Shown here: positions 1 to 64,000 of the stretch, one piece after another
Layout: each line of letters opens with the position of its first letter
Position numbering within the stretch: position 1 is the stretch's first letter
Source of the DNA: a virus
Length of the DNA stretch: 64,000 bases
Reading direction: 5' to 3' (one strand)
IMG/VR virus record: IMGVR_UViG_3300028833_000004
The notes under the pieces: model-generated
Seen by the model: the letters and a program-made list of their open reading frames with translations, nothing else
Database searches by the model: none
What the model was told of the DNA's origin: nothing
Program-made: the position numbers and the translations under genes

Positions 1-1
1 A

Positions 2-112
2 GAACAAATTATAGAAAGATTGCTAGAAAATGATCAAATAACTGCTTCTGAAGCACTACAACTTTTACGAGATATAAGCAGTAATATCCATATATTATTC
101 CAAATCAAATAA
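2..112 (+). CDS. 3' end of a plus-strand ORF that starts before the window (...LLRDISSNIHILFQIK), function unknown; converges on the minus-strand late block
   Basis: Open in frame 2 from position 2 to TAA at 110-112, followed by the hairpin and T-run at 148-188. Only 36 codons are visible. Confidence 0.45.
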   Translation, partial: EQIIERLLENDQITASEALQLLRDISSNIHILFQIK

Positions 113-147
113 CCTATCCATATAATCAAATTATATATTAAATCAAT

Positions 148-188
148 AACCCCTATCGGAGAAATCCGATAGGGGTTATTTTTTTTTT
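148..188. terminator. Bidirectional rho-independent terminator at the convergent junction
   Basis: 13-bp perfect stem aacccctatcgga / tccgataggggtt with a gaaa loop, then a T-run on the plus strand. The same hairpin follows the TAA (187-189) of the last minus-strand gene. Confidence 0.8.
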
Positions 189-3100
189 AAACTAAATGAG
201 TATCTTTTATTATACTAAATAAATCATTTGAGAAATTTAATAAACTATATTCATCAGACTCAATGGTTTTGGCTGCATCCTAGAATGTTTTTTGTATAAA
301 ATCAGTTCCAATTATTCCAAATTGATCTACTGGTTTAATTAAAGATTCATAAATATTCAATTCCCTAGCTGTTCTATCAAATAAATCTACAGTTGTAGCA
401 ACCGTAGCATTTTTCTTCAAATCTGAAAAATTTTCCATAATTGCTGCTATAATTGCTGATACTATGGCTGCAAATAGTAAATTAAACAAAAATAATTTAG
501 TATTTTCCCATTGTTGTGGATTTTCTCTGATATGTTGAATATCTCCAGTAGCAACATCATGAATTGTTTTAGCTGTAGACACGGCTAAACCTTCAATCGG
601 GTTAGCTTTCCATTCAAGAACTGGTTCCAAAGCCTCTCCTGTCGTCGTGTCAATTCCATTTTCAGAAATACCATTTTCTCCAGCGACTACCTTTCTAGTC
701 AATTTAATTTTATCATCATATTTGTAATATAATTTCTTACCTGAAATTGGATCTTCTAAATGAACTGTAGAACCTACCGATGAATCTATACCAACAGCCA
801 GATATTTTCTTATTTCCGCAGGCATGAAAGTTAAGAAATTGGTATACATAGTCCACCACCAACCTTTCTACATGTTTGCACGTTCCTCATGTCCATAATA
901 ACCATATATTAAACCAATCTATTCTTTTATTGAATTCTACTCCTAGACAGTATAAGCTCTTGGTAGAGGATCGTAAATTGGGTTATTTGAGTCATCTGTA
1001 ACCTAACCAAATCTTAATTCCCCACCCTAGGCATTTTTCCAGCCTTCATGAGAAAATTGTTGCATTTTGACTGTGTATAAAGCTTTCTATTCAACCCATT
1101 TTTTATCTTTTGTAAGATTTTTATGTCTATTTTTCCAGAAATAATTTATACGTTCATCTTTTTCGATGTCATAGACCAATTTACCATCAACTTCAGAATG
1201 TGCATTAAATGTACCATCCGCCTTCATTTTTGCAATAAATATAATCATTCTATTAAACCAATCTGGTGCAACTACATTTAAATATAACATTCGAGATCCT
1301 AAATTATGTATACCCCATCTGTCAAAGGCTAATGTTTCACCGATTACATTTAAATCTCTATCGTTTATCTAATAAACATTATTTATTGCATCTATAAATC
1401 CAAAATCTCCGGCAGATTTACCTCCTAGAAGTTGTTTTGATTTTGTTAAAAAGCCCTCACCAAAAACTTCCTCTGCAGCACTTAGTAAATGTTCAAATGT
1501 TATCTTATAATCATTTCTTATCTAATTAGTTAAAACACTACTTATATTTCTAATCCTACCTAGGAGCATTTCTTTTATAAATAGTGCTGGTCTAACTGCT
1601 ATTTTTGTAAGACTCTACATACTTTTAACAAATCCAATTGTTTTTAGTAAATCCTCATCTTCACTCTCTGTTAATGATGCATTATAAATTGATACTTTAA
1701 TACGATTCTTTAAAGTTTCTCGCTAATTTTGCATGGATTGACCTGTAGCTAATTCTGCCAGATTAATAATTGCCATCTAATGATCTACAGTTTTTAAAAG
1801 CTTTGTAAAATATATTTCCTTTATATCTGCAACTGCATATGACAGAGTTAATTTATTTAAATTAATTTCCCATTCAATTGGATTAGTTGAATTTACTCTA
1901 CTAGATCTATTTTTTGCACTTTCTTTATAATAATTAATATATTTTAATTTTTTAATATTTTCCTCACGTTCCTAAGCCTACTATTCATTTAATAAATTTG
2001 GCTCTAAATAATGTTTCCATTGAGAAACTTCTTTATGAATTGCTTCAGATAAACTTTTACCCTAAAATACAGATTGAATATTTTTAATAAATCCAACAGC
2101 TCCCTATCGTTCCTATAACGGTAACTCAAAATATTTACCATTATTTAAGAGAATATTCTTATAGGCTTCAAATCCATCAGACTTTTCTAACTCAGCATAA
2201 GACATTTTACGATATTTACTATTTAATTTTGTCATTCTATGTCGATTAAAAGACCAAAGAACTATTTTTAAATATTCACTCTATGCCGGAGTTAATCCTG
2301 AATTTTTATCATATGGATTTTTTAACATCATTGATGGATGTAAGCTTCCATCAGAAGAATGAATTAATAATGATTCATATGCGGATTCGTGATTACCCGT
2401 TAATGTACCTCGCAATGAAGTATCTTCATCTAAAAACTTTTTAGTAGCTAAATTTATTTCCTAAACTTCTTTTAAAAATTCAGCTTCTATCTATGCGGAT
2501 GCTACACTAAAAGCACCATCAAACTATCGCACAAGCTCATCAGGGCTTGCGTATGATACTGACGTATGTAATCCCTAAGCTATACCTGTAAGCATAAGTC
2601 CAGATTTATTAAATCTAGTTATATCACCAAATCTAAATAAATCAATGCCGGCCAAAATAGACTCATCAAATGTAAGACTCCTCATATGCATTGAATACAT
2701 TTCTTCCGGAGCCATATTTTTCATAGTTAACAATAACTGACTTATAGCAGCATATAATTTACCCATCTCTGAATTTTTATTATCATATTCAGATTGGTAG
2801 TCAGATTTTATATGATCTAGTAATTCTTCTAATTCATCTTCTGTTAACTATTTTCCGACATTTGCAGATAAAAAAGGATCCTATAAATATCTTATACTTG
2901 ATATATATAATAAATCAGCAACATGTTTACTTAATGTAACTACCGGATCAATAAAAATAATCTAATCTAGATCTTTCTCAACATCTTTAAAAATTTCAGC
3001 ATTTTCTACAACTTCTGGTTTATTATTGGCTTCATAAGATAATATCCTCATAGCTGTTAAAAATGGGGTAAAATTTTGAATAGTAGTATGTGATCCATTT

Positions 3101-4821
3101 ATCATTGAGATAGTTTTTATTGCAGATATTTTCGGCTACCCATCCTAAAATAATTCTCTATATTCAGCAATAGTTAATAATGTTTTTATTAAATATAAAT
3201 TTCCAACAGATGGATTTGGTAAATTTTTTGATTCTTTAAATTCACGTAAAACTGTTTGATCTTTTAATGCCGGGGTTATTAGACTAGATCTTGGATCTAT
3301 CATATAATTAAGCTATTTACTATCTGGAACAGGTACTATAAACTCATAAGAACCATCAGTATTTTTCATAGTTATAATACCCTAAGCCTCCAATGGTTCA
3401 AATTTAACATATTCCCATGAAGGACTCATATAGTGATATAATGTATAAGAGAATGCTGATGCCCAATCTTCATGTTTCTGTTTATTTAAAAAATTATTTA
3501 ATGCCTCTATATTCTTCGTTTTTAGAATCTCTATAACAGTTAATAATGAACCCTCAAATTTCTCTTTTATTGCTTTCTATTCTTGCTCTATTAACTCCTC
3601 TATAGTTCCTCTAACCTCTTCTTCGGAGTCTTTATTATATCCCACAAGAATATTATTATCTAATTTTTTCCAAGATACTACAGTATTCTCAGCACACACT
3701 GGATACCATTCACGATCATTATTAACAGAGTTTTCAATCTACTATTTAAGATATTCCTTGGTAGACTTCTCCAAAATACGTCCCGTGCATAATATATCCA
3801 CTCTGGTTTTTAGTTTTTCGTTATGCTTTTCAATTACTTCTTTTGGGAGAACTTTGCCGATTGTTGGAAATTTAGAATTTACAATTAATAGGGGGCCTTG
3901 TGAATTTTTTCCCAAACCTACTAATGGATCTTCAAAATCCTTAACTAAAATTTCCTATTTTTCATTATAAACAAAATTAACATTTCGAATCTAAATTCTT
4001 TCCAAAGGAACGTTGAAAGTCTTAGAAACCAATTTTCTATAAAGTTCTAGCTATAAATAGTGATTCTATAACGTCGGGACACTCATAGAAATATTTGAAC
4101 TTGTTTTAAAATCTAAAATAATCACATTTCCAGATTCTGTAAAAAAAATCCCATCGGCACGTCCCTACAATTTTGTATCTCCATCCTTTATCCAAAGAGG
4201 CACTTCACATTCTAAATTTCCTTCTCCAAAAGTGTCTACTAAAGTTCGTTTAAAATTTTTAATACTCTGCTCTACATTTTTTGCAAAAATTGTTGGATCT
4301 TTTGAATCGAAGTGGAGTAGAAAATCTCTCAAGTGAATATTAAATGCATCAGTCTCATCTCTAAACTATTTATTATCGACTAAGCTCTTCTAATAACTCT
4401 TGCAGAGTTCTATTAAATCATCTAAGGACTTTAAAGTCTTTTCCGAATTTCCATCAGAATACATCTAAATATATTTATGATATTTATCACCAAATAATCT
4501 TCTAAACTCTCTATAAAATTCCCTATTCTGTTTATTTACACCGTCTTCGGCAGAATCCTTGGAATAAAATTTCTACCCAAGACTAGTAACAGTATCAAAT
4601 CCTGTAAGAGTTGAACTATCATAAGTCCTTCTATTTTCATTAATATGGTTCTATATATTATTAAATTCTTCTGAATGGGTACTATAAAATGTAAGGTCTT
4701 GATTTAAAGCCTCAGAAAATCTTTCAGAAATTACTTTTCCCTGAATCTAACCTCTTAAGGCTTCTATTGTAGAAGCCTTAAGAGTTTCACCTTTATAATT
4801 TAATACATAAAAACAATTCAT
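187..4821 (-). CDS. Giant virion-block protein (1,544 aa with TAG as sense) with a RecB/Cas4-like PD-(D/E)xK nuclease motif set
   Basis: Every codon of the frame was inspected from ATG 4819-4821 (TAATG overlap with the upstream stop) to TAA 187-189. About 45 in-frame TAG and no TAA or TGA (hand count). Track ORFs 280-849, 1087-1290 and 2575-2766 are same-frame fragments. Motifs: GRADGIFF (D at 4153-4155), ILDFKT (4105-4113), [TAG]LELY (4039-4053). Confidence 0.8.
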
Positions 4822-7800
4822 TACTTACATTCCTTAGTTATTTGTTTAATTAACTCATCTTTTAGATATCTTGCCCTAATTTCCTGAATATCAGTATAAT
4901 ACCCCTGCTCATTTACAAAATTAACTCTGGCTTTTTGCATAAATGATGTTATTTTTTTATAATAAATGGCGTGGTTAATATCATAGGAACTTTGCGGAAT
5001 CTGAAGATTTAAGCCCTTAAATAATTCCCTAAATCCTAAATTAATAGTATTTAATAAGCCCTCTGAGGTTATTGTTTTTGATAAAGCTTCCTCAGACTTA
5101 ATATAATCTGATATTCGATTCTCTATCTCCACAACAATTTTTTCATCGAGATCTTCTTCTGGTAAAGTTTCTCCGAGTCCTTTATAAAACTTATTAATAA
5201 GTTCCCAATACACAGTCGGCTAATTGGCTCTAAGATTTGCCAACATTAAGTGTGTGAACTCATGTAAACCAAATTTTGCAACATATTGTTCAACACTCTC
5301 TGTATCTGGTTTTTTAGAAATATTAATAAAAATCTAACCATCCTAAACAGTTGCATTCCATCTCTCCTTTGGGCTATTTACTATTTTTACATTTGTATGA
5401 AACATTTTTGACAGATGCTCTAAAATTTCCTGCCCATATCCATAGTCTGTTTCATTTATTATAGTCAATGGTTCAGCAGTAATCTTTTCAGAATATTGTG
5501 AAGGTTCCCTGTAAAGCATTCCATTTAATAGATGTGTTTTTTCTATCTATAGTATTCCAGCAACATCTCCCTTAGAATTTATATATGAACATATTACATT
5601 ATCAGTTCCTACTTGTAAAATCTAGTAAGCAATGTATGCACGATCTCCAGATTTAGTTGTCCCGACCTTTGTTATAACATCTCCAGTTTTTAATGTTGTA
5701 TATTCTGTAACCTTTCCCACCTGATCTAATGAGTCTAAGTTAAATTCGTCATATTCATTTTTGCCATCGTAATAAACCTATGTTAGAGTATAAAACGTTT
5801 TTCTGCCTTTATCTGGTTTTATTATTGAAACTTTAGAATTTATAAAAGGTGCTGATTGAGCTAATTCCTGAATTTCATATTGTTTCTCAGATATTACTTG
5901 TTTAGGGATAATTTTATGGATAAATAAATCAGTGTCTTTTAATGCATTTTCCATAAATATTTCCCTAATGTTATTTATTGGAATTAATCGATCAGAAGTA
6001 GAAATTATAAACTAGTCATTTTGAACCTGTTTTATTGTCAGTTTCTGTCCATCATTTAATTCTATTGTATCTCCAAAAGTTAAATTGTTTAGAATTCTTA
6101 ATTGTATATCTTTTCCCATATCCTAAAAATTTTCAACATGTAAAGTTTTAGTTTTTGATGTTGCTATAGAATTCTCTGGAGAGATATATGCATCTACATC
6201 CTACTGTTTAGTTATTGGAAATATAGCAGTATTAACTTTCGGAGTATTAATAGATCTCAAAACCAGTATTGGAAGTATACCTTTTTCAGACTCATCATAT
6301 AAAATATCACTAACAACATATGTAACTCCTTTAAATGTAACGACATCATTAACTTTTAAATTAGTAATATTGATATGTTTTAGTTCATATTTTGTATAAT
6401 CTAGAGTTGTATCAAATTCGTTTAATTTATAACTTCTATTTAATCTTAATGTCTTGACCCTTTTAAATCCCTAATTCAAACCAAAGGTTAAATCAACTAA
6501 TGGATTATCTAAATTTTTAATATTTGTTATTTTTACATAAATACCCTACCCAGTTAAGTCTGAACCCATATAAATGTATCGTGTTCCATCCGAGTCTACT
6601 AATATATCTCCTTCCTTTGGTGCTATATCTGATTCTGCTTCTGAAACTTTCTTATAATAAATCTATTCATTAGTTAAAGCATTGGTATATAACTGTAAAT
6701 TTGTCCAAATTTTTGATTTTATATAATTAGTCTACTAATTATCATCTATAGATTTAATAAATGCCCTACATAGTTTAGATTTTTTAATTTTTTCAGACTT
6801 ATTAAGTAAAGCTCTAATATTATCCTCAGTTATTCCTTCTGTTTCTGATACATAATTTAATATATAATTTAATTTATCAAAGTCTGTAGCAACCCTTCCA
6901 AGTTTACTAGATATATATAAGTGTAATAATGTAACTAATGTATCCTGTGATAATTTACCGTTCTTATCCATTCCAATCTATTTCTCATTAATTACAATAA
7001 TTGGTGCATTACCAATATACTCAATATGTGACAAAGTTTCACTTGATTTATCCAATCTTATTATGACTGGTTGCTTTTCTTCAATAAATTTAATTAAATC
7101 ATCTCCAAAAAGATTGTCTTCAACCTCTAAATTTTTAAACATCTCTGAAATTGAAATATCCTACAGAAAGGTTCCTGAGTTTTTTGTACCAGATAAAAGA
7201 CTTGCCCAATCACTCACTCTAGTTAGAATATGATTTCCTAAATCTGTTAGAGTTTTTTTCTCTATAAAAATAGGTCGACCATTAATTCTATCTTCATTAG
7301 TTTGATTAATTAAAACAGGATACTAGAATTTAGTAGTACTTTCCTTCGAAACTGCCGTTCCTGCAGTTTTTATAGTCACGTCAAGAATATACTACTAAGC
7401 AGTTTCAATTGATGCCCCTTCTCTAATATCAACATTTACAGTACTATATAGAGGGCTTATTGTTTTTATCCAGGCTTCTATCGACTCTTTATTAAATTCA
7501 ATATTTGCAGCAAATTCTTTCGGAGACATTGTTTGAATAAAAGACTTTTTTACTGAAGTTGTAACCCTTGTTTCCTTATCTGTATATGTTCCCTATTGAG
7601 CAAGTGCATTAGCGAAGGGTATTATATCAGCTCTCCAAGCGAGCATTTGCTTTACTGCTAAATTGCGCACTTCCATATTGGAACTTGCAGTTTTTTGAGC
7701 TACTTCATCTAAATATTCAAACTATTTATCTATATAATCTGTAATATTACTAAATCTCTTCATATTTTGATATATACAAGTTGTGCTTCCTTTTATATCA

Positions 7801-10800
7801 TTTCTTGAAGTAATAACATTATATAAATAAAAAAGTTCACCAATCGTTAAAGGTTTGCCTATAACACTATGTAATCCAGATGGAATCTGTGCTATCTAAT
7901 CAAATCCTTCGGAAACCATATTTATACTAAAAGCAGTAGCTTGATCTTCTTTTGCTAAGAATGCATCTAAGGTTATATCGTAATAAGGTAATTCAGTTAT
8001 ATAATCTTTTACAACCTGTAATCTCTATACAAATGCATTATCTTTATATTTTTTAATAATGCTTGGAATAAAGGCATTATTCATAAAATCAATAAATCTA
8101 TCAACTTTAATAGAATCTGTAACACCAATAAATGCATCATCTACTAAATCTTGGTTCCAGTTTGGAAATAATTTAGAAATCTCAGATTTTTTAATGCTAT
8201 AATCACGCATCTCTTCTAATCCCTTTTGTATAAAATACTAGTCTATTAATCTAAGTAATTTATTAGAATAATTAACATAATCTTTAGTTCCATTAGGAAT
8301 TATTTGTGCGTATTCAATATTAGTCTCCCCATCATTATCTTTATCATCTTCAATATTAATATTTTCATCTAAATCTAAATCATCTAAAGAATGCTTATCT
8401 ATAATGGATCTAAGTAATGATGCTTTTCCAATAGTCTAACTAATCAATCTAACAGTTTTACTGATGCTTTCAAGCTATTTATTAAAATGTGGGCTAGTTA
8501 AAACCACTCTCATTACATTTACACCAGATTTCGTAAACTGATACTGATCTAGGGCATTTTTTCTATACTCAGAGTTATTTGGATCAAATAGTCTATCAAA
8601 ATTTAATGGCTCCTAACCATCTACCAATATATTTTTTCCAGGATTTCTACTTAAGTAATCTTTAGCAATATTACGTTGATTCTGTGTTGAAATATTTATA
8701 TTTTTAAATCTCTGAATTTTGCTTTTTGATAAACCTGTTAAAAATCCAGATAGTTCAGTATATTTACTTTTAACTCCCTAATTTACTTTGAAATAACTTG
8801 TTAAATCTCTAAGTTCAGATGCTAAATCACATACTTTTAATAGTGATCTATAAGTATTCTCATCAAATTCCTATGCGTGTTTTTGAATTAGTTTTTTAAT
8901 ATCATTAGTATCTAATTTTATCAAGGAAAATTTACTTGAGTCTAAATCTTTAGCAATGGTGTTCATTAAATTCACACATATATTAATAACATCGTCTATA
9001 TGCATTCCATAAGTAATCATTGCTAATGGTAATGATAATAATTCTGGACGCCCATTCATTTTTGCTAATGCTAACTCTTTAGCATTATCAGTTGCTAGAG
9101 ATATAAAAATACTCAATGTATCAGCAACATTTGGTTCAAAGGACCTTGAAAAATATAAAAACTTTTTAAAAGCCTCTTCTGAAATATCATCAGATTTAAT
9201 AACACCCATCTTTACAGCTGTTTCATAAACATCCATATAATGTGCACCCCTAGTTCCTAAAGCAGCCCACTATTTATTTTTAAACACCTATAATAGTGGA
9301 TGCTATGTTATTCCAAACACTCTTTTATAACTTTCATCAAAGGCTTCCCACGAAATTTTAGTATTAGCTAGAGTAAAGAAATGTTCATGAATATTCTTTG
9401 CCTCTCCTGTTTTCGCATCTATTACTGTAAAATTTAAATCTATATTAATCTAGTCTTCAGGTGAAATTCCATTCTGTTGCATATTATAAAATTGCTACAA
9501 AGCCCCGGCAGCCTTTATAGCATTTGCGGCAATACCAACATCCGTTTTTCCAACAGCATTTTCTCGCTAAATTTCAAATATTGTAAATGGATTTAAATCA
9601 TTATATTTCTTATTACCACCGGCATACTTTGTTATAACTTTAGTGACTGGTTTTGATTCCATAGGAACCTATGCAGCTTTTAAATTACGTAAATCAGACG
9701 CCGCTGAATATATGCCCTACATAATTCTATTCTTTTTAGCTGCTAAACCCTCATTCCAATTATTATATTTATTTAGGTTTTCAATTAAATCTGAAGGCTC
9801 TCCGATATAAAAAATATTTTTACTTTTATTTTCTTTATTATTTAAAAATTTAAGAATATTATCTACAATATCTAATTTAGTTACTGGATCGACTATTGAG
9901 AATATAAATTCAATATCCTAAATAGTTAAAGTGGGTTCTTTTAAAACTAGAGAAAGCTCATTCCCAATTTGGATATCTAGTGATGTTATTAATGGAAGTT
10001 TTCTCTTAATTTTATCCGTTAATATTTCAGAGGCTTTTAATTTATTCATATCAACCCCACCATCCTCAGCTATTTTTGAAATTGTTTTTCCTGACGGACA
10101 GGTTAACAATAAAGATCTCTAAATAGTCTCTGGAGATGAATAGTCTGTAAATGCATTTCCAGCAATTCTTCCTCTAGAATCCAACTCATACATCATAGTA
10201 TAAGCTTTATCTATATCATAGTCAGAACCCTGAAACCACATTTCCCATATATTCATATAACCATTATTTTCAGAAGTTTCTGTAAATGCAACCGTTTCAT
10301 TGGCCAAGAATGATTGAAATGCTTGCGATGGAATACGAGCAGATACAGTTTTTAATGAAGTATAAAAAGACTATTCTAATTCTTTAGTGAGTTTCTTAAT
10401 AGATCCATCAATATCTTTAAGATTAAAGGACTTATGATTTAAAAAAGAAGCGTTTCCATAATAAGCATTGATATCTTTAGACATCGGTGAAAGGAGCACT
10501 CCCATATTTACTTTACTAATTCCCTAAATAAAAATTTCTATTTTAAGTTTTGAATTATTATTAGGTCTACTAATAGAAACTTTTAAATCATCTGCCCTTC
10601 CCTATAATTTAATCCCCTCAATAACTCGACCATACTCATCTGTTATTGATACTGTTCCATCATTATTCTATATTGTATTTGAATTTATTAAATTATCTGA
10701 AATCTAATTAGCTGAAAAAATTATATCAATATTATCTAAAGCAACAGCTGATGCACCTTTGCCATAATTTTCTAAATTTATTGATGGATCTAATTTATAT

Positions 10801-13800
10801 CTTTTTGCAACAAGTTTTTCAAAATAGTCAGGGTGTGTTTTTATATATGACATAGACTGATCCACACCATATTGAGTTCTATTCTTAGGTAAAATTTCCT
10901 CACCACCCTTATATTTAATATTAGTAACAAAAATAGCTCCATATTTATTTATTGGGCCTGATATATTAGGTCTTCCATCTTTGAACCATTCTTTAAATCC
11001 TTTTAATGACTCAAAGTAGTATGGTGTATCATTCTTAAGTCCTCGGATATTAGCTCTTTGCCACATCTATAAGATTTTATCGTCTTTATTTTTAGCTAAT
11101 TCTTGTGTACTTTTTAATAACCAAAAGTTTCCACCATCCCAAGTAATCTAGGTGGTTTTTAATTCGCGTTTTTGATCATGAATTTTCCAAATTGGCTAAG
11201 TGTGACATAATTCAAATGCGACCTATAAATCTGCGGGTGTTTTGATTAAAATATCCCTAACACCATCAGAATATCTCTCACCAACTGTTAAATTAAAATT
11301 AAGTTCTGTAATTTCTTCACGTTTAAATAATTCACTATTTTTAAAGAATTCAGATATAATTTCATCCTATGTTAATGGTATGAGATACTCTTTTTGATGA
11401 TCTTTTATATATTCATTAGCAAGTTTTATTATGTCCGAATGAGTATAAACAACTCCATTAATATCTTCATAAACACCAATAATTCCATTTGCTGGGTTTT
11501 GAACGACCGCTACACCATTAAATCTCTATTTTAATGAATCCTAATTCAGTTTAGTAACTAAACTTGAAGTTGCTAAATAAAATAACTACTAATTACTATA
11601 AGGTAATGTAGTAAATTGCCCAGAGGTTTTGGCAAATTCTTCCATCTATTTAAGCAATGTTTGAACAATTAACTCTGCATTACTTGCCACCGAGTTTGTC
11701 TATAATTGCTTAAGGAGTTCCTTTGCCATGTATTTATGAAATTCTGAATGATCTGGTGTATCCCATTTTTTAATAAATTTAGAAAAACTATCTTCTATAA
11801 TGGATCCCAAAATTTCATACATATTTTGAACGAGCTCAGAATTTTCACCATTAAAAGCAATAGCTGTTATAACCTAAGTTAAAGCAGGGATTTCAGAATC
11901 TTCACCTTCATGTGAATAATCCTACTAAATTCCATATCTTGAAGTGTTTATTTTTGTTGTAACTAATGGAGAATTTGTTCCAAATATACTTTTACGTGTA
12001 TTTAGAACACCCTAAGACTCTTTAGAAGACTCCTCATCAACTAATTTCATAACCAGCTTAGGTTTAATTTCATCGCTGGTGTCATATTCACTAATTAAAT
12101 CTGCGACTATATCATGTGAATCATCTGAAAATTCATATCCACTATTGTCAGATCTTTTATAACATTCAGCTTTACCAAATGCTTTCCATAAATCATATAC
12201 AGTATTAATTTTAAAACCTTCTGATTCTAACTGTAATCCTAAAGTCTTAGCAACCGCAAGGTCTGGAACTAAAGAATTATCATCTGTATAAGTCCAGGAA
12301 AATTTTATAGTTCCATTTTCAGGATTAACCTAAGTTTCACTTAAATGGGCCATTCGGCCATTAAATGAGTAATAAATATCATAACCTAATTCAATCTTAT
12401 TTTCTTGCCCGGTCTTCCAATTTTCAAGAAATTCCTATGTTATTGGCGCATTATACATTTTACTCATCAATGCATATCCATCCATACCATTCCACTAATT
12501 TTCATTAGTAGATGCGGAAGTACTTCTAATCCATGCATTATTCATTTCATAGTCAGCACATTTTAATTGTGTGAATCCGCCTAAATATGGTTGTAGTGCA
12601 ATAATTTTCAGGGAGCTTGCAACATGCTTTCCAAATGTACTTCTCTCTTCATAATGTCTACACATTCTAGTAGAAAACACAGCACCGTCATGTGCCTTCA
12701 TGACATCAGAATTTCCAAAGAAATTCTGTACAGGCATTATATTATGCTCCATATGAGCAATTTTAATTTTATGTGGAAGCCCATATTTATTACCCCCCAT
12801 AAAAGGTTCATATGAAGCTGGGCCAGAGTTATAACGTTTTTTACTTTTATTAAGTCTAACCCCTTCTTCGTTCGATATGTCTTTCTAAGTTTCTGATGAA
12901 TACTCTTTTAACTCTTCAGATGAGTGAACTGATGAGCTTTTATCATGTATCCAAGCATGCTTTAATGATACCTATAAATCAGCCTCTCTAGTTAAATATT
13001 TCATATAGTAATATTTTTTTAAAAAGGCATCTCTAAGTGGCTTTAATTTTTCATTTAATTCTCCTGCAAACGGGCTTTCTAACTATAAAAATTCAGATAT
13101 TAATTTAAGGCTGTCTGTTTCAGATCCTTCTTTATAAGGTAAATCAAATAGTTGACATAATCTAGCCTATTCTTCTTCACTAAGGGTGCTTAAAAAATCT
13201 GTTGGAAGTATTTTACATACTTTAAAATTATTAAGATCTTTAATAAATTCATTATATCCCTCATCTAAGACAGAATTAAAATAATCCTAATTATCGGCCA
13301 TTCTAATTTGTTTATATAATGAATTATTAATACCAAGTCTGAATGAATTATCACCTAATTTATGAATTGAAAAATGAACTTCTCGTAAGATGTTGATATC
13401 AGAATCTGGATAATTTTTCTGAAAATTTCCTAATAATTCTGATAATTTTTCCTAAGCAGCATATTCAGATGTAAATTCCCCAAGACCTTCTAAGTATTTG
13501 CCTAATGCCAATATATTACCAAACTGTTGACCAAAGATTTCCCCAGCGTCCTAGCATATTTTTGATTCAACTGCTTTGTAATAACTTTTATGCTAGTTAT
13601 ACCCAATATTTTTATAATCCTCTTCAGAAAGATTATACATTGTTGTATACCCCTCATCTGATTTAACTAAGCATTTCATGTTCCAAACGCCTTTAGCAAT
13701 TCTTATTTTATCAGAGTATGCTTCAATCTAATTTAGAAATATATTTTGTTTAACTATAGATTGCAAAAAGTCGCAGTACATACTAATTCCAGCCTAATCT

Positions 13801-15878
13801 GCAACCGAAACTTCTGGAGCCTAAAGAAATTTTGTAGAGTTTTTAGATTTAATTGCAACATCTCCACACATTACAATATGTGTAATATAGCCAGAATCTT
13901 TAGCTCTCTTTCCCCATGCAATAGTCTATCTTGTTAATTCAGGATACTTTACTAATAGATTTTCATTTTCAGAACCCTCCATCATCAGTTTAAAGTCTTC
14001 CAAATTTTTCTAAAAATCGCATATTGTATTATGTACTGACTCAGAGGCTAATTGGTCATTATTTTGATTTAAAACTTTTTCAGTTGTAGCAGAATTTAGG
14101 GAAATTACAACATCAGAAAATTCTATATAATCATCATTTCTTTTTAATTTTTTTATTATATTTTCAACTCCAGTTTTTAAAGCACTTTCTGACGGAATTT
14201 CTGAGGTATTTCCAAATTCCTAGATAACATATTTTCTATAAGCACGTAAGAATTTTCCCAATTTCTGGATATTATTTACGAATCTATCCTAAAGAAATTC
14301 ATTTTGTAAAGAAATTCCTGTAATAGTTTGAAACATAAACTACATTCTTTCCGAAAAAATATCGTTGAATGTATCAAATGTTCCAGAGGGGCCTATTTGA
14401 AATTCATCAAAAAATAAATATTTTTTACCCTCACTAAGTGTTCTAGTAAGTGCATTTCTAATACATGATATTACCCCCTATTTAGAATTCTGCCTTTCTA
14501 AAGGGGATTTCAATTCTGATGATCCCTCTGGTGTGATCATTTGATAAGCCATTGGTGAAGAGCTTAATCTTTGCACAACAGCAGCTGCTGCATTATCCAT
14601 CGAGGTGTCCGATCTTTCCTTTACAGATGAATTTTCACTTTTTTGTACCTTTATATAAGAATCTAGATATTTTTTTAATTCTGCTGAAAGAGCTTTGCAA
14701 GAAATCTCTGAAGCTCTATCTTGAATGTGGGGATTTTCTAGCACATTTATTAAAGCTTGAATTTTATCTTCAATACTTATTTCAGATTCTAAAACATCTA
14801 TTAAATCCTGTTCTTTATATCCTAAATCAGTTCTAGCTCGCTTTAATGTTAATAGTAATCTACTCATAAATTTAGTAGACATAGTTTCCCCATTTGGAAG
14901 CTCTATGGATTCAACAAAATCTTTTAATAAATTAGATAGTCGTTTTTCTGCATCTATATCTGAAAAGTTATCAGCAAATGATCCAGGTAAATCTTTAGTA
15001 TTTTCTTTAATATATTTATCTGGAATGTATGCTAACTATCCAAAGTAATTTTTATTAACTTTAATGGATCCGTTAGTTAAATCTTCAACAACTTGATCAA
15101 AATTCTATAATATATAAAAAGCTGCTATTGGATTTATTAAATTTTTTCTGGTTTGAGTATTTTTTAATTCCTAGATAGGCTAGAAAATTTCTCCCCTATT
15201 TTTTAATTCTTTACTATAAATATAGTTCCAGAATGTATCTAGCACCATTTTATAATTTTCTAAACTTTTCTAAGTATTAGAAGAAGACAGCTAAATTCCA
15301 AACATTACAGGAAGTTTCTACTAATCTTTTAGATATCTAATAATTGTGTTTAAAAGTTCCTGTCTATATTTTAATAATACATTAGATAAATCTTCTGTAG
15401 ATCTTACTATTGTTTTTCCCTATGAGTCCCAACGGATAAGCCCCTTTAATCTGTTTTTAGTATCTCTGTAAACTGCTTGATTTATAGAGTTAGAAAATAC
15501 GGGTATAAAACTTGATGAACTGTTTTTTGTATTAAAAAAATCTCCTGGATTCGGTACATGAATATCGTTCAACTATTTTTTAATGTTAATAGCTGTTGGT
15601 TTTATTACCATACATAAATCCTTAGAAATCATTTCATTTATTTCATCTAATGTATCCTGCAACTTCTATCTAATATTAATATCCGTAGATGCATCAATAG
15701 CCATCTAAATTAGATATTTTTTTTCCTGAGTAGTATATACAACCCAATCAAATATCTAATCATTTTTAAATTGGGAGATAAGTGTATCATCTCCCAATTT
15801 TAACTTATTTAACCATTTCTAAGATGTCTCAGTTTTAAGTGTATTATTTTTAAAAAGTCTACAATATAATGTTCCCAT
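4821..15878 (-). CDS. Giant virion-associated RNA polymerase polyprotein (3,685 aa with TAG as sense), crAss-type DxDxD loop, HExxH motif near the C-terminus
   Basis: ATG 15876-15878 to TAA 4821-4823. All codons were inspected and only TAG interrupts the frame. Nine track ORFs (4821-5213 through 14478-14882) are same-frame fragments. GSDYDIDKAY (DYDID at 10209-10223) fits the metal-binding DxDxD of two-barrel RNAPs as described for crAss-like virion RNAP. LHEFTHL (HExxH) lies at 5256-5270. Confidence 0.75.
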
Positions 15879-15888
15879 ATTTATATTT

Positions 15889-18800
15889 TTAAGTAATATT
15901 CTAACAGAATTCCAAAGAATCCGCAAAATCCTCGATTATCTTCCTAATATCGTCTCTATCAAAATTACCCTAAATAAAACTACCAATTACAAACTATTTC
16001 TCATAAGCAAAATTAAATCCCAGTTCAATTACGCTTCTAATAAGTCCTCTATCAAGTTCAATAGTCTCACCATTAAAAGTAATTTGTGCGGGATCTGTAA
16101 GTATATAATTCTATAAATGAGTTATTACATTTACTAATGGGAGGTTGTAATACATACCTCCAAGCTACTTGCCAAAAGCCTTTATATATTCAATAACGTC
16201 AGATCCACTTAATGTACTTCCATCGGATATTTTAACCTGCGCATTTATTAGTACCTGTTCAAAAGCTTTTTCAAACTCCTCAATATTTTCAATTGAATCT
16301 CTAGTGTCCGGTACATCTTTAGAATCATTTATAATTTCCAGATTACCTTCATCTATTACAAAATTTGCATATTCATAACCCCTTTCAACAATTATTGATT
16401 CTGGGGGGAGATTTATAAGATCCTCTATTGGTAGTGATTCATAGGCAAACTCAGAAAGGTTTTTATTAATATACCTTAAAATAGGGTCTAAAATTAAGTC
16501 AAAATTGCCATTAGTAATACATGTATTTGCTAGATCAAATTGTATTGCTTTTCCAGTGGCTTCAGCTGTATTTTTCTATCTTTCAAACTAGGCTATCTAT
16601 AACAAAGAGTCTACAAATGTATCTATTATATTTTTCTATAACCCTGATTCTCTTAGTGCTTCCTTTAATTTCTCTTTTAAAGATATGCCAGGCGTAGTTT
16701 CACCCGTAGATACAAATTGATCAAATTCATTTAATATCTATTTATATTCCGGATTTTTAACAGCGTGTAATAATAAATTTAATAGTTTGCGATGTCCATA
16801 AAAACCTAAGGTATGTTGACCCGAAACTGCTGGTCTAGATTTCCACCAAATTCCATTATTTTTTTCAACACTGTCTCGATAGTATGTTAATATATCTGGA
16901 ATTATTGACTTAACCTATATAGGAATTTTTTCACCTATAGGGCTTTCTAAGATTATCCAATATTGATCAGAAAAGTATTTAAGTGATTTTTTTCCCTCTT
17001 TTGTAAAAGGAAGTCCTCTATATTGCTCAAACCATTTTAAGAATTCATCTCCCTATGTATTAATGGTATGTTTAGTGGGATCCCAAACATCTTTTTGAGA
17101 ATATTGAAATCCCATATCGATATAATTAGCCAAAGTAGTTCTTTTATATTTAAACTGATCTCCAAGTAATTCATAATTCAACCCAAGCGTTGGATCGATA
17201 ACTAAATCTCGCATACCAGTCTACTAATAAAAAGCTGAATTAGTGGATACGTTCCCCATAAAAAAGCTTTTGGAACTTTTACTAATTAATTCAGATTTTC
17301 TTTTTGTTCCTTTCTGACGTAGTCTAACTACTAATGGAACTCTTCCACTATCAAAATACTCAGAATAAAGATCTTTAATTAATTCACTACTTGTTCCATC
17401 TTCATCCTTTGTATATCCAATTCGCATAACAGTAAATGGGAATATTTTAATTTCCCCATCATCTGTCATCTATAGTGTGACTGTTGCCCTACATATATTT
17501 TCTGGAATTGGATCTTTATCATTTATTTTTTCAAAAGCCCAGTCCTAGGTTTTATTATATTTATGAATTAATATTTCAAAATCTGAACCACGGACAGCTA
17601 AATCCTTTCTTAAAAAGAGTATAAAAGATTTAAATGATTTTAAAAAATCCTTACCAGAACGTAAAGCTAAATTTTTATCTATATTAAATCCTTTAGGGAG
17701 TTTATCTGCCTCTAGTAACATTTTAAAATGACCTACCTCAGAATTAGAACTCCAGGCCTCCAACCATTTTTTATTATAACCTTTAATTTTTTTAATGGTT
17801 TCTCTAGATTCACCTGTTCTAATATACCATCCCTAACCTATAAAGAATTTGGAATCGTTTCCCCACTATTTAGAAATTCTTCGACTTATAGTTGATCTAG
17901 TTTTTTCTTTCGGAGTCTCAGATGATTCTTCAGATATTTTTTCTGAAGGTGTTTTAGATTCTTCTTCTGTCATATCGTCAATAACAGTCGAATCTAATTC
18001 TTCTAATTCAATATTAGTAAGCTCTTTATCTGGAATTTTTTTTACCTTTTCTGGAGACTCTTCTAAATCTTCTGTTTTTAATTTTGGTATTGTATTATCT
18101 AAATCTTCTAATTTTGGAAGTATTTGTTTGAGTGTCTCAGATAATTCCTATCCAAAATTTGATGAGATTTTACTAAATAACGCCACATTTTTAACAACAT
18201 GATCTTTATTTAAATTAACTGATTCAAATAAATCATCAGAATCAGCCTGAATAATTAAAACACCATTTTTACCACGTGTTATTGTTGTGTAGCATTTTGT
18301 AGCATTAGTCTCTGTTGAATGTATATCTGAATTTTTAGCCTTCTACTTATATGAAATAACATAATCATATTCAGCGCCCTATAAATCTTTCAATGTTTTT
18401 ATAACAAATTTGTCAGAGCCTAACCCAAAATTCTAAAGATCTGCTTTTACCGCATCTGAATTATCATAACTATCAACAACTACTACAATACTTCCAGATA
18501 TATTATCTATAACATTCTAAATTTCATCATTATCCTATGAATAATGGATTCCTAAAAATCCATTTGATTTATTTATAGTATATTCAAAAGATATTTCTGA
18601 TAAACCATCTAGTAAATCCCTAGAAGTATTACTATCCCACGCAGCATCACGTTCAATATCTTGGTTACCAATGCCATAATGTTTACTATCTAAAGTAGAT
18701 TTTAAAATAGAGGTGTTATAATTCATCGCTTGATTGTGAAACCTCCATCCGCCAGATAATTTTGGAATTGATATTTTTCCCAAATATCTTAATCCACCAG

Positions 18801-21800
18801 TAAATATTGCATTATTAAATTCAATAGTATCCGATTGCTAAGTTTCATCCCCCAAAGCTATAATAATACCCTTATTTTCAGACACCATTTTCTATAAAAC
18901 AGCATATTCAAATGCATTTAATAAAGTACATTCGTCTAAAATAAAAGCGGTTTTATCAGAATTAATATAATGAATTTCTGGAAGTGTGTTAAACGTTTTT
19001 CTAGTTGGCTGGGAATCTTCTAAAATTTTACCATCTACTATAGGTAAATGACATACAAATTCAATAACAGTTTTATCCCCATCTTTTATCTACACTATAA
19101 TCTAGAGATCGTCTGGATTAGCTCTATTAATGGAGAAGCCATCTGGAAGTTCTACTTCTTCGCCCTTAGATAATTTAGAGATATTACTATTAATAAATTC
19201 CTCGGCCATCTTTTCATACTCTTTATAATTTTTAGAGTATGTTTCAAATTTTTCATCTGAAATTAATTTATGTAACTATTTAGAAGTTACACTTTCATCA
19301 GAATCACCTCCAAATAATTTATATAACTCATCAGTTTTCTCCTAAGCTAGTGCTGTTGTTGCTATTTTATATCCCTTAGATTTTAAATAATCTTTTAATA
19401 AACTAGATATAAAGGTCTTTCCAGCGCCACCCTCACCAAATAAAAAGATCATTCTCTCCATTTGATCCTTTATCCAGAGCTCTCCTGGGTTATTATTGAT
19501 CTGATTATTAATATATCTATTAACTGAGTCAAATATTTTTGAGTTTTCTATATAAGTAATTATCCATTCCAGTGCCTCGAGTTGATCCTATCTAGGATAA
19601 AAGTTTGGATTTTTATCAAGAACATCTTTCTATATTATAGTCTATACACTTTTTGGATCTATGGCTAAATACCCAGAGAATTTATACGCCCAATAATATC
19701 CGTTAATTATTGAATTTCCAGCCGCGTCTTCCTGATAAATGTTAGTAATATCTGAATCGAAATCACATAAATTTATCCCAGAATCTGTTTTAGAAATTAA
19801 ATTACCTGATATTAATTCTGATGGCATGATAATATTCTATATTATCCAATCATCCAAATCATCAGAACCTGCCTGAGATACATATTTTTCTCTAAGTGCC
19901 CTAATATTTTTACAGATTTCCTATTCACATTTTAAAATAAATTCTAATTGTGCACTCTCATCATCTGGAATATCCTGATTAATAAGCTCTTCATCGAGAA
20001 GATAATAATCCTTTTTATCAGGCAAAGTTAGCTTAGGTCTTCCTTTATAAAAAGAAACTTTACTTTTTATAAATTTTTTCTTCTAAGCCTTAAATACCTG
20101 TAATTTATTAGCAGTTAATTCCGAACTAATCTGTTTTAAATCACTCAAACGGAACTGAATATCGCTAATCATTGCTTTAACCATTCTAGCATCTTCAGGA
20201 TCAATTAAACCTAATAAATCTTTTTTATGTGTAGGATCTCCATATGCATTCAGATACTAAACACGCAACTGATTAAATCCATACATTCTCTAGTCCTTCT
20301 CTAAATCATATGAAGTCATTCCTTCTATGACTGCCATCATAACTTTTAAAGTTTGTATGGTGGAATCAATTGCTTCAAGTTCAGAATCTGAAAAATTGGT
20401 TTTTTCAAAGTCGCCTTCTCCACGCTAAACTTTTAATTCCTAATCAATAAAATATTTACCTAAAGTTGATCCTTTTGTTGTTCCATTTATAGCTAAATAT
20501 AATTTATCAAAAACCCCCAATAATGGATTTTTTACCGCGGTTGAGCTAGTTACCTTAGTATTAAATTTGTTTATTTGATCAAATTCAGGCTGAAGATATT
20601 CTTTAAGAGCTTGCCCAACACTTGTTCCAACTGGATAAGTTATTCCAATTATTTTAGAAAATTGTTCAAGTTCTTCTGGTGTATTTACTGGTTGGTAATC
20701 TTTACTTAACATCTCTCCGAATCTTTGTAAACCATCTAATGATTTTAACGATAGATCTTGGAAATCTGATTCATATGCTACAAATTCATCCTCTCTAGCC
20801 TCAAAAAAAGGTCTTACTTTATTTAACTTATCAATCAACTATATCTTAATAATCTACTCTATACGATCTAAAATACCCTATTCAACAGCATCATCATCCG
20901 CAATATAATCGTATAAATCATTGAACTATATTCCAGATATTTTAGATAAGTCTGCGTTTGAATTATAATTAATAACTCCAGAACGAATGTCTACAGTTGA
21001 GTCAGAAGTGTCTGCAAGTTCATTTATTCTATGTCTATATATAGAAGACTCGTCTCCATATCTCTCATTTACACGGGCAATTAGATTTTTAACAGACTCT
21101 TCATTAAGTTCAACAAATCTTGCCGCAAAAGCTTCAGAATTAATTAATTCTGCCAAAACTTTTTTCTATTCATCATTAAATCCTACAAATTCAATAACTC
21201 CATTATCTATGAGGGCTTTAGCCCAGTTAGTCTACATTCTCTATTTAAGAGTAAATGCATTAGGATGGGCTTTTATATAAGATACTAGATTTTTAGTTCT
21301 AAATTCAGAATTTACTTTGTCAAGTTTGTCCTTAGCTGATGAAACATTTGCATCATACTAAATATCCTATTTTAACTCTTGACGAGCAGAAAGAAGCTAT
21401 TTCTCTTTTTCATCATCATTCCAGGAGTCAATTAAATCTTTATCAAAAAAATGGTCTATAGGCAATTGATCTATATATTCAGATAAAGTTTCTGTATTAA
21501 TTATAGACTTTTCAATAGCTTTTATTACAGCATATTTATGCTCCATATCAACAAACTTTGATAACTCTGGTGAGATTCTTTGTTGTATAGAATCAAATAC
21601 ATTGACCATTAAATCCACATATTTAACAAACTCTGGAGTAACTTCCCCAAATTTATCGTGTGTATATAACTTATATAATTCATCAACCTTAGCTTTGGTT
21701 AATTTATCTGGATCTGGAGAATCGTCTTCTAACTAATCATAACTTTTATTAACTCCATCCTTATTTAAAACATTTTGATAAAAAGATTCTTTATCCAAAC

Positions 21801-24279
21801 CTAATAAAGCTTGACCCAAGAATGGGTTAGATATTAAAGTTGCACCTGAATATGAATCTACATAAGCTTCTCCAGAGAAAAATTGTCTAGAATATTTTAA
21901 GGCCTATTCAAATTTCTTTTTATTGAGTGCTTTTGTATTTTTAGGTTTTTTATCCTCATTTTCAACGGATTCAACTGATTCAGAAATATTAGGGTCTTTA
22001 GAATCTTTTGATTCTTCGGACTCTTCCAAAGAACCTGCGTAAACATCATAGGCATCTTTTAAATCAATTAAGCTTGACTTAAAACGCTATTTAATATATT
22101 CCTCAACCTTTGTATCCTTCCAATCAGCTTTAAATTGTTGGATAAAAATATTTTTAACATCCTCATTTAAATTTTCAATTCCAGTTCCAACTAAAGAATC
22201 TTTAATAACCTTATCAATAGTTTCAACATGTTTAATAGCAGCATCAACAATCATGTCTGCCTAAGTTATCTGCCCGTCCGCCTTCAATTCATGAACCTAC
22301 CCGTCTTCACCTACAATACCTGTAGCAGCTCTCTTATTACTTAATAATTTTCTACACTTCTATAATTCATTTATAAGTTCATCTTTTCGACCATAAAATA
22401 GTGCATCTATGATATCATAATCTTTTTCTAGATCGAATCTAGACTTATAATTAGGATCTATGAATGTTCTTCTAATCCAAGGATCTAAGTGCATTTCCTA
22501 TACTGAAAATAAACCACCACCTAAAGCACCACCAATAAGAGTCTATAAATATCTTGAGGCTCCTTCTTTACTAAATACATTCTACCATCCTCCAAAAGAT
22601 CCCTATTTACCTGTAAAACCTAACCATGAAAGTGTATCAATAATTCCTTTAATGCTATCTTGAACAACTTCTTCAGAAACCTCTTCTACACCTTCAACTA
22701 CCATATTTTTCCAAATATCCTCCCCAGAGGCTCTAAAAGCATCGTCTAGCCAATTTAAAGTCTTTGCTTTAAATGCTGATATACTATTTAATAAAGACTG
22801 TTTAGATTTTGTGGCAACTGCCTATTCAACGTCTTTCTAAATATCTGAATATAAGGATTTGGCAATTTTTATAATAGGCCTTCTTGTAATTTCTCGATCA
22901 TATCCGGTGGTAGCATCTAAAAACCATGTTCCAAGTCCATTGGCCGTTTCATTAAAGTTCATTATTCCAAACAATGCTGAGGCACTTAATAAACTGGCAA
23001 TTCCAGCCGTTCTTTTATCATACCCGCTTTTAATTGCATCATTATAAACATCAGACACTGATATAAGACCCATATAACCTAAACTAAACGCTTTAGCCGC
23101 CTTATTCATTGATTCGGCATACTTTTTATAACGTTCAAAATCTTGGGCGGTTTTTAATTCCTTCGGAACTTTATATAAAAAATTGGCAAGGGATGCTGCA
23201 GCTCTCTATTGATATAACTGTCCAAATATATCTGAAAGCATATTTCCTATTCCTTCAGCGGAAAATAAATTCTACTTACCTTTCTAAGACATACTTGGAT
23301 TAAACTTTCTAAACCAATTCTCTAAAGATGTCGCACCATTATATATAGCAGATGAATCATCTCCTAAAAAGACACTTTCCATTGATTTATAAAAAGTAGG
23401 CATTACTGAAGCTAATCCCCAAAGGGCCTAAAATGCTCCATAATAAGCATTAAATCCAGGAATCATATAAGGTAATACAGAAGCTATAGTCTTCATAGCA
23501 ACTCCGCCTAATGATTTTTCATATCCATCAGAATCGAAGAAATCCATTTTATTTAATGTTGTTCCTTCTTTAGTCAGAACGTCCTATACAGCTACAACTT
23601 CTTTATCCAAAATTTCCCTATTGCCAAGTAATTCAGTAAAGTATTGGCCATTCTCATCAGTAATAAATTCACCTTTGGCGTGGTATCCTTCCTCACCTGT
23701 TATAGGATTTTTCTAAAAACCGTCCTGATCATATTTAGCATAAATTAATGTTTCTCCAAATAAATTGGAAAATAATCCTCGACTTTCTGCGGAATCCTTG
23801 AGTCTGGTTCCAGTTACAGGATCATATATTTTACCCTTCTATGCAGCTTCCCATGGGGTTAATTTAGGTTCACTTTGGACATTTAAACCTATTATACCAG
23901 TGGACTGCTGAAGGGGATTGTTTTTTTCTACTTCTGGTTTATAAAGAACATCTTTAACCCTAGCCCCAAGCGGTTTATATCTGCTGGTCGGACTATATTC
24001 TAAATACTGACTTAAATTATCCACCAGATGATCATTATCTAACTAAAAATATCGCTGTTCAGCCAGAGTATAAATCTAATTAAATTCATCTTCTTTAAAG
24101 TTTCCCTATTCATCAGTAAAGGCTTTCTTTATAAATGGTTTGGATTTATATTCCTCCTTATCTAATAAAGCCGTATTATTAATATTTATATCATTCTATA
24201 AAAAATCAACTACGGTTGAACTGGGATCACTTAAAAGTGTTGCAACTAATATATCATTCGGTTTTTGAATAGTATCCAT
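15889..24279 (-). CDS. Giant protein (2,796 aa with TAG as sense): hydrophobic N-terminal third plus an SF1 (RecD/Pif1-like) P-loop helicase core
   Basis: ATG 24277-24279 to TAA 15889-15891. The frame was inspected codon by codon and only TAG interrupts it. Walker A GEGGAGKT at 19414-19437, Walker B FILDEC (DE at 18931-18936), motif III GDET[TAG] at 18838-18852. Hydrophobic stretches lie around 22500-23500. Confidence 0.75.
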
Positions 24280-24280
24280 A

Positions 24281-26149
24281 TTATTCCTAATTTAAAATAT
24301 CACTACTGCTATAGATTTTCTTCGTTGGGTTTCTCTAAGTCATTTCAGTAATCATGTCCTATTCTAATGTTTTTGGAGTCATATTGCTGCCATGCCCAGC
24401 ATATCTATAAGCGTCACCTGAAGCAAATTTATTAATTTTAATAAATATTGGAACTTTATAAATATCGTCCCACATTTGTTTACCATCAATAGATTTTATT
24501 CCAGTCTTCTTTGCTAAATTTTTATTATATATAGAATTGATAAGATTATCAGCATATTCTTCATCCTTACCTGATAATTCCTCAACTAAATAATTTGAGC
24601 CATCTATATTATCATCTATGGTATAGCCATAAGTCAATAAGAATCTACCAAGTCTATCTGTTTCTATTAATTGGTTTTGAGAATTATACATAGCATATGA
24701 ATGATGTGCAGCATGTATCTGATTTTTTTTATTTGGATCTGTAATTCCATTAACCTTAATCTCTTCTTCGGCTTCTGAAAATGCATAAAATCCAGGCCAA
24801 TCTATTTCACCATTCTCAAGTATAGGCATCCAAACTGCTGCAACAGGATCATTAGAATATGCTATATTTGTAAGCATTCCTTCACTAATTTTCTAATCAC
24901 CCATATATATTTTATCTTTTTCCAAATATTTTCCAACAGTTTCTGCCAATGCAACAGACATTGGTAAATTATAAACAGCATTTCCATTATCAGTAGTAAG
25001 AGCTGGAATTCTAACTCCTTGTACATTTAAAGAATATGCATTAGAATTTTTATTATCTGTGATTTTAAATACATCGCTATTTAAATCCCCATCAAAAAAC
25101 TGTTCTAATGGAGTCTGGTAAAAGGTTTTAGAACTACTAGAAGTTCCAGCAGTAGTTCCGGCAGCTTTATTAATTCCAGAATCATAATCTAAGGTTCTAG
25201 ATACAATAGTATCATTATTCATTACTAAGGCATTTGAAATTAAATCCAAAGCATAGTTCGAACCCTCTTCCCATTTACCTCCGTAAACTAAATTCCTAGC
25301 CATCAACTGCATAGTCATTTGTTTCGGAAGCATTTTATAGATGTAACTTAAAGCAGAATCAATATTCTTAGATTTAACTCTATCTTTTACTTTAAATAAA
25401 GCATCTGGCCCAATTTGCTACATTAATTGAGCCAACTCTTTCAATCCCTAATACTGACTCTCATTAGGCCGCTTTAATAATCCATTTTGAATTATTCCAC
25501 CTAATGTTTGATATGCTTCTGAAATATCATCGGCCGATCCAACTGATTGAATAATATCTTTAATATAATCCTAAATTTTTTCAATACCTATACTTCCACC
25601 AATTACAGTGATTGGATCCTCACTGTAAGCTAGTTGCGGATTGAATTGTCTATATTGAATTAATTCACCTATAGTTAAATATTGATACTTTTCTGGATCA
25701 TATTTAGAACCGTGTATTTTCTATATTTTTTGATCCTAATCAACTACATATAAATATCCTCTAGAATCTATTGCAACTTCGTCAAGGGCTTTATTAGCTT
25801 CTGCATTTTCAGCTGCCCCATCAAAAAATCCATTAGTTTTTATTATTCTATTTATCGCAGCCTATAGCATATAAACATCAGAACTCTTAATTCCACCATT
25901 AAAATCAGCGTTTCTCTCGAAGTCAGTCAATTTCTAAGAGAAAAGATCAACATCTACAGGAAGTCCCTCAGAATATAATTTTTTCATTAATTCTTTAGGA
26001 ATTAAATCCTAAGCTGAAGCTGAGCCTGAACCTGAATCTCCTCCGACAACCTAAGACTATCTAGCCTAAACAGCTAAATTTGATACAGGATTAACAGTAG
26101 ACGAATATAATAATCCACCAGCCTATAATTTATTTATATTTAATTTCAT
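24281..26149 (-). CDS. Hypothetical virion/cargo protein (622 aa with TAG as sense)
   Basis: ATG 26147-26149 (ATGA overlap with the upstream TGA) to TAA 24281-24283, one nt before the next ATG. Track ORFs 24359-24877 and 24893-25333 are same-frame fragments joined by TAG. Confidence 0.7.
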
Positions 26150-28011
26150 TTAAATATTGATTTTAATAAAATTAGAGTTTCTTTATCTATCTGTCCAAGA
26201 TCTCTTTCTAATTGTCTTTGGAGCAATTTAGAGGTTTCTAATTGACTTTTACTAACTCTTTCACGCTCCTTCTGACTAGCTGCAATCCATTTAGATAACC
26301 TGTCCCCCTAAACAACCTTACCACCAGATTTTTTATATGGGATTCTAAAATTACCCTAATCATCAAAGACTGATTTATAAGTACTTCTTCTATATTGTCC
26401 GGTGTACAAACCCTGATTATCAATATAATACGGAAAAATACCATTATGGAACTATGCCAAATCTCTAATTATTTGTAACTAACTTCTCCAATCGTTCTTA
26501 AGTCCTTCTAGTTCTTCTGCCCAATTTTTAGTTCTATAAGTATTTGATTGATCTCCCCACAAACGTTCATATACAGCTTCTTTAGCAGCCTCATCATCAC
26601 CAGTCATAATAGCTTTATCCGCATCTGATAAAGAAGCCATTCCTTCATCTCTATTAAAGCTATTTTTAAAAGCTTCATAAGCTTTTGACTTTTTATAATT
26701 CATCATATCAGCCTAAGTTAAATACAACTTACGCTCATCAATAGCTGCTTTTAGATTATTTAATTCCCTAGATCTAACAATATCATTAACATCAGCATCA
26801 TGTTTAAACTAACCATGATTAGTATACTTTCTCTCGCCGAACTGATTACGATTAGAGGCTATTTCAGCATTTAATTGCTTATCAGCTTCAATAATAGCAT
26901 TATTAGCAGCAGCATTGATCTAGTTGTTTTTATTTGCAACTTCGGCCTATCGCAATAGATTATTATCAATTACCTACTATTTTATTTGTGTGGACTCATT
27001 ATCTCCCTTCTACTATAACTATGCCTGATTATCCTATGTTTGCCGTGCAAATTCCAAACCCCCCTGATTTACAGCTAGCATGTTGTTTATATCATTAGAC
27101 TTATACTAACTTATATTAGCTAATACATTATCCAAAGTTTTCTACTATAATTGTCTGGTGACAAAATAGTTATACTTTTCAGAATTTAACCAGGGAGTCT
27201 CATAATGGGGATACTAAAACTTCTTTGAAAGACTATTATTTCTATAAGCTTTTAAAGTATTATTCAGATATTGCTAGGTAATAGGTGCCCAATCTGTCCA
27301 AATAGGTTTTTCTGCAGAGGCTTCATCATAAATTTCCTGTAATTTTTTAAGAGCTTTATCTTGGTCATATAATTCTTGACTTGGTGTTGTATTATTTCCA
27401 CCTAAAGTAGCACCAGTTGTTTCTTGATTTTTAGAAGGGTCTGCCTAAGTATTAGTATTCTACCCACTAATTCCAGCCTCTGTCTAGGCTGGGTTTCCAG
27501 GCTATGCTACAACTGTTGTCTAGACTGGAACCCATTTATTTTGAGTTGTATCAAAATAAATTTTTCCAGAATCTGTGTCTAGAGCTGACTCTGCAGAATT
27601 ATGTTTCTATGCTAAAGCAGTTAATAGAGCATTTCTCTACCATGTGGTTGGACCAAGATAATCCGATCTATCCTTAGAATATCCGAAGTATTCATTAATT
27701 CCTGTAGTGTTAAATAAATTATTCCAATTGGTATATCCAAGTTTATTTAATTCTTTACCCTTAAATAAATCTGGCTAAATTAACTTATTTAATGTATCGG
27801 CAGTTAGGCTTTTATATTTTTTGTTATCAATTAACCATTTATAAATAGTGCTGATGGGTCCATGATATGTATCCCAGGTATCTAAGGCTTTAGCTCTCAG
27901 ATCTGTATCATTTATAGCATCCTTACGCCACCTACCCTTCTAAATAGGAGCTGCTGGAGTCTAGAATTTCTAGACCCCAGATCCCATTAATTTTTCAAAA
28001 TTGTATTTCAT
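26146..28011 (-). CDS. Hypothetical protein (621 aa) with a Q-rich coiled-coil-like central tract very dense in TAG
   Basis: ATG 28009-28011 (ATGA overlap) to TGA 26146-26148 (ATGA overlap). The frame was inspected and only TAG interrupts it. About 11 TAG in about 100 codons at 26880-27180, mixed with CAA/CAG (..ARQT*DNQA*L**KGD..). Confidence 0.7.
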
Positions 28012-31000
28012 TGTAGTAATCCACCTTGTTTCCAAATAATTAACTCATTAGTTGCAGGATTATATGCAGACCCACGTAACTTTTTCCTAGGAAATATTCG
28101 TGATATTTCAGTAGGATCAATATTAATATATCCGTCTTGTTTTATACCAGAAGGAGGAGTTAAACCCACATAGGATTTAACTCCCGCATCATTCTTAATG
28201 TGTACATCCCCAATATGAAAATCGGATCCAATCTTCTTTCTAGATGTACCATTATCCTAAATATTAACTGACTAAGGCACTTTATTACTTGTTTTACTCT
28301 ACTATCTATCAGTTCGTGCCTTTTCTGCAGGCTGATGTCTAGGCGCCCGTTTAGTTTTATCTGATGCATTTGATGTACTGTTAATTGGGCTGAGTGCTGG
28401 TTTTATTATAGTTGCGTCCGATTCCTATCTTAATCTGCCCCAATCTACCATTGGATTATATGCTTCATAGTGCATATTACTAAACTCCGGATGGTTTTCT
28501 AATATAGCTCTCTGTGTGGCTGTATATTCACCACCACCGAACCTTCTTGCAAATCTTCTAGCCAAATCCGATGACTATTTAACATCAGCAGCTTCTTTAT
28601 TCCACAACTTTCTCAGAGCTTCATATGATTCACGCTAATTTTCAACATTTTCAGTCTCAATTCTATACTTACCAACTCCGCCATTAATACTTTGAAGTCT
28701 TGGGGTTTTTAATACTGCAACTGCCTCATCTTCAGTAATTTTAAGTTTATCAGTAAGTACCTTAATGGCCTTTGTATTAGCATCCTAATCAGAAGTCTTA
28801 ATTTTGCTAAGCGCCTTATTTACTTCATCAACGGTTTCTTTCTGGAATTGTTTTACATTTCCCTCTGCATCTGTGAGTCCTTTTATGCCGATATTATCTT
28901 TTGCGATAATAGTTCCCTTTTTATTAACTTTATAACGAGTTATTTCACCTTTAACACCTCTAGTGGCTCCTGCTAGTAATGATAAAACATGAGAAAGATT
29001 TCTCCAGTCCTCTCTATTTAATTTAGTTTTACCATCACTTAATTTCTTAAGGGTCTTCTATGTAGATTCATCGAAAGCAATGCCAAAGCCCGCCGCCACT
29101 GTCACTATTCTAGGTAGAAATTTAATAATATTTTTGGCAACCTTATGCATTTTAGCTCCAGGAATTAATCCAAAAGCAGCAAAACCAGCATTTATCCCAG
29201 CATTTTTAATAACTTCACCAGCTGTTACTGCAGGATCCATAATATCAGCTGCCAAATCCGTTCCAAGTGATGTTACACCGAGCCCGGCAGCAACACCTGT
29301 ACCAGCCCCAGGAACGAATGAAGCTACTATAGAAGCCACATCTTGAGCCATAGTGAGAAATCTAAGAGAGTCTATAGGTTTTAACTCTGTTGTTTTATTA
29401 GCTCTATAAACATCTGAATTAGCATATCCTTCTTCAGAGGCCTTTTGGGAGTCTTTTTCTTCCTATTTAACTTCCCTACTCTTAGACTCTTCATGAAAAT
29501 CTAAATCATTACGCTATTTTGGCACGGCTGAACCATAGGCAGCTTTTAATATACCTCCATTATTATGTAAATTCACAGTTCCTTCAGGAATATTTTGTTT
29601 ATTTAACTAATAATATTTAGTTCTAATCATCTATAAATCCTCGGGATTTAAACTAGCATATCCTTCATTAACAAGTATGCCAACTGTTTCAATTAAAGCC
29701 TATCTGGATTCAAATTGATTTAAAAACTCAGAACCTGTATATGTTAAAAATGTTCCTGGAACAGATATTTTAGCTTTAGGATTCTTTAGCGCTGTGACAA
29801 CTGAATTTACAAATCTCTAAGGATTATCACCAATAGTCTCTCTACCTATAAACTAACCTAAAATATAACCCGCACCAGTTCCTAAAGCTCCTATTAAACC
29901 ACCTAATGGGGCAACTGTTCCACCAGTTGGAATTCCTGCAGCCGTGGCTCCAGCAACGGCACCCACACCCATCGCCCCAGTAAGGGTTTTAAAATTAAAT
30001 TTTTTAGTATAAGTATCTTTACTTATTCCCTAAGCATTATTAAATATATCATTAGATAGCCCAACGATTTTCCCAGTTTGATCAGTTTTTTCACCATGTC
30101 CAGAAATATTAAATCCACCTAATGCATTTTTTGCATCATCAAAATTTCCTGTCTTCAATGTTGTTCCATCTAACCAGGCAAATTTCATAGTAGGAGTGAG
30201 TTTAAATTCTTTAAAAAGCCCCTACTTAATAGGTGTTCCAGTTTCATCAAAAGCAATAACCTAAGTACCATCTCCAAACAAATTACTTACATCAGCATAA
30301 TTAAAGCTTGTGGCATTTTTATTTTTCTCTCTCTGATCATTAATAAATTTATTAACTAAATAATTATCTGTGTAATCAGTATCTAGATTAAAATCTCTTA
30401 TATAAAACTAATTTGTTAAATCTCCCCTTCTATTCTTAGCTTCATCTAATAAATAATTAGCCCAATGATTTTCATCAATATCTCTGACATTTCCATAAAA
30501 TACTCGACCGTCAGAGCCTATTATAAGTCCCTGTCCATAGGTATCAGAATTAAGACTAATGTTGTCTAAACCATCTCCAGAATATTTCTCCCAATCTGAC
30601 GTATAAGCCGTAATATTACCAGCATCATCTTTAATCAGGTGTAAGTTCTTCTAAGTTAACCAATTTTTAAGAGGCTCTGAGAGATTAGTTAATTCAGTGC
30701 CATTTATCTAAGCACGATTCTTATCTTTTTGCGATGGCTCCTTAAACAGCTCAGGTAATGCTGCCTAAACTGTGCCTAAATCACCAGGAGATAATGTATA
30801 TAATCCTTTAACTAGATTAATTCCCCAATTTATTTTATCGTTATCAGAAGCTTCGGGATTATATGTTGATAGATAATTCTAAAACTATTTAATTGAATTA
30901 ATGGATTCTCTATCAATACCATTTACATATACACCTGTTCCATCACCATATTTATCTAGGAATTTTTGTATATTGAGATTTAATCGATCCTTTATCATTC

Positions 31001-31490
31001 CTAAACGATCACCAAATGAAAATGATGATAAACCTTCACCAATTCCATTAGTTAAATCAAAGAATATATGCCTTTTATTTTCAGGTTGTTGAGTGGTTGA
31101 TGATCCCACACTAGCCTAAGGTTGAGCGGTGGTTCTTGATCTATTATAGTCGTACATTAATCGAGCTACATTTTGAGGCATATCCTTAGACCAAATAGAT
31201 GGTTCATAAGCTGCACCAATAGAATCATCATTATCAGCCCCATTAAAGTGCTCTACTGTTGATTTATAAAACTATTCTTGTGCTAATCTTTGTCTCTTTG
31301 CTCCCCTAAAAACATTGGAATATGGGGCAGATTTTGAATATTCTACTAATCCATCAAGATACTGTTGAACCGCTGCTCTATCCTCGTCTGTGGGGAGACT
31401 ATTTAGGAAATCAAGATACTTTTTCTACTCTTCCTCAAGTCTTTTTAATTCATCACCTTTTTTATATTTTTGTATCTAAGCCATAATCAT
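28008..31490 (-). CDS. Large protein (1,160 aa) with two Gly/Ala-rich hydrophobic segments; tape-measure or ejection-protein-like
   Basis: ATG 31488-31490 (alternative 31482-31484) to TGA 28008-28010. The frame was inspected. Segments GAMGVGAVAGATAAGIPTGGTVAPLGGLIGALGTGAGYILG (about 29860-29990) and the track ORF 29058-29351 peptide resemble glycine-zipper membrane segments. Confidence 0.65.
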
Positions 31491-31499
31491 AAAAAATTT

Positions 31500-31525
31500 A
31501 AGGCAGGCAAACTAATGCCTGCCTT
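31500..31525 (-). terminator. Rho-independent terminator after the Ala/Pro-rich mini-gene
   Basis: 9-bp stem aaggcaggc / gcctgcctt with an 8-nt loop, followed on the minus strand by AAATTTTTT. Confidence 0.7.
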
Positions 31526-31532
31526 ACGGTCA

Positions 31533-31820
31533 TTATTTTACTCGCATTAATTTACCACCACGTCTTTGGAAAACTGGTTCCTGTGGGGCAGCTGCACTTT
31601 GGAGCATTTCAAGAGCAGCTTGAAGTATTGCTGCAACAGCTTGTGGATCACCTATTTGTTGCATTAACATGTCTAACAATTGTCCAGCGGTTTGTTTAAT
31701 TGGATCTGGACCACCAGCTTCAGGTGCTGGTGCAGCTGCAGGTGCTGCAGACTCTTCTGGAGCGGGTTCCATAGCGCCGCCCTCTTGCAAGTACTTAATT
31801 AAGTTTTTATTCAAAATCAT
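31533..31820 (-). CDS. Small Ala/Pro-rich protein (95 aa), GC-rich, TAG-free, function unknown
   Basis: Intact ATG..TAA ORF. Peptide MILNKNLIKYLQEGGAMEPAPEESAAPAAAPAPEAGG...RRGGKLMRVK. Visibly higher GC than its flanks. It has its own -7 box upstream and a terminator downstream. Confidence 0.7.
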   Translation of the reverse strand: MILNKNLIKYLQEGGAMEPAPEESAAPAAAPAPEAGGPDPIKQTAGQLLDMLMQQIGDPQAVAAILQAALEMLQSAAAPQEPVFQRRGGKLMRVK

Positions 31821-31846
31821 ACTATAAAATATTTTATATTAACATA

Positions 31847-31854
31847 CAAATATA
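31847..31854 (-). promoter_or_regulatory. Bacteroidota-type -7 promoter box TATATTTG (TAnnTTTG)
   Basis: Plus-strand caaatata is the reverse complement of TATATTTG. It lies 26 nt upstream of ATG 31820 in an AT-rich gap and shares an extended TTTGTATGT-AAT-TAAAA leader with the box at 49535-49542. Confidence 0.55.
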
Positions 31855-31906
31855 CTAATTAATTTTAAATTAATATAATTTAAATGAAAATGGATTAATA
31901 ATAAAT

Positions 31907-32518
31907 TTAATCTGGTGATGAAACATACTCTGGGGTATTTGAATCCTATTTATCTAGATATTTAAAAACTAGTCTACCAACACGTTTGTAATCAGCATCA
32001 TCATCGGAATGAAAGGCACGAAGGGCAGCCTTAATCAAACTTCTAGTATTTTTTCTAGAAAATATTCGCTCTCCACCAACTAATCTATACTAGACATCTC
32101 CATTATTATCCAAAACGAGCATATCTGAATTAACTTTCTATTTTTCATCGGAAGTTAATTGTGATTCATCTTCGTCATCATCATACTCCAAATCATCATC
32201 TTCCTAGATTCCAGAGTTAGCATTAACCTCTAAGACAAATTGAGCACCGCCTTCATATACAGGTTTTTCATCAAATGCTTTACAAGTATTTACAGACAAT
32301 ACTGATCCTTCATCATCTATGAAGATAATATCAAGGTCTATTGATGTATCTTCCATAGTAAAGTACAATTCTTCCTAAGGTTCTTCATATACGAAAAGCA
32401 TGCCTTCATCCTAAGGTAAGGATTCATCTTCAGATAAACCAATAGTTTTTTCTTCCTCTGTTTCGGCTACTCTTACATGGTACTTTTTACCGCCTATTGT
32501 TATATCAGTTTCTCTCAT
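31907..32518 (-). CDS. DUF192-like domain protein (203 aa with TAG as sense) with an acidic linker and a C-terminal extension
   Basis: ATG 32516-32518 (ATGA overlap) to TAA 31907-31909. The frame was inspected. GLSEDESLP*DEGMLFVYEEP*EELYFTMEDTSIDLDIIFIDDEGSVL...AQFVLEVNANSG follows the DUF192 pattern (GMLF...M.nT..pLDiiFid...yvLE) as I recall it. Confidence 0.55.
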
Positions 32519-33741
32519 TTGTCAGACTTCTAAATTAAATTATCCTCATCTTTTGTATTATAAATTAATTCTTTTACAAGTCGCTTACCAACTTCTAAAA
32601 GTATCTCAGAATCGTCTGATTCATGCCATTTCTTTCGATTCTATTCAATATAATCTGTTAATTCTTTATTGAATATAACTTCAAGACTCTCTACTTCAGC
32701 CTGTTGCTAAATACTACCTTCCTAAGATTTTATATCTTCAAGAGTCTAGGCAGAATCGTCATCAACTGTAATTACTGGGATACCTTTCTTAGTTATATGC
32801 TCTAAATCAATGTCGTGCTTATTCTTATGAAGTTCTCCAGTAGGAATTATGTTTTCCTTTTCAGAAATTTCAACACCTGTTAATTTAGCACCATCCTAAG
32901 CTCTAAGAATCTTACCACCCTATTTAGCAGATAATAATGAAGTATCAACACCACCAGCAAGTGCTATAGTATTTGCCTCCATAACATTATCAATTGAATT
33001 GGCACGTGCTTCCTGTTCAAATTTAATAGTGTCAGAAACATTTTGAGCTTTAAGAGCCATTTGAGCCTGCTCGTTTCTATCCTGAAGTTGTCTTTCAATT
33101 TTGTCTGGATTAAGCCCTCCAAATAAGAATGGGATTTCTCTGTTGGATTTTGAGTCTTTATGCCCAATATCTCCATATCCTGAGGAATTAATATCAACAT
33201 CAAATCCTTGAACAGTCTGCCCAGTAGCCTTAGATGCAAAATTAGCTGTTTCTAAAGCAGCTCCACCAAGCATTGCCCAGGGGTTTCCACTCTTCATTAA
33301 AGCATCACTTATTCCATGAACTGCTGTATCAATAGCTGCACTCTAGGCACCAAAGTTCTTATCACCCATAAAAACATTGTCTGCAGTCTGAAAAACTGCT
33401 GACGCAGCCTATGAAGCGTCCCCCATCCAACCCGCTGAAGCATCATCGAGACCTGTAATTTTAGAATCATTTTTTACCCCAGCAATTTGACCTAAATTGG
33501 AACCGATGTTACGCGCCCTCTCTAAGTTTCCGGCTCTTCTTCTCTCCTAGTCGGATTTGATTTGATCCTCCTATTTAGTTTCATCCTTAAAACTATTCCT
33601 AACCCCTTCAGTAAAAGTGTTAAACTAATTCTCCATAGCCTTAATATGTCCAATAGAAGCACCCCAGGTTACTGGATTGTTAGGATCAAATCCAAAATTG
33701 GGCATTTCAAAATTTAATGTTTTAAACTTTATATTTCTCAT
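32515..33741 (-). CDS. Hypothetical tail-module protein (408 aa with TAG as sense)
   Basis: ATG 33739-33741 (ATGA overlap) to TGA 32515-32517 (ATGA overlap). The frame was inspected. Track ORF 32920-33297 is a fragment of it. Confidence 0.65.
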
Positions 33742-36700
33742 GCTAAACTATAATCAAATAAAGTTTGTATTGCCTATATAACAACTAAATCTTCTCCAGA
33801 ATATCTGACTTTTACTTTGCAGACCTTATCTCTTAATCTGGTTTCTACCTATTTAGAGTATTTTAACTCACCATCTTTTAAATAAATCCATTTAAAAGAT
33901 ATTGGTCTGATTTCAATATTCCATAAGTCTTCAAGATATTCCATATTACCTCTAAGTCTTCCAAACTTTTTAATATTATTACCTAACTAATCAGCCCTAA
34001 TTCTGTATTCATTCAATCTCTCATCATATACTAACATAGTTTCTGATGAGTTTTCTGTATACTTATTTTCCTTAGTATCTAAAGTTCTTAGGTGTGGGAT
34101 TGTGTCAGTCTAATCTTTTCCTTTCTATGTAATAGGTTCTAGTCTTTCAGCATAATGTAATCCAGGAATTTCTTCCTTTACAACTTTTAAAAATGGTAAT
34201 TTTTTAATTATATATTGGTCGTTCCGATTAAATAGGTTTGGAAAATCTGAATGTAATGCTTTTAATTCCCCTAAAGTCTTGCCTAATACCTCTTTATAAG
34301 CAGCATCTATATCCTCCTGTTTATAAATCCATCCTAAAACTTGCTTGTATTCATACCATTCATAACCCTCTCCAACAACTTCAAATTCAAATTTTGCTGG
34401 CTCAGTCTTATTTGATATTATCTTTAAATTGTTAAAGATCTTCTGGATTATGGAACTCTTATTTACACAGAATTCAAAATTAAATTCATGTTGCTTACCA
34501 TACCAATGAGTCGGTTTTATTTTACCCTGATTATCATAAACTCCGCCATAACCATGTTTCCAAAGTTTTATATTATGTAAACAATCTCTTAAGGAATAAT
34601 AGTCAAGACCTTCAGGCTTTATGACTTGTGTTACTTTAATATCTGAACATTGCTATTTTCTAAGTTCACAAATTTCATACTCAACTCCTGGATCTATAAC
34701 GATTAATCCGTTAGTATCAGAATATGGCTATATAACAAAATACCACGTATTAGGGTCCAAACTTTTTTCATTGATGTTATATCCTGTGGGGACTTTTATA
34801 TAATAAGTACAAACTTCAGAATCTCTAATAATTACAGATATTTTAGAAGTTGTTTTATAAATAAGGGTCTAATGAGTAAATGACTCATCTATCTCATGTT
34901 TATTTCTTTTAATGGGGTTGATTTGGCCTAATTTGGGAATTATTATATCTGATTCTGGTAGTTCTTTATTTACATCATCCCTATCAAATGTAAACCAGAT
35001 ATTATCTATATTAGCAGATTCTACTGGAATCCAATCATAAAATGTTGTAAACATCTAAGAATCCTCATTATAACATAATGACCAGTGAGTTCCATCTATC
35101 CATTTGTTAATTGAATTACGAATTTCTTCTGGAGTTGGAACCTATGATCCCTAATCTAACTCACTTTTCAGAAGTCTATTATTACCCATTAATTTGATAA
35201 CATGCCCCTATTTATCTATTGGACTATCATTATAATAGGTAAATATAATATCATGTTTAAAGTTATTATAATGAGTCTTTATATTTATATGTCCTATATA
35301 TGGGGAAGTTGTAAATTCTGACATATCTAGATTATCATTCAAAAATTTATTCAATTTATGATCTGATAAAATAGTAAATTGTCCCTAAAAATCCACTCTC
35401 CATATCTTTTTAGCAACACTATCAACACCATAAACAAAATGTTCGGTAGCTAGTATAGAATCTTTCCAAATAGAACCATAATCTTTAGTAATCATCTAAA
35501 GATTTATTGGGAGATATTCATAAACAGATTGCCCATTCTAAATAGTTAAAACACCTAACCCATGAGAATAAACCACTAAAACAAACTGGGGAGTTGCAAC
35601 AAGCTTCTAAATACTTCCGCATTCTTTAGAATAATCTCTATAAGCTCTTTCTAAAATTTCCTTAAACTCATTAGTAATACTATCTGCAGAATCCCTTAAA
35701 GATGTAAATATTCTTGTAAAATATTCCTATTTAAGAAATGGCACATCAGGAAATAAGATATAATTCTTATCAGGTATTGATATTGATGCAGCCTGATTAA
35801 TTACATTTGAATCCCGCTGTGGACTAAAAGGATTAAATTTAGTCAGAGGATAAAAGCTTCTCCGTTTATTAAACGATGCCTATTCAGTTGCATTTGAAAA
35901 ATCTTCATCTCTAAAAGAGATATTTTTATTAGAACATATCGGAAGTGTAATCCACTACCCAAGAGCTACAGCATTGACATCGGCTCTGTTTATAGATGAT
36001 AATCCATGTAATTCCCAAGCATCATCAGCTTTAAATATAGCTTTAAGATTAAATCCACCAGAAGATTCCTATTCTTTTGGATTAAGTTTCTTCTTTAAAG
36101 CTCTACCTCTATCAGTTTTATTTACATGTACCTCAAAAGCTTTTACAATTTCATTTGACATCCCGTTTGGATAATATTTCTTTACCCAATCTGGAAGACT
36201 ATTTTTATATTGAATTTCATCATCTTCTAAATCACCAAAATCCTCTTCAGGGGTCGGTGTTAGTGGTATATCCTGTTCATTATTTAAATCTAGGCCTGAT
36301 AATTTTTTTATTTTATCTTCATTCATTCCAAGATTTTTAAGACTTATAAATGCACCTATAATACTTCCAGTACATATTAAAGCCGCAAAAGTTCCCCAAT
36401 CAACAGTTTTCTTTGTGGGATCTTCTAAATACCAGCCCTAAGAATCTTTAATAAGATTATTGTGTGCTGATAATAAAATCTCTGAAGTACATCTTACACC
36501 GTAATTAGCTCGCCAACAAGATGGATCTACAATCTAATGATTAGTAGGAAGTTCTGGATCTATAAAATTTCTAAACATTCTATGAGTAAAGAAAGTTGTA
36601 AAACAATCACCTCTAAAACATGTTATAGAGTTATTCACTAAATCCGAAACATTTATCCTATGTGATATGGAATGGTATGCATTTAAATTATTAAACTATG

Positions 36701-38852
36701 ATTTAAAGTGCTATGTTAAAGCCTCTGGATATTGGAAATTTTCTTTCTTAATATTAACAATATCATAGCAAGTAAAGGGATTATCACTTAATCCAACAAA
36801 TGCACCCCAATTACCTCTAATAAGAGTGGTACTTTCTGTAAGGTCTTGTGGTAAAGTCCATCTCCACGCATGTTCAACATCGGCAGTTTTATAAGGCTCA
36901 GATTCATTACCTACTCTAGTTGCAAAATAATTAGTTCCATCTGTAATAGTTGCTAAATCTTCTGGAACATTTGTCAATTTAACAACTCCTCCCAAATGTG
37001 CCTCATCAGGAACTAGGCTAGTAGTTAATAATTGCTGATCATTGTTACTAGCTGTAACTTTACAATTTCCAACTCTTTCTAACCAATAATCATTTGAGCA
37101 GAATAACTAATTAAATGTAGCTTCAGATAATTCCGCATCTGGCATAATCATTGCGTTGTTAGATACATTTGAATTAGAAATATTAACAAATGTACCTCTA
37201 GATCTTAGAGATCTGTCTGGAGCCAAAAATGATTGAGCTATATATTTTAGTCCCCTCTATAGAACTGGGATTGATCCATGATATCTATCAGTCAATCCAA
37301 CAATCATACCCTATCCCAAGATAGTTGGAACTCTTTTTTGACGTACAAAAAAGAATCCCATAATATGGTGTTTTTTGAAAATTGCCTGAATATCTTTCCA
37401 ACTATTAGTATTAGATTTGTCACCAACTACTGGGATAAATTTCTCAGTCCCATAAGTATCTGTCTGTATCTGTTTTAAATTTATATAGGAAAAATCAAAT
37501 TTAATACCCAATGGTTTTGATATTAACTATCCATTTTTTAATTCATAGGCGTTTCTTTTTGGAAAATGAATCACACCTTTAGAATTAAATCTTCCTTCTT
37601 TATTAAAGAAATAACTATCATTCTCCTATATACTTGATAAATCATCTGATTCATTTTCAGAATTTCCTGGTTGATATTCATGTTGATAGCCATCAGTATT
37701 AAAGAACTTTTTATACCATTGAGAATCTTCTTTATATTCATCTAAATCACATCCCTAAATATTAAAGACAGGACTCAGACTGTTATCATCAAAAACATAA
37801 ACAATGCCAAACCTATAAACTTCGTCGGGCCAATATCCAACTGAATTATATACATTCTTTACATTATAATAATTTGTGGATTTTTCATATCCCTCATAAA
37901 TATGATCCTGATAATTAACCACATTTAAAGATCCAACATCATCCGTTGGTTGATAGATAGTTGGAATAATCTTCCATGACATAGCCTTTAGTGCGGGCCA
38001 ATCATGTTCAGCTTTAGATACATTTCCAAATAATAATAAGTCCTAATGAATTGCCTGGGTTTTTACTGAGTTTATATCTGCTAAATCTGTATAAAACTCT
38101 TCCGCAGATGTTCCAACAATTGATTCGTTACCAGTAATATTTATAACACAGGTTCCCTTATAAACAGGATAATCATAAAGAACCTTACTATAAGTAGTTA
38201 CAGCTGCCTAGTCACTTCCAGAGGAACTTCTTGCATATAAGACATGAACATAATCAAACCCAGCATCGATGTTAGATAGTATAAACGAAACGGATTTATT
38301 AGATGATTCATCCTCTAATCCCATTCTAGCTGTATTAGAATCGTTAACTTCACCAATATGAAGTTGTACAACTCCAGATTCCTAACAAACCTCGGTTTCA
38401 TTTCCATCAACATCCGCTAATTTAAAATAGAAGGAATAAGAACCGACAGGTAGTTTTCCAGTATTGTTGGAAATCCCATCAAATTTTAAAGTGGGAATAG
38501 AATTGTAAATAGCTTTTAATCTTGTATCTACATCAAATGTTTTTGAATCATATACATTTGAATCTTTAAAACCATAATGGTCTGGGATTAAATATTCAGA
38601 ATCATTCTAAACAGAAAATCTAGAATTTATGAGTCTTGGGGGATTTTTATCATCATTTAAAAGTAAATTAACAGCTCCATCATAAGCATCCTGAATAAGT
38701 ATATCAACAGGATGCTCCATATCAAAATTTAATTTATCTGTAGTAAAATCAGATAGATTTCTATTCTCATCTATTAAATTTTTTAATGGCTGGTAGGCAT
38801 TAATTAACTTTCCCTTACTCTTAATCTAACCTGTGTATAAAGATAGTTTCAT
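33738..38852 (-). CDS. Large tail/virion structural protein (1,704 aa with TAG as sense), function unassigned
   Basis: ATG 38850-38852 to TGA 33738-33740. The frame was inspected and only TAG interrupts it. Track ORFs 34869-35054, 36069-36326, 36711-36995, 37311-37511 and 37755-37982 are same-frame fragments. Confidence 0.7.
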
Positions 38853-38879
38853 TTTATTTAAATTTTTTTATCCCACTTT

Positions 38880-41795
38880 TTATTTTTCTCTCCGCACAAT
38901 ACCCTAAATAAGCTACATCCTTATTAATCTTATAAATTTATCAAACTAGTCATCTTTAGAAAGATCTATATCATCTTTGGATCTGCTAGTAATAGTCAAT
39001 TCTGATCTCTTTGAGTTCGCAAATTCATACCATCCGATGCATTTATACTTAGGATTATTTGGGTAATGCTTAAAATCATATGTATAATTAAAACAGCTTT
39101 GGGATTCTTTAAAACAGATAGCAGAAATTAATATAGGAGGTTTCCCATCATTAATTCTATAAATTCCAACATTACTAAAATATCCTGAATCAGTGACTTT
39201 AATCGTCACGTCCTAATTATCAGTTAATTTAACTGTGTCTCCATTTTCTCCAACCGTTGAGCCATCTAGATTTATTACAGTTACGCCTTTTCCGTTTATA
39301 TTTATATAATAGTCTCCTGCAGTAATTTTTCCTAATATTTTCTTAGTTACTTTAGTGCTATCTTTATCATAATTATTTTTAATAGTTAGGACACGATCAG
39401 TATAGGTACCTGGATCAGATGCATAAAATTCAAAACCAGTTGAATAATCTACATTAACTTCACTTCCCATTATATCTACTTCAGGTTTTGCCGCTGATGT
39501 AGAAACAAATTGTAAAGGAATTTTATAATTTGACTGACCAGAAACAGGTGCATTTATTGTTGTGTTTAGGGCCATATTTAGGAAGGCAAACCAGGTATAT
39601 GCATACTAAACCCTAATCTTTATATCGAAAAATTGTTTTATAGAGGTGTTTGATGGATTAAATGTAAATGTAATTGGGGCATAAACTATTTTAAAATCAT
39701 TATAATTAATTATCTTTAAATTTTCTCCAGATACTGTAATATCAAATTCAGTACAGTCTAGTTCCTACGCATTACTTTGGAATGGAGATGCGATAATAGA
39801 CGGGTACGCGATAATAATTGGATTATATGTGCTCCTAATTGAAATTTCCACATTTGGAAATAAATAAGATGCACCTATATTAAACTCTTTTTTAAAAAGT
39901 TGTACTTTTATCGTTTTATAGCGATCAACTTTCTTAGGATCATATTCATCAACATTACCGTTGGAATAATTCCGAACACCACCATTTCTATCCTAAATAA
40001 AAACATTATTTGATTTAGGGCTAAGTTGCGTCTCAGTCTCATCTTTTTTTATCCAGACCTCATAACCACCTGCATCGGAGGTTAAATATAAAACCTGCTT
40101 AACAATATCTCCCCAGTTATTTTGCTCATCAAATAATTTATCTACTTTATCATGTTTGTTATTGTATATCGGAGTATTTAGAATATCCAAAAAATCAGAT
40201 CCCCAATCTACTTGTGACTAAATTAAATTTTTAACACGGGCCTCCATCAACCCAATATTACCCTAGTCTAAATTTATAGATATATTAGTTGGCATCCCAA
40301 TATTCTTAGGTATAGTTTTAAAAAATTCAGCAACTGCTCCATTTTCTCCACCTAAATTTATAGTGGTGTTATTATACTTTTCATCGAGCTGCATCTAAGA
40401 TGTCCTATTACCATAAAATCCGCAATCATAAGTAGTTTCACCACCCTATGTTCCATTTTCAATTATAATTCTAGGCTATTCTTCAGATGTTACATATGCA
40501 AAACCAGGTAAATAACCCACATACTCATTTGGATCTTTATATAATCCAAGCTAAGCGTTATATATGTTAGTATCTTGTGGTATTATATTATCATTTATAA
40601 TATCATAAGGATTTTCATCTGGATTATAAGCATTTAAATACTAATACTAAATATCGTCAGGATATATAGTAACATCTTCAGACAACTATATTAATGGATT
40701 GTATGAAAATCTCTGAATTCCGAGATATATCTTTTCACCATCTTTAGGAACATAACAATCCATTTCAATTTTACAAGTCAAATCGTAAACATTATTAGAA
40801 TCAGGAATGTTAAATGTAAAGCCTTCATTAACTTCTTTATATCCAACATGTCCCCCTCTATTAACAATACTTCTAACAGTCCATTTTATATACGTGTTAA
40901 ATGGATTATTTTCTGGGATAGTATCTGGTTCAGATTTTATAGTTATTATATAGTTATTGTCAGTCTTTTCAAAAGTCGGCTAGTTAATTCCAGATGTATC
41001 TTTTTTATGAAGTATATTTTCTGGAAGATTAAGTGATATACCAATACCTAATTTACCATTTGGAATATTAGGATATTTCTGGTATTGATCATGTTCTGGT
41101 TTGTTATCAGAACTAGTAGAAAACCAATAACTAGTTTCTTTTAATGGGGGTATCACAACATCTATAATATCTCCATTAGCAGTCTAGGATTTTAAAACAA
41201 CATTATACATCCCATCATTGTTGCATTTTCCATTCTCATCGAATGTAGAAAAGTATGGAAATCCTTCCTAAGATATCCCAAAGGTTAATTCTGTGCTGGG
41301 ATCTGAATATATAATTGGATAGAAAACATCTCCAATTTTAAGAATTTCATCAGAGAATTTGATAAAAGATTTAAGCTATCCGAAATATTGTTTATTATCT
41401 TTGACCTATATATTATTGTTTGATATATCTGTAATGTATGTAATTTGGTCTATTTCTTTGTTAGAAACGTCAGAATCATTAAAATCTGAAGTAATTAAAG
41501 GACTTGGAATAGTTCCCAATTCACAAACCCCATCTTTATTTAGTGATGCTATATATAAAATTCCACCATGCTCTTTCATACCTACGGGAACAAATCCATC
41601 AGATAATCCCATAACATTACCTGTTACAGAATCTTGGATCATTGTATTACCCATATCATTCTATAACAGCATTTCATTTCCATTAAAAGTTAAAAGGGTT
41701 GCATTTAAGGCATCTGATAAGGAATTTTCACTCTGAGTCAGTGCATTGCTGTCGGTCATCAGACCGTCTGAGAAAACATTTATGGTACTTTCCAT
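38880..41795 (-). CDS. Tail/virion structural protein (971 aa if all TAG are read through; possibly two or three products, see findings)
   Basis: ATG 41793-41795 to TAA 38880-38882, with no TAA or TGA between them. Track ORFs 41406-41654, 39993-40190, 39213-39575 and 38946-39209 are same-frame. The TAGs at 39603-39605, 39213-39215 and 38946-38948 sit where boundaries could lie. Confidence 0.5.
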
Positions 41796-42297
41796 ACTAA
41801 TTCTTTCCTATATATTCTGCTGTTTGTGATGTTAACTTTTCAGTATAAAATTTAAATCCACAATCTATTGGATACTAAATTTTCCAAATATGTTTATATA
41901 CTTTATTATGGTACAGCTCCTTAAGAATTTTTGTGGGAAATACATTTTTAAAAGTTTTTGTTTTTCCCTATCTTAAAATTTGTTTATGCTATTCATCAGT
42001 TAATCCTATATAATAACATCCATCCCACTTCTATTTAGTAAGAGTGTAAAGAACTCGCTCTTTTAATGAATATTTACGTATCCATCTTTTATAATGTGTG
42101 AATGTATCATATCCTAGCGGACCGGTGTGAATAACTATTGGATCATTTGTTTTTTTAATTAGTACATCTGCCCCATAAATATTTGAATATGCATATGCCT
42201 TTAAACCATAATCAATTATTTCTTTTAATTCTTTCTTACAAAGTTCCGGAAAATATTTTTGAAGTTCTTCTATATAATCTTTAGATTCTTTTACCAT
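41728..42297 (-). CDS. Hypothetical protein (166 aa to the TAG at 41797-41799; 189 aa if read through to TGA 41728-41730)
   Basis: ATG 42295-42297. Two internal TAGs are clearly read through, because a protein-like sequence continues beyond track ORF 42031-42297. The last TAG lies one nt before the next gene's ATG. Confidence 0.55.
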
Positions 42298-42734
42298 CCG
42301 ACACCCATATTAGTTAATTCTGTAATTCTATCTTTATATGGCTTAGATACATGAATTAATTTTCTTCTAGTTCTATATCTATTTTTATATCTAAAATATA
42401 ACTAGTATCCAGTAAAATTAGATGTTAGAAAATCAACATCTTCAAAAGCTCCATTTTGTCTAGCCCTTACAAAATCATCTCCTTTAATAGGAACCATTTC
42501 TATCCAAGCACCCTTATAAGGTAACTTAAACGTAGTTCTATTTTCAATTATATCTTTTATAACAATAGACATAAACTATGCAAATATTTTGCCTAAAAGT
42601 CTATATCTATTTTCTGATCCCAAAATTCTTGGATTAACACTTAGGGTATGATTATCAAAATAATTAATATATAAATCTTTTGGAGTTAATGCATATTGAG
42701 TTGCCCAATATATTCCATTTTTGACATCTACCAT
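42291..42734 (-). CDS. Hypothetical protein (147 aa with TAG as sense)
   Basis: ATG 42732-42734 to TAA 42291-42293 (7-nt overlap with the next gene). The frame was inspected; two in-frame TAG. Confidence 0.55.
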
Positions 42735-42735
42735 A

Positions 42736-42743
42736 CAAATATA
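42736..42743 (-). promoter_or_regulatory. Possible TAnnTTTG box (TATATTTG) abutting the ATG of 42291-42734
   Basis: Same TATATTTGTATG string as at 31847. Here the ATG of the motif is the annotated start codon, so it is either a leaderless arrangement or a coincidence. Confidence 0.25.
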
Positions 42744-42806
42744 ATATAATTTAATTATTTAAGAAATTAAAATATAAAAAATCTTAAAATTTAAATCTAT
42801 TTAAAG

Positions 42807-43508
42807 TTATCTTAAAGGTTTAGTAGACCTTCCATACATATGTCTATCATGAGAAGTCATAACATCAAGTATATCATTTAAATCATTTTGCGACATCGGC
42901 CGCATTCTAGCCTATGTACATTGTTTAAGCCAATCGGCTTTTAAAAGTTGAGCCATTTTTATTGTGTTTCCATCTTTAGTTGCCAAACCCTATCTATAAA
43001 ACCAACAATAGGCACAGTATGTAGCAATTGCCTCAACTTCAGACTCTGTTAAATATGGAAGACCATCAGAATCCTACATCTATTGTTTATAGAGGATATT
43101 TAGTACACCATAAGGTTCAGAAAAATAAAGCTTATCTCCCACCTAACGATATTTTACTAATTTACCTGGAATATATAAATTATTTTTAAAATGTTTAGAT
43201 CTCTCGATTTCCTCTTCTATAGGTTGCGCGTAGGCCAATTTATGATTATTAATTGTATCCACAGTTTTAACATCCTCAAACTGAGTTGTAACAGCCTCCA
43301 CTTCAAAAACATCACATGGAAGCTAAATTACCCAATTCTTATCACAATCTAATTGTGGATGTAGTTGAATTACTTTTGGCACAATATTTGCATTGCCGAT
43401 TTTTCTATAGGCATTTATAGCAAAGTTTTCAAAGGTATCTTCATCCAACTCAACTCCATATAAATCATATAGAGTACTTAATGCTGTATAAAATGGATAT
43501 AATTTCAT
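42807..43508 (-). CDS. Hypothetical head/neck-module protein (233 aa with TAG as sense)
   Basis: ATG 43506-43508 (ATGA overlap) to TAA 42807-42809. The frame was inspected. Track ORF 43323-43508 is the N-terminal fragment. Confidence 0.6.
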
Positions 43509-44182
43509 CGCGGTACCTAATTATTTGGCTAAGGCTGTTGATATAACTATCTATAATACTATATGTACTTTTTAATTAAAGTATCTTTAACTTCTGTATC
43601 TATCCAAGATTGATTGACATAATTTTCCAAATCAGTCTAACAACAGACATATTCTTCTAAATCTCTTAAATCCTTAAAAATAGCCTAAACTGTTAAATAC
43701 TCCAAAAATGGAGCATTGAAAAGATAACAATCTAATTTATTATTTTCATTTGGAGTTACATCTATATATACATATGGTTTATTACCTCCCCTAATTTTAT
43801 AAGAGTGATATTTAAAAACTGTGGGGTCTGTATATACTTTAAATTTAACTTTCTTATCAGTGGAACCTATAAATAAGATCGAAGCATCTTTTGCATCTAA
43901 GAATATCTGCGGAATTTCAAAATGAAGTTGTGGATTATGCATCTCACTATTACAACACTTTGATAAATCCTTACAATCTGTTTCAATACAATTTAAACTA
44001 TAATACAAATCTTTTTTAGGCAGCTGATTCTAGGCTGCATACTTTTTCATCACAAATAATCTAGTTTCTACAAACTCATCCTCCAACTATTGTAATGAAA
44101 TATTCATATTTGCGGTAAATCCCTCAAGACCTCCGACTATGCTATTATAAATAGCAGAACTAACTTTAGATAATACTCCCAT
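43505..44182 (-). CDS. Hypothetical protein (225 aa with TAG as sense)
   Basis: ATG 44180-44182 to TGA 43505-43507, which overlaps the next ATG as ATGA. Reaching that stop requires read-through of several TAGs, including the one that ends track ORF 43685-44008. Confidence 0.6.
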
Positions 44183-44194
44183 ATAAAAGAAATT

Positions 44195-44217
44195 GCGGGC
44201 GGATATTCTCCGTCCGC
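44195..44217 (-). terminator. Rho-independent terminator after the capsid-module genes
   Basis: 9-bp GC-rich stem gcgggcgga / tccgtccgc (one G-U pair) with a 5-nt loop, followed on the minus strand by AATTTCTTTT. Confidence 0.75.
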
Positions 44218-44235
44218 AATATTAAAGGTTTATAA

Positions 44236-45018
44236 TTAAGAATTCTGATCTACTGTATCATCCTCAGGATTTTCAGAATCACCTGCCGGATCTTCTTGAG
44301 ATTTCACAACAACCTCAGTAAAATCATCTGGAGTGTTAACGGCCTCATCAATAGCACTGGTTGCATTATCTGCTCCTAATGCCGTTTGTGCATTGACTAG
44401 AACTGTGTCAGTTGGAAGAGTATTTCCCAGATTTACAGTATCAGAATCGGCCTGAGCTATTGTATCAGTGGTTTGATCATGATTCTCAATTACGACTAAA
44501 TCACCACCAATAAGCTCCTTCAAAGCTGCTTCAAATGCTTCAGATGGTGATGAGGCTGTATCACATGTACAAGTATCATCTTTACGTACCCAGAAAACAA
44601 AGGTAGTCAAACTATGATCAATACTACCCATAACCTGATGGCCTATATGACGACGTTCAACAACTGTTTCAATAGTATATTGATCATACAGAGCTCCTGG
44701 AATTGGTTTAGCAAGATTATCTTGACCGTTATAAGGATTAACATTCTCCAATGTAGGAAGTTTAACATTATTGATTAGATATTCTGCTGTGCCAGTACCT
44801 ACAGAACCTGCATTCACTATAGTAAAAATACTTGTAAGTTTTGTAAACTTATTATAACCAGTAACTGCTGAACCATTGTTGGATGGAACATTGTTAAGAT
44901 CAAGAACAACGGCATCTTTAAAACGTACATAACGATCACGTCCCTCAAGTGTAATGATAGTGCCGCTCAAGCTTGCTGAAAACATCTCATTATTATTCAT
45001 TGAGAAAACTCGGAGCAT
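44236..45018 (-). CDS. Capsid-module protein (260 aa, TAG-free) with an acidic C-terminal tail; possible decoration or auxiliary capsid protein
   Basis: Intact ATG..TAA ORF with higher GC than the tail genes and a strong terminator immediately downstream. It is in frame with, and 5 codons after, the TAG that ends 45034-45399. Confidence 0.6.
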   Translation of the reverse strand: MLRVFSMNNNEMFSASLSGTIITLEGRDRYVRFKDAVVLDLNNVPSNNGSAVTGYNKFTKLTSIFTIVNAGSVGTGTAEYLINNVKLPTLENVNPYNGQDNLAKPIPGALYDQYTIETVVERRHIGHQVMGSIDHSLTTFVFWVRKDDTCTCDTASSPSEAFEAALKELIGGDLVVIENHDQTTDTIAQADSDTVNLGNTLPTDTVLVNAQTALGADNATSAIDEAVNTPDDFTEVVVKSQEDPAGDSENPEDDTVDQNS

Positions 45019-45033
45019 TTGATCATATACGCT

Positions 45034-45399
45034 CTAAGCAATCTGAGTATCAGTGCCTTCGCCCTCAAAGAAATATTCCTTAACGTGGTTTAAATATGCA
45101 TCATTAACTTCTGCCGAAATTCTTTCTGGATCTAAACCAAGTTTTAAGATTACTCTAACTCTATTTGAAGGAATGTTTGAAAAGTCTAGGGTAGCCTTAG
45201 CTTTAACCGGATGAACTGCACGTCTAACTGATGCAGTTATTATATCTTTCTTACGTAGATTAACCAGATTGTCTATATATAAAACTGAACCATCTGACGA
45301 AAGAACATATTTTAAATCAGTTTTTAAACTAGCACCGGTACCAGCTTTCAATCGACCCTTATTGTCGTTAATTATAAATTCTCTTGTAAATTGAAACAT
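45034..45399 (-). CDS. Small capsid-module protein (121 aa) ending in TAG; may read through into 44236-45018
   Basis: Intact ORF from ATG 45397-45399 to a TAG at 45034-45036. The frame continues as SVYDQ and then the ATG of the next ORF. Confidence 0.55.
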   Translation of the reverse strand: MFQFTREFIINDNKGRLKAGTGASLKTDLKYVLSSDGSVLYIDNLVNLRKKDIITASVRRAVHPVKAKATLDFSNIPSNRVRVILKLGLDPERISAEVNDAYLNHVKEYFFEGEGTDTQIA

Positions 45400-45426
45400 T
45401 ATTCAAAAAATTTAAAAGTAAAAATC

Positions 45427-46194
45427 TTATTTCTGAGGAACTGTTTGGTTGGTTGCAATAAAAGTCTGCAACCTATTATCCTTAGCATTTTCCAAACATG
45501 TTGTTACAATCTCCTTAATTATTTCATATATAACATAATCAGGAAATTCTAACTGTTGTGTTTCATCCTCAACCGAATCTAAATCATCTACACTCAAGCT
45601 CACATATTCAGGAGCTCTTAAGTAGTCTATATATACATGTTCTAATTCGTATCTAGAATCATTTCCAACTTTAATCTCCATAACAGGTTGTTTATAATTA
45701 CCATAACGGGTACCTGTCTATTTATCAACATCTTTTGTCGGCTTAAAGATTTCAGTTGGTTCATCTATATTCATTATGTAATAGTATGGCTATCTAACTG
45801 ATGGACGCATATAATAATTCGATATCACAGATGGCCATTTATTTGTATCTAATTTATGTGCCCCAACTTTAATTTGAGTTTTTTTATCACACTAATCATA
45901 ATCTGATGGTTTAAATACACATAAACAGTTTAAAATATGTACATAATCTTCAGGCAGTGAGCACTTATAATCTCCATTGGACCGTGTAAGACTAGGTGTA
46001 AGTTCCGTTGATTTTGTAAGCACTCTTAGATCATCTGTTAATTGCTAATTAACTTCAAATAAGTTATATCTCTTATTGAAGTATTGCTAAATGCACTTAT
46101 TAAACAAGTATACAAAATCATCCAACAATAATGCCGGAGCTTGTACCTTGTTTAATTCTATAAGCACATTTTCATATACGCGTCTTATTTGCAT
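45427..46194 (-). CDS. Capsid-module protein (255 aa with TAG as sense)
   Basis: ATG 46192-46194 (TAATG overlap with the upstream stop) to TAA 45427-45429. Five in-frame TAG. Track ORF 45427-45681 is the C-terminal fragment. Confidence 0.65.
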
Positions 46195-47042
46195 TATTTT
46201 TTATTTTTATCAGTATTCTTTTCTAATTCCGGGAAGGTTTCACGCTGAATTAATTGTTTAACCTGCACATTGTCCGGATTTGATAAATATGCTATAGCAG
46301 CATCAAAACTTGCCCCAAGAACAATATCATCAGTATAACAGATAAGACCGTCCCTCTTAGTTACCACTTTATTATCTAAAGCCGTAACAAGTAAAAGTCT
46401 AATGGCAGTACCACTTCCTGTATACAAATCTATGATTTTTTCTGGATATTTTTCGGCTTGTGTTAACATATAATCCTCAGCATCACTAGCATTAGATCTT
46501 GAGAGATCTTTCTCTAACAATTTAGCTTTTTGAATCCACCCTTCAAGATTGTCATTATAGATGAAGTTCTGAGCTTTGTTAACCAGTTTTCTAAAGTCAT
46601 TCTTAGTTTGGGAAATGATGCCCGGATGGTCTACATATAAATCAGCCAATCCAACAGCCTGTAAAACTACACCATTTTCTGTTTTATATGGCTTTGAACC
46701 ATCAATAACGTAATCACCTTTACTATTTTTAGCTAAGCGATCTGGAGCTATCAAACTTGAATTTTTAATTGCTTCCCATGTGGCTTTTTGAGTAGGAATG
46801 CTAAGATTAAAAGTTTGACCATGTTTAACTTCAATTAAATCATTACGGCCAATAAACACTTTTCCCTTTGAACGAGCTTTCTTATCCTCCTCAGAAAGGA
46901 TTAATACCCTATTTGCATCTCGATCTCTAACGCAATCTGGATAATCTCCAGTTTCAGGATCGATACAAGGTTGAATGAAAAATGACTATTCAGGTGTTCT
47001 GCTATAAACACTTTTTAAAACTATAATATTTGAATCTACCAT
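46194..47042 (-). CDS. Capsid-module protein (282 aa, one in-frame TAG)
   Basis: ATG 47040-47042 to TAA 46194-46196. Track ORF 46194-46859 starts at an internal GTG and the frame stays open upstream through one TAG. Confidence 0.65.
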
Positions 47043-47074
47043 ATTATTACATTAATTCATAAACATTTTATAAA

Positions 47075-47095
47075 AGAGGGGAAGTTATCCCCTCT
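47075..47095 (-). terminator. Hairpin terminator or attenuator after the major capsid gene
   Basis: Stem agagggg / cccctct with a 7-nt loop directly after the TAA at 47099-47101, followed by a T/A-rich run on the minus strand. Confidence 0.6.
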
Positions 47096-47098
47096 TTA

Positions 47099-48490
47099 TT
47101 AATTTTGCATCAAAATGCAAGAACGATAAGGGTTGTAGACTGCTACGCCCCAATATCCGCTCATAATAAACGATCCGCCAGCTACTTTGGTAGCAACTTC
47201 ACCACCACGTAAACCAACGCCTGTTACGGTATCCTCTACTAATTGTTTACCCTCTAAAGTAAACATTTCGATAGCAGGACGACCACTAGCTTTATCACCA
47301 GTAAGATCAATCAAAATACCATAACCTTTATCTTCGCCATATTCGAGACTCAATGCACGATCAACATGGATAATCAAAGTATTGCCACCAAACGTGTAAG
47401 CGTCGTAAGTAGCACCTGCTTTAATATTACCATTGGTCTGCTTTGACCAAAGATATGCACCGTCTGTCTTATTATCTGCTAAATATTGGCCAAGAACATT
47501 TTGTAAATCCATCCAAAGAATGTCATTAACGACAAGTTGGAAGGTATTACCAGTTGTATTCTTGCATTTTCTTGCCAAAGTTGTCAACATTGTGTTGAAC
47601 AACGATAAATCTAAAGTTGTGTAATTGAACTTGGAAGCAAAGCGATTTATTTGAGGAATGATTCCGTCGCCAGCTATGATCGGTCTACCCATTCTGTCAG
47701 TCAACGTTGAGCGGCCTTTCTCATCCATGGTACCATGTTGCCACAGCATACCTTGGTTACGAGTAGCCATGAAGGTGTCCAAAAGAACTTTCTTTCTTTC
47801 TGGCCATTCAAAAATCTTGCTTTGCCATTTACCCATTTCAGTACCCCTAGAGATCTTTATGTACATTTTCTCAAGAGCTTCGTATCTCGATGAGAAATCA
47901 ATGTCACAACGTATCTCTGTGATGTATTGCTGCATAGACTCGGCATTACTTTGGAATTTAACGAAACCAGTGTCATGCAACTCTGGTTTTGCACTACCGA
48001 TCCAACGAGCCTTCATACCTTTCTTGCAAACAGAAGTATCGAGAACTGCTTCACGATCACCACTCATAAGGCGAACTTGATACTCCCAATAATCGTCTGC
48101 ACGACGTGTCGGAGCTTCTACAACCCAACACATTTGTTTTGAACCATCGATCATGAAAGTTTCCTCAGCCTCAAACTCACGTTTTGTAAAGGCCATGGTA
48201 ATTTCAGAACCGTTCAAACCATTTTGTACTACATCATCTGCAAAATATGCGTACTGAATCTTATTTTGTTCAATATCCCAACTAAATGATAGTGAATCTA
48301 TTTTCTGGTATTTATCACTCTTCTCTTTGAGTTGATAAACATTTCCAACAGCCTCTGTTAAATATGAAGCTGTAAATTGCTCATAAGGTTCCATACGTGA
48401 CACTACACCCAAACGTTCTGGTCGATTGCCTAAGAATTTAGAAAAATCTTCGTCAGTTCTGTTATGTGCCCTTTCTGGTTTCTGAGTCAT
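47099..48490 (-). CDS. Major capsid protein (463 aa), crAss-like HK97-fold type
   Basis: Longest intact ORF in the track, TAG-free, with a TAA stop followed by a hairpin. GC is higher than in neighbouring genes. It sits directly after an acidic scaffold-like gene. The sequence resembles crAss-family MCPs as I remember them; this is not verifiable here. Confidence 0.6.
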   Translation of the reverse strand: MTQKPERAHNRTDEDFSKFLGNRPERLGVVSRMEPYEQFTASYLTEAVGNVYQLKEKSDKYQKIDSLSFSWDIEQNKIQYAYFADDVVQNGLNGSEITMAFTKREFEAEETFMIDGSKQMCWVVEAPTRRADDYWEYQVRLMSGDREAVLDTSVCKKGMKARWIGSAKPELHDTGFVKFQSNAESMQQYITEIRCDIDFSSRYEALEKMYIKISRGTEMGKWQSKIFEWPERKKVLLDTFMATRNQGMLWQHGTMDEKGRSTLTDRMGRPIIAGDGIIPQINRFASKFNYTTLDLSLFNTMLTTLARKCKNTTGNTFQLVVNDILWMDLQNVLGQYLADNKTDGAYLWSKQTNGNIKAGATYDAYTFGGNTLIIHVDRALSLEYGEDKGYGILIDLTGDKASGRPAIEMFTLEGKQLVEDTVTGVGLRGGEVATKVAGGSFIMSGYWGVAVYNPYRSCILMQN

Positions 48491-48513
48491 GAACTAAGCT
48501 ATAACCATAAATA

Positions 48514-49509
48514 AAATTAATTAAAAATATCATCCAAATTAAACGGATCATTATCCGTCTACAATGGTTTCTATTTTTGAACTACTTTAGTTGGAGCAGA
48601 GGATCCCCTTCTAGCTTTGGCTATTTCATTCTTAAAATAGTCCACCGTAGAATTAAAAGTGTCCTCTCCATACAAGGCAAACCATGCTAATTTAAATAGC
48701 GTCTTTGGATCTTGCAGTGCTTTGGCAAAACCACTCTAGCCTTGTGGATTATCTTCCAAAATGAAATCAAGGATTGCGTTTTTATCAGCATCTTCCAATA
48801 CTACACCCTGAATTTCATTAACATCTTCTGCGGCATTTATCATATTATCTACAAATACTTTCTAGGCTTGTTGACGCTGCTCTTGGGCAGAATCTTCCTA
48901 AGCCTTAATCATCTGTTCCTCTTGCTTTTTATATTGATCTCTTAATAATTGAACTTTTTTATTAAATCCATCGGGATCCTGTTTAGCTAACTCTATCTCT
49001 TTATCAATTTCCTCATCTGAAATATCCTCTCCAAATCGGCTGATTATATCAAAGGCATATACCTGATCATCTGATAAGGAGTCAATATCAGTCTTATAAC
49101 TTTGATTTTGAGCCAGATACTCTTTAACAGCCTCATCTCTCTGCCAGTTAGCAAAATCCTGGATAGACATATTGTTTTGACGAAGATAATTAAGGGTCTT
49201 AATCTCTTCATCAGTGATAGGTAGGGGCTAATCTTTTAAAATGTTATATTTATCATCATCCGATAAATCATCAAAAGAATACTCTTCAGTTTCCCCAACT
49301 TCATTGCTGAATTTAATTTTATTTTTATCTATACCTCTATCTTGCAAAAGACGAGTTAAATAATCCTAACCCTAATCTTGATCTTGATCGTTAGGAGTGT
49401 CATTTGGCTATTCAGGATCCTATTGAGCCTGAGTTTCTTGCGGATCCTACCCTTCTAGAGGATCCCCAAAGAGCATGTCATCGAATTCTTGATTAAAATT
49501 GTCTTCCAT
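48514..49509 (-). CDS. Acidic, Q/D/E-rich protein (331 aa with TAG as sense); putative scaffolding protein
   Basis: ATG 49507-49509 to TAA 48514-48516. About 11 in-frame TAG, several inside EG*DPQETQAQ*DPE*PNDTPNDQDQD*G*DY. The call rests on its position immediately upstream of the MCP and on its composition. Confidence 0.5.
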
Positions 49510-49534
49510 ATTAATTCATTTTTACATTTACATA

Positions 49535-49542
49535 CAAAAATA
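49535..49542 (-). promoter_or_regulatory. Bacteroidota-type -7 promoter box TATTTTTG (TAnnTTTG) for the scaffold-MCP transcript
   Basis: Plus-strand caaaaata, 25 nt upstream of ATG 49509 in an AT-rich gap. The extended similarity (TTTGTATGTAAATGTAAAA) to the 31847 box also supports the call. Confidence 0.55.
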
Positions 49543-49595
49543 ATATTTTTTTTAATTGTATAAAAACAATTTAGGATTTAAATACATTAATCTAA

Positions 49596-49901
49596 TTACA
49601 GCTATTTGATTTCCTCTTTAGCTATATCAAGATCAAGTTTAGTCCAAGTTAATTCTTTTAATCCCACCTATTTCCTCCCTTTTGGAATTACTCCTAAGGA
49701 TACCCAAGCATCGAATGTAGATCTCCCCATATTCATATATTTACACGCCTCAATCTTACTTAAAATAGCTGTTTGGTCATTCTATGATAAAATTTCTAAA
49801 GATTGGATTAACTAATCCTAAGTAAGTTTAGAATGTCCGGCATCTATTTTATCTGCTGTTTGGCGTAAATAATCCGAAAGGGTCTTTAATAAAAAATCCA
49901 T
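49596..49901 (-). CDS. Small helix-turn-helix DNA-binding protein (101 aa with TAG as sense), excisionase/AlpA/MerR-like HTH
   Basis: ATG 49899-49901 to TAA 49596-49598. The frame was inspected. LSKIEACKYMNMGRSTFDAWVSLGVIPKGRK*VGLKELTWTKLDLD follows the HTH_17 pattern (..eaa.yl.vSrstiyrw...G.iP....g.r..f....l). Confidence 0.55.
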
Positions 49902-50076
49902 ATAACAATAAAAATGTATTAATTAATAAAAATAATATAATGAGATAATAACTCCAAACTGGTATTAATAACAATTCAATAATAACAGTATAGACTAATA
50001 ATCTATGATAGAAACAGAAATTAAGGGCGTCAGAAGCTAGGATCATTACTAATAACCCCATTATAGGTGGAGTCAT
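49849..50076 (-). CDS. Small multi-pass membrane protein (75 aa from ATG 50074-50076; up to 115 aa from ATG 50194-50196 through one TAG); holin-like candidate
   Basis: Frame-1 ORF ending at TAA 49849-49851. Three long hydrophobic runs (GLLVMILASDALNFCFY, LLVYTVIIELLLIPVWSYYLIILFLLINTFLLLYGFFI). It is the only open frame across 49902-50029 and overlaps both neighbours out of frame. Confidence 0.45.
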   Translation of the reverse strand: MTPPIMGLLVMILASDALNFCFYHRLLVYTVIIELLLIPVWSYYLIILFLLINTFLLLYGFFIKDPFGLFTPNSR

Positions 50077-50323
50077 TAGGATTATTTTCGGAAGCAATAA
50101 TAGTAATAGTAGTTCTAGGCTGATCTAAATCAAGATAATAGCTGGAAGAAATTTGAGTGCCCTTAGGAACCACTTCCTTATTTCTAGAATATTCATTTAA
50201 TTTTTCTTTAATAAATTTAACTAACTGACGTATATTATACCATCTATCCGGGTATTCAACTATATGCTGATTCCCCTAAGGATCTATTATCTTAGTTCTT
50301 ATATATCCATCTTGTGTTCCCAT
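50030..50323 (-). CDS. Hypothetical protein (97 aa, one in-frame TAG)
   Basis: ATG 50321-50323 to TGA 50030-50032. The frame was inspected. Confidence 0.5.
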
Positions 50324-50453
50324 AAATTACTTTGGTAAATTATCAAATAATTCTTGTATAGTATTTTTCAAGTTATCTATCTCCAGATATTAGTCTAAAC
50401 AGTTTGTTAGACTCTTCTGCTGCAAAATTGACTGTTTGAATCCTGCCTTTGGC

Positions 50454-50993
50454 TTAGACAGATTCACTGCCTTCAAGAGCAGCAATGCGGCTTTCTAAAT
50501 TATGTATAGAACTCCAGAGCCCAGAGTCGTCGTAACTGCCTGGCCCACCACCGCTTTGTTCTAGATTCTGTATGCGACTCTCATGGTCGCTAACAGATGA
50601 TTCCAAGCTACTTATTTGGTCACTTAGAACAGAACTATCAGGTAAAAATTGCCAGGAATCCTCCTACCAAGTATATTTTCTATATCTTAGAAAAATACCA
50701 TAAGTAGCCGCAAATACACTTATAACTAATATAGCATTATCATTCTCTCTATAGACTGTTAAAGTTGCAGGAAATTTTGCATCAGGAGTAAATACAAATT
50801 GGCCAGATTCAAAATTATCTTTTGGTGTAAGTATTACATTATAAATACCTGCGGGTAAATTTTCAAATGGAGTACCTGAATCTGTCCGCTCAATATTTAA
50901 CTCCTCAAGATTATTCATATCAATCTTAGCTAAAATAGTTTTATTTATAGCCTAACCTGCCTAATGTTGATTAATTGAGTAAATTTTGTTCAT
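50454..50993 (-). CDS. Small fibre-like protein (179 aa with TAG as sense) with a C-terminal coiled-coil (..SRIQNLEQSGGGPGSYDDSGLWSSIHNLESRIAALEGSESV)
   Basis: ATG 50991-50993 to TAA 50454-50456. Track ORF 50664-50918 ends at a TAG, and beyond it the frame continues into a plausible trimerisation-type tail. Confidence 0.55.
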
Positions 50994-51042
50994 AATCCAC
51001 AAGTTTTTCTATTTCTTTTTTATCTTATTATAAATTTAAATA

Positions 51043-51894
51043 TTATTCATAACTTTCTACTCCCGGTATAAATCCAGTACATTTATCATATTCAAAAGCA
51101 CAATATTCGTAATCACCACATTTATTACAATCTGGCCTCTTTTTCTCCAAATTAATATCCATACAAGCTTTCATTAATTTAGCTTTATCTGACTGATTGA
51201 CTAATGCCGGAATATCTTTATTTAAACAATGAGAATCATAATATGGTTTTTCAGGATCTACATAAGTATGTGAATCTCCCATACGCTAATCCATAATAAA
51301 TATTTCCCTCAATTCAGGATAATTAATTCCAAATTCTTTAGCAATATCTGCAAACTCACAACAGAAAGTTACTTTTAATCCTAAGAAACAATTCTCCATA
51401 TATTTTGCTAATTCCGCAGTTTTATAATCTGTATATTTAATCCTAAATGTCCCATCTTTAATTTTGGCATACATATTAGCAAGAATATTTAAATCATTTT
51501 TATCTCCGGCTAATATCACAAAGTTAGGATGTGCAGGAGCATGTACTGTAGTTCCATAATATTCTGGAGAAAATACTAAATGAGAGTTATATTTCTCTTT
51601 AAAGTATTCAGATGCCCCTATTGGAATTGTAGATTTAATAACAATAATATTAGCCTTAGTAGCTTTTATTGCTTCTTCTACAACATTTATTTGTACACAA
51701 CCATTTTCATCATTATCTGTAGGAACACATATAAACGCAATATCATATGTTATATCTTTTTTATTAGATACTTCTGGTTTAAAAGGATCAGAAATATCTA
51801 TTGTAAATCCTTTTTTAAGTAAAGGTTTTAAATCATCATAAACATGAGTACCTATATTTCCATACCCAACAATTAATAAATTCATTGTAGTCAT
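51043..51894 (-). CDS. Truncated UDP-glucose/GDP-mannose dehydrogenase-family protein (283 aa, one in-frame TAG) with a Cys-rich C-terminus
   Basis: Track ORFs 51286-51894 and 51043-51282 are in one frame, separated by TAG plus one codon. Rossmann N-terminus LLIVGYGNIG, FICVPT, VIKSTIPIG, SPEYY, TAELAKYMENCFLGLKVTF, then D[TAG]RMG and SHCLNKD (catalytic-Cys motif, C at 51226-51228). The usual C-terminal UDP-binding domain is replaced by CNKCGDYEYCAFEYDKC. Confidence 0.65.
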
Positions 51895-51909
51895 AATTAT
51901 ATATATTTA

Positions 51910-54177
51910 TTATATGTTAATTCCTTGAATATTTGTAAATCGTGACCAATAATTTGCGTTTGCATAATCACTTTCAGATCCAACTGGAACATACAATGGT
52001 GTTGATCTTGGTACATTATACCAAGTTTTTGATCGTATTGTTGGTGGGGTCATTGCTTCACATGTTATGGAGGTCAAACCTGCGCAACCGTAGAAAGCAT
52101 TCTCCTCAATATTTGTCACATTATTACCAATCGTTACAGACTTCAAACCTTTGCAACCTTCGAAAGCGTGCTCTCCGATACTTGTAACGCTATCAGGGAT
52201 AGTTATAGACGTCAAACCGATGCAATCTCGGAAAGCCCAATTTCCGATACTTATTACACCGTTACCAATCGTAACCGAAGTCAAACCTTTGCAACCGTTG
52301 AAGGCCGACAGTCCAATACTTGTGACACTATCTGGAATCGTTACGGTGGTCAAACCTTTGCAACCGGCGAAAACGCACCGTTCAATACTTGTAATGCTAT
52401 TTGGGATCGTTATAGATGTCAACCCAGCGTCATCGAAAGCATACTCTCCAATATTTGTTACACTATCCGGAATTGTTATGGAGGTCAAACCTACGCAATC
52501 CTCGAAAGCATGATTTCCAATACTCGTTACACCGTCAGGAATTACGGTGCTTTGACAACCTGCTATTAATTTATTAGAACTAGTTTCTATAATTGCGTTA
52601 CAATTATCTCGGCTATCATATATTGTATTTTCACTATTCACAATAATAGATGTCAAACCAGTACAGCTCAGGAAAGCATCTTCTCCAATACTGTTTACAC
52701 TATTGCCAATTGTTACTGACATCAGACCACTACAATAAGAGAAGGTATTTTTTCCAATGCTTGTGACGCCGTCGGGGATGACTATGGACGCCAAACTACT
52801 GCAACCATAGAAAGCATAAATTCCAATGCTTGTGACGCTATCGGAAAGGTTTATAGAAGTCAAAGCTTTGCAGTCCTAGAAAGCCCCGCTTCCAATGCTT
52901 GTGACGGCATCGGGAATGGTTATAGAGGTCAAAGCTTTGCAGCCCTCGAAAGCATCACTTCCAATGCTTGTAACGCCATTGCCAAGCGTTACAGAGGTCA
53001 AACTGGTGCACTCATAGAAAGCATTGCTTCCAATGCTTGTGACGGCATCGGGAATGGTTATAGAAGTCAAACTGCTACAATTGCGGAAAGTTTCCTCTTT
53101 TATGCTTGTGAGGGCATTGGAGAGGGTTATGGAAGCCAGACTGCTGCAACCGTTGAAAGCATTAATTCCAATGCTTGTGGCGCCATCGGGAATGATTATA
53201 GAGGTCAATCCGGTGCAACCATAGAAAGCACTTTCTCCAATACTTGTTACACTATTTGGAATTGTGACTGATGTCAGACTGCTACAACTAATGAAAGCAT
53301 ACTCTCCAATACTCGTTACACTATTGCCAATTGTTGCTGAGGCCAGACGGCTGCAATTAGAGAAAGCCCCATATCCAATACTCGTTACACTATTGGGAAT
53401 TGTTACTGAAGTCAGATTGAAACACCCAGAGAAAGCACTATTTCCAATACTTGTTACTCTATTGCCAATTGTGACTGATGTCAGACTGCTGCAACCAGAG
53501 AAAGCATACTCTCCAATACTTTTAACGCTGTTGGGAATAGTGACAGAGGTTAAATCGCATATTGCGAAAGCAGAAGCTCCAATGCTTTTAACGCTATTTG
53601 GAATTTCTATTGAGGTCAAACCGCTACAACCATTGAAAGCCTGATCTCCAATACTGGTGACACTATTAGGAATCTCAATGGAGGTCAGACGGTAACGCAT
53701 ATAGAAAGCTCTATATCCGATGTTTGTAACATCTTCTTTGAATTTGATTACACCTTTTCCAGTATCCGAATCAAATTCATTAGTATCAATTTCTGGTAAT
53801 GAACTTGTTTGAGATGGCTAAATTTTACTCGTTGCTGTATATCTAATTATATCACCTCTTTCTTTAATAACAGCAGCACCATTCTCTACAACTATTTTAC
53901 AATCCTCCTAATTGCACTCTAATAACTGCTGACTCTCTTTAATATAGCAACTAAATGGAACGGATTCAATGATATATTTATCCGCATCATTTAATGTTTC
54001 AAAAATAACATCAACTTTATTAATAATTTCCGCTTGATTATTATTTATAATAACCATTTTATTAGCAATAGAACAGTATAATACCTAATCAGTTTCTTCA
54101 ACGTATCCTACCCAAGGTATATCTTCTATTACATAACCATTTGCTTCTGCAAGTGTTTTAAAATAACTTAAATTCAT
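51910..54177 (-). CDS. BspA-type leucine-rich-repeat (LRR_5-like) adhesin or fibre protein (755 aa with TAG as sense)
   Basis: ATG 54175-54177 to TAA 51910-51912. Track ORFs 51910-52863 and 52876-53700 are joined in frame by a TAG that falls inside a repeat unit (GSGAF*DCKALTSI versus AFEGCKALTSI). About 25 units of about 23 aa follow the pattern xAFxxCxxLTSVTIPxSVTSIG. Confidence 0.75.
52060..53745 (-). repeat. Tandem ~69-nt (23-aa) LRR coding repeats
   Basis: Periodic ..acttgt(g/t)ac(g/a)c.. / ..ccaat(a/g)ct.. strings. Both antisense and alternative frames stay open, which explains plus-strand track ORFs 52151-52513, 52168-52569, 53024-53224 and 53264-53644. Confidence 0.75.
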
Positions 54178-54178
54178 A

Positions 54179-54892
54179 TTAATATACTAAAATTACATCA
54201 TTTCTTTTCTTATACATTATCTATCCAAATGTCTAAAATATAGTACATTCTGTATCTAATTTTACAAGATTATAAGCAGATGTATAATTGCAATAATTCT
54301 TATAAATGTTTCTAACAATAAATTGTTCACTATTCCATTTATTCATAGGTTGTGTTTTATAAAACTCATTAACCTTCTCATAAAATTCAATTAATGCTTC
54401 TTTATAACCAATACAACATCCTGCATTTAAATATCTGAATTTAGATGAGTGCTACCTAACAGGAGTATCTCCAAAATATCCGGGATAATTATTCTTAGAA
54501 GCATTGAATACTATACCAGCATTAAAAGATTTAAATTTCTCAATAAGACTATCCCAATTATCAATTACTACATCATATCCATCCAATATAAGAATATATT
54601 TAGTTTCTATTTCTTTCAATGCTTTTAATATACATTCTATTTTATAAGGATTAGACCACTTTTCTTCTCTAGGAATATAACAATTTATAATTGGTATATT
54701 ATTTTCTTTTAATTGCTAATATAATACGCATTTATTATCATCTGTCCAAATTGATAATATTGTAAGATCGTCTGGAGCCTAAGATAACTTATGACTCCAG
54801 ATGTCCTACATAAAATCATTAAATACTATAGAAGTACTTCCTTGAAAATGCGCTATATTAAACTTTTTATGGCTGCGATTGAGAAATTGCAT
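54179..54892 (-). CDS. Putative DxD glycosyltransferase (237 aa with TAG as sense)
   Basis: ATG 54890-54892 to TAA 54179-54181, one nt before the next ATG. The frame was inspected. YILILDGYDVVI (DxD-like) and RYLNAGCCIGYKEAL resemble the D-x-D and LNsGgfiG pair of lysyl-hydroxylase-type and viral glycosyltransferase domains, as recalled. Confidence 0.5.
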
Positions 54893-57800
54893 TTATTCTA
54901 TCATTTAAGTCATTTAAAGCTGCGGCAATTACAATAGCTGTTTCTGGTGTTAATCCTGATTCTTGAGAACCTAATTGTAATAATAACTATTGTAAAGATT
55001 TACCAGATTGTGGATTAGAACCATCATAATCACCAACTCCTTTTATAAATATACTACCATCTGTTGTAATTTCAAGAGCATTTCTATGATCTCCATCAGA
55101 TTCACCAACACCGACAGAATGAATTGTTTTTAGTTTAGATGATACTGGACGGATTGAGCAACCGAACCTCTTATCAGTAACTATATTATCGGCGTATACC
55201 TCATCAAATTTTCCATATAATATATCAGCATTCGCACCATTACAAGAAGAAGTAAAATAATATAAATATCCTTCCAAATCTTCAAGTGCTTGTCCATTTA
55301 TCAATCCTGCTGCAGGCAAGAAAATATATAAATCAGAATCAGACTTATTTATAAATTTCCACCCATTTACTCCATTAACAGATGTCCATTCATTGTCTGT
55401 ATGTTCAATTAACTCCTCAAAATCCTTTTTACTTGGAATTCTCCAGTTTTCTCCAAGAGTTTTCGCTGCAATATCATCTTCTAATACTAATCTTGTTAAT
55501 TCGTCTGGGTCTGGTGTAGAACCTCCCCACTAATCAGAATCTGTACAATATTTTGTTAATGTACTATTTGTTCCATTACACCATTTATAAGTACTCCAAT
55601 CATAGGTTCCCTTAGTCTCTGTTTCGCCCCACGCATAGTAATCACCATAATCTTCTGGATTTTGAGCGCCAATATTACAAGTTGCCCATAAATTGCCAGA
55701 AGGCAAATCAAGATCTACATACTCGACAGAAGTGTTTATATGTACATCGTTGGATTTATTACATCTACCTTCAGCATGTTCTGCTTTATGAGTAGCTTTT
55801 GTATACCATCCTTCTGCGTGGGAATATTTTTCTTTTGCTTGTGTGTTAAAACCTTCTGAATGTGCACCACGATTTAATGCTCTAGTGTGCTCTCCTTCAG
55901 CATGTGCATATGTTCCTTCAGTATATGTTTCTCCACCTTCTGCATGTGCACCATATCCATAGTATTCTAAACGTTGAACTTGGTATTCTCTATTTGGATA
56001 TGCGTTTATATATTGTTGTAGATTATCATAATTAAAAACTTCTGGATAATCACCACTACTTCTATTTTCATGTCCTCCAGAATCACCCCAGTAGTCTATA
56101 TTATACCTAGGAGAAATTTCCAGGTATGGATAGTTCTCTGAGTAAACTATAAAATTATGAAATCTAACTCCTTTCTAATGGGGGGCCCAAAAAAGCTATA
56201 CACTAGAAAGTTTTCTTTCATCAAATGAATGAATTAAAGAATTATAATCCCCGCTAATTAACTATAGTGTTACATGATTATTTGAAGAATTATAAGAACT
56301 TAATTTTACAACAGCATTTCTATCAGTATATACTTCTTTGCTCTAAATAAACGTTTTCCATCCTTCTGCATGAGAATATTTCGAATCAGTTTGTGTCTCA
56401 TATCCTTCTGTATGAGAACCTTCAGAATGATCATTTACAAAAGTATTTATACCTTCGGCATGAGCACCAATACTTAAAGATTTAGAATCAACACCTTCGG
56501 CATGAGCGGCGTCTCCATCTGCTCTAGTGTTTATACCTTCTGAGTGTGATGCAGTTTGAGCTGCAGCTGTATCTTTACCTTCAGCGTGTGCTGCTACCTA
56601 CCATTCTTCAGAATGGTCAGAAGAACTTACATCTTCAAAATTACCTTCTGTAGAAGTATTATATCCTTCAGCATGAGAATATGCCCCACGCGCATTACAG
56701 CGAGTTCCCTCAGCATGAGATCCTATTCCAGAAGCTTGTGAATCTTCTCCTTCTGCGTGTGACCAATCTCCTTGTGCAGAACTTGATTTTCCTTCTCCGT
56801 GAGCAAAATTTCCAGATGCTTTTGTATCGATGCCTTCTGTGTGTGAATATTCACCTTCGACTTGAGTTTGCTTACCTTCAGCATGTGAACCAAATGTATA
56901 AGCAGCAGTGCCATAACCTTCCGCATGTGAGTTACCACCAAACGCTCTTGTCTTAAATCCTTCAGAGTGTGCATTTGTGCCAGTTGCTTGTGTTCTTTCT
57001 CCTTCTGCATGCGAATGTAAACCAGAAGCATCTGATAAGTATCCTTCAGCGTGAGAATCTTTGCCAGTAGCGCTAGTTTTGATATAGATAGCCTCGTTGA
57101 TAGGCAGTGTTACTTCTCTATCAATTGTTATTTCTTCTCCATATTGATCTATTAAGGTAACAATGCCAATTATACTTCCATCAGCTTTATATAAAGGTCT
57201 GCCGATCCAGCCATTTACTTTATTTTCTTTTTCAACATCGTACACATTTGGAACATCGGCAGAATCACTTAGTGACATGTCAAAATCACTAAAAAAGTCA
57301 GATCCCGCTAAAAAATTTTTAGCCGAATCAGATGCGCCGAAATCAGAATCAATTGATGATTGATGATATATTCTAATGATGTTAGAGTTGTCTACTGAGT
57401 TAAAAGTTCTAAACAATGTTATATGTCCACCTTCGCCTTCTGCATGAGATGCTGTACCAAATGATGTTGTATATTGTCCTTCTGCATGCGAGGAATTTCC
57501 AGTTGCACTAGTAAATTCCCCTTCTGAATGAGAGTAATCACCATCTGCTTCTGTATCTTTACCCTCTGCATGAGAGGCCTCCCCGTTTGTAACCGTGAAC
57601 TAACCTCCTGCATGTGAATAGTTACCTGATGCTGTTGTACCGTAACCTTCTGCGTGTGAACCTTCACCAGATGCTGTTGTACTGTTACCTTCTGCATGAG
57701 AACAGTATTCAGAAGCTGTTGTATCGTTACCTTCTGCGTGCGAACCTTCACCAGATGCTGTTGTACCGGTACCCTCTGCGTGTGAATAGTCATCTGATGC

Positions 57801-59324
57801 TGTTGTAGATTCACCTTCTGCATGAGAACAGTATTCAGAAGCTGTTGTATTGCTACCTTCTGCATGTGAACAATCACCTGATGCTATTGTGCTTGCTCCT
57901 TCAGCATGTGAATAGTTACCTGAAGCTGTAGTACTTTCACCTTCTGCATGTGAAGGACTACCTGATGCTGTTGTACCGTTACCTTCTGCATGAGAATCAT
58001 TACCCGATGCTGTCGTTTCTTCTCCTTCTGCATGTGAATAGTAACCTGATGCTGTTGTAGTTTTTCCTTCTGCATGAGAACAGTAACCTGATGCTGTCGT
58101 TTCTTCTCCTTCTGCGTGTGAGTAGTCCTCTGATGCTGTTGTGTTGTAACCTTCCGCGTGAGAATCATTACCTGAAGCTGTAGTACTTTCACCTTCTGCA
58201 TGTGAATAGTTACCTGATGCTGTTGTACCGTAACCTTCTGCGTGTGAACTTTCACCAGATGCTGTCGTTTCTTCTCCTTCTGCATGTGAAGCGTCACCTT
58301 TTGATCCACATACACGTTTCCAATAATAGGTCACTCCATCAGTTAATGAACCAGTATCAATATTGAAATAATCTCCATCATAATTACTTGTATAATAATA
58401 GCGACATATAGTGATTTTAGAAACTAGTTGAGTGCATTCACTATCGCTATAAATCCAGCCTTGAGACCCATAACCGTCATCTATATTATCACTATGATCA
58501 CAATACGTAAAAGTAATTCCGGTTTTAGCTTTAATTTTGTTTTGTTCTTCCGTTCCGATAACAGAACATACAAAGGATACGATTTCGTCTGAAATTAATC
58601 CTTGTCCTTCTGCATGTGAATAGTTACCTGAAGCTGTCGTATTATATCCTTCTGCTACAGCACTTAGTCCCGTAGCCGTGTTAAAGAGTTCTTGTCCACC
58701 GTCTTCTTCATTCTGTCTATATTCGGTTGCAAATGAACCAGTCGTACTATCATATATATACCCTTTAGCAGAAATCTCAGTAGTTCCATCCTAATTGTCT
58801 GTAATAGTTATATTATTACCAGTAACTAGATTATGTGACACTTCATTATCTTCAATCTAAATACCTTGGCCAGATGTATAAGGTGCCCCAGCATTAACTG
58901 CAGATATTGTAAATCGTGGATTATCAGTAGATTGTGTACCCTCAACTGGAGTTATCTTAATATTTTCTCCAACTTCATAAGTTGTATCCTTAGCATTAAG
59001 GAAATTATTAGAATCTACCCTTAGATTATTATTAACATTAATTGCGATGAATTTTTCAAATTCATACTAAGTGTCCTAAACATCTATACCTGTTCCTCCA
59101 ATATAATTAGTTTGAAACTCTCCTAATCCATAAATCTTTCCCCGGGCCCAAATAACTTTTAAACCGTCCACATAATTTTGACCAAATGCTCTATCGTTCT
59201 AACAGGTTATAAATGCGATACTATTTTCATCAATGATGTTAGTATCCTTAATATTTTGGATACTAACATCATTATTATTAAAAATAGTATGTAATCCTAT
59301 TATATTACAAAATTTCTTTGCCAT
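54867..59324 (-). CDS. Tail fibre/adhesin (1,485 aa with TAG as sense): about 45 SHAEG-type 14-aa beta-roll repeats (YadA/Hep_Hag-like) plus a C-terminal lectin-like domain (Fib_succ_major/DUF1566-like)
   Basis: ATG 59322-59324 to TAA 54867-54869. The frame was inspected. Track ORFs 57600-58334, 56598-57416 and 54987-55319 are same-frame fragments. C-terminal LPSGNLWATCNIGA..GDYYAWGE..WRIPSKKDFEEL..IFLPAAG..RFGCSIRPV fits the Bacteroidota paralogous-domain pattern. Confidence 0.7.
55750..57070 (-). repeat. Three further, more degenerate blocks of the same 14-aa SH(A/S/T)EG repeat
   Basis: Blocks at about 56640-57070, 56350-56600 and 55750-55965 (e.g. GNSHAEGYGTAAYTFGSHAEGKQTQVEGEYSHTEG). Confidence 0.7.
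57425..58300 (-). repeat. Near-perfect tandem array of 42-nt units encoding xxTTASGxxSHAEG (about 21 copies)
   Basis: Read directly from the translation of track ORF 57600-58334 and its continuation. All three frames and the antisense strand lack stops here. Confidence 0.85.
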
Positions 59325-59336
59325 AATTAATCATTT

Positions 59337-62300
59337 TTAGATAAGAACCCCGTCATATCTCACATGCCATGAGGCACTGCTTGTATTTCCAAAAATCAAT
59401 ATTGGCTATGAACCATTGATAATAATATCTGCTTTTAACAAATTCTACCATGTAGCCGGAGTTCCCTGATAATAAATGGTAGTTTTATCATCAGAGCCTG
59501 TTTTTGTATAAATTGCACTATCTCTAATCTATTTTAAATTTGGACCTAAATATAACTCATAATTAATTCCATTAATTCCATTAAGGGAAGTATATCTATA
59601 TAGATCCTCAATATTTTGGAATTTAATACTTGTCAATTGTGGACAATTATTAAGACAATCTTCAAAATTGTATTTACATCCAACCTCCACAGATGTTAAC
59701 TGCTAGCAATTTTCAAATACTCGAGCAGATAAAACATCAACATTATTAAAACCACCTACAGAAGTAATCTATGTTCCAGAAAATGCCTAATCATCTACAA
59801 ATCTAACAGAATCTGGAATATTTAAATCTCCACCTAGTCCAGAATTTTTAAATGCACAAAATCCAATGCTCTCAATAGTACTGAAATTTGAATCATTAAA
59901 ATTCTATAAGGTGCTGTTATTAAATGTAAATGGTGGGATTTTATTTAATCCCCACTTAATCTCTGTTAAATTTCTGCAATTCTAAAAACATCCAGCTCCA
60001 ATATCTAAAACATATTCATCAAAGCCATAAACATCAGATATTGCAGAATTATATAATACATAATTTCCAAGTGTTACTGGTGCTATAATTGTACAACTCT
60101 ATAATAATGATCTTTCTGCCAAAGCATAATCAGCAACATTATCAACATCATATCCAATTATAACACGCCGGGCTTGAATTGGAATCTACCCCTTTTCTAG
60201 AGTCCTGTTCTAAATATCAACAGAAATCCACCCATTACCATTATAATATTGTGTTGGATATGAAAATTTAGGAACAAATGTCGTATCCTACAATATAGGC
60301 TCAGAAATATCAGGTGACCAACCTAAAAACTTATATCCACCGCCATATGTAGAAGCTGGTGTGGGCTATTGTCCTGTATATATTACATTTCTATTATAAA
60401 GAACCTGTTTTATTTCTATTGGAGAACCTCCTCCATTTAAAAAGGTAACGGTTCTTTTCCAATTGGTTGGAATATGTGAATCATCAAATATCCACTAAAG
60501 TTCTGAATTAGTAAAATCTCCTTCAGTAGTTTCTACTCCTTTTACCCAATCTGTAAATGTTCCCCAAGTTCTAAATCCGACAGATAATTTATTTAATCTA
60601 GAGCATCCAGAAAACATTTCAGTTAATGCATCGTCAGAAGCAGTAGTTGCTAAAATGGTAGCTTGTGAGAGCCGCTTATTATTTTTAAACATCTGGACAT
60701 AAGCACCAGTAGGAATATTTGTTGCTGGAAGGATTACCTCAGATGTTAAGAATAATGATGAACCACTAAAAGTTTCCCTATAACAATCCTAAGTTAAAGT
60801 TGTTGCAGGAAGTATTACTGATCCAAAAATATGCTCATCTTTAAAGAGCCCCTAAAATGCACCTTTATGAAATATTATTGTTGCATCTGGATTCTATCCC
60901 TATAAACTCATAATAGAACCCTCAACACCCATAAGTGTAAAACTACCAGTCGCAATCGGTTTAAAGTGTATATTAGGATAATCTGAGTAAATTTTTCCAG
61001 ATACCTCTATATAATTAGAGACTGCTATCTTTGACCCAGATGTAAATACTTGCCAATCATTTTCAGAAGTAGTTCTATAAAAGATTGTTGCGCGACTCTC
61101 ATCATAGGTACATTGTATATATATATTTCCCTGATTTCCATCCTTATAAAATTTTAAGAATGAATATTGTGGTTCTGGAATATCTTCTATAGGAGTCTTT
61201 GTATATATAGCTTTATATATAATATCCTGAGTTACATAGGGATTAAATGATGGAGACCAACCACTAAAAACATAAGAATTCTAAGAATCATTAGGTCTGG
61301 TGGGATTAGCCGGAGCTGTTACATTTGTGCCAAAATCATACGAACCAGTTTGAATAGATGAATTATCCCAATCTACAAAGGTTACTCTATATTGTTTAGA
61401 TACTTTTGAAAACTATGCTGTATATACATAATCCTAATTATTTACAACATCAATTTTCTTATCCCAACCACTGAACGTGTATTCATATTGTGAATCCGGA
61501 ACATGTGTTGGAGTTTTCCCCTTATACACGGGTAGATTCCCGTTATCATAATAAGAACTCTTTAGAACAGTTCCATCATAATTTTTAAAGGTAACTTTCC
61601 AACGATCTGTATTATACTGAGCCTCATATACTGCATCTCTATATGCTGGAACGATAGCTGGAAACCACTCTAGCAGTTCATAGCCTGGAATATCATGTCC
61701 AGAAGGTGGTATTGGAAGCGTTCCGTCCCCAACTTCTATTGTTACTTCGTCTAAAGGACTAAATTTAAAAGTAATCTAATGACCCTAAGAATACCAATCA
61801 TCGGAAGTAGAAACACCTGTATAGTCAACTGTGTTGTCTGGGATAATATCTATAGAATTATCAGCTGAAGATATAGACATTTGGCAATCACATCCACCAC
61901 CACTACTAGAACCAGTTCCACAGCACGCTATATTAGTTACAGCCGAACCATCTGAATAAAATAATTTATTCGTAATGGAATTATGCATTAAATGGCTACC
62001 AGTAAAGATATCTAATGGTTTGGTGTTAGTTAGTTCCCATGACTCTGTATCCTTATTATATCTATATTCTTCATTACTTGGAAATTTCCAAATTGGGCTG
62101 TCCTAATCTTTAATTATTTTAAAAACTCCACCAGGTGTTGAATCCGATAATAGTGCAAATCCAGTATTCGAACTAGAAAAGAGATCAAAGGCCTCTTTTA
62201 CAAGATTATTATTAGAGAAATCTTTTATATGGACCTAACCTTGTAGGTCTATATAAGACACTTTATAATCTTTAAAGTTAATTATGACCGGTCGATCTTC

Positions 62301-63788
62301 ATTAATTCTTATATTAACGTCTGAAGAATTAGTATCATGTACGTCAGAAAATGCTAATCTAAGAGAATTCTATTCTTTTATTATATGTACCTAAATTGAT
62401 GAGCCGTTATTCACATTATAATTATCATAAGATTCATCAAATGGAACTATCTTTAAGCCATCTTCCTAAGTAATTAATGTTCCGCCTAGATAATATTTAT
62501 CAGAGTCTGGATAGGTTTCCTAATCATTTTTCGCCCAAGCAATTGGAATAACATCGCAATTACGTGAATCTACTTCAAAAGTTGGTTCATTCTGGATTCC
62601 ATCAAATTTTACTGCTGATTTATAATATCCGGCACCACTCTCAAAATTATATTTAGTGCCATCATATATAGCACCTCCGCAAGCTGCAAAAATATTAAAA
62701 GGTTTATCAAATTTTAAAACAGTAACACCAACTGTTTGATCCCCCCATCCAAATGGATATGGGAAACGAGTCTCCTTGCGATAATTATTCATCTAAACGG
62801 CCAACATATATAGAGTATTTTCATCCTCATATACTATTGGACATATCATTAGAGCATCAGTCCTGGACGATTGATTAGCCTCCTATATAACTCCCGCACT
62901 TATAATTATATCCAAATCACCAAACTGATTTGGTTCAGATTTAAAAAATGTTGAGGTAGCTGTATTTGCAAGCTGCTCTATATAAGAATAATCTCCACCA
63001 TCTGGACACGTAGTTTCAGAATTACTTAATTCTAACTGCTTTGTCTCTTGATTATATGTTAATGTGGAATTTAAATTCGTTTTAGTTTTAGTCTAAGCAT
63101 TATAGTATGCCCATGTAGTAAATCCTGTTCCAACATTCTCGGCTTCCCAAGTAGATTCACCTGCAAAGTGCGAGATGTCTGGATTTAAGGGCGTATTAAA
63201 TTCAGAATTTTTTGCCACAAATGCCTAACTAATTTCTCCACCATAACTTCCGCCATTTTTAGGTATGGTGGGTTTCAAACTTCCCAATTCATCATCATAG
63301 GCCCATAAAACATGAGGTGTCCAAGTATTTACAATACTAGAAATAGTGAATGGAGTTGATAATTTTTCTTTTACTAATTCAAAGTCTGCATCATTATCTA
63401 CAACATAAGCCCCGGTAAGCATTAAGTAATCAGCTACTAAATCATCTCCATTAAAATATATAAGCTTATGCTTCTCAGTTGGAATACTATTGGTAGTTAA
63501 TGAAATTATTTTTATATTTCCGTAAGAATCAGTAATATGTAAATCATCCCCAATTCTATCAAAGTTATAAGTAGTATTTGTATCCTAATTATTACAATTA
63601 AAAATCTGCCCCTATGTCCAAATATATTTTCCTAAAGCTGGATCATCAATAAAAAGAACCACATCGTGATCTAATCCAGTTTTTGGGTCTATGTCTGAAA
63701 GATTGTACGGAATTGGCGAGTTGTTTACATTAGCTGTAAACACACTCGCAAATCCGTCAGTATATGCAAACTTTACTTTATTATTCAT
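59337..63788 (-). CDS. Tail fibre/adhesin (1,483 aa with TAG as sense) with Listeria-Bacteroides (Flg_new-like) repeats and BspA-type LRR units
   Basis: ATG 63786-63788 (ATGA overlap) to TAA 59337-59339. The frame was inspected. Track ORFs 63225-63422, 62520-62792, 61785-61988 and 60495-60692 are same-frame fragments. Units such as YRVTFVDWDNSSIQTGSYDFGTNVTAPANPTRPNDS*NSYVFSGWSP (about 60300-61780). LRR-like IGAGCF*NCRNLTEI.. lies at about 59400-60300. Confidence 0.65.
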
Positions 63789-64000
63789 GATAATGATTTA
63801 TAAGCCACAAATTTACCATTAGTGACTGAAATTGTTTCAACTTCTGCACATTCAGTAACCGTAACAAGTGCTAATTTAATATCGGACTCAGTGTTTGTAT
63901 AAGTCTATATATGTTCATTAACATTAACAGTGGCTGTGTCGCCAGGCTTTACTAAAATTGCTACTAATATATCTCCAGAGTTCCTGGGTGTATTATCTGT
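63785..64000 (-). CDS. 3' end of an upstream minus-strand gene (71 aa visible), function unknown
   Basis: Open from the window edge to TGA 63785-63787, which overlaps the next ATG as ATGA. One in-frame TAG. Confidence 0.5.

What the first reader, a model, noticed from the sequence alone, without database searches (positions are those of the whole stretch)
187..63788. TAG is a sense codon throughout this phage module (most likely Gln, code 15)
Directly seen: the fragments in the ORF track line up in the same frame and are separated only by TAG. In 187-4821 I counted about 45 in-frame TAG and no TAA or TGA in 1,544 codons. 4821-15878 has no TAA or TGA in 3,685 codons. The same holds for 15889-24279, 33738-38852, 54867-59324 and 59337-63788. 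Every gene end that abuts or overlaps the next start uses TAA or TGA. TAG also occupies positions with known constraints. It sits at the Q of the nuclease QhxxY motif ([TAG]LELY, 4039-4053). It sits at the invariant Q of SF1 helicase motif III (GDET[TAG], 18838-18852). It sits at the x of D-x-R-(I/M)-G in the sugar dehydrogenase (51286-51288). It sits inside an LRR unit at AF-x-D-C (52876-52878). It is interleaved with CAA/CAG in Q-rich tracts (26880-27180 and 49330-49450). TAG-to-Gln recoding is established for some crAss-like and other gut phages, which fits the rest of the window.
Basis: partly seen in the sequence, partly recalled or inferred. Interest (0 to 1): 0.9.

Follow-up and report, generated by a model that had tools for sequence, protein, structure and literature searches.

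The report
Amber codon read as glutamine, crAss-like phage
All 64 kb belongs to a large uncultivated crAss-like gut phage that reads the stop codon TAG as glutamine, helped by its own suppressor tRNA. This trick is real here but already well documented for this phage group.

Summary

- **Layout.** All genes lie on the minus strand. With TAG as sense, 28 ORFs tile 187-63788 at 98.7% coding density.
- **Codon counts.** In 20,964 codons there are 469 in-frame TAGs. Every gene ends in TAA (22) or TGA (6).
- **Which amino acid.** Three homology comparisons with standard-code relatives each favour Gln by 15-17 natural-log units over the next amino acid. TAG also sits at catalytic-motif glutamines.
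- **Decoder.** A tRNA with anticodon CUA lies about 9 kb beyond the window's high end. It is on contigs that match the window exactly wherever I compared them. Three TAG-recoded relatives carry the same tRNA lineage.
- **What the phage is.** Crassvirales capsid, ring and muzzle proteins are present. The genome is about 158.6 kb or more. Relatives mix standard, TAG and TGA codes and carry introns or inteins, as described for the "Zeta" crAss-like group.
- **Prior knowledge.** TAG-to-Gln recoding in crAss-like phages is published and validated by proteomics.

So this is a new member of a known kind.

Quantitative points worth noting:
- TAG is the commonest Gln codon (48%).
- Recoding spans at least 94 kb.
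- The major capsid gene avoids TAG, here and in 29 relatives.

The parts
187..4821 (-). ORF of 1,544 aa with 45 in-frame TAG, ending in TAA. It has PD-(D/E)xK-like nuclease motifs (GRADG, ILDFK, [TAG]LELY).
   Evidence: Homolog in MT835470. No Pfam hit.
4821..15878 (-). Giant ORF of 3,685 aa with 93 TAG. It has a DYDID motif at residue 1886. RNAP-like identity is not confirmed.
   Evidence: No PDB or PHROG sequence hit.
15889..24279 (-). Giant ORF of 2,796 aa with 73 TAG. It has P-loop and SF1-helicase-like motifs, with TAG at the Q of motif III (GDET[TAG]) and of motif V (DL[TAG]GAEYDYVI).
   Evidence: (AAA_30, weak)
24281..26149 (-). ORF of 622 aa with 16 TAG
26146..28011 (-). ORF of 621 aa with 30 TAG. 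It is Q-rich, with TAG interleaved with CAA/CAG.
28008..31490 (-). ORF of 1,160 aa with 29 TAG
31533..31820 (-). ORF of 95 aa with 0 TAG among 10 Gln codons
31907..32518 (-). DUF192 protein, 203 aa, 6 TAG
32515..33741 (-). ORF of 408 aa with 12 TAG
33738..38852 (-). crAss muzzle protein, 1,704 aa, 35 TAG
   Evidence: Pfam crAss_MUZ 2.9e-23. TAG sites 9 and 270 align with invariant Q in relatives.
38880..41795 (-). ORF of 971 aa with 22 TAG
41728..42297 (-). ORF of 189 aa with 5 TAG
42291..42734 (-). ORF of 147 aa with 2 TAG
42807..43508 (-). crAss tail ring protein 1, 233 aa, 6 TAG
   Evidence: Pfam CrAss_Ring_1
43505..44182 (-). ORF of 225 aa with 8 TAG. Three of them align with near-invariant Q in relatives.
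44236..45399 (-). ORF of 387 aa with 1 TAG (TAG-poor)
45427..46194 (-). ORF of 255 aa with 5 TAG. Site 50 is Q in 36/36 relatives.
46194..47042 (-). ORF of 282 aa with 1 TAG (TAG-poor)
47099..48508 (-). Major capsid protein, 469 aa. It has 1 TAG (codon 5, possibly upstream of the true start) against 22 CAA/CAG.
   Evidence: Pfam Crass_capsid; binomial p=8e-6; the same avoidance in 29 relatives
48517..49509 (-). ORF of 330 aa with 11 TAG and an acidic, Q-rich N-terminus
49596..49901 (-). ORF of 101 aa with 5 TAG
49849..50196 (-). ORF of 115 aa with 1 TAG
50454..50993 (-). ORF of 179 aa with 3 TAG
51043..51894 (-). UDP-glucose/GDP-mannose dehydrogenase-like protein, 283 aa, 1 TAG (D[TAG]RMG)
   Evidence: Pfam UDPG_MGDP_dh
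51910..54177 (-). BspA-type LRR_5 repeat protein, 755 aa, 4 TAG
   Evidence: Pfam LRR_5 1.7e-193; 69-nt repeats
54179..54892 (-). Glycosyltransferase-like protein (GT_PLOD), 237 aa, 6 TAG
54867..59324 (-). ORF of 1,485 aa with 14-aa SHAEG...TTASG repeats (YadA_head-like) and 13 TAG
59337..63788 (-). ORF of 1,483 aa with 35 TAG
   Evidence: A precomputed LRR_5 hit is listed for the ENA gene call.
63785..64000 (-). 3' end of a 400-aa gene (5 TAG in the full gene) that starts outside the window

Best explanation
The window is a one-strand block of structural, tail/adhesin and giant virion-type genes of an uncultivated large crAss-like phage (Crassvirales, resembling the 'Zeta' group). The genome is about 158.6 kb or more.

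In this block UAG is an ordinary sense codon for glutamine (genetic code 15), and only UAA and UGA terminate translation.

Shown:
- UAG is used at the density and with the positional uniformity of a normal codon, and makes up 48% of all Gln codons.
- It aligns with Gln in standard-code homologs.
- The phage carries its own tRNA with anticodon CUA on the gene strand. It lies about 9 kb upstream of the window, inside the same recoded gene array.
- The same tRNA lineage is present in three recoded relatives.

Inferred from established knowledge:
- The suppressor tRNA is charged with Gln by the host glutaminyl-tRNA synthetase. That enzyme reads U35 and tolerates CUA, as with E. coli supE. It also favours a weak 1:72 pair, which this tRNA lineage has.
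- The suppressor outcompetes host RF1 at UAG during infection.
- Proteins that carry TAG can be made only once the suppressor is expressed, which is the published timing model.
- The very highly expressed capsid gene avoids TAG because suppression is less efficient than normal decoding.
For: Coding structure:
- The ORF gain is specific to TAG-sense.
- There are 469 in-frame TAG, no gene ends in TAG, and coding density is 98.7%.
- TAG positions are uniform along genes.
- With TAG counted as Gln, Gln content is 4.7%, against 2.4% without it (my arithmetic from the counts).

Gln identity:
- Against standard-code relative MT835470, 147 TAG sites align. Q is the commonest partner (22), and Q is best by 17.5 nats.
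- Against 36 standard-code IMG/VR relatives of the MCP region, 53 sites give Q best by 15.6 nats.
- For TerL and portal of the same genome, 44 sites give Q best by 15.5 nats.
- In TAG-recoded relatives the commonest partners are TAG itself (194) and then Q (135).

Motif glutamines encoded by TAG: nuclease QxxxY, SF1 motif III GDxxQ and SF1 motif V QGxE.

Decoder:
- tRNA(CUA) was found by ARAGORN and by Rfam tRNA (43.8 bits) on contigs identical to the window over the overlap I compared.
- Homologous tRNA(CUA) genes occur in L181, L182 and L183 at 50-56 bits where scanned.
- TGA-recoded relatives instead carry tRNA(UCA).

Literature:
- TAG->Gln or TGA->Trp in 243 crAss-like phages, with codes switching at short phylogenetic distances in the Zeta group (PMC7886860).
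- Metaproteomic proof of code 15 in crAss-like phages (PMC9523058).
- The timing model and the idea that host GlnRS charges amber suppressors (10.1101/2021.08.26.457843).
Against: - There is no protein-level evidence for this phage.
- The tRNA sequence does not by itself show Gln identity. It has A73 and C3:G70 where E. coli tRNA-Gln has G73 and G3:C70, and it is no closer to tRNA-Gln than to other tRNAs.
- The timing model predicts a TAG-free early region that I did not observe. The tRNA sits between TAG-containing genes rather than in a standard-code module.
- The closest IMG/VR relative has no tRNA within 10 kb of its TerL or MCP.
Confidence: 0.93

Rival explanations
1. TAG is a sense codon but encodes something other than Gln, for example Lys, Glu, Tyr, Ser, Leu or pyrrolysine.
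For: - Lys and Glu are the next-best fits, and many TAG sites align with E, K or R in relatives.
- ARAGORN labels the tRNA 'Pyl' simply because of its CUA anticodon.
- Two relatives have a class-II-like extra arm on the homologous tRNA, a feature that SerRS and LeuRS recognise.
- In relative L181, Q and E are indistinguishable with 18 sites.
Against: - Q beats every other residue by 15 nats or more in three separate site sets.
- Roughly two dozen TAG sites have Q as the commonest, often invariant, residue in standard-code relatives.
- Sites encoded by CAA/CAG show the same substitution spectrum, Q > E > K > T.
- This phage's tRNA has a short variable loop.
- Q is still best in L182, which has the extra arm.
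- No pyrrolysine genes were seen in any family search.
Confidence: 0.03
2. TAG keeps its stop meaning and the interruptions reflect pseudogenes, sequencing or assembly error, or low-level programmed readthrough producing mostly truncated proteins.
For: - Standard-code gene callers (JGI) split the region into dozens of small ORFs.
- No tRNA lies in the window itself.
Against: - 469 interruptions are all TAG and never TAA or TGA, while frames stay intact over as many as 3,685 codons.
- The sequence is identical in independent assemblies from several samples.
- Homology runs straight through TAG sites.
- A dedicated tRNA(CUA) is encoded.
- No gene ends in TAG among the 28 in the window or the 37 more upstream.
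Confidence: 0.01
3. TAG is read as Gln, but the decoder is mainly supplied by the host (a host suppressor or a host that itself uses code 15). On this view the phage tRNA(CUA) is accessory or inactive.
For: - Published surveys detect suppressor tRNAs in only about 40% of TAG-recoded phages.
- The closest IMG/VR relative shows no tRNA in the 40 kb examined.
- MT835492 has none detected at normal thresholds, though that record is incomplete because it lacks TerL.
Against: - The tRNA(CUA) scores well above the Rfam threshold (43.8-55.6 bits against 29).
- It is conserved as one lineage in the 4 TAG-recoded genomes of this subclade whose TerS-TerL region I fetched (L179, L181, L182, L183).
- Sister phages with TGA recoding carry tRNA(UCA) instead, which links tRNA type to phage code.
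- No bacterial host with code 15 is reported in the papers read.
Confidence: 0.03

Closest known systems
TAG->Gln (code 15) recoded crAss-like phages (Yutin et al. 2021, PMC7886860; Borges et al., 10.1101/2021.08.26.457843; Peters et al. 2022, PMC9523058)
   Same: - In-frame TAG in TerL, portal, structural and giant genes, with TAA/TGA-only termination.
- A phage tRNA(CUA) and Gln as the inferred residue.
- Low GC (32%).
- Relatives that switch between standard, TAG and TGA codes.
- Genome size and intron/intein-bearing relatives as described for the Zeta group.
   Different: - It is distant from deposited phages: the best GenBank MCP identity is 44% and the best IMG/VR identity is 60%.
- TAG is the commonest Gln codon in most genes here. 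In the ~105 kb crAss-like set studied by Borges et al., only four gene families prefer TAG.
- The giant genes are uninterrupted, whereas Yutin et al. describe frameshifted or fragmented RNAP ORFs in Zeta.
- No standard-code early block has been seen yet in about 94 kb.
TGA->Trp (code 4) recoded relatives in the same clade
   Same: Homologous MCP and TerL (39-48% identity), the same genome scale, and a suppressor tRNA encoded near TerL (tRNA-UCA in L156, L157 and L162).
   Different: A different stop codon is reassigned, with a different tRNA anticodon and a different amino acid.
Lak megaphages and other TAG-recoded gut phage clades (Borges et al.)
   Same: Amber reassignment to Gln concentrated in structural and lysis genes, suppressor tRNAs, and low GC.
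   Different: These are unrelated phage lineages. Some encode RF2, and none was seen here in the part of the genome I read.
E. coli supE (glnV) amber suppressor tRNA-Gln(CUA)
   Same: Same mechanism in principle: a CUA-anticodon tRNA charged by GlnRS inserts Gln at UAG in competition with RF1. This rests on established knowledge, not on a test here.
   Different: supE arises by a point mutation in a cellular tRNA-Gln and suppresses only partially. The phage tRNA is not recognisably derived from tRNA-Gln and must support hundreds of essential UAG codons.

Membership tests
Genetic code 15 (TAG->Gln) recoded phage | Conserved genes are interrupted only by in-frame TAG and become full-length when TAG is sense, with termination by TAA/TGA only | tested here: met
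   469 TAG in 20,964 codons; stops are 22 TAA and 6 TGA
Genetic code 15 (TAG->Gln) recoded phage | TAG positions align preferentially with Gln in homologs that use the standard code | tested here: met
   Q is best by 17.5, 15.6 and 15.5 nats, and many sites align with invariant Q
Genetic code 15 (TAG->Gln) recoded phage | A suppressor tRNA with anticodon CUA is available. This is common but not universal in published cases. | tested here: met
   None in the window. One lies ~9 kb upstream on contigs identical to the window over the compared overlap, and it is conserved in three relatives.
Genetic code 15 (TAG->Gln) recoded phage | Peptides show Gln at TAG positions | not testable with these tools
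   No proteomic data are available. This has been shown for other crAss-like phages (PMC9523058).
Genetic code 15 (TAG->Gln) recoded phage | Bimodal genome: early/replication genes compatible with the standard code, late genes recoded | tested here: inconclusive
   All ~94 kb read contains TAG-bearing genes, with scattered TAG-free ones (MCP, GroEL-like, a TerS-position gene).
Crassvirales (crAss-like phages) | crAss-type major capsid, tail ring and muzzle proteins, and TerL/portal homologous to crAss-like phages | tested here: met
   Pfam Crass_capsid, CrAss_Ring_1 and crAss_MUZ. TerL is 42% identical to that of MT835470. 345 MCP and 271 TerL relatives were found in IMG/VR.
Crassvirales (crAss-like phages) | Giant virion-packaged RNA polymerase genes downstream of the structural block | tested here: inconclusive
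   Three giant ORFs are in the expected position, and one has a DYDID motif. There was no hit to PDB sequences or PHROGs, and no structural comparison was run.
'Zeta' group of crAss-like phages (Yutin 2021) | Genome of 145-192 kb | tested here: met
   The ENA contig is 158,647 bp, with a second source at 158,651 bp. Relatives' contigs run up to 212 kb.
'Zeta' group of crAss-like phages (Yutin 2021) | [quoted passage not shown] | tested here: met
   Code mix. In relatives, TerL is split by LAGLIDADG/HNH ORFs (L182) or carries a Hom_end_hint intein (L183). None was seen inside this window.
'Zeta' group of crAss-like phages (Yutin 2021) | Phylogenetic placement with named Zeta genomes | not tested
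   No reference Zeta sequences were at hand. The assignment rests on the described traits only.

The most novel reading that the evidence does not exclude
In this lineage the amber reassignment may not be a late-gene switch. It may instead be close to genome-wide, with UAG as the main Gln codon and only a small TAG-free set of genes (major capsid, GroEL-like chaperonin, TerS-position gene and a few others). These could be translated before or independently of suppression. The code would be served by a dedicated suppressor-tRNA lineage with a weak or mismatched 1:72 pair, which in some members has gained a class-II-like extra arm.
Probability: 0.25. Interest if true: 0.4.

Novelty: new member of a known kind. 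Interest (0 to 1): 0.25.

Why it matters
For annotation it matters a great deal. Under the standard code this phage collapses into hundreds of meaningless fragments, as in the JGI gene calls. Under code 15 it yields intact capsid, muzzle, terminase, portal and giant virion proteins.

For biology it adds a well-resolved example of code 15 in a large crAss-like lineage. The example comes with its suppressor tRNA and with recoded and standard-code relatives for comparison.

It does not change the picture already set out by Ivanova 2014, Yutin 2021, Borges 2022 and Peters 2022.

Two quantitative side results could inform models of why phages recode. TAG is the majority Gln codon, and the capsid gene consistently avoids it.

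Tried and rejected
- **Other codes.** TGA-sense and TAA-sense readings give no ORF gain on the gene strand.
- **Close DNA relatives.** megablast of 20 kb against GenBank phages found none. Exact-pattern and single-protein scans of IMG/VR found nothing, so alignments were needed.
- **Metagenome scan.** The scan with the 195-aa neighbour of the tRNA returned nothing.
- **Walking the contig.** Two steps upstream worked. The third failed because the 570-aa protein found no match. The low-coordinate side could not be extended.
- **Isotype of the tRNA.** Typing by similarity to tRNA-Gln or other tRNAs gave no discrimination, with 49-58% identity to everything.
- **Lysis cassette idea.** PHROGs gave only 'unknown function' for the small genes after the tRNA, so I dropped the idea that it heads a lysis cassette.
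- **Ribozymes.** No theta/HDV-like ribozyme or other Rfam family lies near the suppressor tRNA or in the window.
- **RNAP identity.** The 3,685-aa protein had no PDB sequence hit and no PHROG hit.
- **Intergenic gap.** The 257-nt gap at 50197-50453 shows no promoter or terminator signal above chance.
- **MT835492.** A relaxed ARAGORN run gave many intron-containing false positives plus one weak CUA candidate, which I did not trust.


Full report
**1. The observation**

The window is 32% GC, and all of its genes lie on the minus strand. Under the standard code the minus strand carries only 4,015 aa of ORFs of at least 150 aa. If TAG is read as sense it carries 21,414 aa, with ORFs up to 3,704 codons. 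Making TGA or TAA sense gives no comparable gain on that strand.

Taking the first ATG of each stop-to-stop frame gives 28 genes that tile 187-63788. Coding density is 98.7%, with many 1-4 nt overlaps. These genes hold 20,964 codons, 469 of which are in-frame TAG. Every gene ends in TAA (22) or TGA (6) and none in TAG.

The absence of internal TAA/TGA follows from how the ORFs were defined, so the real test is ORF length. In the two other frames of the same genes, TAA+TGA make up 5.0% and 12.5% of codons. By my arithmetic, a 3,685-codon run without them has a chance probability below e^-180.

TAG positions are spread evenly along the genes (KS p=0.48), as expected for an ordinary sense codon.

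**2. Not an artefact**

The window is 100% identical over the 10.4 kb I compared to a 117,361-bp JGI contig (3300031992, Ga0310694_10000118). That contig's 20.6-kb upstream flank is in turn identical to a 158,647-bp ENA contig (ERZ27257202 k141_6601460). Three short JGI contigs from two other samples are also identical to the window. Three Logan contigs carry identical proteins, and I compared no Logan DNA directly.

The JGI gene calls use the standard code and shatter the region into dozens of small ORFs. The ENA and Logan calls already contain the long proteins, so those pipelines evidently used a TAG-sense code.

**3. What the region is**

Pfam family hits:

| Gene (window coordinates) | Pfam family |
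|---|---|
| 48508-47099 | Crass_capsid |
| 43508-42807 | CrAss_Ring_1 |
| 38852-33738 | crAss_MUZ |
| 32518-31907 | DUF192 |
| 54177-51910 | LRR_5 (BspA-type, E=1.7e-193) |
| 51894-51043 | UDPG_MGDP_dh |
| 54892-54179 | GT_PLOD |
| 59324-54867 | YadA_head-like repeats |

Three giant ORFs of 2,796, 3,685 and 1,544 aa follow:
- The 2,796-aa protein has P-loop and SF1-helicase motifs.
- The 1,544-aa protein has PD-(D/E)xK-type motifs.
- The 3,685-aa protein has a DYDID motif.

None of the three could be tied by sequence to a solved RNAP or to a PHROG family, so the RNAP label stays unconfirmed.

The nearest GenBank phages are two unannotated human-gut scaffolds:
- MT835470 has 44% MCP identity and uses the standard code.
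- MT835492 has 39% MCP identity and needs TAG-sense on one strand only. It is incomplete, since it has no TerL.

IMG/VR holds hundreds of relatives, on contigs of 90-212 kb. Of the 80 best MCP loci:
- 36 use the standard code.
- 41 need TAG-sense.
- The other three (L013-L015) fit TGA-sense best.

Several of the TerL loci also fit TGA-sense best, and three of those carry a tRNA(UCA). In closer relatives TerL is split by LAGLIDADG/HNH ORFs or carries an intein.

I did not build a phylogeny with named Zeta genomes.

**4. Which amino acid**

I replaced TAG by X, aligned the proteins by tblastn to standard-code relatives and tabulated the residues opposite X. I then compared the likelihood of that spectrum under each of the 20 amino acids, using substitution frequencies measured in the same alignments.

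| Comparison set | TAG sites | Result |
|---|---|---|
| MT835470, whole window | 147 | Q is the commonest partner (22, against 3.5% background); Q best by 17.5 nats over K |
| 36 standard-code IMG/VR loci around MCP | 53 (each site weighted once) | Q best by 15.6 nats |
| TerL and portal of the same genome, just upstream of the window | 44 | Q best by 15.5 nats |

Many individual sites are invariant Q in the relatives: 36/36, 34/34 and 25/25 in the MCP-region genes, and 36/36 in TerL FFAK[TAG]YEYFHY. In TAG-recoded relatives the commonest partners are TAG itself (194) and then Q (135).

TAG also occupies catalytic-motif glutamines:
- QxxxY of the nuclease
- GDxxQ (motif III) of the SF1-type ATPase
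- QGxE (motif V) of the same ATPase, a new observation from a weak nsp13 alignment

With TAG counted as Gln, the Gln content is 4.7%. Without it the content is an abnormally low 2.4% (my arithmetic from the counts).

**5. The decoder**

There is no tRNA in the window. On the contigs that extend it, a 74-nt tRNA with anticodon CUA lies on the gene strand 9.2 kb upstream of the 63788 start codon. That corresponds to window-equivalent coordinates 72,989-73,062. It was found by ARAGORN and by the Rfam tRNA model (43.8 bits against a threshold of 29).

It is not at the head of the recoded block. These upstream genes on the same strand also contain TAG:

| Gene | TAG count |
|---|---|
| TerL | 16 |
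| Portal | 28 |
| 570-aa protein | 22 |
| 382-aa protein | 11 |

The recoded stretch is therefore at least about 94 kb.

Three TAG-recoded relatives were fetched through a conserved 192-aa neighbour. Each carries one tRNA(CUA) of the same lineage. All share:
- the acceptor stem 5'-UGCCC
- discriminator A73
- anticodon loop CUCUAAA
- a weak 1:72 pair, which is U-A here and a U.U mismatch in the relatives

Two of these tRNAs have an extra stem-loop in the variable region. TAG still fits Gln best in two of the three relatives, including one that has the extra arm. The third is undecided between Q and E with 18 sites.

The tRNA is no more similar to tRNA-Gln than to other tRNAs. Its Gln identity therefore rests on the protein alignments and on established knowledge that GlnRS accepts CUA anticodons and favours a weak 1:72 pair.

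**6. Mechanism**

Shown:
- UAG is a sense codon with Gln-like conservation.
- Termination uses only UAA and UGA.
- A conserved phage tRNA(CUA) exists.

Inferred:
- A host GlnRS charges the tRNA.
- The tRNA competes with RF1 at UAG.
- TAG-bearing proteins depend on expression of the tRNA, as in the timing model of Borges et al..

I saw no release-factor or synthetase gene, but about 65 kb of the genome could not be read.

TAG use differs significantly between genes (chi-square p=1e-7):
- The MCP has 1 TAG in 23 Gln codons (p=8e-6).
- Its two neighbours have 1 in 12 each.
- Most other genes use TAG for about half of their Gln codons.

The MCP avoidance recurs in 29 TAG-recoded relatives, at 5% TAG in MCP against 38% in flanking ORFs. 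This is consistent with selection against suppressor-dependent codons in the most highly expressed gene.

**7. Comparison with what is known, and novelty**

Amber-to-Gln reassignment in crAss-like phages is established:
- It has been predicted for 243 crAss-like genomes, including the Zeta group (PMC7886860).
- It has been surveyed across gut phages (10.1101/2021.08.26.457843).
- It has been confirmed by metaproteomics (PMC9523058).
- It is still being reported for new genera (10.64898/2026.08.21.746148).

This window is a clean, divergent new member of that kind. What is mildly unusual is the extent of recoding (at least 94 kb, with no standard-code block seen yet), TAG being the majority Gln codon, and the giant genes being intact. 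None of this is new in kind.

**8. Verdict**

Confidence in TAG = Gln decoded by a phage suppressor tRNA is 0.93. Interest is low to moderate (0.25).

Noticed in passing
window 47099-48508 (MCP); also 44236-45399, 46194-47042 and 31533-31820: The major capsid gene and a few neighbours almost completely avoid TAG: 1 of 23, 1 of 12, 1 of 12 and 0 of 10 Gln codons, against 48% overall. The same MCP avoidance holds in 29 TAG-recoded relatives (5% against 38%).
   Followed up: yes
L181:24-115 and L182:1437-1529 (relatives); compare L010:727-800: The homologous suppressor tRNA(CUA) genes in two relatives are 92-93 nt long, with an extra ~7-bp stem-loop in the variable region (a class-II-like arm). 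All three relatives have a U.U mismatch at 1:72. Gln is still the best fit for TAG in L182.
   Followed up: partly
L182:10582-14139 and L183:10582-14037: In close relatives TerL is interrupted. In one it is split around LAGLIDADG and HNH/NUMOD ORFs (intron-like). In the other it carries a Hom_end_hint intein. This genome's TerL is intact.
   Followed up: no
L179:7430-8890 (same genome, ~26 kb upstream of the window): A phage-encoded GroEL/Cpn60-like chaperonin (486 aa) has no TAG among 12 Gln codons, and sits among TAG-rich genes. tRNA-Asn, tRNA-Cys and tRNA-Trp genes lie at L179:2236-2632. A 156-nt spacer between the Asn and Cys genes has no Rfam match.
   Followed up: partly
L004:12473-12540 (MT835492): A sub-threshold HDV-like ribozyme match (28.9 bits, E=0.008) starts directly after tRNA-Met. 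This recalls the 'theta ribozymes' described next to phage tRNAs (PMC10879173). Rfam also finds a 65-nt tRNA-like gene (anticodon UGU, no variable region) at 12157-12221 that ARAGORN misses.
   Followed up: no
window 3854 and 6535: Two independent assemblies end inside this window. The ENA contig ends at about position 3854 and the JGI contig starts at 6535. Both lie at the junction of the 3,685-aa and 1,544-aa genes. This could mark a circular-genome junction, a terminal repeat or a strain-variable spot.
   Followed up: no
window 57603-58299 and 52073-53673: There are long in-frame tandem repeats. A 42-nt unit (14 aa, SHAEG..TTASG, YadA-head-like) occurs 16.6 times in the 1,485-aa protein. 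The LRR_5 protein contains 69-nt BspA-type LRR units. Both are likely host-adhesion or tail-fibre proteins.
   Followed up: no
L156:3595-3667, L157:3942-4014 and L162:639-711: Relatives whose ORFs need TGA-sense carry a tRNA(UCA) opal suppressor a few kb from TerL. Suppressor type therefore tracks the code within this clade.
   Followed up: partly
window 50197-50453: This is the largest non-coding gap in the window (257 nt). It has no Rfam hit and no promoter or terminator signal above chance.
   Followed up: yes
L010:706-726 (just upstream of the tRNA-CUA): A perfect hairpin, AAACCGC-TTAG-GCGGTTT, sits between the stop of a TAG-free 195-aa gene and the first base of the suppressor tRNA. The tRNA gene encodes no CCA end, and the next ORF starts 19 nt after it.
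   Followed up: no

Follow-up and report, generated by a model that had tools for sequence, protein, structure and literature searches.

A TAG-recoded crAss-like phage gene for a 3,685-residue protein, probably a gp66-family virion RNA polymerase with a zincin-like tail

The analysed window, a stretch of 64,000 nucleotides from the IMG/VR virus record IMGVR_UViG_3300028833_000004, carries on its minus strand three tightly packed genes for proteins of 2,796, 3,685 and 1,544 amino acids (aa), located downstream of the capsid and tail genes; the major capsid gene belongs to the same minus-strand block. The central, giant gene (4821..15878, minus strand) runs from an ATG at 15878 to a TAA at 4823-4821 and encodes a protein of 420.7 kDa, with 93 TAG codons read as glutamine. 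Its frame (minus strand, frame 0 of 4821-15878) extends from stop to stop over 4821-15935, with 15878 as the first ATG. A preliminary description, made from the sequence alone, had proposed a single ORF of about 11 kb with TAG-only interruptions, to be refuted by any in-frame TAA or TGA that splits it. We looked for such codons in 4821-15878 and found none before the terminator: the 3,685 codons include 93 TAG and no TGA, and TAA occurs as the terminator only. The remaining five frames of the same interval contain 183-525 stops apiece. Since 11 kb remain free of TAA and TGA in DNA of 30% GC, the open frame is not accidental.

TAG is read through window-wide and behaves like a glutamine codon (genetic code 15). 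Nearly all long frames of the window are on the minus strand and open only with TAG read-through, and the coding content in frames of at least 150 aa is 23,206 aa with read-through versus 4,568 aa under code 11. An alternative is that the giant frame does not yield one protein, either because TAG stops some translation or is only partially read through, giving shorter products, or because of an assembly artefact. ARAGORN found no tRNA genes, including a suppressor tRNA(CUA), in the 64-kb window, and by simple arithmetic 93 TAG codons at 95% read-through each would leave less than 1% full-length product; both points favour this alternative, although a suppressor tRNA could be encoded in the part of the genome beyond the window. 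Against it, homologs align unbroken over all TAG positions, P0052 for example with aa 47-3685 of the giant protein, and relatives from independent assemblies share the architecture. Half of the glutamine codons of the giant gene are TAG, evenly spread at 10-16 per 500 aa. In the alignment, glutamine makes up 21% of the residues opposite the 93 TAG positions, versus 5% for the background and 18% at the 91 genuine CAA/CAG codons, a comparison in which the relatives' database translations may themselves put Q for TAG. In one relative (L001), the invariant Q of the QGSD motif is encoded by a TAG codon. All neighbouring genes use TAG in the same manner, with TAA or TGA as their terminators. The existing data already contradict several products or an artefact, and we give this alternative hardly any weight.

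The gene upstream of the giant gene (15889..24279, minus strand; 2,796 aa) terminates 10 nt ahead of the ATG of the giant gene and encodes a Walker A motif, GEGGAGKT; its ortholog in L001 (40% identity) has a faint AAA_30 match. The downstream gene (187..4821, minus strand; 1,544 aa) begins with an ATG that overlaps the giant's stop (TAATG) and encodes a PD-(D/E)xK-like motif, ILDFKT, with a PDDEXK_1 match in the L001 ortholog (45% identity). The C-terminal part of the 1,544-aa protein is similar to aa 1150-1355 of gp076 of Cellulophaga phage phi14:2 (called gp65 in the corresponding paper), and no HExxH motif was found in the 1,544-aa protein. The 2,796-aa gene occupies the position of phi14:2 gp078, so that the giant gene and its neighbours are syntenic with phi14:2 gp078-gp077-gp076, as well as with the corresponding genes of L001 and L002. 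All three phi14:2 proteins are structural proteins verified by mass spectrometry. The middle one is gp66 (GenBank tag Phi14:2_gp077; PDB 6VR4), a virion RNA polymerase (RNAP), which like the giant protein is encoded between two giant co-directional genes beside the structural block.

The most conserved part of the giant protein is the catalytic (beta-prime-like) barrel segment RIPSQAFQS ... WFQGSDYDIDK (10206..10337, minus strand; aa 1848-1891), surrounded by a stretch without TAG (aa 1837-1919). It contains the putative metal-binding loop DYDID (10209..10223, minus strand; aa 1886-1890), 38 aa downstream of RIPSQ. The preliminary description had recognised GSDYDIDKAY as a crAss-type DxDxD loop, and its position for DYDID is exact. 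The catalytic motif of gp66 is 1361-DFDID-1365 (bioRxiv 10.1101/2020.03.07.982082), and its context matches that of the giant protein: ARIPSQAFQSF...GSDYDIDKAYTM in the giant protein and YRIPNQGQSS...GSDFDIDKMYVM in gp66 share the pattern RIPxQ, 32 aa, GSD[FY]DIDK.Y.M. Within the family, 46 homologs and 20 or more unsplit giants keep QGSD.DIDK almost unchanged, and mean identity over aa 1801-1900 of the giant protein is 53%. Further motifs follow collinearly in the RNAP core (8934..10382, minus strand; aa ~1833-2315), which is homologous to gp66 aa ~1305-1663: VPME of the giant protein corresponds to SPID in relatives and TPID in gp66, VGKTDVGIAAN to GGKSGVGITAN (GK..VGI.AN), and SLATDNAKELALAKMN to FVDNAKDPYINDGN ((A/V)DNAK).

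Profile comparison by hhalign corroborated the motif-based correspondence; the preliminary description was to be refuted by the lack of a structural or HMM match to two-barrel RNAPs around 10209-10223. Family profile A1 aligned with gp66 1305-1663 over 343 columns (93.1% probability, E 3.1e-7), and a profile mastered on the giant protein aligned aa 2045-2313 with gp66 1473-1658 (84.1%, E 7.5e-6). The latter profile gave two further weak collinear alignments, of aa 1842-1896 with gp66 1316-1371 and of aa 1305-1485 with gp66 1087-1267, that is, the end of barrel 1 and the connector (E 0.015, probability 3%). An AF2 model of aa 482-1672 of the relative P0020, which is 25% identical to the giant protein, had a pLDDT of 78.8, with values below 50 in the catalytic-loop segment. 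Foldseek against the PDB placed 6vr4_A first for this model (probability 1.00, E 1.6e-3, 830 columns, TMq 0.24), followed by a match with probability 0.09; judged by the predicted model, 6VR4 is the only credible PDB fold match of an unsplit relative. With the giant protein as query, searches of Pfam, PHROGs and PDB sequences gave no match, and neither did profile A1 against PDB sequences, as identity to gp66 is too low for single-sequence and HMM-versus-PDB searches. What connects the giant protein with gp66 is therefore the profile-sequence comparison, the shared motifs and a Foldseek score of modest size (E 1.6e-3, TM 0.24). From these analyses we conclude that the giant ORF is real, is homologous to gp66, has a conserved catalytic loop and is flanked, as gp66 is, by two giant co-directional genes. 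We consider it highly probable that it encodes a virion RNAP of the gp66 family with a zincin-like tail.

The place of the first barrel can be proposed less precisely. The well-conserved pre-catalytic region (11379..12881, minus strand; aa 1000-1500) is a candidate location, and judging from the weak hhalign match the segment just before aa 1305 is a candidate beta-like barrel; the relative P0007 aligns with gp66 1126-1239. An alternative candidate barrel-1 element, with a conserved lysine, is the family-wide motif GGEEILPK (10884..10907, minus strand; aa 1658-1665), which precedes the catalytic loop by 228 aa and is represented in the ~2,000-aa relatives by P-A-E-I-I-x-P-K. A targeted hhalign search for the second (beta-like) double-psi barrel found nothing.

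This last result, the extreme divergence from gp66 and the lack of matches to database families would also fit a polyvalent cargo protein whose RNAP-like part has degenerated into a relic without catalytic function. Such polyvalent proteins, which occur in phages and conjugative elements (Iyer et al. 2017; Pfam ART-PolyVal, LPD), are reportedly giant multi-domain proteins thought to be co-delivered with DNA. The likeness extends to some relatives of the giant protein, which carry ART-PolyVal, DUF7831 and cpYpsA, and to its C-terminal module, which recurs with NADAR and LPD23; the giant protein, however, is without any such accessory Pfam domain, and its conserved core is the polymerase. A relic would hardly have its catalytic loop and flanking motifs as the most conserved part, nearly invariant family-wide, and homing introns in relatives hit exactly the catalytic-loop codons, as expected for an indispensable sequence. 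We therefore regard a relic as very improbable.

The preliminary description had taken the size of the giant protein as exceptional in comparison with a virion RNAP of ~2,200 aa, and had suggested extra modules. The first impression did not hold, as proteins of the clade normally measure 3,400-4,150 aa, with unsplit counterparts of this length in at least 17 clusters; the giant protein is no one-off but an ordinary representative of a large metagenomic family, most of which lacks annotation. The extra sequence is borne out: relative to gp66 (2,180 aa), the giant protein is longer by ~525 aa on the N-terminal side of the catalytic loop and by ~980 aa on its C-terminal side. Part of this lies in the N-terminal ~1,000 aa (12882..15878, minus strand), which are 14-28% identical to full-length relatives and in which Pfam and PHROGs searches found no recognisable domain. 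The bulk of the C-terminal excess is a variable region (5445..7778, minus strand; aa 2701-3478) with 11-19% identity and likewise no recognisable domain. The excess of ~1,500 aa over gp66 consists of lineage-specific, fast-evolving extensions. Coliphage N4 has a virion RNAP of similar size (~3,500 aa), which is packaged in the capsid, injected and transcribes early genes, and has a central catalytic domain with long terminal regions (PMC13434306). By analogy, the extensions of the giant protein may serve packaging or ejection, but the N4 enzyme is of the T7-like single-subunit 'right-hand' class and not of the two-barrel class, and the comparison is an analogy only.

The last ~210 aa of the giant protein (4827..5444, minus strand; aa 3479-3684) form a conserved module that resembles a gluzincin-like metallopeptidase with a near-terminal cysteine. 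It comprises a VQDGQIFIN hairpin, a helix with the HExxH motif HEFTH (5250..5264, minus strand; aa 3539-3543), a glutamate helix, DEKIVVEIE, and the terminal ..TKECK. The motif LHEFTHL had been reported earlier at 5256-5270; it is present, at coordinates that were off by a few bases and too short (aa 3538-3544 correspond to nt 5247-5267), and its end lies 142 aa from the C-terminus, in agreement with the ~150 residues given. It is no chance motif. A family HMM of the ~210-aa module matches the giant protein at 2.6e-36, and N, H, E, H, E and C are invariant among 18 diverse module sequences. H3539, E3540, H3543 and E3579 of the giant protein are aligned with the invariant H, E, H and E; Glu3579 (5142..5144, minus strand), aligned with the glutamate of the family's EE..v.R helix, is a candidate third zinc ligand. 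Nearly every family member has a cysteine among its last 1-3 residues; in the giant protein this is the penultimate residue, Cys3684 (4827..4829, minus strand).

A model of the C-terminus of the relative P0009 showed a zincin topology with active-site and glutamate helices (core pLDDT 67-89, mean pLDDT 62). Its Foldseek neighbours in the PDB were almost all gluzincins, that is, HExxH+E peptidases, with individually weak matches (best E 0.15, probability 0.89), topped by anthrax lethal factor (1PWP/1J7N), selecase (4QHJ) and abylysin (4JIU); matches in BFVD reached a probability of 1.00 and included 'Lethal factor' and 'SprT-like' proteins. With lethal factor-type peptidases and mini-gluzincins the predicted module shares a small beta-sheet, an HExxH helix and then a helix with an invariant glutamate. 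Lethal factor has HEFGH, Tyr728 and Glu735, a similar HExxH...Y...E layout. In contrast to these peptidases, the giant protein has no tyrosine at this place and no sequence-level match, and the E-values for the PDB folds are weak. No Pfam or PHROG model covers the module, and sequence searches of the giant protein and the 18 module sequences against peptidase families in Pfam and the PDB gave one weak M78 match and no other.

The physical association of an HExxH metalloprotease-like domain with crAss RNAP, sometimes in the same polypeptide, is already known: orthologs of gp65, which contains a zincin, gp66 and gp67 are fused into a 'huge polyprotein' in some phages (bioRxiv 10.1101/2020.03.07.982082), and ~2,000-aa relatives of the giant protein have a gp65-like zincin at the N-terminus. 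The arrangement here differs in that the RNAP itself carries the HExxH module as its C-terminus, with no match between the module HMM and the gp65 zincin (GenBank tag gp076), while the gp65-like protein is the product of the separate downstream gene with the PD-(D/E)xK domain. No HExxH occurs anywhere in gp66. Core and module never occur as separate genes in relatives, except in intron-split genes, which argues neither for nor against processing.

Taken together, the giant protein would be the DNA-dependent RNAP that a crAss-like phage with TAG recoding packages in its virion and injects into the host. It would belong to the single-chain two-barrel enzymes of the phi14:2 gp66 / QDE-1 type, with the three aspartates of GSDYDIDK holding the catalytic Mg2+. 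The virions of PhiCrAss001 contain three RNAP-associated cargo proteins, which are ejected partly unfolded (PMC10172136). Following the biology of this phage and of gp66, the giant protein would be made late, when TAG is read as glutamine, and kept as cargo in the capsid together with its two neighbour proteins. It would leave through the tail before the DNA or along with it, and would then refold and transcribe early genes. The gp66 enzyme is, to our knowledge, the only one of its kind with a solved structure, which captures a self-inhibited state whose activation is unexplained. For the tail module we tentatively prefer a peptidase that stays latent while it is carried along with the polymerase and becomes active once ejected; it may then trim or activate the self-inhibited polymerase and the neighbouring cargo, or cut a host target. 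Activation of crAss RNAP by proteolysis has been proposed before (bioRxiv 10.1101/2020.03.07.982082), and the suggestion of the preliminary description that the giant may be a polyprotein processed by its own protease-like domain repeats a hypothesis from that source. The covalent link between the polymerase and a conserved, uncatalogued zincin-like domain makes this long-standing question testable.

It is also possible, though not probable, that the module has no part in self-processing: as an injected effector or an enzyme of the lysis type, it would cleave a host protein or a peptidoglycan peptide at entry and be tethered for co-delivery only. The same module occurs as stand-alone proteins of ~300 aa and at the C-termini of polyvalent-type proteins with NADAR, DUF1848, LPD23 or DprA-like domains that have nothing to do with RNAP; in fold it comes closest to toxin-type peptidases and phage 'Lethal factor' proteins; and peptidoglycan digestion has been raised as an option for the gp65 zincin (bioRxiv 10.1101/2020.03.07.982082). 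However, the module is kept at the extreme C-terminus of RNAP-bearing giants of 2,000 to 5,300 aa over very deep divergence, which speaks for a role tied to the polymerase or to the handling of the cargo. We think it unlikely that the module is catalytically dead in this phage and is a structural, packaging or ejection domain, such as a capsid docking signal, with a functional terminal cysteine. The giant protein has lost, through a deletion, a tyrosine-bearing loop conserved in most relatives, by which the predicted peptidase could be impaired, and gp66, while lacking HExxH, ends in ..QECK, so that the terminal motif (..ECK) can function without a peptidase. Yet H, E, H and the glutamate helix, invariant in the family, are kept in the giant protein, and the tyrosine is also missing in the relatives P0091 and P0082 and may not be essential.

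A more far-reaching form of the latent-peptidase reading, which we consider doubtful, is that the HExxH+Glu module with its near-terminal cysteine is a latency-controlled peptidase common to injected phage cargo. In the capsid the zinc would be capped by the cysteine, in the manner of a cysteine switch; once ejected and refolded, the peptidase would become active, free the self-inhibited crAss-type polymerase and cut giant cargo into working pieces. If true, enzymes delivered by virions would share a general mode of activation that has not been described before, spanning more than 1,000 protein clusters.

The source phage probably belongs to or near the intron-rich 'Zeta' group of crAss-like phages, for which the name 'Echekviridae' has been proposed (PMC12386605). 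For this group, Yutin et al. 2021 (PMC7886860) report stop-codon reassignment, LAGLIDADG group I introns, almost no GenBank BLAST hits, and RNAP ORFs with disruptions 'within the DxDxD motif'. The window and the relatives of the giant gene fit this description in their recoding, in the relatives' introns and in the scarcity of GenBank matches, which were limited to two unannotated gut phage records; the size of the relatives' contigs, 157-212 kb, is also consistent with the group. The giant genes of this family escape Pfam, PHROGs and any standard-code gene caller. In contrast to the disrupted Zeta-group ORFs and, with its 93 TAG sense codons, to gp66, the gene described here is an intact, intron-free, recoded example of a much larger, very divergent branch of crAss virion RNAP. 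Conservation within this branch separates the essential (the GSDxDIDK barrel, the SPID, GK..VGI.AN and DNAK elements, and the terminal cysteine) from the dispensable. Group I introns with LAGLIDADG endonucleases interrupt the gene of other relatives in the codons of the catalytic loop, at the DYDID site; this repeated targeting by homing introns explains part of the puzzle of the disrupted Zeta-group RNAP ORFs.

Our analyses show that the giant, the 3,685-aa minus-strand open reading frame at 4821–15878 of the window, is a real and intact gene, which encodes a conserved zincin-like tail and a polymerase core of the family of gp66, the virion RNA polymerase of phage phi14:2 (PDB 6VR4), and is located in a canonical gene block. 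The preliminary description had claimed a single open frame interrupted only by TAG. This was confirmed: the frame contains 93 TAG codons, no TGA and a lone TAA, the terminator at 4823–4821, and neither TAA nor TGA occurs inside it. From stop to stop the frame covers 4821–15935, and translation from the first ATG (15878) yields 3,685 aa (420.7 kDa). Each of the other five frames holds 183–525 stops over 4821–15878. The stop of the upstream gene lies 10 nt before the ATG of the giant and the ATG of the downstream gene overlaps its stop (TAATG), so the giant is tightly packed between its neighbours.

Recoding of TAG extends over the window. Frames of at least 150 aa comprise 23,206 aa with TAG as a sense codon and 4,568 aa under the standard code, and almost all long frames lie on the minus strand and are seen only with TAG as sense. 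Half of the glutamine codons of the giant are TAG (93, vs 91 CAA/CAG). At its TAG columns 21% of the homolog residues are Gln, compared with 18% at its genuine Gln codons and a background of 5%, and in L001, a contig of a relative, the invariant Q of QGSD is encoded by TAG. TAG-free stretches of the giant measure at most 185 aa, and none of them spans a whole domain. No tRNA genes were found by ARAGORN in the 64-kb window, despite more than 500 in-frame TAG codons; a suppressor tRNA, if any, would therefore be provided from elsewhere in the genome or by the host. The density of TAG varies sharply by gene, with 93 in 3,685 codons in the giant, 30 in 621 at 26146–28011, 1 in 469 in the major head protein (47099–48508), and one in each of its neighbours, 44236–45399 and 46194–47042. 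Among structural proteins, the most abundant ones seem to avoid recoded TAG.

The assignment of the giant as a crAss-type RNA polymerase is supported by the context of its catalytic motif, by profile alignment to gp66 and by the structural match of a relative to 6VR4. DYDID was located at aa 1886–1890 (nt 10209–10223), exactly as first reported. For comparison, gp66 (GenBank tag gp077, 2,180 aa) and its neighbours were taken from the phi14:2 genome. The catalytic motif of gp66 is 1361-DFDID-1365 (bioRxiv 10.1101/2020.03.07.982082), in the context YRIPNQGQSS...(32 aa)...GSDFDIDKMYVM; the giant reads ARIPSQAFQSF...(32 aa)...GSDYDIDKAYTM, with the same 32-aa spacing. In BLAST comparisons, three collinear weak HSPs connect the giant itself to gp66, and many family members show collinear weak HSPs to gp66 1314–1370, 1469–1573 and 1603–1660. 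The match to two-barrel RNA polymerases that was anticipated around the catalytic loop was obtained with hhalign for 12 unsplit relatives vs gp66 (93.1% probability, E 3.1e-7, 343 columns), spanning gp66 1305–1663 and aligning RIPxQ, GSDxDIDK, SPID/TPID, GK..VGI.AN and DNAK. A giant-mastered profile with 15 unsplit full-length relatives aligned giant 2045–2313 to gp66 1473–1658 (84.1% probability, E 7.5e-6) and gave two more collinear weak alignments, one of which is the catalytic barrel (1842–1896 to gp66 1316–1371). Conservation of the giant is highest at aa 1801–1900 (53% mean identity), followed by 1301–1500 and 2001–2400. For barrel 1, hhalign with the stretch preceding the catalytic barrel gave no match to gp66 850–1310; the beta-like barrel has two candidate positions, GGEEILPK (aa 1658) and the stretch before aa 1305. 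A Foldseek search of 350,542 PDB chains with a model of aa 482–1672 of the relative P0020 (pLDDT 78.8) returned 6vr4_A as the top and only credible match (prob 1.00, 830 columns, E 1.6e-3; next match prob 0.09), with low TM-scores and with the catalytic-loop segment modelled at low confidence.

The whole giant had no match in Pfam or PHROGs, its phmmer search against PDB sequences returned noise only, and hmmsearch with the 12-sequence profile of unsplit relatives found no match among PDB sequences. In the rest of the window, the major head protein alone matches a PHROG. Among 50,697 GenBank phage records, tblastn with the polymerase core and the major head protein identified only two similar ones, both unannotated gut 'Bacteriophage sp.'. 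Accession MT835470 was not mentioned in the literature searched.

The preliminary description considered the protein far larger than the known virion polymerase. The giant is indeed larger than gp66 (3,685 vs 2,180 aa), but it is not exceptional, as 3,400–4,150 aa is normal in its clade: at least 17 clusters contain unsplit proteins of this size that align with it end to end, with P0052 covering giant 47–3685. Common to the unsplit clusters are GSD[YF]DIDK at ~1,840–2,100, a C-terminal HExxH and a terminal Cys. Relatives of ~2,000 aa (P0020, P0021, P0024, P0027 and P0031) combine an N-terminal ART-PolyVal domain (E 7e-21) with the C-terminal module, and also carry a zincin resembling phi14:2 gp65 N-terminal to the polymerase core, with HExxH at ~230–370. 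Other relatives possess a DUF7831 or cpYpsA SLOG domain. The polymerase thus serves to carry effector-like domains that vary between relatives. Two longer proteins, P0152 (5,096 aa) and P0189 (5,305 aa), share the C-terminal HExxH module, have HGSDFDIDALF at ~3,900–4,100, and do not align to the giant elsewhere. A fusion of gp66 and gp65 (GenBank tag gp076, a Zincin-like protein) would amount to 3,601 aa (2,180 + 1,421). We reject this origin, since the gp65-like protein is encoded by a separate downstream gene (187–4821, with a PD-(D/E)xK motif and no HExxH) and since the HMM of the C-terminal module has no match to the gp65 zincin.

Alignment of C-termini shows that the C-terminal HExxH belongs to a real conserved domain, and an HMM from which the giant was left out matches giant aa 3479–3684 (E 2.6e-36). 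LHEFTHL is present and ends 142 aa from the C-terminus, but it lies at nt 5247–5267 (aa 3538–3544) rather than at 5256–5270 as originally given. In the aligned C-termini, a V..G.I.IN hairpin precedes HExxH, an EE..v.R helix lies downstream of it, and one of the last 1–3 residues is a Cys; N, H, E, H, Y, E and C do not vary across 18 diverse sequences. The giant retains the Asn, H3539, E3540, H3543, the Glu helix DEKIVVEIE (E3579) and Cys3684; its Tyr loop is lost through a short deletion at window 5145–5180 (aa ~3567–3578), between ..FYKG and DEKIVVEIE. The Tyr, invariant in the 18-sequence alignment, is also absent from P0091 and P0082. The zincin-like module is conserved yet missing from the domain databases searched: it had no Pfam, PHROG or relevant PDB-sequence match, and Pfam scans of 18 members gave noise. 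An AF2 model of the module of the closest relative has a confident core with zincin topology. Its fold neighbours in the PDB are almost all HExxH+E peptidases (anthrax lethal factor, selecase, abylysin and M1 aminopeptidases); taken singly, no match among them reaches significance (best E 0.15, prob 0.89). Matches to viral models reached prob 1.00 and included phage 'Lethal factor' and 'SprT-like' proteins, polyvalent proteins, and Flavobacteriia phage structural proteins. An exhaustive HMMER search returned 1,072 cluster representatives that carry the module (P0047–P0191 among them): it is present at the C-terminus of polymerase giants, in many stand-alone proteins of ~300 aa, and in polyvalent-type proteins of ~830–1,060 aa with NADAR, DUF1848, LPD23 or DprA-like domains. 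The very end of the giant, ..ITKECK (window 4824–4838), resembles that of gp66, ..ITKQECK. Family members of 2,000–5,300 aa almost always have a Cys within their last 1–3 residues, and the C-terminus of phi14:2 gp078 is also ..NTIC. The coupling of module and polymerase and the conserved terminal Cys are of interest.

Homologs were retrieved from a collection of 5.8 billion proteins, queried with two ~1,250-aa pieces of the giant. One set comprised eight ~1,900-aa proteins covering giant aa ~115–1889, and the other 38 proteins, either matching its second half or representing relatives of ~2,000 aa that are not split. All eight 'first halves' break off within WFQGSD(Y/F)D; MDKAYTMMY is the N-terminus of many 'second halves'. 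In the relatives' contigs L001 (157,640 bp) and L002 (166,311 bp), the synteny of the window is kept around a split giant, which lies between a 2,776-aa or 2,556-aa protein and a ~1,550-aa PDDEXK_1 protein. In both, the insert between the halves (L001:15796–16674; L002:~15586–16887; corresponding to window 10209–10232) encodes a LAGLIDADG_2 endonuclease. The L001 junction is GSDYDI | DKAY, with T as the last base of the upstream exon and G as that of the insert, and Rfam recognised a group I intron in two halves that flank the endonuclease gene. At the L002 junction, GS | DYDIDKAY, the group I intron is complete and scored 63.2 bits (E 2.6e-15), above the Rfam gathering threshold; its inferred 3' end is A, not the usual G. 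P0007 points to a third position, after GSDFD. At least three different insertion positions in or beside the catalytic-loop codons thus occur among the relatives, indicating that homing introns repeatedly occupy these codons; the allele of the window is intron-free. These results agree with those of Yutin et al. 2021 (PMC7886860) for Zeta-group crAss-like phages, which have genomes of 145–192 kb, many introns, and polymerase genes disrupted 'within the DxDxD motif'. The intron hotspot at active-site codons is a further point of interest.

We conclude that the giant represents the known crAss virion polymerase in a divergent and enlarged form, not a categorically new protein, and that it is typical of a populous metagenomic clade, which is probably Zeta-like. 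By analogy with phi14:2 and PhiCrAss001 (PMC10172136), it would be expressed late, packaged as capsid cargo together with both neighbour proteins, ejected in a partly unfolded state, and refolded for early transcription. Speculatively, the tail module could act on the cargo as a latent peptidase, trimming or activating it, or could attack a host target as an effector; the terminal Cys may have a regulatory role or be a packaging signal. A self-processing polyprotein, as also suggested in the preliminary description, has already been proposed for fused gp65/66/67 orthologs (bioRxiv 10.1101/2020.03.07.982082).

Several repeats were visible by eye. Four similar short segments at window 5445–6600 (aa ~3090–3440; ..KEGDILVDSDGTRYIY.., ..KVNDVVTFKGVTYVV.., ..TFGDTIELNDGQKLTI.., ..KTGDVITKVGTT..AYIAYQI..) suggest small beta-domain repeats; self-BLAST of giant aa 2991–3500 found no significant internal repeats (..GD.I....G..Y..). 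The reading frame at 51910–54177 is made up of ~23-aa leucine-rich repeats in a long series (..SVTIPNSVTSIG..), and that at 54867–59324 is rich in SHAEG.xTxA repeats, with a globular part at its C-terminal end. TAG codons are few in both, and their products resemble fibre or receptor-binding proteins.

What the first reader, a model, noticed from the sequence alone, without database searches (positions are those of the whole stretch)
18838..19437. SF1 helicase core embedded in a 2,796-aa membrane-associated virion-block protein
Within gene 15889-24279 the motifs ERMIFLFGEGGAGKTF (Walker A), AFILDECTLL (Walker B) and IIIALGDET[TAG] (motif III GDxxQ) occur in the order and spacing of RecD/Pif1-type helicases. 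The same polypeptide has long hydrophobic segments near its N-terminus. It sits between putative ejection proteins and the RNAP. A helicase or translocase fused into a presumably ejected giant protein is not something I know to be described for this phage group. It could help pull the genome in or remodel host DNA at the start of infection.
Basis: partly seen in the sequence, partly recalled or inferred. Interest (0 to 1): 0.7.

Follow-up and report, generated by a model that had tools for sequence, protein, structure and literature searches.

The report
Helicase inside giant crassvirus cargo-block protein
A 2,796-residue protein encoded next to the virion RNA polymerase of a stop-codon-recoded gut crAss-like (Zeta-group) phage contains a complete, strongly conserved RecD/Upf1-type (SF1B) helicase; public annotation already labels it "RecD-like" but nobody has studied it, and it may unwind incoming phage DNA for the injected polymerase.

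Summary
Gene 15889-24279 lies on the minus strand, has 73 in-frame TAG codons read as Gln, and encodes one 2,796-aa protein. A complete SF1B helicase core occupies aa ~1561-2013 (window 18241-19599), with the Q-motif and motifs I-VI. Support comes from Pfam (AAA_30, Viral_helicase1 above cut-off), a family profile against PDB (Upf1 2.7e-9, RecD 6e-7) and an AlphaFold model of a close relative (pLDDT 80.6), whose top 50 PDB fold matches I recognise as all SF1B.

The window is a Zeta-group crAss-like phage. The gene order is muzzle, DUF192, three unknowns, helicase giant, DxDxD virion RNAP, nuclease-bearing 1,544-aa protein. An exhaustive search found 107 clusters. 50 of 52 full-length giants carry the module, and the catalytic residues are invariant at ~21% identity. 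ΦcrAss001 and phi14:2 lack it.

It is not undescribed. The orthologue in phage Lera is listed as "RecD-like protein" in a 2025 supplementary table, and UniProt names a relative likewise. No analysis exists. "Membrane-associated" is weakly supported.

Best reading (inferred): a late-made virion cargo protein, co-ejected with the RNAP, that opens or translocates incoming DNA. The phi14:2 RNAP strongly prefers ssDNA templates. Rivals are a DNA-import motor, anti-defence or host-DNA attack with the nuclease, or a non-packaged late function.

The parts
15889..24279 (-). Giant gene, 2,796 aa, ATG 24277-24279, TAA 15889-15891, 73 in-frame TAG read as Gln
   Evidence: Orthologues of 2,682-2,971 aa under the standard, TAG or TGA-recoded codes
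22330..24279 (-). Conserved N-terminal module (aa 1-~650), no known domain. It includes moderately hydrophobic or Gly-rich segments at aa ~257-283, 424-442 and 577-593
   Evidence: Most conserved part of the protein. No Pfam or PDB match. It always co-occurs with the helicase in full-length relatives
18241..19599 (-). SF1B helicase core (aa ~1561-2013): RecA-like domains 1A and 2A with accessory insertions
   Evidence: Pfam AAA_30, Viral_helicase1, AAA_19; profile vs PDB Upf1 2.7e-9, RecD 6e-7, nsp13 2e-5; AF2 model of relative P0003 pLDDT 80.6 with Foldseek top hits that I recognise as all SF1B
19573..19596 (-). Q-motif candidate PRQDQLEA (Q1566 conserved 50/50)
19414..19437 (-). Motif I / Walker A GEGGAGKT (K1621 conserved 50/50)
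18970..19287 (-). Insertion in domain 1A between motifs Ia and II (aa ~1665-1770). In the model of the relative it is a long helix plus a four-stranded beta-sheet, at the position of the 1B/1C accessory domains of SF1B helicases
   Evidence: Alignment gaps; secondary structure of the model. The equivalence to 1B/1C is inferred from position only
18919..18948 (-). Motif II / Walker B AFILDECTLL (D1782, E1783 conserved 50/50)
18838..18855 (-). Motif III LGDET[TAG=Q]; the invariant Gln1814 is encoded by TAG 18838-18840
18733..18765 (-). Motif IV PKLSGGWRFHN (R1846 conserved 50/50)
18358..18393 (-). Motif V LKDL[TAG=Q]GAEYDYV; Gln1967 is encoded by TAG; G1968 conserved 50/50
18250..18294 (-). Motif VI CYTTITRGKNGVLII (R2002 conserved 50/50)
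4821..15878 (-). Downstream neighbour, 3,685 aa, crAss-type virion RNAP. The catalytic motif DYDID is at aa 1886-1890 (window 10209-10223). The gene starts 10 nt after the giant's stop
   Evidence: 'QGSDYDIDKAYTM' lines up with the DFDVD motif stretch 'SGSDFDVDKLYIM' of ΦcrAss001 gp50 (motif listing). Weak BLAST HSPs over and after the motif keep a consistent offset (403 and 419; E 0.65 and 0.18). Homologous to the neighbours in L001 and L004. Junction
187..4821 (-). Last gene of the trio, 1,544 aa: N-terminal PD-(D/E)XK-type exonuclease match, C-terminal region similar to phi14:2 gp65 (a virion RNAP-associated protein), strong C-terminal hydrophobic helix
   Evidence: phrog_298 E=1.4e-6; blastp to gp65 25% over 241 aa, E=1.1e-5 in a one-sequence search; KD 2.66 at aa 1443-1461; Lera orthologue listed as 'exonuclease V'
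24281..31490 (-). Three upstream genes (622, 621 and 1,160 aa), candidate cargo/ejection proteins. The 622-aa gene stops 1 nt before the giant's ATG
   Evidence: Conserved synteny in L001, L004, L010, L028, L030 and the P0016 and P0108 contigs. No Pfam or PHROG match. The 'cargo' role is inferred from position relative to ΦcrAss001 gp45/gp46
33738..38852 (-). Crassvirus muzzle protein (1,704 aa); anchors the block to the crassvirus tail/cargo region
   Evidence: Pfam crAss_MUZ 87.8 bits, E=7e-25, cut-off 27

Best explanation
The gene encodes a two-module giant protein of Zeta-group crAss-like phages: a conserved ~600-residue N-terminal module of unknown fold, then, after ~900 fast-evolving residues, an enzymatically competent SF1B (RecD/Dda/Upf1-class) helicase, then ~780 more divergent residues. 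It is made late, together with structural proteins, because it needs TAG suppression. It is co-transcribed or translationally coupled with the genes between the tail muzzle and the virion RNA polymerase. I propose that it is packaged as capsid cargo and ejected with the RNAP and the nuclease-bearing 1,544-aa protein. In the new host, the ATP-driven helicase would load on the entering linear phage DNA and translocate 5'->3' on one strand. That would expose single-stranded template for the crAss-type RNAP, which in phi14:2 transcribes ssDNA well and dsDNA poorly, and/or clear proteins and RNA-DNA hybrids from the template. SHOWN: the domain is a complete SF1B core; it is one gene; the catalytic residues are under strong purifying selection across >=50 lineages; the synteny with muzzle and RNAP is conserved; the gene is TAG-recoded. 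INFERRED: late expression, packaging and ejection, DNA rather than RNA as substrate, polarity, and functional coupling to the RNAP.
For: Helicase identity: Pfam AAA_30, Viral_helicase1 and AAA_19 in the window protein and in the two aligned orthologues, and again in full-length relatives. Profile vs PDB gives Upf1 2.7e-9 over motifs Q-VI with motif-to-motif alignment, RecD 6e-7 and nsp13 2e-5. The AF2 model of the closest representative has pLDDT 80.6 and pTM 0.81. Foldseek returns nsp13, RecD, RecD2, Upf1, Dda, Dna2, IGHMBP2 and Sen1, all at probability 1.00. Activity: in 50 cluster representatives at a median 21% identity, the Q-motif Q, Walker A K, DE, motif III Q, motif IV R, motif V G and motif VI R are each 50/50. 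One gene. Family architecture: 50 of 52 full-length homologues of the N-terminal module carry the helicase at the same position. Context: muzzle (crAss_MUZ, E=7e-25) and DUF192 lie upstream. The RNAP with DYDID lies immediately downstream, 10 nt away, and the upstream gene ends 1 nt before the ATG. The same order is found in MT835470, in L004 and in the P0016 and P0108 contigs; L010, L028 and L030 show the upstream genes and the giant only, because their downstream ORF runs off the locus; the Lera gene table gives the same order. Virion inference: the order giant -> RNAP -> w1544 mirrors phi14:2 g067 -> g066 -> g065, all three MS/MS-verified virion proteins, and w1544 is similar to gp65. ΦcrAss001 gp47/49/50 are in virions. 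Late expression: all 25 genes of the block carry in-frame TAG, and even two invariant catalytic Gln of the helicase are TAG. Yutin et al. 2021 report recoding mostly in late-gene regions. Coupling to the RNAP: phi14:2 gp66 transcribes ssDNA or denatured DNA efficiently but dsDNA poorly, and its closest structural relative QDE-1 needs the helicase QDE-3 and RPA. SF1B helicases that work on polymerases, such as Sen1-Pol II and nsp13-RdRp, are among the fold matches.
Against: There are no proteomic or expression data for this phage or any Zeta-group phage, so packaging is argued from gene position only. The giant has no detectable sequence or profile similarity to its positional equivalents gp47 (ΦcrAss001) or gp67 (phi14:2). 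Those cultured crassviruses have no such helicase (no Walker A in gp47, 49, 50, 65 or 67), yet they transcribe their early genes. So a helicase is not a general requirement of crAss-type RNAPs. Nothing distinguishes DNA from RNA as the substrate: Upf1, nsp13 and Sen1 act on RNA. The structure was predicted for a relative about 30% identical in the module, not for the window protein itself, because the tool refuses recoded sequences.
Confidence: 0.4

Rival explanations
1. Genome-internalisation motor. The ejected giant anchors at the cell envelope through its N-terminal module, and the SF1B motor reels the phage DNA into the cytoplasm. This is the reader's 'pull the genome in' idea, analogous to enzyme-driven DNA entry in T7 and N4.
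For: The protein has an ATP-driven translocase core with invariant catalytic residues. The conserved N-terminal module has positionally conserved, moderately hydrophobic or Gly-rich segments. The gene lies among genes that in ΦcrAss001 encode cargo proposed to form the trans-envelope channel. The crAss genome is large (>100 kb), and passive ejection may be incomplete (my own knowledge of T7 and N4 entry).
Against: Hydropathy is marginal: one segment reaches KD 1.46, and none reaches threshold in two orthologues. SF1B enzymes translocate on single strands, and pulling in duplex DNA would need a different mode. Other crassviruses of similar genome size manage without the domain.
Confidence: 0.15
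2. Anti-defence or host-takeover weapon, that is, a 'polyvalent protein' in the sense of Iyer et al. 2017. The ejected helicase acts with the PD-(D/E)XK nuclease of the 1,544-aa protein as a RecBCD/AddAB-like helicase-nuclease pair to degrade host DNA. Alternatively, like P1 DarB, it rides on the incoming DNA to protect it from restriction or from RecBCD.
For: The third gene of the conserved trio has an N-terminal exonuclease match (phrog_298) and is labelled 'exonuclease V' in Lera, next to the 'RecD-like protein'. RecD is among the best sequence and fold matches. Packaged giant proteins with helicase modules that act in early conflict are an established theme; DarB is a methylase-SF2 helicase.
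Against: The helicase and the nuclease are separated by the RNAP gene and are not fused. There is no RecB/AddA-like SF1A partner, and no methylase or other recognisable conflict domain in 16 diverse giants. Pfam does not confirm the nuclease in the window's protein. The helicase's constant partner across the family is the RNAP gene.
Confidence: 0.2
3. Not a virion protein. It is a late-expressed helicase that works in the producing cell, for example in late replication or recombination, in processing concatemers for packaging, or in loading the RNAP and cargo into procapsids. It merely happens to be encoded in the structural operon.
For: There is no direct evidence of packaging. There is no similarity to known virion proteins gp47 or gp67. 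TAG recoding shows only that it is made when the suppressor is active.
Against: The position is strictly conserved between muzzle/cargo-type genes and the virion RNAP in every relative examined. The gene is tightly packed in the operon, with 1-nt and 10-nt spacers. All three genes at the equivalent positions in phi14:2 are virion proteins. In the annotated crassvirus genomes I looked at, replication helicases sit in the separate replication block.
Confidence: 0.15
4. A degenerate or structural P-loop relic with no catalytic role.
For: Single-sequence Pfam scores are only just above threshold. No PHROG family matches.
Against: All seven motifs are present. Both RecA-like domains are modelled confidently. 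The catalytic residues are invariant in 50 lineages, while the rest of the protein has diverged to ~20% identity.
Confidence: 0.03

Closest known systems
'RecD-like protein' of Zeta crAss-like phage Lera (PV725988; Babkin et al. 2025, PMC12386605, Table S1 gene 191) and UniProt A0A8S5RTY8 'RecD-like protein [Siphoviridae sp. gcode 4]'
   Same: Same size (8,346 nt, about 2,781 aa, against 2,796 aa). Same strand logic, and the same place in an otherwise gene-for-gene matching block: MCP ... muzzle, DUF192, unknown genes, RecD-like, RNAP pieces, 'exonuclease V'. Stop-codon recoded. The UniProt entry is the best structural match to the family model (E=3.7e-24, TM 0.64).
   Different: Lera recodes TGA, and the window recodes TAG. 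I could not compare the sequences directly because the record is not in the collections. The label appears only in a table. The paper's main text never mentions the protein, and no paper in the library pairs 'RecD-like' with 'crAss-like'.
SF1B helicases RecD / RecD2 / Dda / Pif1 and the Upf1-like group (Upf1, nsp13, Sen1, IGHMBP2, Dna2)
   Same: Motifs Q and I-VI align one to one. The fold matches have probability 1.00. There is an accessory insertion in domain 1A at the place of the 1B/1C domains.
   Different: Those are stand-alone enzymes of roughly 400-1,100 residues, or subunits or domains of replication, repair or RNA-surveillance machines. Here the core is buried about 1,560 residues into a protein of about 2,800 residues with no other recognisable domain. 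Sequence identity is only 10-15%, and TM-scores are 0.3-0.4. No specific subfamily can be assigned.
RNAP-associated virion giants of cultured crassviruses: ΦcrAss001 gp47/gp49 and phi14:2 gp67/gp65
   Same: Same genomic position relative to the muzzle, cargo genes and RNAP. Large size. w1544 is similar to gp65. The RNAP catalytic motif is conserved.
   Different: gp47, gp49, gp50, gp65 and gp67 have no Walker A. Neither the helicase nor the N-terminal profile finds anything in them (best 4 bits, against 96-112 bits for a positive control). hhalign finds no similarity. phi14:2 gp65 is reported to carry a zincin-like protease instead.
Polyvalent proteins of phages and conjugative elements (Iyer, Burroughs, Anand, de Souza, Aravind 2017, PMC5512222), archetype P1 DarB
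   Same: A giant multidomain protein encoded with late or packaging genes, proposed to be packaged and delivered with the DNA to act in the first minutes of invasion. It contains a helicase module. The N4 virion RNAP is in the same conceptual class.
   Different: DarB-type proteins carry an SF2 (SWI2/SNF2-like) helicase fused to an adenine methylase. SF1 (UvrD-like, SF1A) helicases are reported only in a few actinomycete plasmid proteins. SF1B modules and crAss-like phages are not mentioned. No methylase or other conflict domain is found here.
QDE-1 / QDE-3 / RPA of Neurospora, and poxvirus virion helicases/ATPases packaged with the viral RNAP (the poxvirus case is from my own knowledge and was not checked here)
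   Same: A two-barrel RNAP related to the crAss enzyme depends on a DNA helicase and an ssDNA-binding protein to make RNA from DNA. This is the functional logic I propose.
   Different: QDE-3 is a RecQ (SF2) helicase, a separate cellular protein, and is not virion-delivered. Any parallel is functional, not evolutionary.

Membership tests
Superfamily 1 helicases (core of two RecA-like domains) | Walker A (motif I) GxxxxGK[ST] and Walker B (motif II) DExx in domain 1A | tested here: met
   GEGGAGKT aa 1615-1622 and LDEC aa 1781-1784. K, D and E are 50/50 in the family.
Superfamily 1 helicases (core of two RecA-like domains) | Motifs III (GDxxQ), IV, V (QGxE) and VI (TRxxxG, arginine finger) in the canonical order, i.e. 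a second RecA-like domain | tested here: met
   All are present and collinear, and they align motif to motif with Upf1. Viral_helicase1 matches the C-terminal half at 25.9 bits against a cut-off of 21. Both domains are modelled at pLDDT ~80-95 in relative P0003.
Superfamily 1 helicases (core of two RecA-like domains) | Significant profile or fold similarity to solved SF1 helicases | tested here: met
   hmmsearch vs PDB: Upf1 2.7e-9, RecD 6e-7. Foldseek: E down to 4e-9, probability 1.00.
SF1B subgroup (RecD/Dda/Pif1 and Upf1-like; 5'->3' translocases) | Closer in sequence and fold to SF1B than to SF1A (UvrD/Rep/PcrA) | tested here: met
   I recognise all 50 top Foldseek PDB hits as SF1B, with no UvrD, Rep or PcrA among them. 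In the sequence search, SF1A-type HelD and helicase IV score only 0.01-0.02 against 1e-9 to 1e-7 for Upf1 and RecD. The Pfam families hit are AAA_30, UvrD_C_2 and AAA_12.
SF1B subgroup (RecD/Dda/Pif1 and Upf1-like; 5'->3' translocases) | 5'->3' translocation polarity on single-stranded nucleic acid; ATP-dependent unwinding | not testable with these tools
   Requires biochemistry. Polarity is inferred from subgroup membership only.
   PF05970 PIF1 scores only 15.8 bits against a cut-off of 25.9. The sequence match to RecD covers only the N-terminal ~80 profile positions. No RecB/RecC-like genes lie in the block. 'RecD-like' is acceptable as a description of class, not of orthology.
Zeta-group crAss-like giant 'RecD-like protein' family | Conserved N-terminal ~600-aa module plus an SF1B module ~1,400-2,100 residues in, in a protein of ~2,400-3,500 aa | tested here: met
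   The window protein has both. 50 of 52 full-length homologues share the layout.
Zeta-group crAss-like giant 'RecD-like protein' family | Genomic position: after the ~620-aa gene downstream of the crAss muzzle, immediately before the DxDxD RNAP gene | tested here: met
   Window. Relatives.
Crassvirus virion cargo / RNAP-associated proteins (ΦcrAss001 gp45-gp50, phi14:2 gp65-gp67) | Presence in purified virions | not testable with these tools
   No proteomics exists for any Zeta-group phage in the sources I read. This is inferred from synteny.
Crassvirus virion cargo / RNAP-associated proteins (ΦcrAss001 gp45-gp50, phi14:2 gp65-gp67) | Sequence or profile homology to gp47 or gp67 | tested here: not met
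   blastp, hmmsearch --max and hhalign all find nothing.
Polyvalent proteins (Iyer et al. 2017) | Several unrelated effector domains in one polypeptide encoded with packaging or late genes | tested here: inconclusive
   The late/structural context is met. Only one recognisable enzymatic domain is found in 16 diverse members, and the other ~2,300 residues are unassigned.
   One weak segment (KD 1.46), not above threshold in L001 or L004. Positionally conserved segments score KD 1.0-1.3. No dedicated TM predictor was available.

The most novel reading that the evidence does not exclude
Zeta-group crassviruses deliver a helicase together with their virion RNA polymerase. The ejected SF1B motor would be the missing factor that converts incoming duplex DNA into the single-stranded template that crAss-type (QDE-1-like) RNAPs prefer. 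Together with the nuclease-bearing third protein, it would form a self-contained injected 'transcription-start machine'. As far as I know, this would be the first phage shown to inject a helicase that serves its own virion RNAP. It would also offer an experimental handle on how crAss RNAPs initiate on dsDNA, which the phi14:2 work left open.
Probability: 0.3. Interest if true: 0.75.

Novelty: new member of a known kind. Interest (0 to 1): 0.45.

Why it matters
CrAss-like phages are the dominant viruses of the human gut, and how their injected RNA polymerase starts transcription on double-stranded DNA is unresolved: the only characterised enzyme works well on single strands. A whole branch of these phages (at least 50 sequence clusters at 50% identity, on contigs of 12-176 kb, using three different genetic codes) keeps an intact helicase motor in the gene right next to that polymerase. 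This points to a concrete, testable partner. Express the helicase module, test ATPase and unwinding activity, and ask whether it lets the cognate RNAP transcribe duplex DNA. If the protein is packaged, it also extends the 'polyvalent protein' repertoire of injected enzymes to SF1B helicases. For annotation, giant recoded genes such as this one break into fragments under the standard code and are largely invisible to word-indexed protein searches, so a conserved enzymatic domain has gone essentially unexamined.

Tried and rejected
1. Plus-strand reading of the interval: full of stops. The gene is on the minus strand.
2. Standard-code ORF calling gives only fragments of 81-172 aa. TGA recoding does not help either.
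3. PHROGs: no family for any part of the giant. NCBIfam: nothing relevant.
4. Single-sequence phmmer against PDB: only a marginal nsp13 hit. A 3-sequence profile is still weak. Seven sequences were needed.
5. tblastn of three different helicase modules against 50,697 GenBank phage records found either nothing or only the two unannotated MT8354xx records.
6. All three word-indexed protein searches found essentially nothing, whereas the exhaustive search found 107 clusters. The earlier negatives were a sensitivity artefact, not rarity.
7. A single-protein IMG/VR scan found nothing. The alignment-based scan found 28 loci.
I worked around this with a TAG-free 122-aa stretch and with substrings of library proteins.
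9. The single-sequence AF2 model was useless (pLDDT 36).
10. Homology of the giant to ΦcrAss001 gp47 or phi14:2 gp67 was sought by blastp, HMM and hhalign and not found.
11. The RNAP segment finds nothing in PDB or PHROGs. Its identity rests on the motif, collinearity and synteny.
12. Gubaphage was considered as the clade and dropped: its genomes are ~80 kb and no RNAP block is described.
13. The p-crAssphage and Lera records are not in the collections, so Intestiviridae giants were not tested.
14. Pfam finds nothing in w1544, w621 or w622.
15. Cluster look-up gives no source names.


Full report
OBSERVATION. The interval 18838-19437 lies inside a minus-strand gene; the plus strand is full of stops. 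Translated on the minus strand, 15889-24279 gives 2,796 codons interrupted only by TAG (73 times), with no TGA and a single terminal TAA. Reading TAG as sense raises ORF coverage of the 64-kb window from 13.7 kb to 69.6 kb (summed over ORFs of at least 150 codons, which overlap). All 25 genes of the block contain in-frame TAG. Downstream I found motif IV (PKLSGGWRFHN), motif V (LKDL-Q-GAEYDYV) and motif VI (CYTTITRGKNGVLII), and upstream a Q-motif candidate (PRQDQLEA). The full core is aa ~1561-2013, window 18241-19599.

TAG MEANS GLN. The invariant glutamines of motif III (Q1814) and motif V (Q1967) are TAG codons. At the window's TAG columns, Gln is the commonest residue in orthologues (21-22%, against a 3.9% background and 13-23% at CAA/CAG-encoded Gln columns). 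TAG is the majority Gln codon of this gene (73 against 60 CAA+CAG). The helicase therefore cannot be made without suppression. No tRNA gene lies in the window.

IS IT A HELICASE? On the single sequence, Pfam gives AAA_30 at 30.3 bits (cut-off 27) on domain 1A and Viral_helicase1 at 25.9 bits (cut-off 21) on motifs V-VI. AAA_19 is just below its cut-off, and PIF1 is far below. Orthologues in MT835470 (standard code, 2,967 aa) and MT835492 (TAG-recoded, with a frameshift in the record) carry the same motifs at ~20-25% identity. All three sequences hit AAA_30, AAA_19 and Viral_helicase1. A seven-member profile finds yeast Upf1 at E=2.7e-9 over profile positions 52-412, with every motif aligned to its counterpart. 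It also finds E. coli RecD at 6e-7 and nsp13 at 2e-5. SF1A-type proteins are marginal. The structure tool refuses recoded sequences. I therefore modelled the module of the closest library relative (P0003, about 30% identical in the module) with a 24-sequence alignment, which gave pLDDT 80.6 and pTM 0.81. The top 50 Foldseek PDB matches include nsp13, RecD, RecD2, SLFN11, Upf1, Dda, Dna2, IGHMBP2 and Sen1. I recognise all 50 as SF1B, and no UvrD, Rep or PcrA is among them. TM-scores are modest (0.3-0.4) because of insertions and domain orientation. The model shows a helix plus a four-stranded sheet inserted between motifs Ia and II, at the position of the SF1B 1B/1C accessory domains (the equivalence is inferred).

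ONE GENE OR TWO? It is one gene. There is no TAA or TGA in the frame. Standard-code relatives have uninterrupted ORFs of 2,860-2,971 aa with the module ~1,400-1,700 residues in. The TGA-recoded lineage has a 2,682-aa protein with 21 in-frame TGA.

WHAT PHAGE, WHAT CONTEXT? The capsid protein matches only two unannotated human-gut records in GenBank phages. The upstream 1,704-aa protein is a crassvirus muzzle protein (Pfam crAss_MUZ, 87.8 bits, E=7e-25), followed by a DUF192 gene. The downstream 3,685-aa protein carries 'QGSDYDIDKAYTM'. This lines up with the DFDVD motif stretch 'SGSDFDVDKLYIM' of ΦcrAss001 gp50 (motif listing). Weak BLAST HSPs over and after the motif keep a consistent offset (403 and 419 residues; E 0.65 and 0.18). 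The motif has the Ile at position 4 that Drobysheva et al. describe as typical of crAss RNAPs. The order muzzle - 413 aa - DUF192 - 1,160 - 621 - 622 - giant - RNAP - 1,544 aa matches, gene for gene, the table of the Zeta crAss-like phage Lera. The mix of standard, TAG and TGA codes among close relatives is what Yutin et al. 2021 report for the Zeta group. In Lera the orthologue (8,346 nt) is listed as 'RecD-like protein' and the last gene as 'exonuclease V'. Neither is mentioned in that paper's text. No paper in the library pairs 'RecD-like' with 'crAss-like'. BFVD's best match to my model is UniProt 'RecD-like protein [Siphoviridae sp. gcode 4]' (E=3.7e-24). So the domain has been noticed by annotation but not analysed.

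HOW WIDESPREAD, HOW CONSERVED? Word-indexed searches found nothing. An exhaustive phmmer search with a TAG-free 122-aa stretch of the N-terminal module found 107 clusters, 52 of them 2,023-3,548 aa long, always matching at residues ~355-510. With filters off, 50 of the 52 carry the complete helicase module; the other two are weak, repetitive matches. Aligned to the HMM, the 50 modules are a median 21% identical to the window's. Even so, the Q-motif Q, Walker A K, motif II D and E, motif III G and Q, motif IV R, motif V G and motif VI R are each 50/50. In a full-length alignment of 16 diverse giants, invariant columns occur only in the N-terminal ~600 residues and in the helicase core. SF1-helicase families are the only Pfam hits. 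IMG/VR holds 28 loci on 69-176-kb contigs. A family member also sits on a 44.5-kb contig binned into a Candidatus Dojkabacteria MAG. The layout muzzle ... ~620 aa - giant - RNAP (3,200-3,600 aa) - ~1,550 aa recurs in a recoded and in a divergent standard-code member and in L004.

DO OTHER CRASSVIRALES HAVE IT? Not the two cultured Steigviridae I could test. ΦcrAss001 gp47, gp49 and gp50 and phi14:2 gp65 and gp67 have no Walker A. The helicase and N-terminal profiles (hmmsearch --max) score at most 4 bits against every ORF of at least 80 aa in ΦcrAss001 40-72 kb and in the whole phi14:2 genome. An independent positive control scores 96 and 112 bits. hhalign finds no similarity between the N-terminal module and gp47 or gp67. 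p-crAssphage was not available. BFVD lists chunks of giant proteins annotated 'DNA helicase' in crAss-like cr50_1 and cr118_1 at weaker similarity, which I could not examine.

MECHANISM. These points are shown: a catalytically intact SF1B motor, one polypeptide, strict synteny with the virion RNAP, tight operon packing (1-nt and 10-nt spacers), and dependence on TAG suppression. The rest is inferred, as follows.
(i) Late expression: Yutin et al. 2021 find recoding mostly in late-gene regions.
(ii) Packaging and ejection: the trio giant-RNAP-w1544 mirrors phi14:2 g067-g066-g065, all MS/MS-verified virion proteins. w1544 is similar to gp65 (25% over 241 aa, E=1e-5 in a one-sequence search). ΦcrAss001 gp47/49/50 are virion cargo.
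(iii) Function: phi14:2 gp66 transcribes ssDNA or denatured DNA efficiently but dsDNA poorly. Its structural relative QDE-1 needs the helicase QDE-3 and RPA. SF1B helicases that act on polymerases (Sen1-Pol II, nsp13-RdRp) are among the fold matches.
I therefore favour an ejected helicase that opens or clears the incoming DNA for the RNAP (overall confidence ~0.4). The component estimates are: helicase real and active ~0.95, single gene ~0.95, packaged ~0.6, coupled to transcription ~0.35-0.4. The rivals are a DNA-import motor (0.15), an anti-defence or host-DNA-attack role with the PD-(D/E)XK protein in the manner of polyvalent proteins such as P1 DarB (0.2), a non-packaged late function (0.15), and an inactive relic (0.03). 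The main counter-argument to my preferred reading is that cultured crassviruses transcribe their early genes without any such helicase.

'MEMBRANE-ASSOCIATED'. Only aa 424-442 reach a Kyte-Doolittle mean of 1.46, and this segment is not above threshold in two orthologues. Segments at ~257-283 and ~580-610 are conserved in position but score only 1.0-1.3. The claim is not established. By contrast, w1544 has a strong C-terminal hydrophobic helix (2.66), as does ΦcrAss001 gp49 more weakly.

VERDICT. The feature is a conserved hallmark of Zeta-group crAss-like phages. It is already labelled 'RecD-like' in a 2025 supplementary table and in UniProt, so the window holds a new member of a known but uncharacterised kind. 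What is new here: (1) the module is invariant across at least 50 lineages and always paired with a conserved N-terminal module and the RNAP gene; (2) it is absent from the cultured Steigviridae; (3) its catalytic glutamines are TAG-encoded; (4) a specific, testable link can be drawn to the ssDNA preference of crAss RNAPs.

Noticed in passing
window 187-4821 (-): The 1,544-aa protein after the RNAP has three notable features: an N-terminal PD-(D/E)XK-type exonuclease match (phrog_298, E=1.4e-6; 'GRADGIFF...ILDFKTS...YLQLELY'), a C-terminal region similar to phi14:2 gp65, the MS-verified virion 'RNAP associated protein' (25% over 241 aa, E=1.1e-5 in a one-sequence search), and a strong hydrophobic helix at aa 1443-1461 (KD 2.66). 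Pfam finds nothing. Lera's orthologue is labelled 'exonuclease V'. It may be an ejected nuclease.
   Followed up: partly
L032 1561-10476 (JANWZV010000004.1, MAG Candidatus Dojkabacteria SKYG111): A 2,971-aa standard-code family member (N-terminal module 8e-16, helicase 2e-5, all motifs present) sits on a 44.5-kb, 31.5% GC contig binned as a CPR bacterium. It is either a crAss-like phage contig mis-binned into the MAG, or a hint that relatives infect hosts outside Bacteroidota.
   Followed up: partly
window, all genes; e.g. 18838-18840 and 18379-18381: TAG is used as Gln in all 25 genes (1 to 93 per gene), including two invariant catalytic Gln of the helicase. It is the majority Gln codon in the three giants but occurs only once in the major capsid gene (47099-48508) and once each in three other genes. 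No suppressor tRNA gene lies in the window. The uneven density could reflect expression level or timing.
   Followed up: partly
L004 13926-19637: In the TGA-recoded relative, the RNAP ORF ends at the residue that aligns with the window's DYDID motif (w3685 aa 1827-1888 aligns to L004 aa 1836-1897 of 1,904), and a 251-aa ORF follows. This fits the disrupted Zeta RNAP genes described by Yutin et al. 2021 and Lera's homing endonuclease between RNAP pieces. The window's RNAP gene is uninterrupted (3,685 aa).
   Followed up: no
L002 about 16200 (MT835492.1): The giant gene of this 'UNVERIFIED' GenBank record changes frame about 1,400-1,480 codons in, just before the helicase module, which continues intact in the +2 frame. 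This could be an assembly indel or a programmed frameshift.
   Followed up: no
BFVD hits A0A7M1RUN7_4 (uncultured phage cr50_1), A0A7M1RVD7_4 (cr118_1), A0A8S5MJ87_1 (CrAss-like virus sp. ctcfK29): Chunks of very long proteins annotated 'DNA helicase' in other crAss-like genomes resemble the model at E~1e-8. Helicase-bearing giants may exist in further crAss-like groups, or these may be replication proteins with inteins.
   Followed up: no
window 51910-54177, 54867-59324, 59337-63788 (-): A 755-aa protein is made of BspA-type leucine-rich repeats ('TSITIPNSVTSIG...'). A 1,485-aa protein has dozens of 'SHAEG(x)TTASG' repeats. A 1,483-aa fibre-like protein has a C-terminal LRR-like region. These are probably receptor-binding or tail-fibre proteins. 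Between them lie a possible NAD-binding dehydrogenase (51043-51894) and a possible glycosyltransferase (54179-54892); both calls are my reading of the sequences and were not tested.
   Followed up: no
method: The word-indexed search of 5.8 billion proteins returned nothing for this family in three attempts. The exhaustive HMMER search of representatives returned 107 clusters from a 122-aa query. Negative results from the indexed search are unreliable for fast-evolving phage giants.
   Followed up: yes

What the first reader, a model, noticed from the sequence alone, without database searches (positions are those of the whole stretch)
51043..54892. Sugar-nucleotide dehydrogenase and glycosyltransferase bracketing an LRR adhesin inside the fibre module
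A truncated UGDH-family enzyme retains the catalytic Cys motif SHCLNKD but has a CxxC-rich tail in place of the UDP-binding domain. A DxD glycosyltransferase-like protein lies on the other side of the 755-aa BspA-type LRR protein. All three sit between the two large fibres and the capsid genes. Carbohydrate-active enzymes in the receptor-binding module suggest two options: glycosylation of the phage's own fibres or adhesin, or modification of the host capsule or O-antigen (superinfection exclusion, receptor masking). I do not know of a described system with this arrangement.
Basis: partly seen in the sequence, partly recalled or inferred. Interest (0 to 1): 0.7.

Follow-up and report, generated by a model that had tools for sequence, protein, structure and literature searches.

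The report
Phage tail-fibre glycosylation enzyme pair
A gut or rumen crAss-like phage carries, inside its tail-fibre genes, a collagen-glucosyltransferase-like enzyme and a shortened sugar dehydrogenase; this pair recurs, side by side or fused, in many unrelated phages and most likely puts sugars on the phage's own fibres, though no experiment has tested that.

Summary
On the minus strand lie three genes:
- a 237-aa LH3/PLOD-type GT-A glycosyltransferase (54179-54892);
- a 755-aa BspA-type LRR protein (51910-54177);
- a 283-aa UDP-glucose-dehydrogenase derivative (51043-51894). It keeps every catalytic residue but lacks the UDP-binding domain.

The "trio" is not the unit. In close relatives the LRR gene is absent, moved, or replaced between the two enzyme genes. 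Two links are conserved.
- **GT and fibres.** The GT gene sits directly behind, often overlapping, tail-fibre, tailspike or LRR genes in about ten lineages, and is sometimes fused to fibre N-termini.
- **Short dehydrogenase and GT-A enzymes.** The ~250-aa dehydrogenase family is adjacent to GT-A transferases (GT_PLOD, GT2, GT8, GT92, TAGT). It is fused to GT92 or GT2 in at least 12 protein clusters.

Best reading (about 0.5): a late-expressed cassette that tailors a sugar, probably to a uronic acid, and attaches it to virion fibre or adhesin proteins. Host-glycan modification remains a serious rival. I found no functional description of this pair. I rate it a new variant of a known kind.

The parts
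54179..54892 (-). LH3/PLOD-type GT-A glycosyltransferase, 237 aa, with 6 in-frame TAG codons. DxxD motif at codons 54572-54583; Glu189/Gln190 at 54323-54328. Its start overlaps the 3' end of the upstream fibre gene by 26 nt.
   Evidence: Pfam GT_PLOD E=5e-13. A family profile hits Mimivirus R699 (E=1e-8) and the human LH3 GT domain (E=1e-6). The AF2 model of a 91%-identical homologue has pLDDT 93.5, and its top Foldseek hits are R699 and LH3. Codons were checked.
51043..51894 (-). Short UGDH-derived NAD-dependent dehydrogenase, 283 aa. It has the Rossmann and central domains only; the catalytic Cys223 codon is at 51226-51228. One in-frame TAG at 51286-51288.
   Evidence: Pfam PF00984 E=4.6e-15 and PF03721 E=2e-6, no PF03720. 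PHROG 9148 E=1e-29. Alignment to 7kws and 3phl. Invariant residues. AF2 model plus Foldseek gives UGDHs with query TM-score about 0.73.
51046..51135 (-). C-terminal 30-aa tail of the dehydrogenase with four Cys (C-x2-C-x6-C-x6-C). Restricted to the crAss-like subgroup.
   Evidence: Present only in the closest relatives (>=79% identity) and in P0029. AF2 pLDDT <50 over residues 255-283.
51910..54177 (-). 755-aa BspA-type LRR protein. A conserved N-terminal module (about 54058-54177) is followed by variable LRR_5 repeats. It is exchangeable cargo lying between the two enzyme genes.
   Evidence: LRR_5 E=6e-194. The N-terminal motif YFKTLxEAxGYIIxDIPWVGYVEE is shared with an LRR protein in L006 and a protein of a different repeat type in L007. 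Its position varies among relatives.
54867..59324 (-). 1485-aa fibre with many SHAEG (YadA-head-like) repeats, immediately upstream of the GT and overlapping it. Candidate acceptor.
   Evidence: YadA_head E=3e-8. Homologues lie directly upstream of the GT gene in L006, L094, L095, L106 and L120.
59337..63788 (-). 1483-aa fibre with a C-terminal LRR_5 region.
   Evidence: LRR_5 E=8e-19.
50454..50993 (-). 179-aa protein downstream of the dehydrogenase with a coiled-coil C-terminus. It has a weak resemblance to tail-needle or fibre proteins. It shows that the structural module continues on both sides of the enzyme genes.
   Evidence: Weak Phage_tail_NK hit, E=0.0017, below the cut-off. ORF.
47099..48508 (-). 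crAss-type major capsid protein. It marks the phage type and the late module.
   Evidence: Crass_capsid E=3e-14.

Best explanation
The region encodes a late-expressed, cytoplasmic, two-enzyme glycosylation cassette embedded in the tail-fibre module of a TAG-recoded crAss-like phage. The 237-aa protein is a Mn-dependent GT-A transferase of the LH3/R699/ESAG3 kind. The 283-aa protein is a UGDH-derived NAD-dependent C6 dehydrogenase that has lost its own UDP-binding domain and works with, probably bound to, the GT. Together they convert a host UDP-hexose into a uronic-acid-type residue and attach it to a macromolecule made at the same time. The most likely acceptors are the phage's own fibre or adhesin proteins: the YadA-like fibre whose gene overlaps the GT start, and/or the LRR proteins.

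Shown here: the family assignments, conserved catalytic residues, absence of the UDP-binding domain, absence of hydrophobic segments, recurrent adjacency and fusion of the dehydrogenase with GT-A enzymes, and recurrent placement of the GT next to or fused with fibre proteins.

Inferred: that the two proteins form a complex, that the product is a uronic acid, that the acceptor is a virion protein, and that expression is late. The timing rests on TAG recoding being confined to late genes, which is my own knowledge of recoded phages and was not tested here.
For: 1. Identity of the enzymes.

2. The catalytic machinery is intact.
- Dehydrogenase: GxGxxG, KST88, PE111, K164, N168, D202-x-R204, C223 and K226-D227 are invariant or nearly so across 43-57 family members.
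- GT: D104xxD107, NAG156-158, S188-E-Q190, R194 and F219 are invariant.

3. GT plus dehydrogenase adjacency, in the same order and often with overlapping ORFs, occurs in divergent lineages where the proteins are only 28-36% (GT) and 48-54% (dehydrogenase) identical to the window's.
- crAss-like contigs L006, L007 and L003.
- A contig as long as a jumbo-phage genome, L011-L014.
- A Firmicutes prophage, L015.
- Two IMG/VR groups, L022 and L027.
- L172 and L128.
- Two phages carry both genes about 25 kb apart.

4. Fusions.
- Dehydrogenase-GT92 in 10 protein clusters and dehydrogenase-GT2 in 2 more.
- This GT family fused to NDP-sugar epimerase/dehydratase domains (P0156, P0161).

5. The immediate neighbours of the short dehydrogenase in about 54 viral loci include GT2, GT8, GT92, GT32-like, TAGT and GT_PLOD.

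6. The link between GT and fibres.
- The gene directly upstream of, or flanking, the GT is one of: a homologue of the window fibre (L006, L094, L095, L106, L120); an LRR_5 protein (L010, L100, L104, L094); a Phage_fiber_2 fibre (L027); a pectate-lyase tailspike (L121); a Gp53-like fibre (L008); or a beta-helix protein.
- Two clusters (P0196, P0185) carry the GT domain after a long N-terminal region. In P0196 that region has a weak Mtd_N (tail-fibre N-terminal) match. I judged P0185 fibre-like by eye.

7. The characterised relatives LH3 and R699 glycosylate collagen, a protein; ESAG3 glucosylates Ser of VSG and is co-transcribed with its substrate. ESAG3 has the same Glu/Gln pair as the phage family (PMC6082870 from its abstract; PMC12279948; bioRxiv 10.64898/2026.01.27.701950).

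8. Neither enzyme has a hydrophobic segment: maximum Kyte-Doolittle score over 19 residues is below 1.0.

9. All three genes need TAG read-through, as do the structural genes around them.
Against: - No acceptor is identified. No window protein has a collagen-like G-x-y run, and no lysyl hydroxylase is present, so the canonical LH3 acceptor is absent.
- The upstream fibres belong to several unrelated types, so no common acceptor motif is evident.
- Position next to receptor-binding genes is also typical of genes that modify the host receptor.
- Many family members lie outside structural modules, next to PhoH, metallophosphatases, DNA methylases, TAGT or IMP dehydrogenase.
- The closest IMG/VR relatives of the GT (L094, L095) have no dehydrogenase within 6 kb, so the pair is not obligatory.
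- In about 24 Paenibacillus species the short dehydrogenase sits in a chromosomal operon with a GT2. That operon looks like cell-envelope glycan synthesis.
- Known LH3-type enzymes use UDP-glucose, and UDP-glucuronate inhibits LH3. This sits awkwardly with a simple 'make UDP-GlcA, then transfer it' scheme.
- The GT ends about 18 residues after the FQ motif and lacks the region that holds the third metal ligand of LH3, His253.
Confidence: 0.5

Rival explanations
1. Host envelope glycan modification. The cassette adds a sugar, possibly a uronic acid, to the host's capsule, LPS or teichoic-acid precursors on the cytoplasmic face. This alters the receptor that the neighbouring fibres recognise, giving superinfection exclusion or protecting progeny from adsorbing to debris.
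For: - In prophage L015 the pair lies between the tail fibre (H_lectin) and the holin/amidase/recombinase genes. By my own knowledge, that is a typical site for lysogenic-conversion genes.
- In Paenibacillus chromosomes the short dehydrogenase is in an operon with a GT2, a phosphodiesterase-like enzyme, large unannotated proteins and a Cu_amine_oxidN1 protein.
- By my own knowledge, seroconverting phages often place receptor-modifying genes beside the tailspike gene.
Against: - The window phage is crAss-like, and both genes need TAG read-through like the virion genes. That argues for late synthesis, when changing the cell surface has little time to act.
- No flippase, bactoprenol transferase or membrane-spanning partner is present, and both proteins are soluble.
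- GT fusions are to fibre N-terminal domains, not to membrane domains.
- The characterised LH3-type enzymes act on proteins.
Confidence: 0.22
2. DNA modification. The GT glycosylates a modified base in phage DNA, and the dehydrogenase supplies or oxidises the sugar, as in the glucuronate-bearing DNA of Bacillus phage SP-15.
For: - Two short-dehydrogenase loci have a TET-associated glycosyltransferase (TAGT) as immediate neighbour. Others have DNA methylases, PhoH, a nucleoside deoxyribosyltransferase or a ParB-like nuclease nearby.
- SP-15 DNA carries phosphoglucuronate, and that phage encodes a UGDH (PMC5977210).
Against: - In the window lineage the genes are inside the fibre-to-capsid block and overlap a fibre gene.
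- No hydroxymethylase or TET/JBP gene is in the window, although early genes lie outside it.
- This GT family's neighbours are overwhelmingly fibres and tailspikes.
Confidence: 0.07
3. Two unrelated accessory genes. The dehydrogenase is an ordinary metabolic helper that boosts the UDP-glucuronate pool, or a decaying fragment, and its nearness to the GT in this phage has no functional meaning.
For: - Each family occurs without the other in many loci.
- The fibre module is a hotspot for gene insertion, as the mobile LRR gene shows.
Against: - Adjacency recurs in at least 8 lineages at 28-54% identity, always in the order GT then dehydrogenase.
- Covalent fusions of the short dehydrogenase with GT-A domains occur in 12 clusters.
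- Catalytic residues are strictly conserved over more than 560 clusters, which excludes decay.
- Loss of the UDP-binding domain argues against a stand-alone UGDH.
Confidence: 0.08

Closest known systems
Human LH3/PLOD3 glycosyltransferase domain and Mimivirus R699 (collagen galactosylhydroxylysyl glucosyltransferases)
   Same: - Best sequence-profile and fold matches.
- GT-A fold, DxxD metal motif, the 'YLN(A/S)G' loop, an acidic-Gln pair and the 'IFQ' strand all align.
- R699 shows that a virus can carry a stand-alone enzyme of this kind (PMC12279948).
   Different: - The phage protein is shorter (237 aa) and ends before the segment that carries LH3 His253.
- It has Glu-Gln where LH3 has Asp-Gln.
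- No collagen-like acceptor, lysyl hydroxylase or galactosyltransferase is present.
- Sequence identity is only 15-19%.
Trypanosoma brucei ESAG3, an LH3-like O-glucosyltransferase of variant surface glycoproteins (bioRxiv 10.64898/2026.01.27.701950)
   Same: - LH3-like GT-A with a DxxD motif and a Glu/Gln pair.
- It glucosylates Ser directly on a surface protein.
- Its gene is co-transcribed with its substrate gene, as the phage GT gene is coupled to fibre genes.
   Different: - It is eukaryotic and forms an octadecamer.
- It keeps the C-terminal His ligand.
- It is strictly specific for UDP-glucose and has no dehydrogenase partner.
- I made no direct sequence comparison; the resemblance rests on the paper's description.
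Canonical UDP-glucose 6-dehydrogenases (e.g. PDB 3gg2, 1dlj, 7kws)
   Same: - NAD-binding Rossmann domain and central helical domain.
- Catalytic Cys, Lys, Asn and Asp, the Thr/Ser, and the inter-subunit Arg are all conserved.
   Different: - The whole C-terminal UDP-binding domain (PF03720, about 120-150 aa) is missing.
- The motif is SHC instead of GGxC.
- It scores 118.8 bits against the TIGR03026 cut-off of 189.8.
Cluster EC Microbacterium phages (Quhwah, Honeyfin): adjacent 'glycosyltransferase' and 'UDP-glucose dehydrogenase' genes
   Same: The same short dehydrogenase family: Honeyfin gp85 is 260 aa, 29% identical, with SHCFDKD. It lies directly downstream of a GT gene.
   Different: - The partner GT shows no BLASTP similarity to the window GT; I did not run a Pfam scan of it.
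- The genes lie in the right arm among DNA-binding, ParB-like and ATPase genes, not among fibres.
- They are only listed, not studied (PMC7302621).
Virion glycosylation of mycobacteriophages (Che8 and relatives; Freeman et al. 2023, as cited in PMC11256854)
   Same: Phage-encoded glycosyltransferases decorate the phage's own structural proteins.
   Different: - The acceptors there are capsid proteins, as stated in PMC11256854.
- No LH3-type GT or short dehydrogenase is known to be involved.
- I could not read the primary paper.
Seroconversion cassettes of temperate phages (gtrABC type)
   Same: Sugar-transfer genes placed beside receptor-binding genes (my own knowledge).
   Different: Those systems use membrane proteins: a flippase, a bactoprenol glucosyltransferase and a polytopic GT. 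Here both proteins are soluble and no such partners are present.

Membership tests
UDP-glucose/GDP-mannose dehydrogenase family (Pfam PF03721 + PF00984 + PF03720; NCBIfam TIGR03026) | N-terminal NAD-binding Rossmann domain with a GxGxxG motif | tested here: met
   PF03721 E=2e-6, 27.9 bits against a cut-off of 27. G10-Y-G12-N-I-G15 is invariant. The fold matches UGDHs.
UDP-glucose/GDP-mannose dehydrogenase family (Pfam PF03721 + PF00984 + PF03720; NCBIfam TIGR03026) | Central domain with the catalytic Cys in a C-x-x-K-D motif, plus catalytic Lys, Asn, Asp and Thr/Glu | tested here: met
   PF00984 E=4.6e-15. C223 aligns with the catalytic Cys of 7kws and 3phl. S88, E111, K164, N168, K226 and D227 are invariant, and C223 is present in at least 90% of members.
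UDP-glucose/GDP-mannose dehydrogenase family (Pfam PF03721 + PF00984 + PF03720; NCBIfam TIGR03026) | C-terminal UDP-binding domain (PF03720) | tested here: not met
   No PF03720 hit. The protein matches positions 76-298 of the 413-position TIGR03026 model and then ends. All 120 listed relatives are 173-332 aa and none carries PF03720.
UDP-glucose/GDP-mannose dehydrogenase family (Pfam PF03721 + PF00984 + PF03720; NCBIfam TIGR03026) | Whole-protein score above the curated family cut-off | tested here: not met
   TIGR03026 scores 118.8 bits against a cut-off of 189.8. All equivalog models score far below their cut-offs.
UDP-glucose/GDP-mannose dehydrogenase family (Pfam PF03721 + PF00984 + PF03720; NCBIfam TIGR03026) | Two-fold NAD-dependent oxidation of a nucleotide-sugar C6 hydroxyl | not testable with these tools
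   Needs an enzyme assay.
LH3/PLOD-type GT-A glycosyltransferases (Pfam PF25342 GT_PLOD) | Profile match above the gathering score, and a GT-A fold | tested here: met
   49.2 bits against a cut-off of 27. The AF2 model of a 91%-identical homologue has pLDDT 93.5. Top PDB matches are R699 and the LH3 GT domain, E about 1e-7, TM-score 0.55-0.62.
LH3/PLOD-type GT-A glycosyltransferases (Pfam PF25342 GT_PLOD) | DxxD metal-binding motif | tested here: met
   D104-G-Y-D107 is invariant in 29 sequences and aligns with the DxYD of R699 and LH3.
LH3/PLOD-type GT-A glycosyltransferases (Pfam PF25342 GT_PLOD) | Acidic-Gln catalytic pair (LH3 D191/Q192; ESAG3 E244/Q245) | tested here: met
   S188-E189-Q190 is invariant and aligns with 'DDQ' of R699 and LH3.
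LH3/PLOD-type GT-A glycosyltransferases (Pfam PF25342 GT_PLOD) | Third metal ligand, a C-terminal His (LH3 H253) | tested here: inconclusive
   The protein ends about 18 residues after the FQ motif, with no conserved His there. A nearly invariant H15 near the N-terminus might substitute, but I had no model coordinates to check this.
LH3/PLOD-type GT-A glycosyltransferases (Pfam PF25342 GT_PLOD) | Acceptor is galactosyl-hydroxylysine of a collagen-like protein | tested here: not met
   No run of five or more G-x-y triplets in any of the 27 window proteins. No 2OG oxygenase was seen among the annotated neighbours.
BspA-type leucine-rich repeat proteins (Pfam LRR_5) | Tandem LRR_5 repeats | tested here: met
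   LRR_5 E=6e-194 in six stretches.
gtrABC-type seroconversion cassette | Membrane-embedded flippase, bactoprenol glucosyltransferase and serotype-specific polytopic GT | tested here: not met
   Maximum 19-residue hydropathy is 0.94 for the GT and 0.91 for the dehydrogenase. No such Pfam families occur in the region.
Known anti-phage defence systems (PADLOC) | Match to a defence-system protein model | tested here: not met
   No PADLOC family matches either enzyme at E<=0.01.

The most novel reading that the evidence does not exclude
The short dehydrogenase is a new enzyme type that has handed nucleotide binding to its glycosyltransferase partner. One possibility is a composite active site, in which the GT-A domain holds UDP-glucose while the dehydrogenase oxidises C6, and the uronic acid is transferred without release. 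The other is that it oxidises glucose only after the GT has attached it to the acceptor, a polymer-level glucose-to-glucuronate conversion with no known precedent. In this phage the product would be acidic glycans on tail fibres and LRR adhesins of an abundant gut or rumen phage group, a charge or glycan shield that affects receptor binding, mucus adherence or antibody recognition.
Probability: 0.25. Interest if true: 0.8.

Novelty: new variant of a known kind. Interest (0 to 1): 0.6.

Why it matters
Phage-encoded glycosylation of virions has been shown so far mainly for a few mycobacteriophages and for giant viruses. This finding points to a large, unstudied family of LH3-like transferases: 776 clusters at 50% identity with E<=1e-10. 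The family sits in the receptor-binding modules of gut, rumen and soil phages, including crAss-like phages.

If fibres or adhesins are glycosylated, that would affect three things:
- host-range prediction from fibre sequence;
- the behaviour of phages in mucus and towards antibodies;
- the production of therapeutic phages in surrogate hosts.

The short dehydrogenase is also an enzymological puzzle. It keeps the full UGDH catalytic apparatus, lacks the domain that binds the nucleotide, and is always partnered or fused with a GT-A enzyme. That gives a directly testable hypothesis about composite or post-transfer sugar oxidation.

Tried and rejected
- **Nucleotide search.** Megablast of 50400-55000 against GenBank phages found nothing.
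- **GT searches that gave little.**
  - tblastn against phages found one weak hit, Roseobacter phage CRP-6.
  - A single-sequence scan of IMG/VR found none; only the alignment-based scan worked.
  - PHROGs, NCBIfam and PADLOC have no family for the GT.
- **Honeyfin partner GT.** It shows no BLASTP similarity to the window GT. The Pfam scan that included it failed, so what is conserved there is the dehydrogenase-plus-GT principle.
- **Structure prediction.** I modelled homologues that are 91% (GT) and 89% (dehydrogenase) identical instead.
- **Collagen-type acceptor.** Rejected: no G-x-y runs in any window protein.
- **Defence-system reading.** Rejected.
- **Pseudogene or decay reading of the 'truncated' enzyme.** Rejected because of family-wide conservation.
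- **Residues that separate dehydrogenase-paired GTs from unpaired GTs.** Only position 81 stood out: Asn in 12 of 15 paired against 7 of 27 unpaired, Fisher p=0.001. This is not corrected for relatedness, so it is suggestive only.
- **Suppressor tRNA.** None found in the window.
- **Literature.** The primary paper on mycobacteriophage virion glycosylation is not held. Searches for a described crAss-like UGDH or GT system found nothing relevant.

Full report
**Observation**

Under the standard code the stretch 51043-54892 holds only fragments on the minus strand. Translating with each stop codon marked showed that every interruption is a TAG, and that TAA or TGA close the reading frames.

With TAG read as a sense codon the window resolves into 27 consecutive minus-strand genes. 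These include giant ORFs of 3685, 2796 and 1544 aa, two fibres of about 1480 aa, and a crAss-type capsid gene. In these ORFs TAG occurs 464 times in frame, against 354 CAA and 151 CAG, and no ORF ends in TAG. Gln220 of the glycosyltransferase lies in an 'IFQ' motif that is nearly invariant in homologues from standard-code phages, and it is encoded by TAG at 54233-54235. So TAG is glutamine.

- GT, 54179-54892, 237 aa;
- LRR protein, 51910-54177, 755 aa;
- dehydrogenase, 51043-51894, 283 aa.

They are tightly packed. The GT start overlaps the end of the 1485-aa fibre gene by 26 nt. The GT and LRR genes are 1 nt apart. The LRR and dehydrogenase genes are 15 nt apart.

**What the proteins are**

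*The glycosyltransferase.*
- It matches Pfam GT_PLOD, the glycosyltransferase domain of collagen lysyl hydroxylases, at E=5e-13.
- A profile of 29 family members finds only Mimivirus R699 (E=1e-8) and human LH3 (E=1e-6) among solved structures. The DxxD, YLN(A/S)G, acidic-Gln and IFQ segments all align.
- An AlphaFold model of a 91%-identical homologue is confident (pLDDT 93.5). It matches R699 and the LH3 GT domain best, followed by other retaining GT-A enzymes. The chlorovirus capsid glycosyltransferase A64R is at rank 45.
- Among predicted viral structures, the nearest are 'PLOD1-3-like GT domain' proteins of giant viruses.

*The dehydrogenase.*
- It matches the N-terminal and central domains of the UDP-glucose/GDP-mannose dehydrogenase family but not the C-terminal UDP-binding domain.
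- Its SHCLNKD cysteine aligns with the catalytic Cys of solved UGDHs. The catalytic Lys, Asn, Asp and Ser/Thr, the Glu of the 'PE' motif and the Arg of 'DxRxG' are conserved across the family.
- The model of an 89%-identical homologue superposes on UGDHs over these two domains, with a query TM-score of about 0.73.
- The Cys-rich tail (C-x2-C-x6-C-x6-C) occurs only in the crAss-like subgroup and is predicted with low confidence. More than 560 relatives simply end near residue 250. So it is a lineage-specific addition, not a replacement for the lost domain.

*Other points.* The LRR protein is a BspA-type LRR_5 protein. Neither enzyme has a hydrophobic segment or a defence-system match.

**The trio is not a unit**

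- In L006, the closest relative with context, the order is YadA-like fibre, GT, dehydrogenase, and only then an LRR protein.
- In L007 a 277-aa protein of a different repeat type lies between the enzymes.
- In L003, a crAss-like contig with 41% G+C, the order is GT, dehydrogenase, scaffold-like protein, capsid.

The window LRR protein, the L006 LRR protein and the L007 protein share an N-terminal module (YFKTLxEAxGYIIxDIPWVGYVEE). It looks like a common docking domain carrying exchangeable binding domains. The LRR gene is therefore mobile cargo of the fibre module.

**The enzyme pair is a unit**

GT followed by the short dehydrogenase recurs far outside crAss-like phages:
- in a contig as long as a jumbo-phage genome, with overlapping ORFs (L011-L014);
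- in a Firmicutes prophage, between an H_lectin fibre and the lysis genes (L015);
- in two groups of IMG/VR contigs (L022 and L027 groups);
- in MAG contigs L172 and L128.

In these the proteins are only 28-36% (GT) and 48-54% (dehydrogenase) identical to the window's. Two phages carry both genes about 25 kb apart.

The link is not obligatory. Most of the 62 dehydrogenase clusters I examined have no GT_PLOD-type neighbour. The closest IMG/VR relatives of the GT lack a dehydrogenase within 6 kb.

But the dehydrogenase's other neighbours are again glycosyltransferases: GT2, GT8, GT92, GT32-like and TAGT. They also include methyltransferases, an epimerase and portal genes.

Fusions settle the point.
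- The short dehydrogenase is fused to a GT92 domain in ten protein clusters and to a GT2 domain in two more. It occurs in both domain orders, as in L021 and L048.
- The GT family itself is fused to NDP-sugar epimerase/dehydratase domains in P0156 and P0161.

In about 24 Paenibacillus species the short dehydrogenase closes a conserved chromosomal operon that includes a GT2.

So this dehydrogenase is a general partner of GT-A transferases, and the GT is a general partner of sugar-tailoring enzymes.

**The GT belongs with fibres**

Across the loci recovered with the GT profile, the gene just upstream of, or flanking, the GT is one of:
- a homologue of the window's YadA-like fibre (L006, L094, L095, L106, L120; the L106 protein carries a Peptidase_S74 chaperone domain);
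- an LRR_5 protein, often on both sides (L010, L100, L104, L094);
- a Phage_fiber_2 fibre (L027);
- a pectate-lyase tailspike (L121);
- a Gp53-like fibre (L008);
- a beta-helix protein.

Two clusters have the GT domain at the C-terminus of a longer protein. In P0196 the N-terminus has a weak match to the Mtd N-terminal domain. I judged P0185 fibre-like by eye only.

Exceptions exist, with PhoH, IMP dehydrogenase or a metallophosphatase as neighbours. The family is large: 2128 clusters at 50% identity with E<=1e-3, and 776 with E<=1e-10.

**Mechanism**

LH3 and R699 glucosylate collagen, a protein (PMC6082870; PMC12279948). ESAG3 O-glucosylates serines of trypanosome surface glycoproteins, is co-transcribed with them, and has the same Glu/Gln pair as the phage family.

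Three lines of evidence point the same way: the coupling of the GT to fibre genes, its fusion to longer proteins of which P0196 has a weak fibre N-terminal match, and the need for TAG read-through that it shares with the virion genes. From these I infer a late, cytoplasmic cassette that glycosylates the phage's own fibre or adhesin proteins, with the dehydrogenase shaping the sugar into a uronic acid. I put this at about 0.5.

The steps that are shown are family membership, conserved catalytic residues, the missing domain, adjacency and fusion. The steps that are inferred are the acceptor, the product, complex formation and timing.

How a UGDH without its UDP-binding domain works is open. It may use the nucleotide site of its GT-A partner. 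In the dehydrogenase-GT92 fusions the GT-A domain follows the central domain, the position the lost domain holds in canonical UGDHs. Alternatively it may oxidise glucose after transfer.
- UDP-glucuronate inhibits LH3, and ESAG3 is strictly specific for UDP-glucose. This slightly favours oxidation after transfer.
- The epimerase/dehydratase fusions favour action on the nucleotide sugar.
- A weak co-variation was seen. GTs next to a dehydrogenase mostly have Asn at position 81, in a loop near the donor site (12 of 15 against 7 of 27, p=0.001, not corrected for relatedness). In the four-paralogue array of L128 only the copy beside the dehydrogenase has it.

**Rivals**

*Host-glycan modification (0.22).* It is supported by the prophage context and the Paenibacillus operon. 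Against it are late recoded expression in a crAss-like phage, the absence of membrane partners, and the protein substrates of characterised relatives.

*DNA glycosylation (0.07).* It is suggested by TAGT, methylase and nucleotide-metabolism neighbours in some loci and by the SP-15 precedent. It fits the window's fibre-embedded genes poorly.

*Chance neighbours or a decayed gene (0.08).* The recurrence, the fusions and the conservation argue against this.

**Novelty**

I found no functional description of the pair. Cluster EC Microbacterium phages list a glycosyltransferase and a 'UDP-glucose dehydrogenase' of this short type side by side without comment. PHROG 9148 names the family.

Phage glycosyltransferases and virion glycosylation are known kinds. 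What is new is an LH3-type transferase family tied to tail-fibre modules, and a domain-deleted UGDH that is partnered or fused with GT-A enzymes. I rate it a new variant of a known kind, interest 0.6.

Noticed in passing
window 1-64000 (all 27 minus-strand ORFs): TAG is used as a sense codon throughout: 464 in-frame TAG, more than CAA (354) or CAG (151), and every ORF ends in TAA or TGA. No tRNA gene, and so no suppressor tRNA, lies in the window.
   Followed up: partly
window 54058-54177 (LRR protein residues 1-40; a second similar stretch near residues 60-90): A conserved N-terminal module (YFKTLxEAxGYIIxDIPWVGYVEE) is shared with an LRR protein in L006 (from 10806) and a 277-aa protein of a different repeat type in L007 (10714-11547). 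It looks like a common docking domain carrying exchangeable binding domains.
   Followed up: partly
window 54867-55000 (C-terminus of the 1485-aa fibre); L006 6061-9294; L007 9289-10020: Otherwise different proteins upstream of the GT gene end in the same motif, (V/I)IAAALNDLNDR(I/V), just before the overlapping GT start. This may be a recombination boundary or an interaction motif.
   Followed up: no
L021 6001-7686; L048 5005-6747; proteins P0289-P0299, P0396, P0397: Natural fusion proteins join the short UGDH-like dehydrogenase to a GT92 or GT2 glycosyltransferase domain, in both domain orders.
   Followed up: partly
proteins P0196, P0185, P0156, P0161: The phage GT family occurs fused to a tail-fibre-like N-terminal region (weak Mtd_N match in P0196; P0185 judged by eye). 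It also occurs fused to NAD-dependent NDP-sugar epimerase/dehydratase domains.
   Followed up: partly
L140 246-7774 and about 23 other Paenibacillus loci (L141, L144-L149 and others): A conserved chromosomal operon ends in the short dehydrogenase. Its genes are: phosphodiesterase/sulfatase-like, GT2, 508-aa and 360-aa unknowns, a Cu_amine_oxidN1 protein, an FTR1 permease, then the short UGDH.
   Followed up: partly
L010 1428-3224; L100 2877-5933; L104 153-920: LRR_5 proteins directly upstream of the GT gene end in Gly/Ser-rich tails (for example PPSSGGGGGSSSGGSE). These are possible O-glycosylation sites.
   Followed up: no
L015 2650-3567; L022 4579-5280; L029 4748-5293; L121 3381-5903: Proteins upstream of the GT in Firmicutes-type phages share a C-terminal motif (YxELxNNKxYNxxY), including at the end of a pectate-lyase tailspike.
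   Followed up: no
L101-L105 (6001-9912); L128 (1599-6989); L009; L121; L008: Tandem arrays of two to four paralogous GT_PLOD-type genes. In L128 only the copy next to the dehydrogenase has Asn at the position equivalent to window GT residue 81.
   Followed up: partly
window 55000-55700 (C-terminal part of the 1485-aa fibre): By eye, the segment 'NLWATCNIGA...YYAWGE...WRIPSKKDFEELI...FLPAAG' resembles the Fibrobacter/Bacteroidetes 'major paralogous' lipoprotein-type domain. Pfam reported nothing there at E<=0.001.
   Followed up: no
L002 10929-12554: Next to the dehydrogenase in one relative lies a 541-aa protein with seven repeats of a 'KYDYSKVEY...IICPxHGEFWQ...C.KC' zinc-ribbon-like unit. 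It is probably a homing-endonuclease-type mobile gene.
   Followed up: no
window 52067-53644, + strand: Long + strand ORFs opposite the LRR gene (up to 272 aa with TAG as sense) are by-products of the repeat structure, not genes.
   Followed up: no
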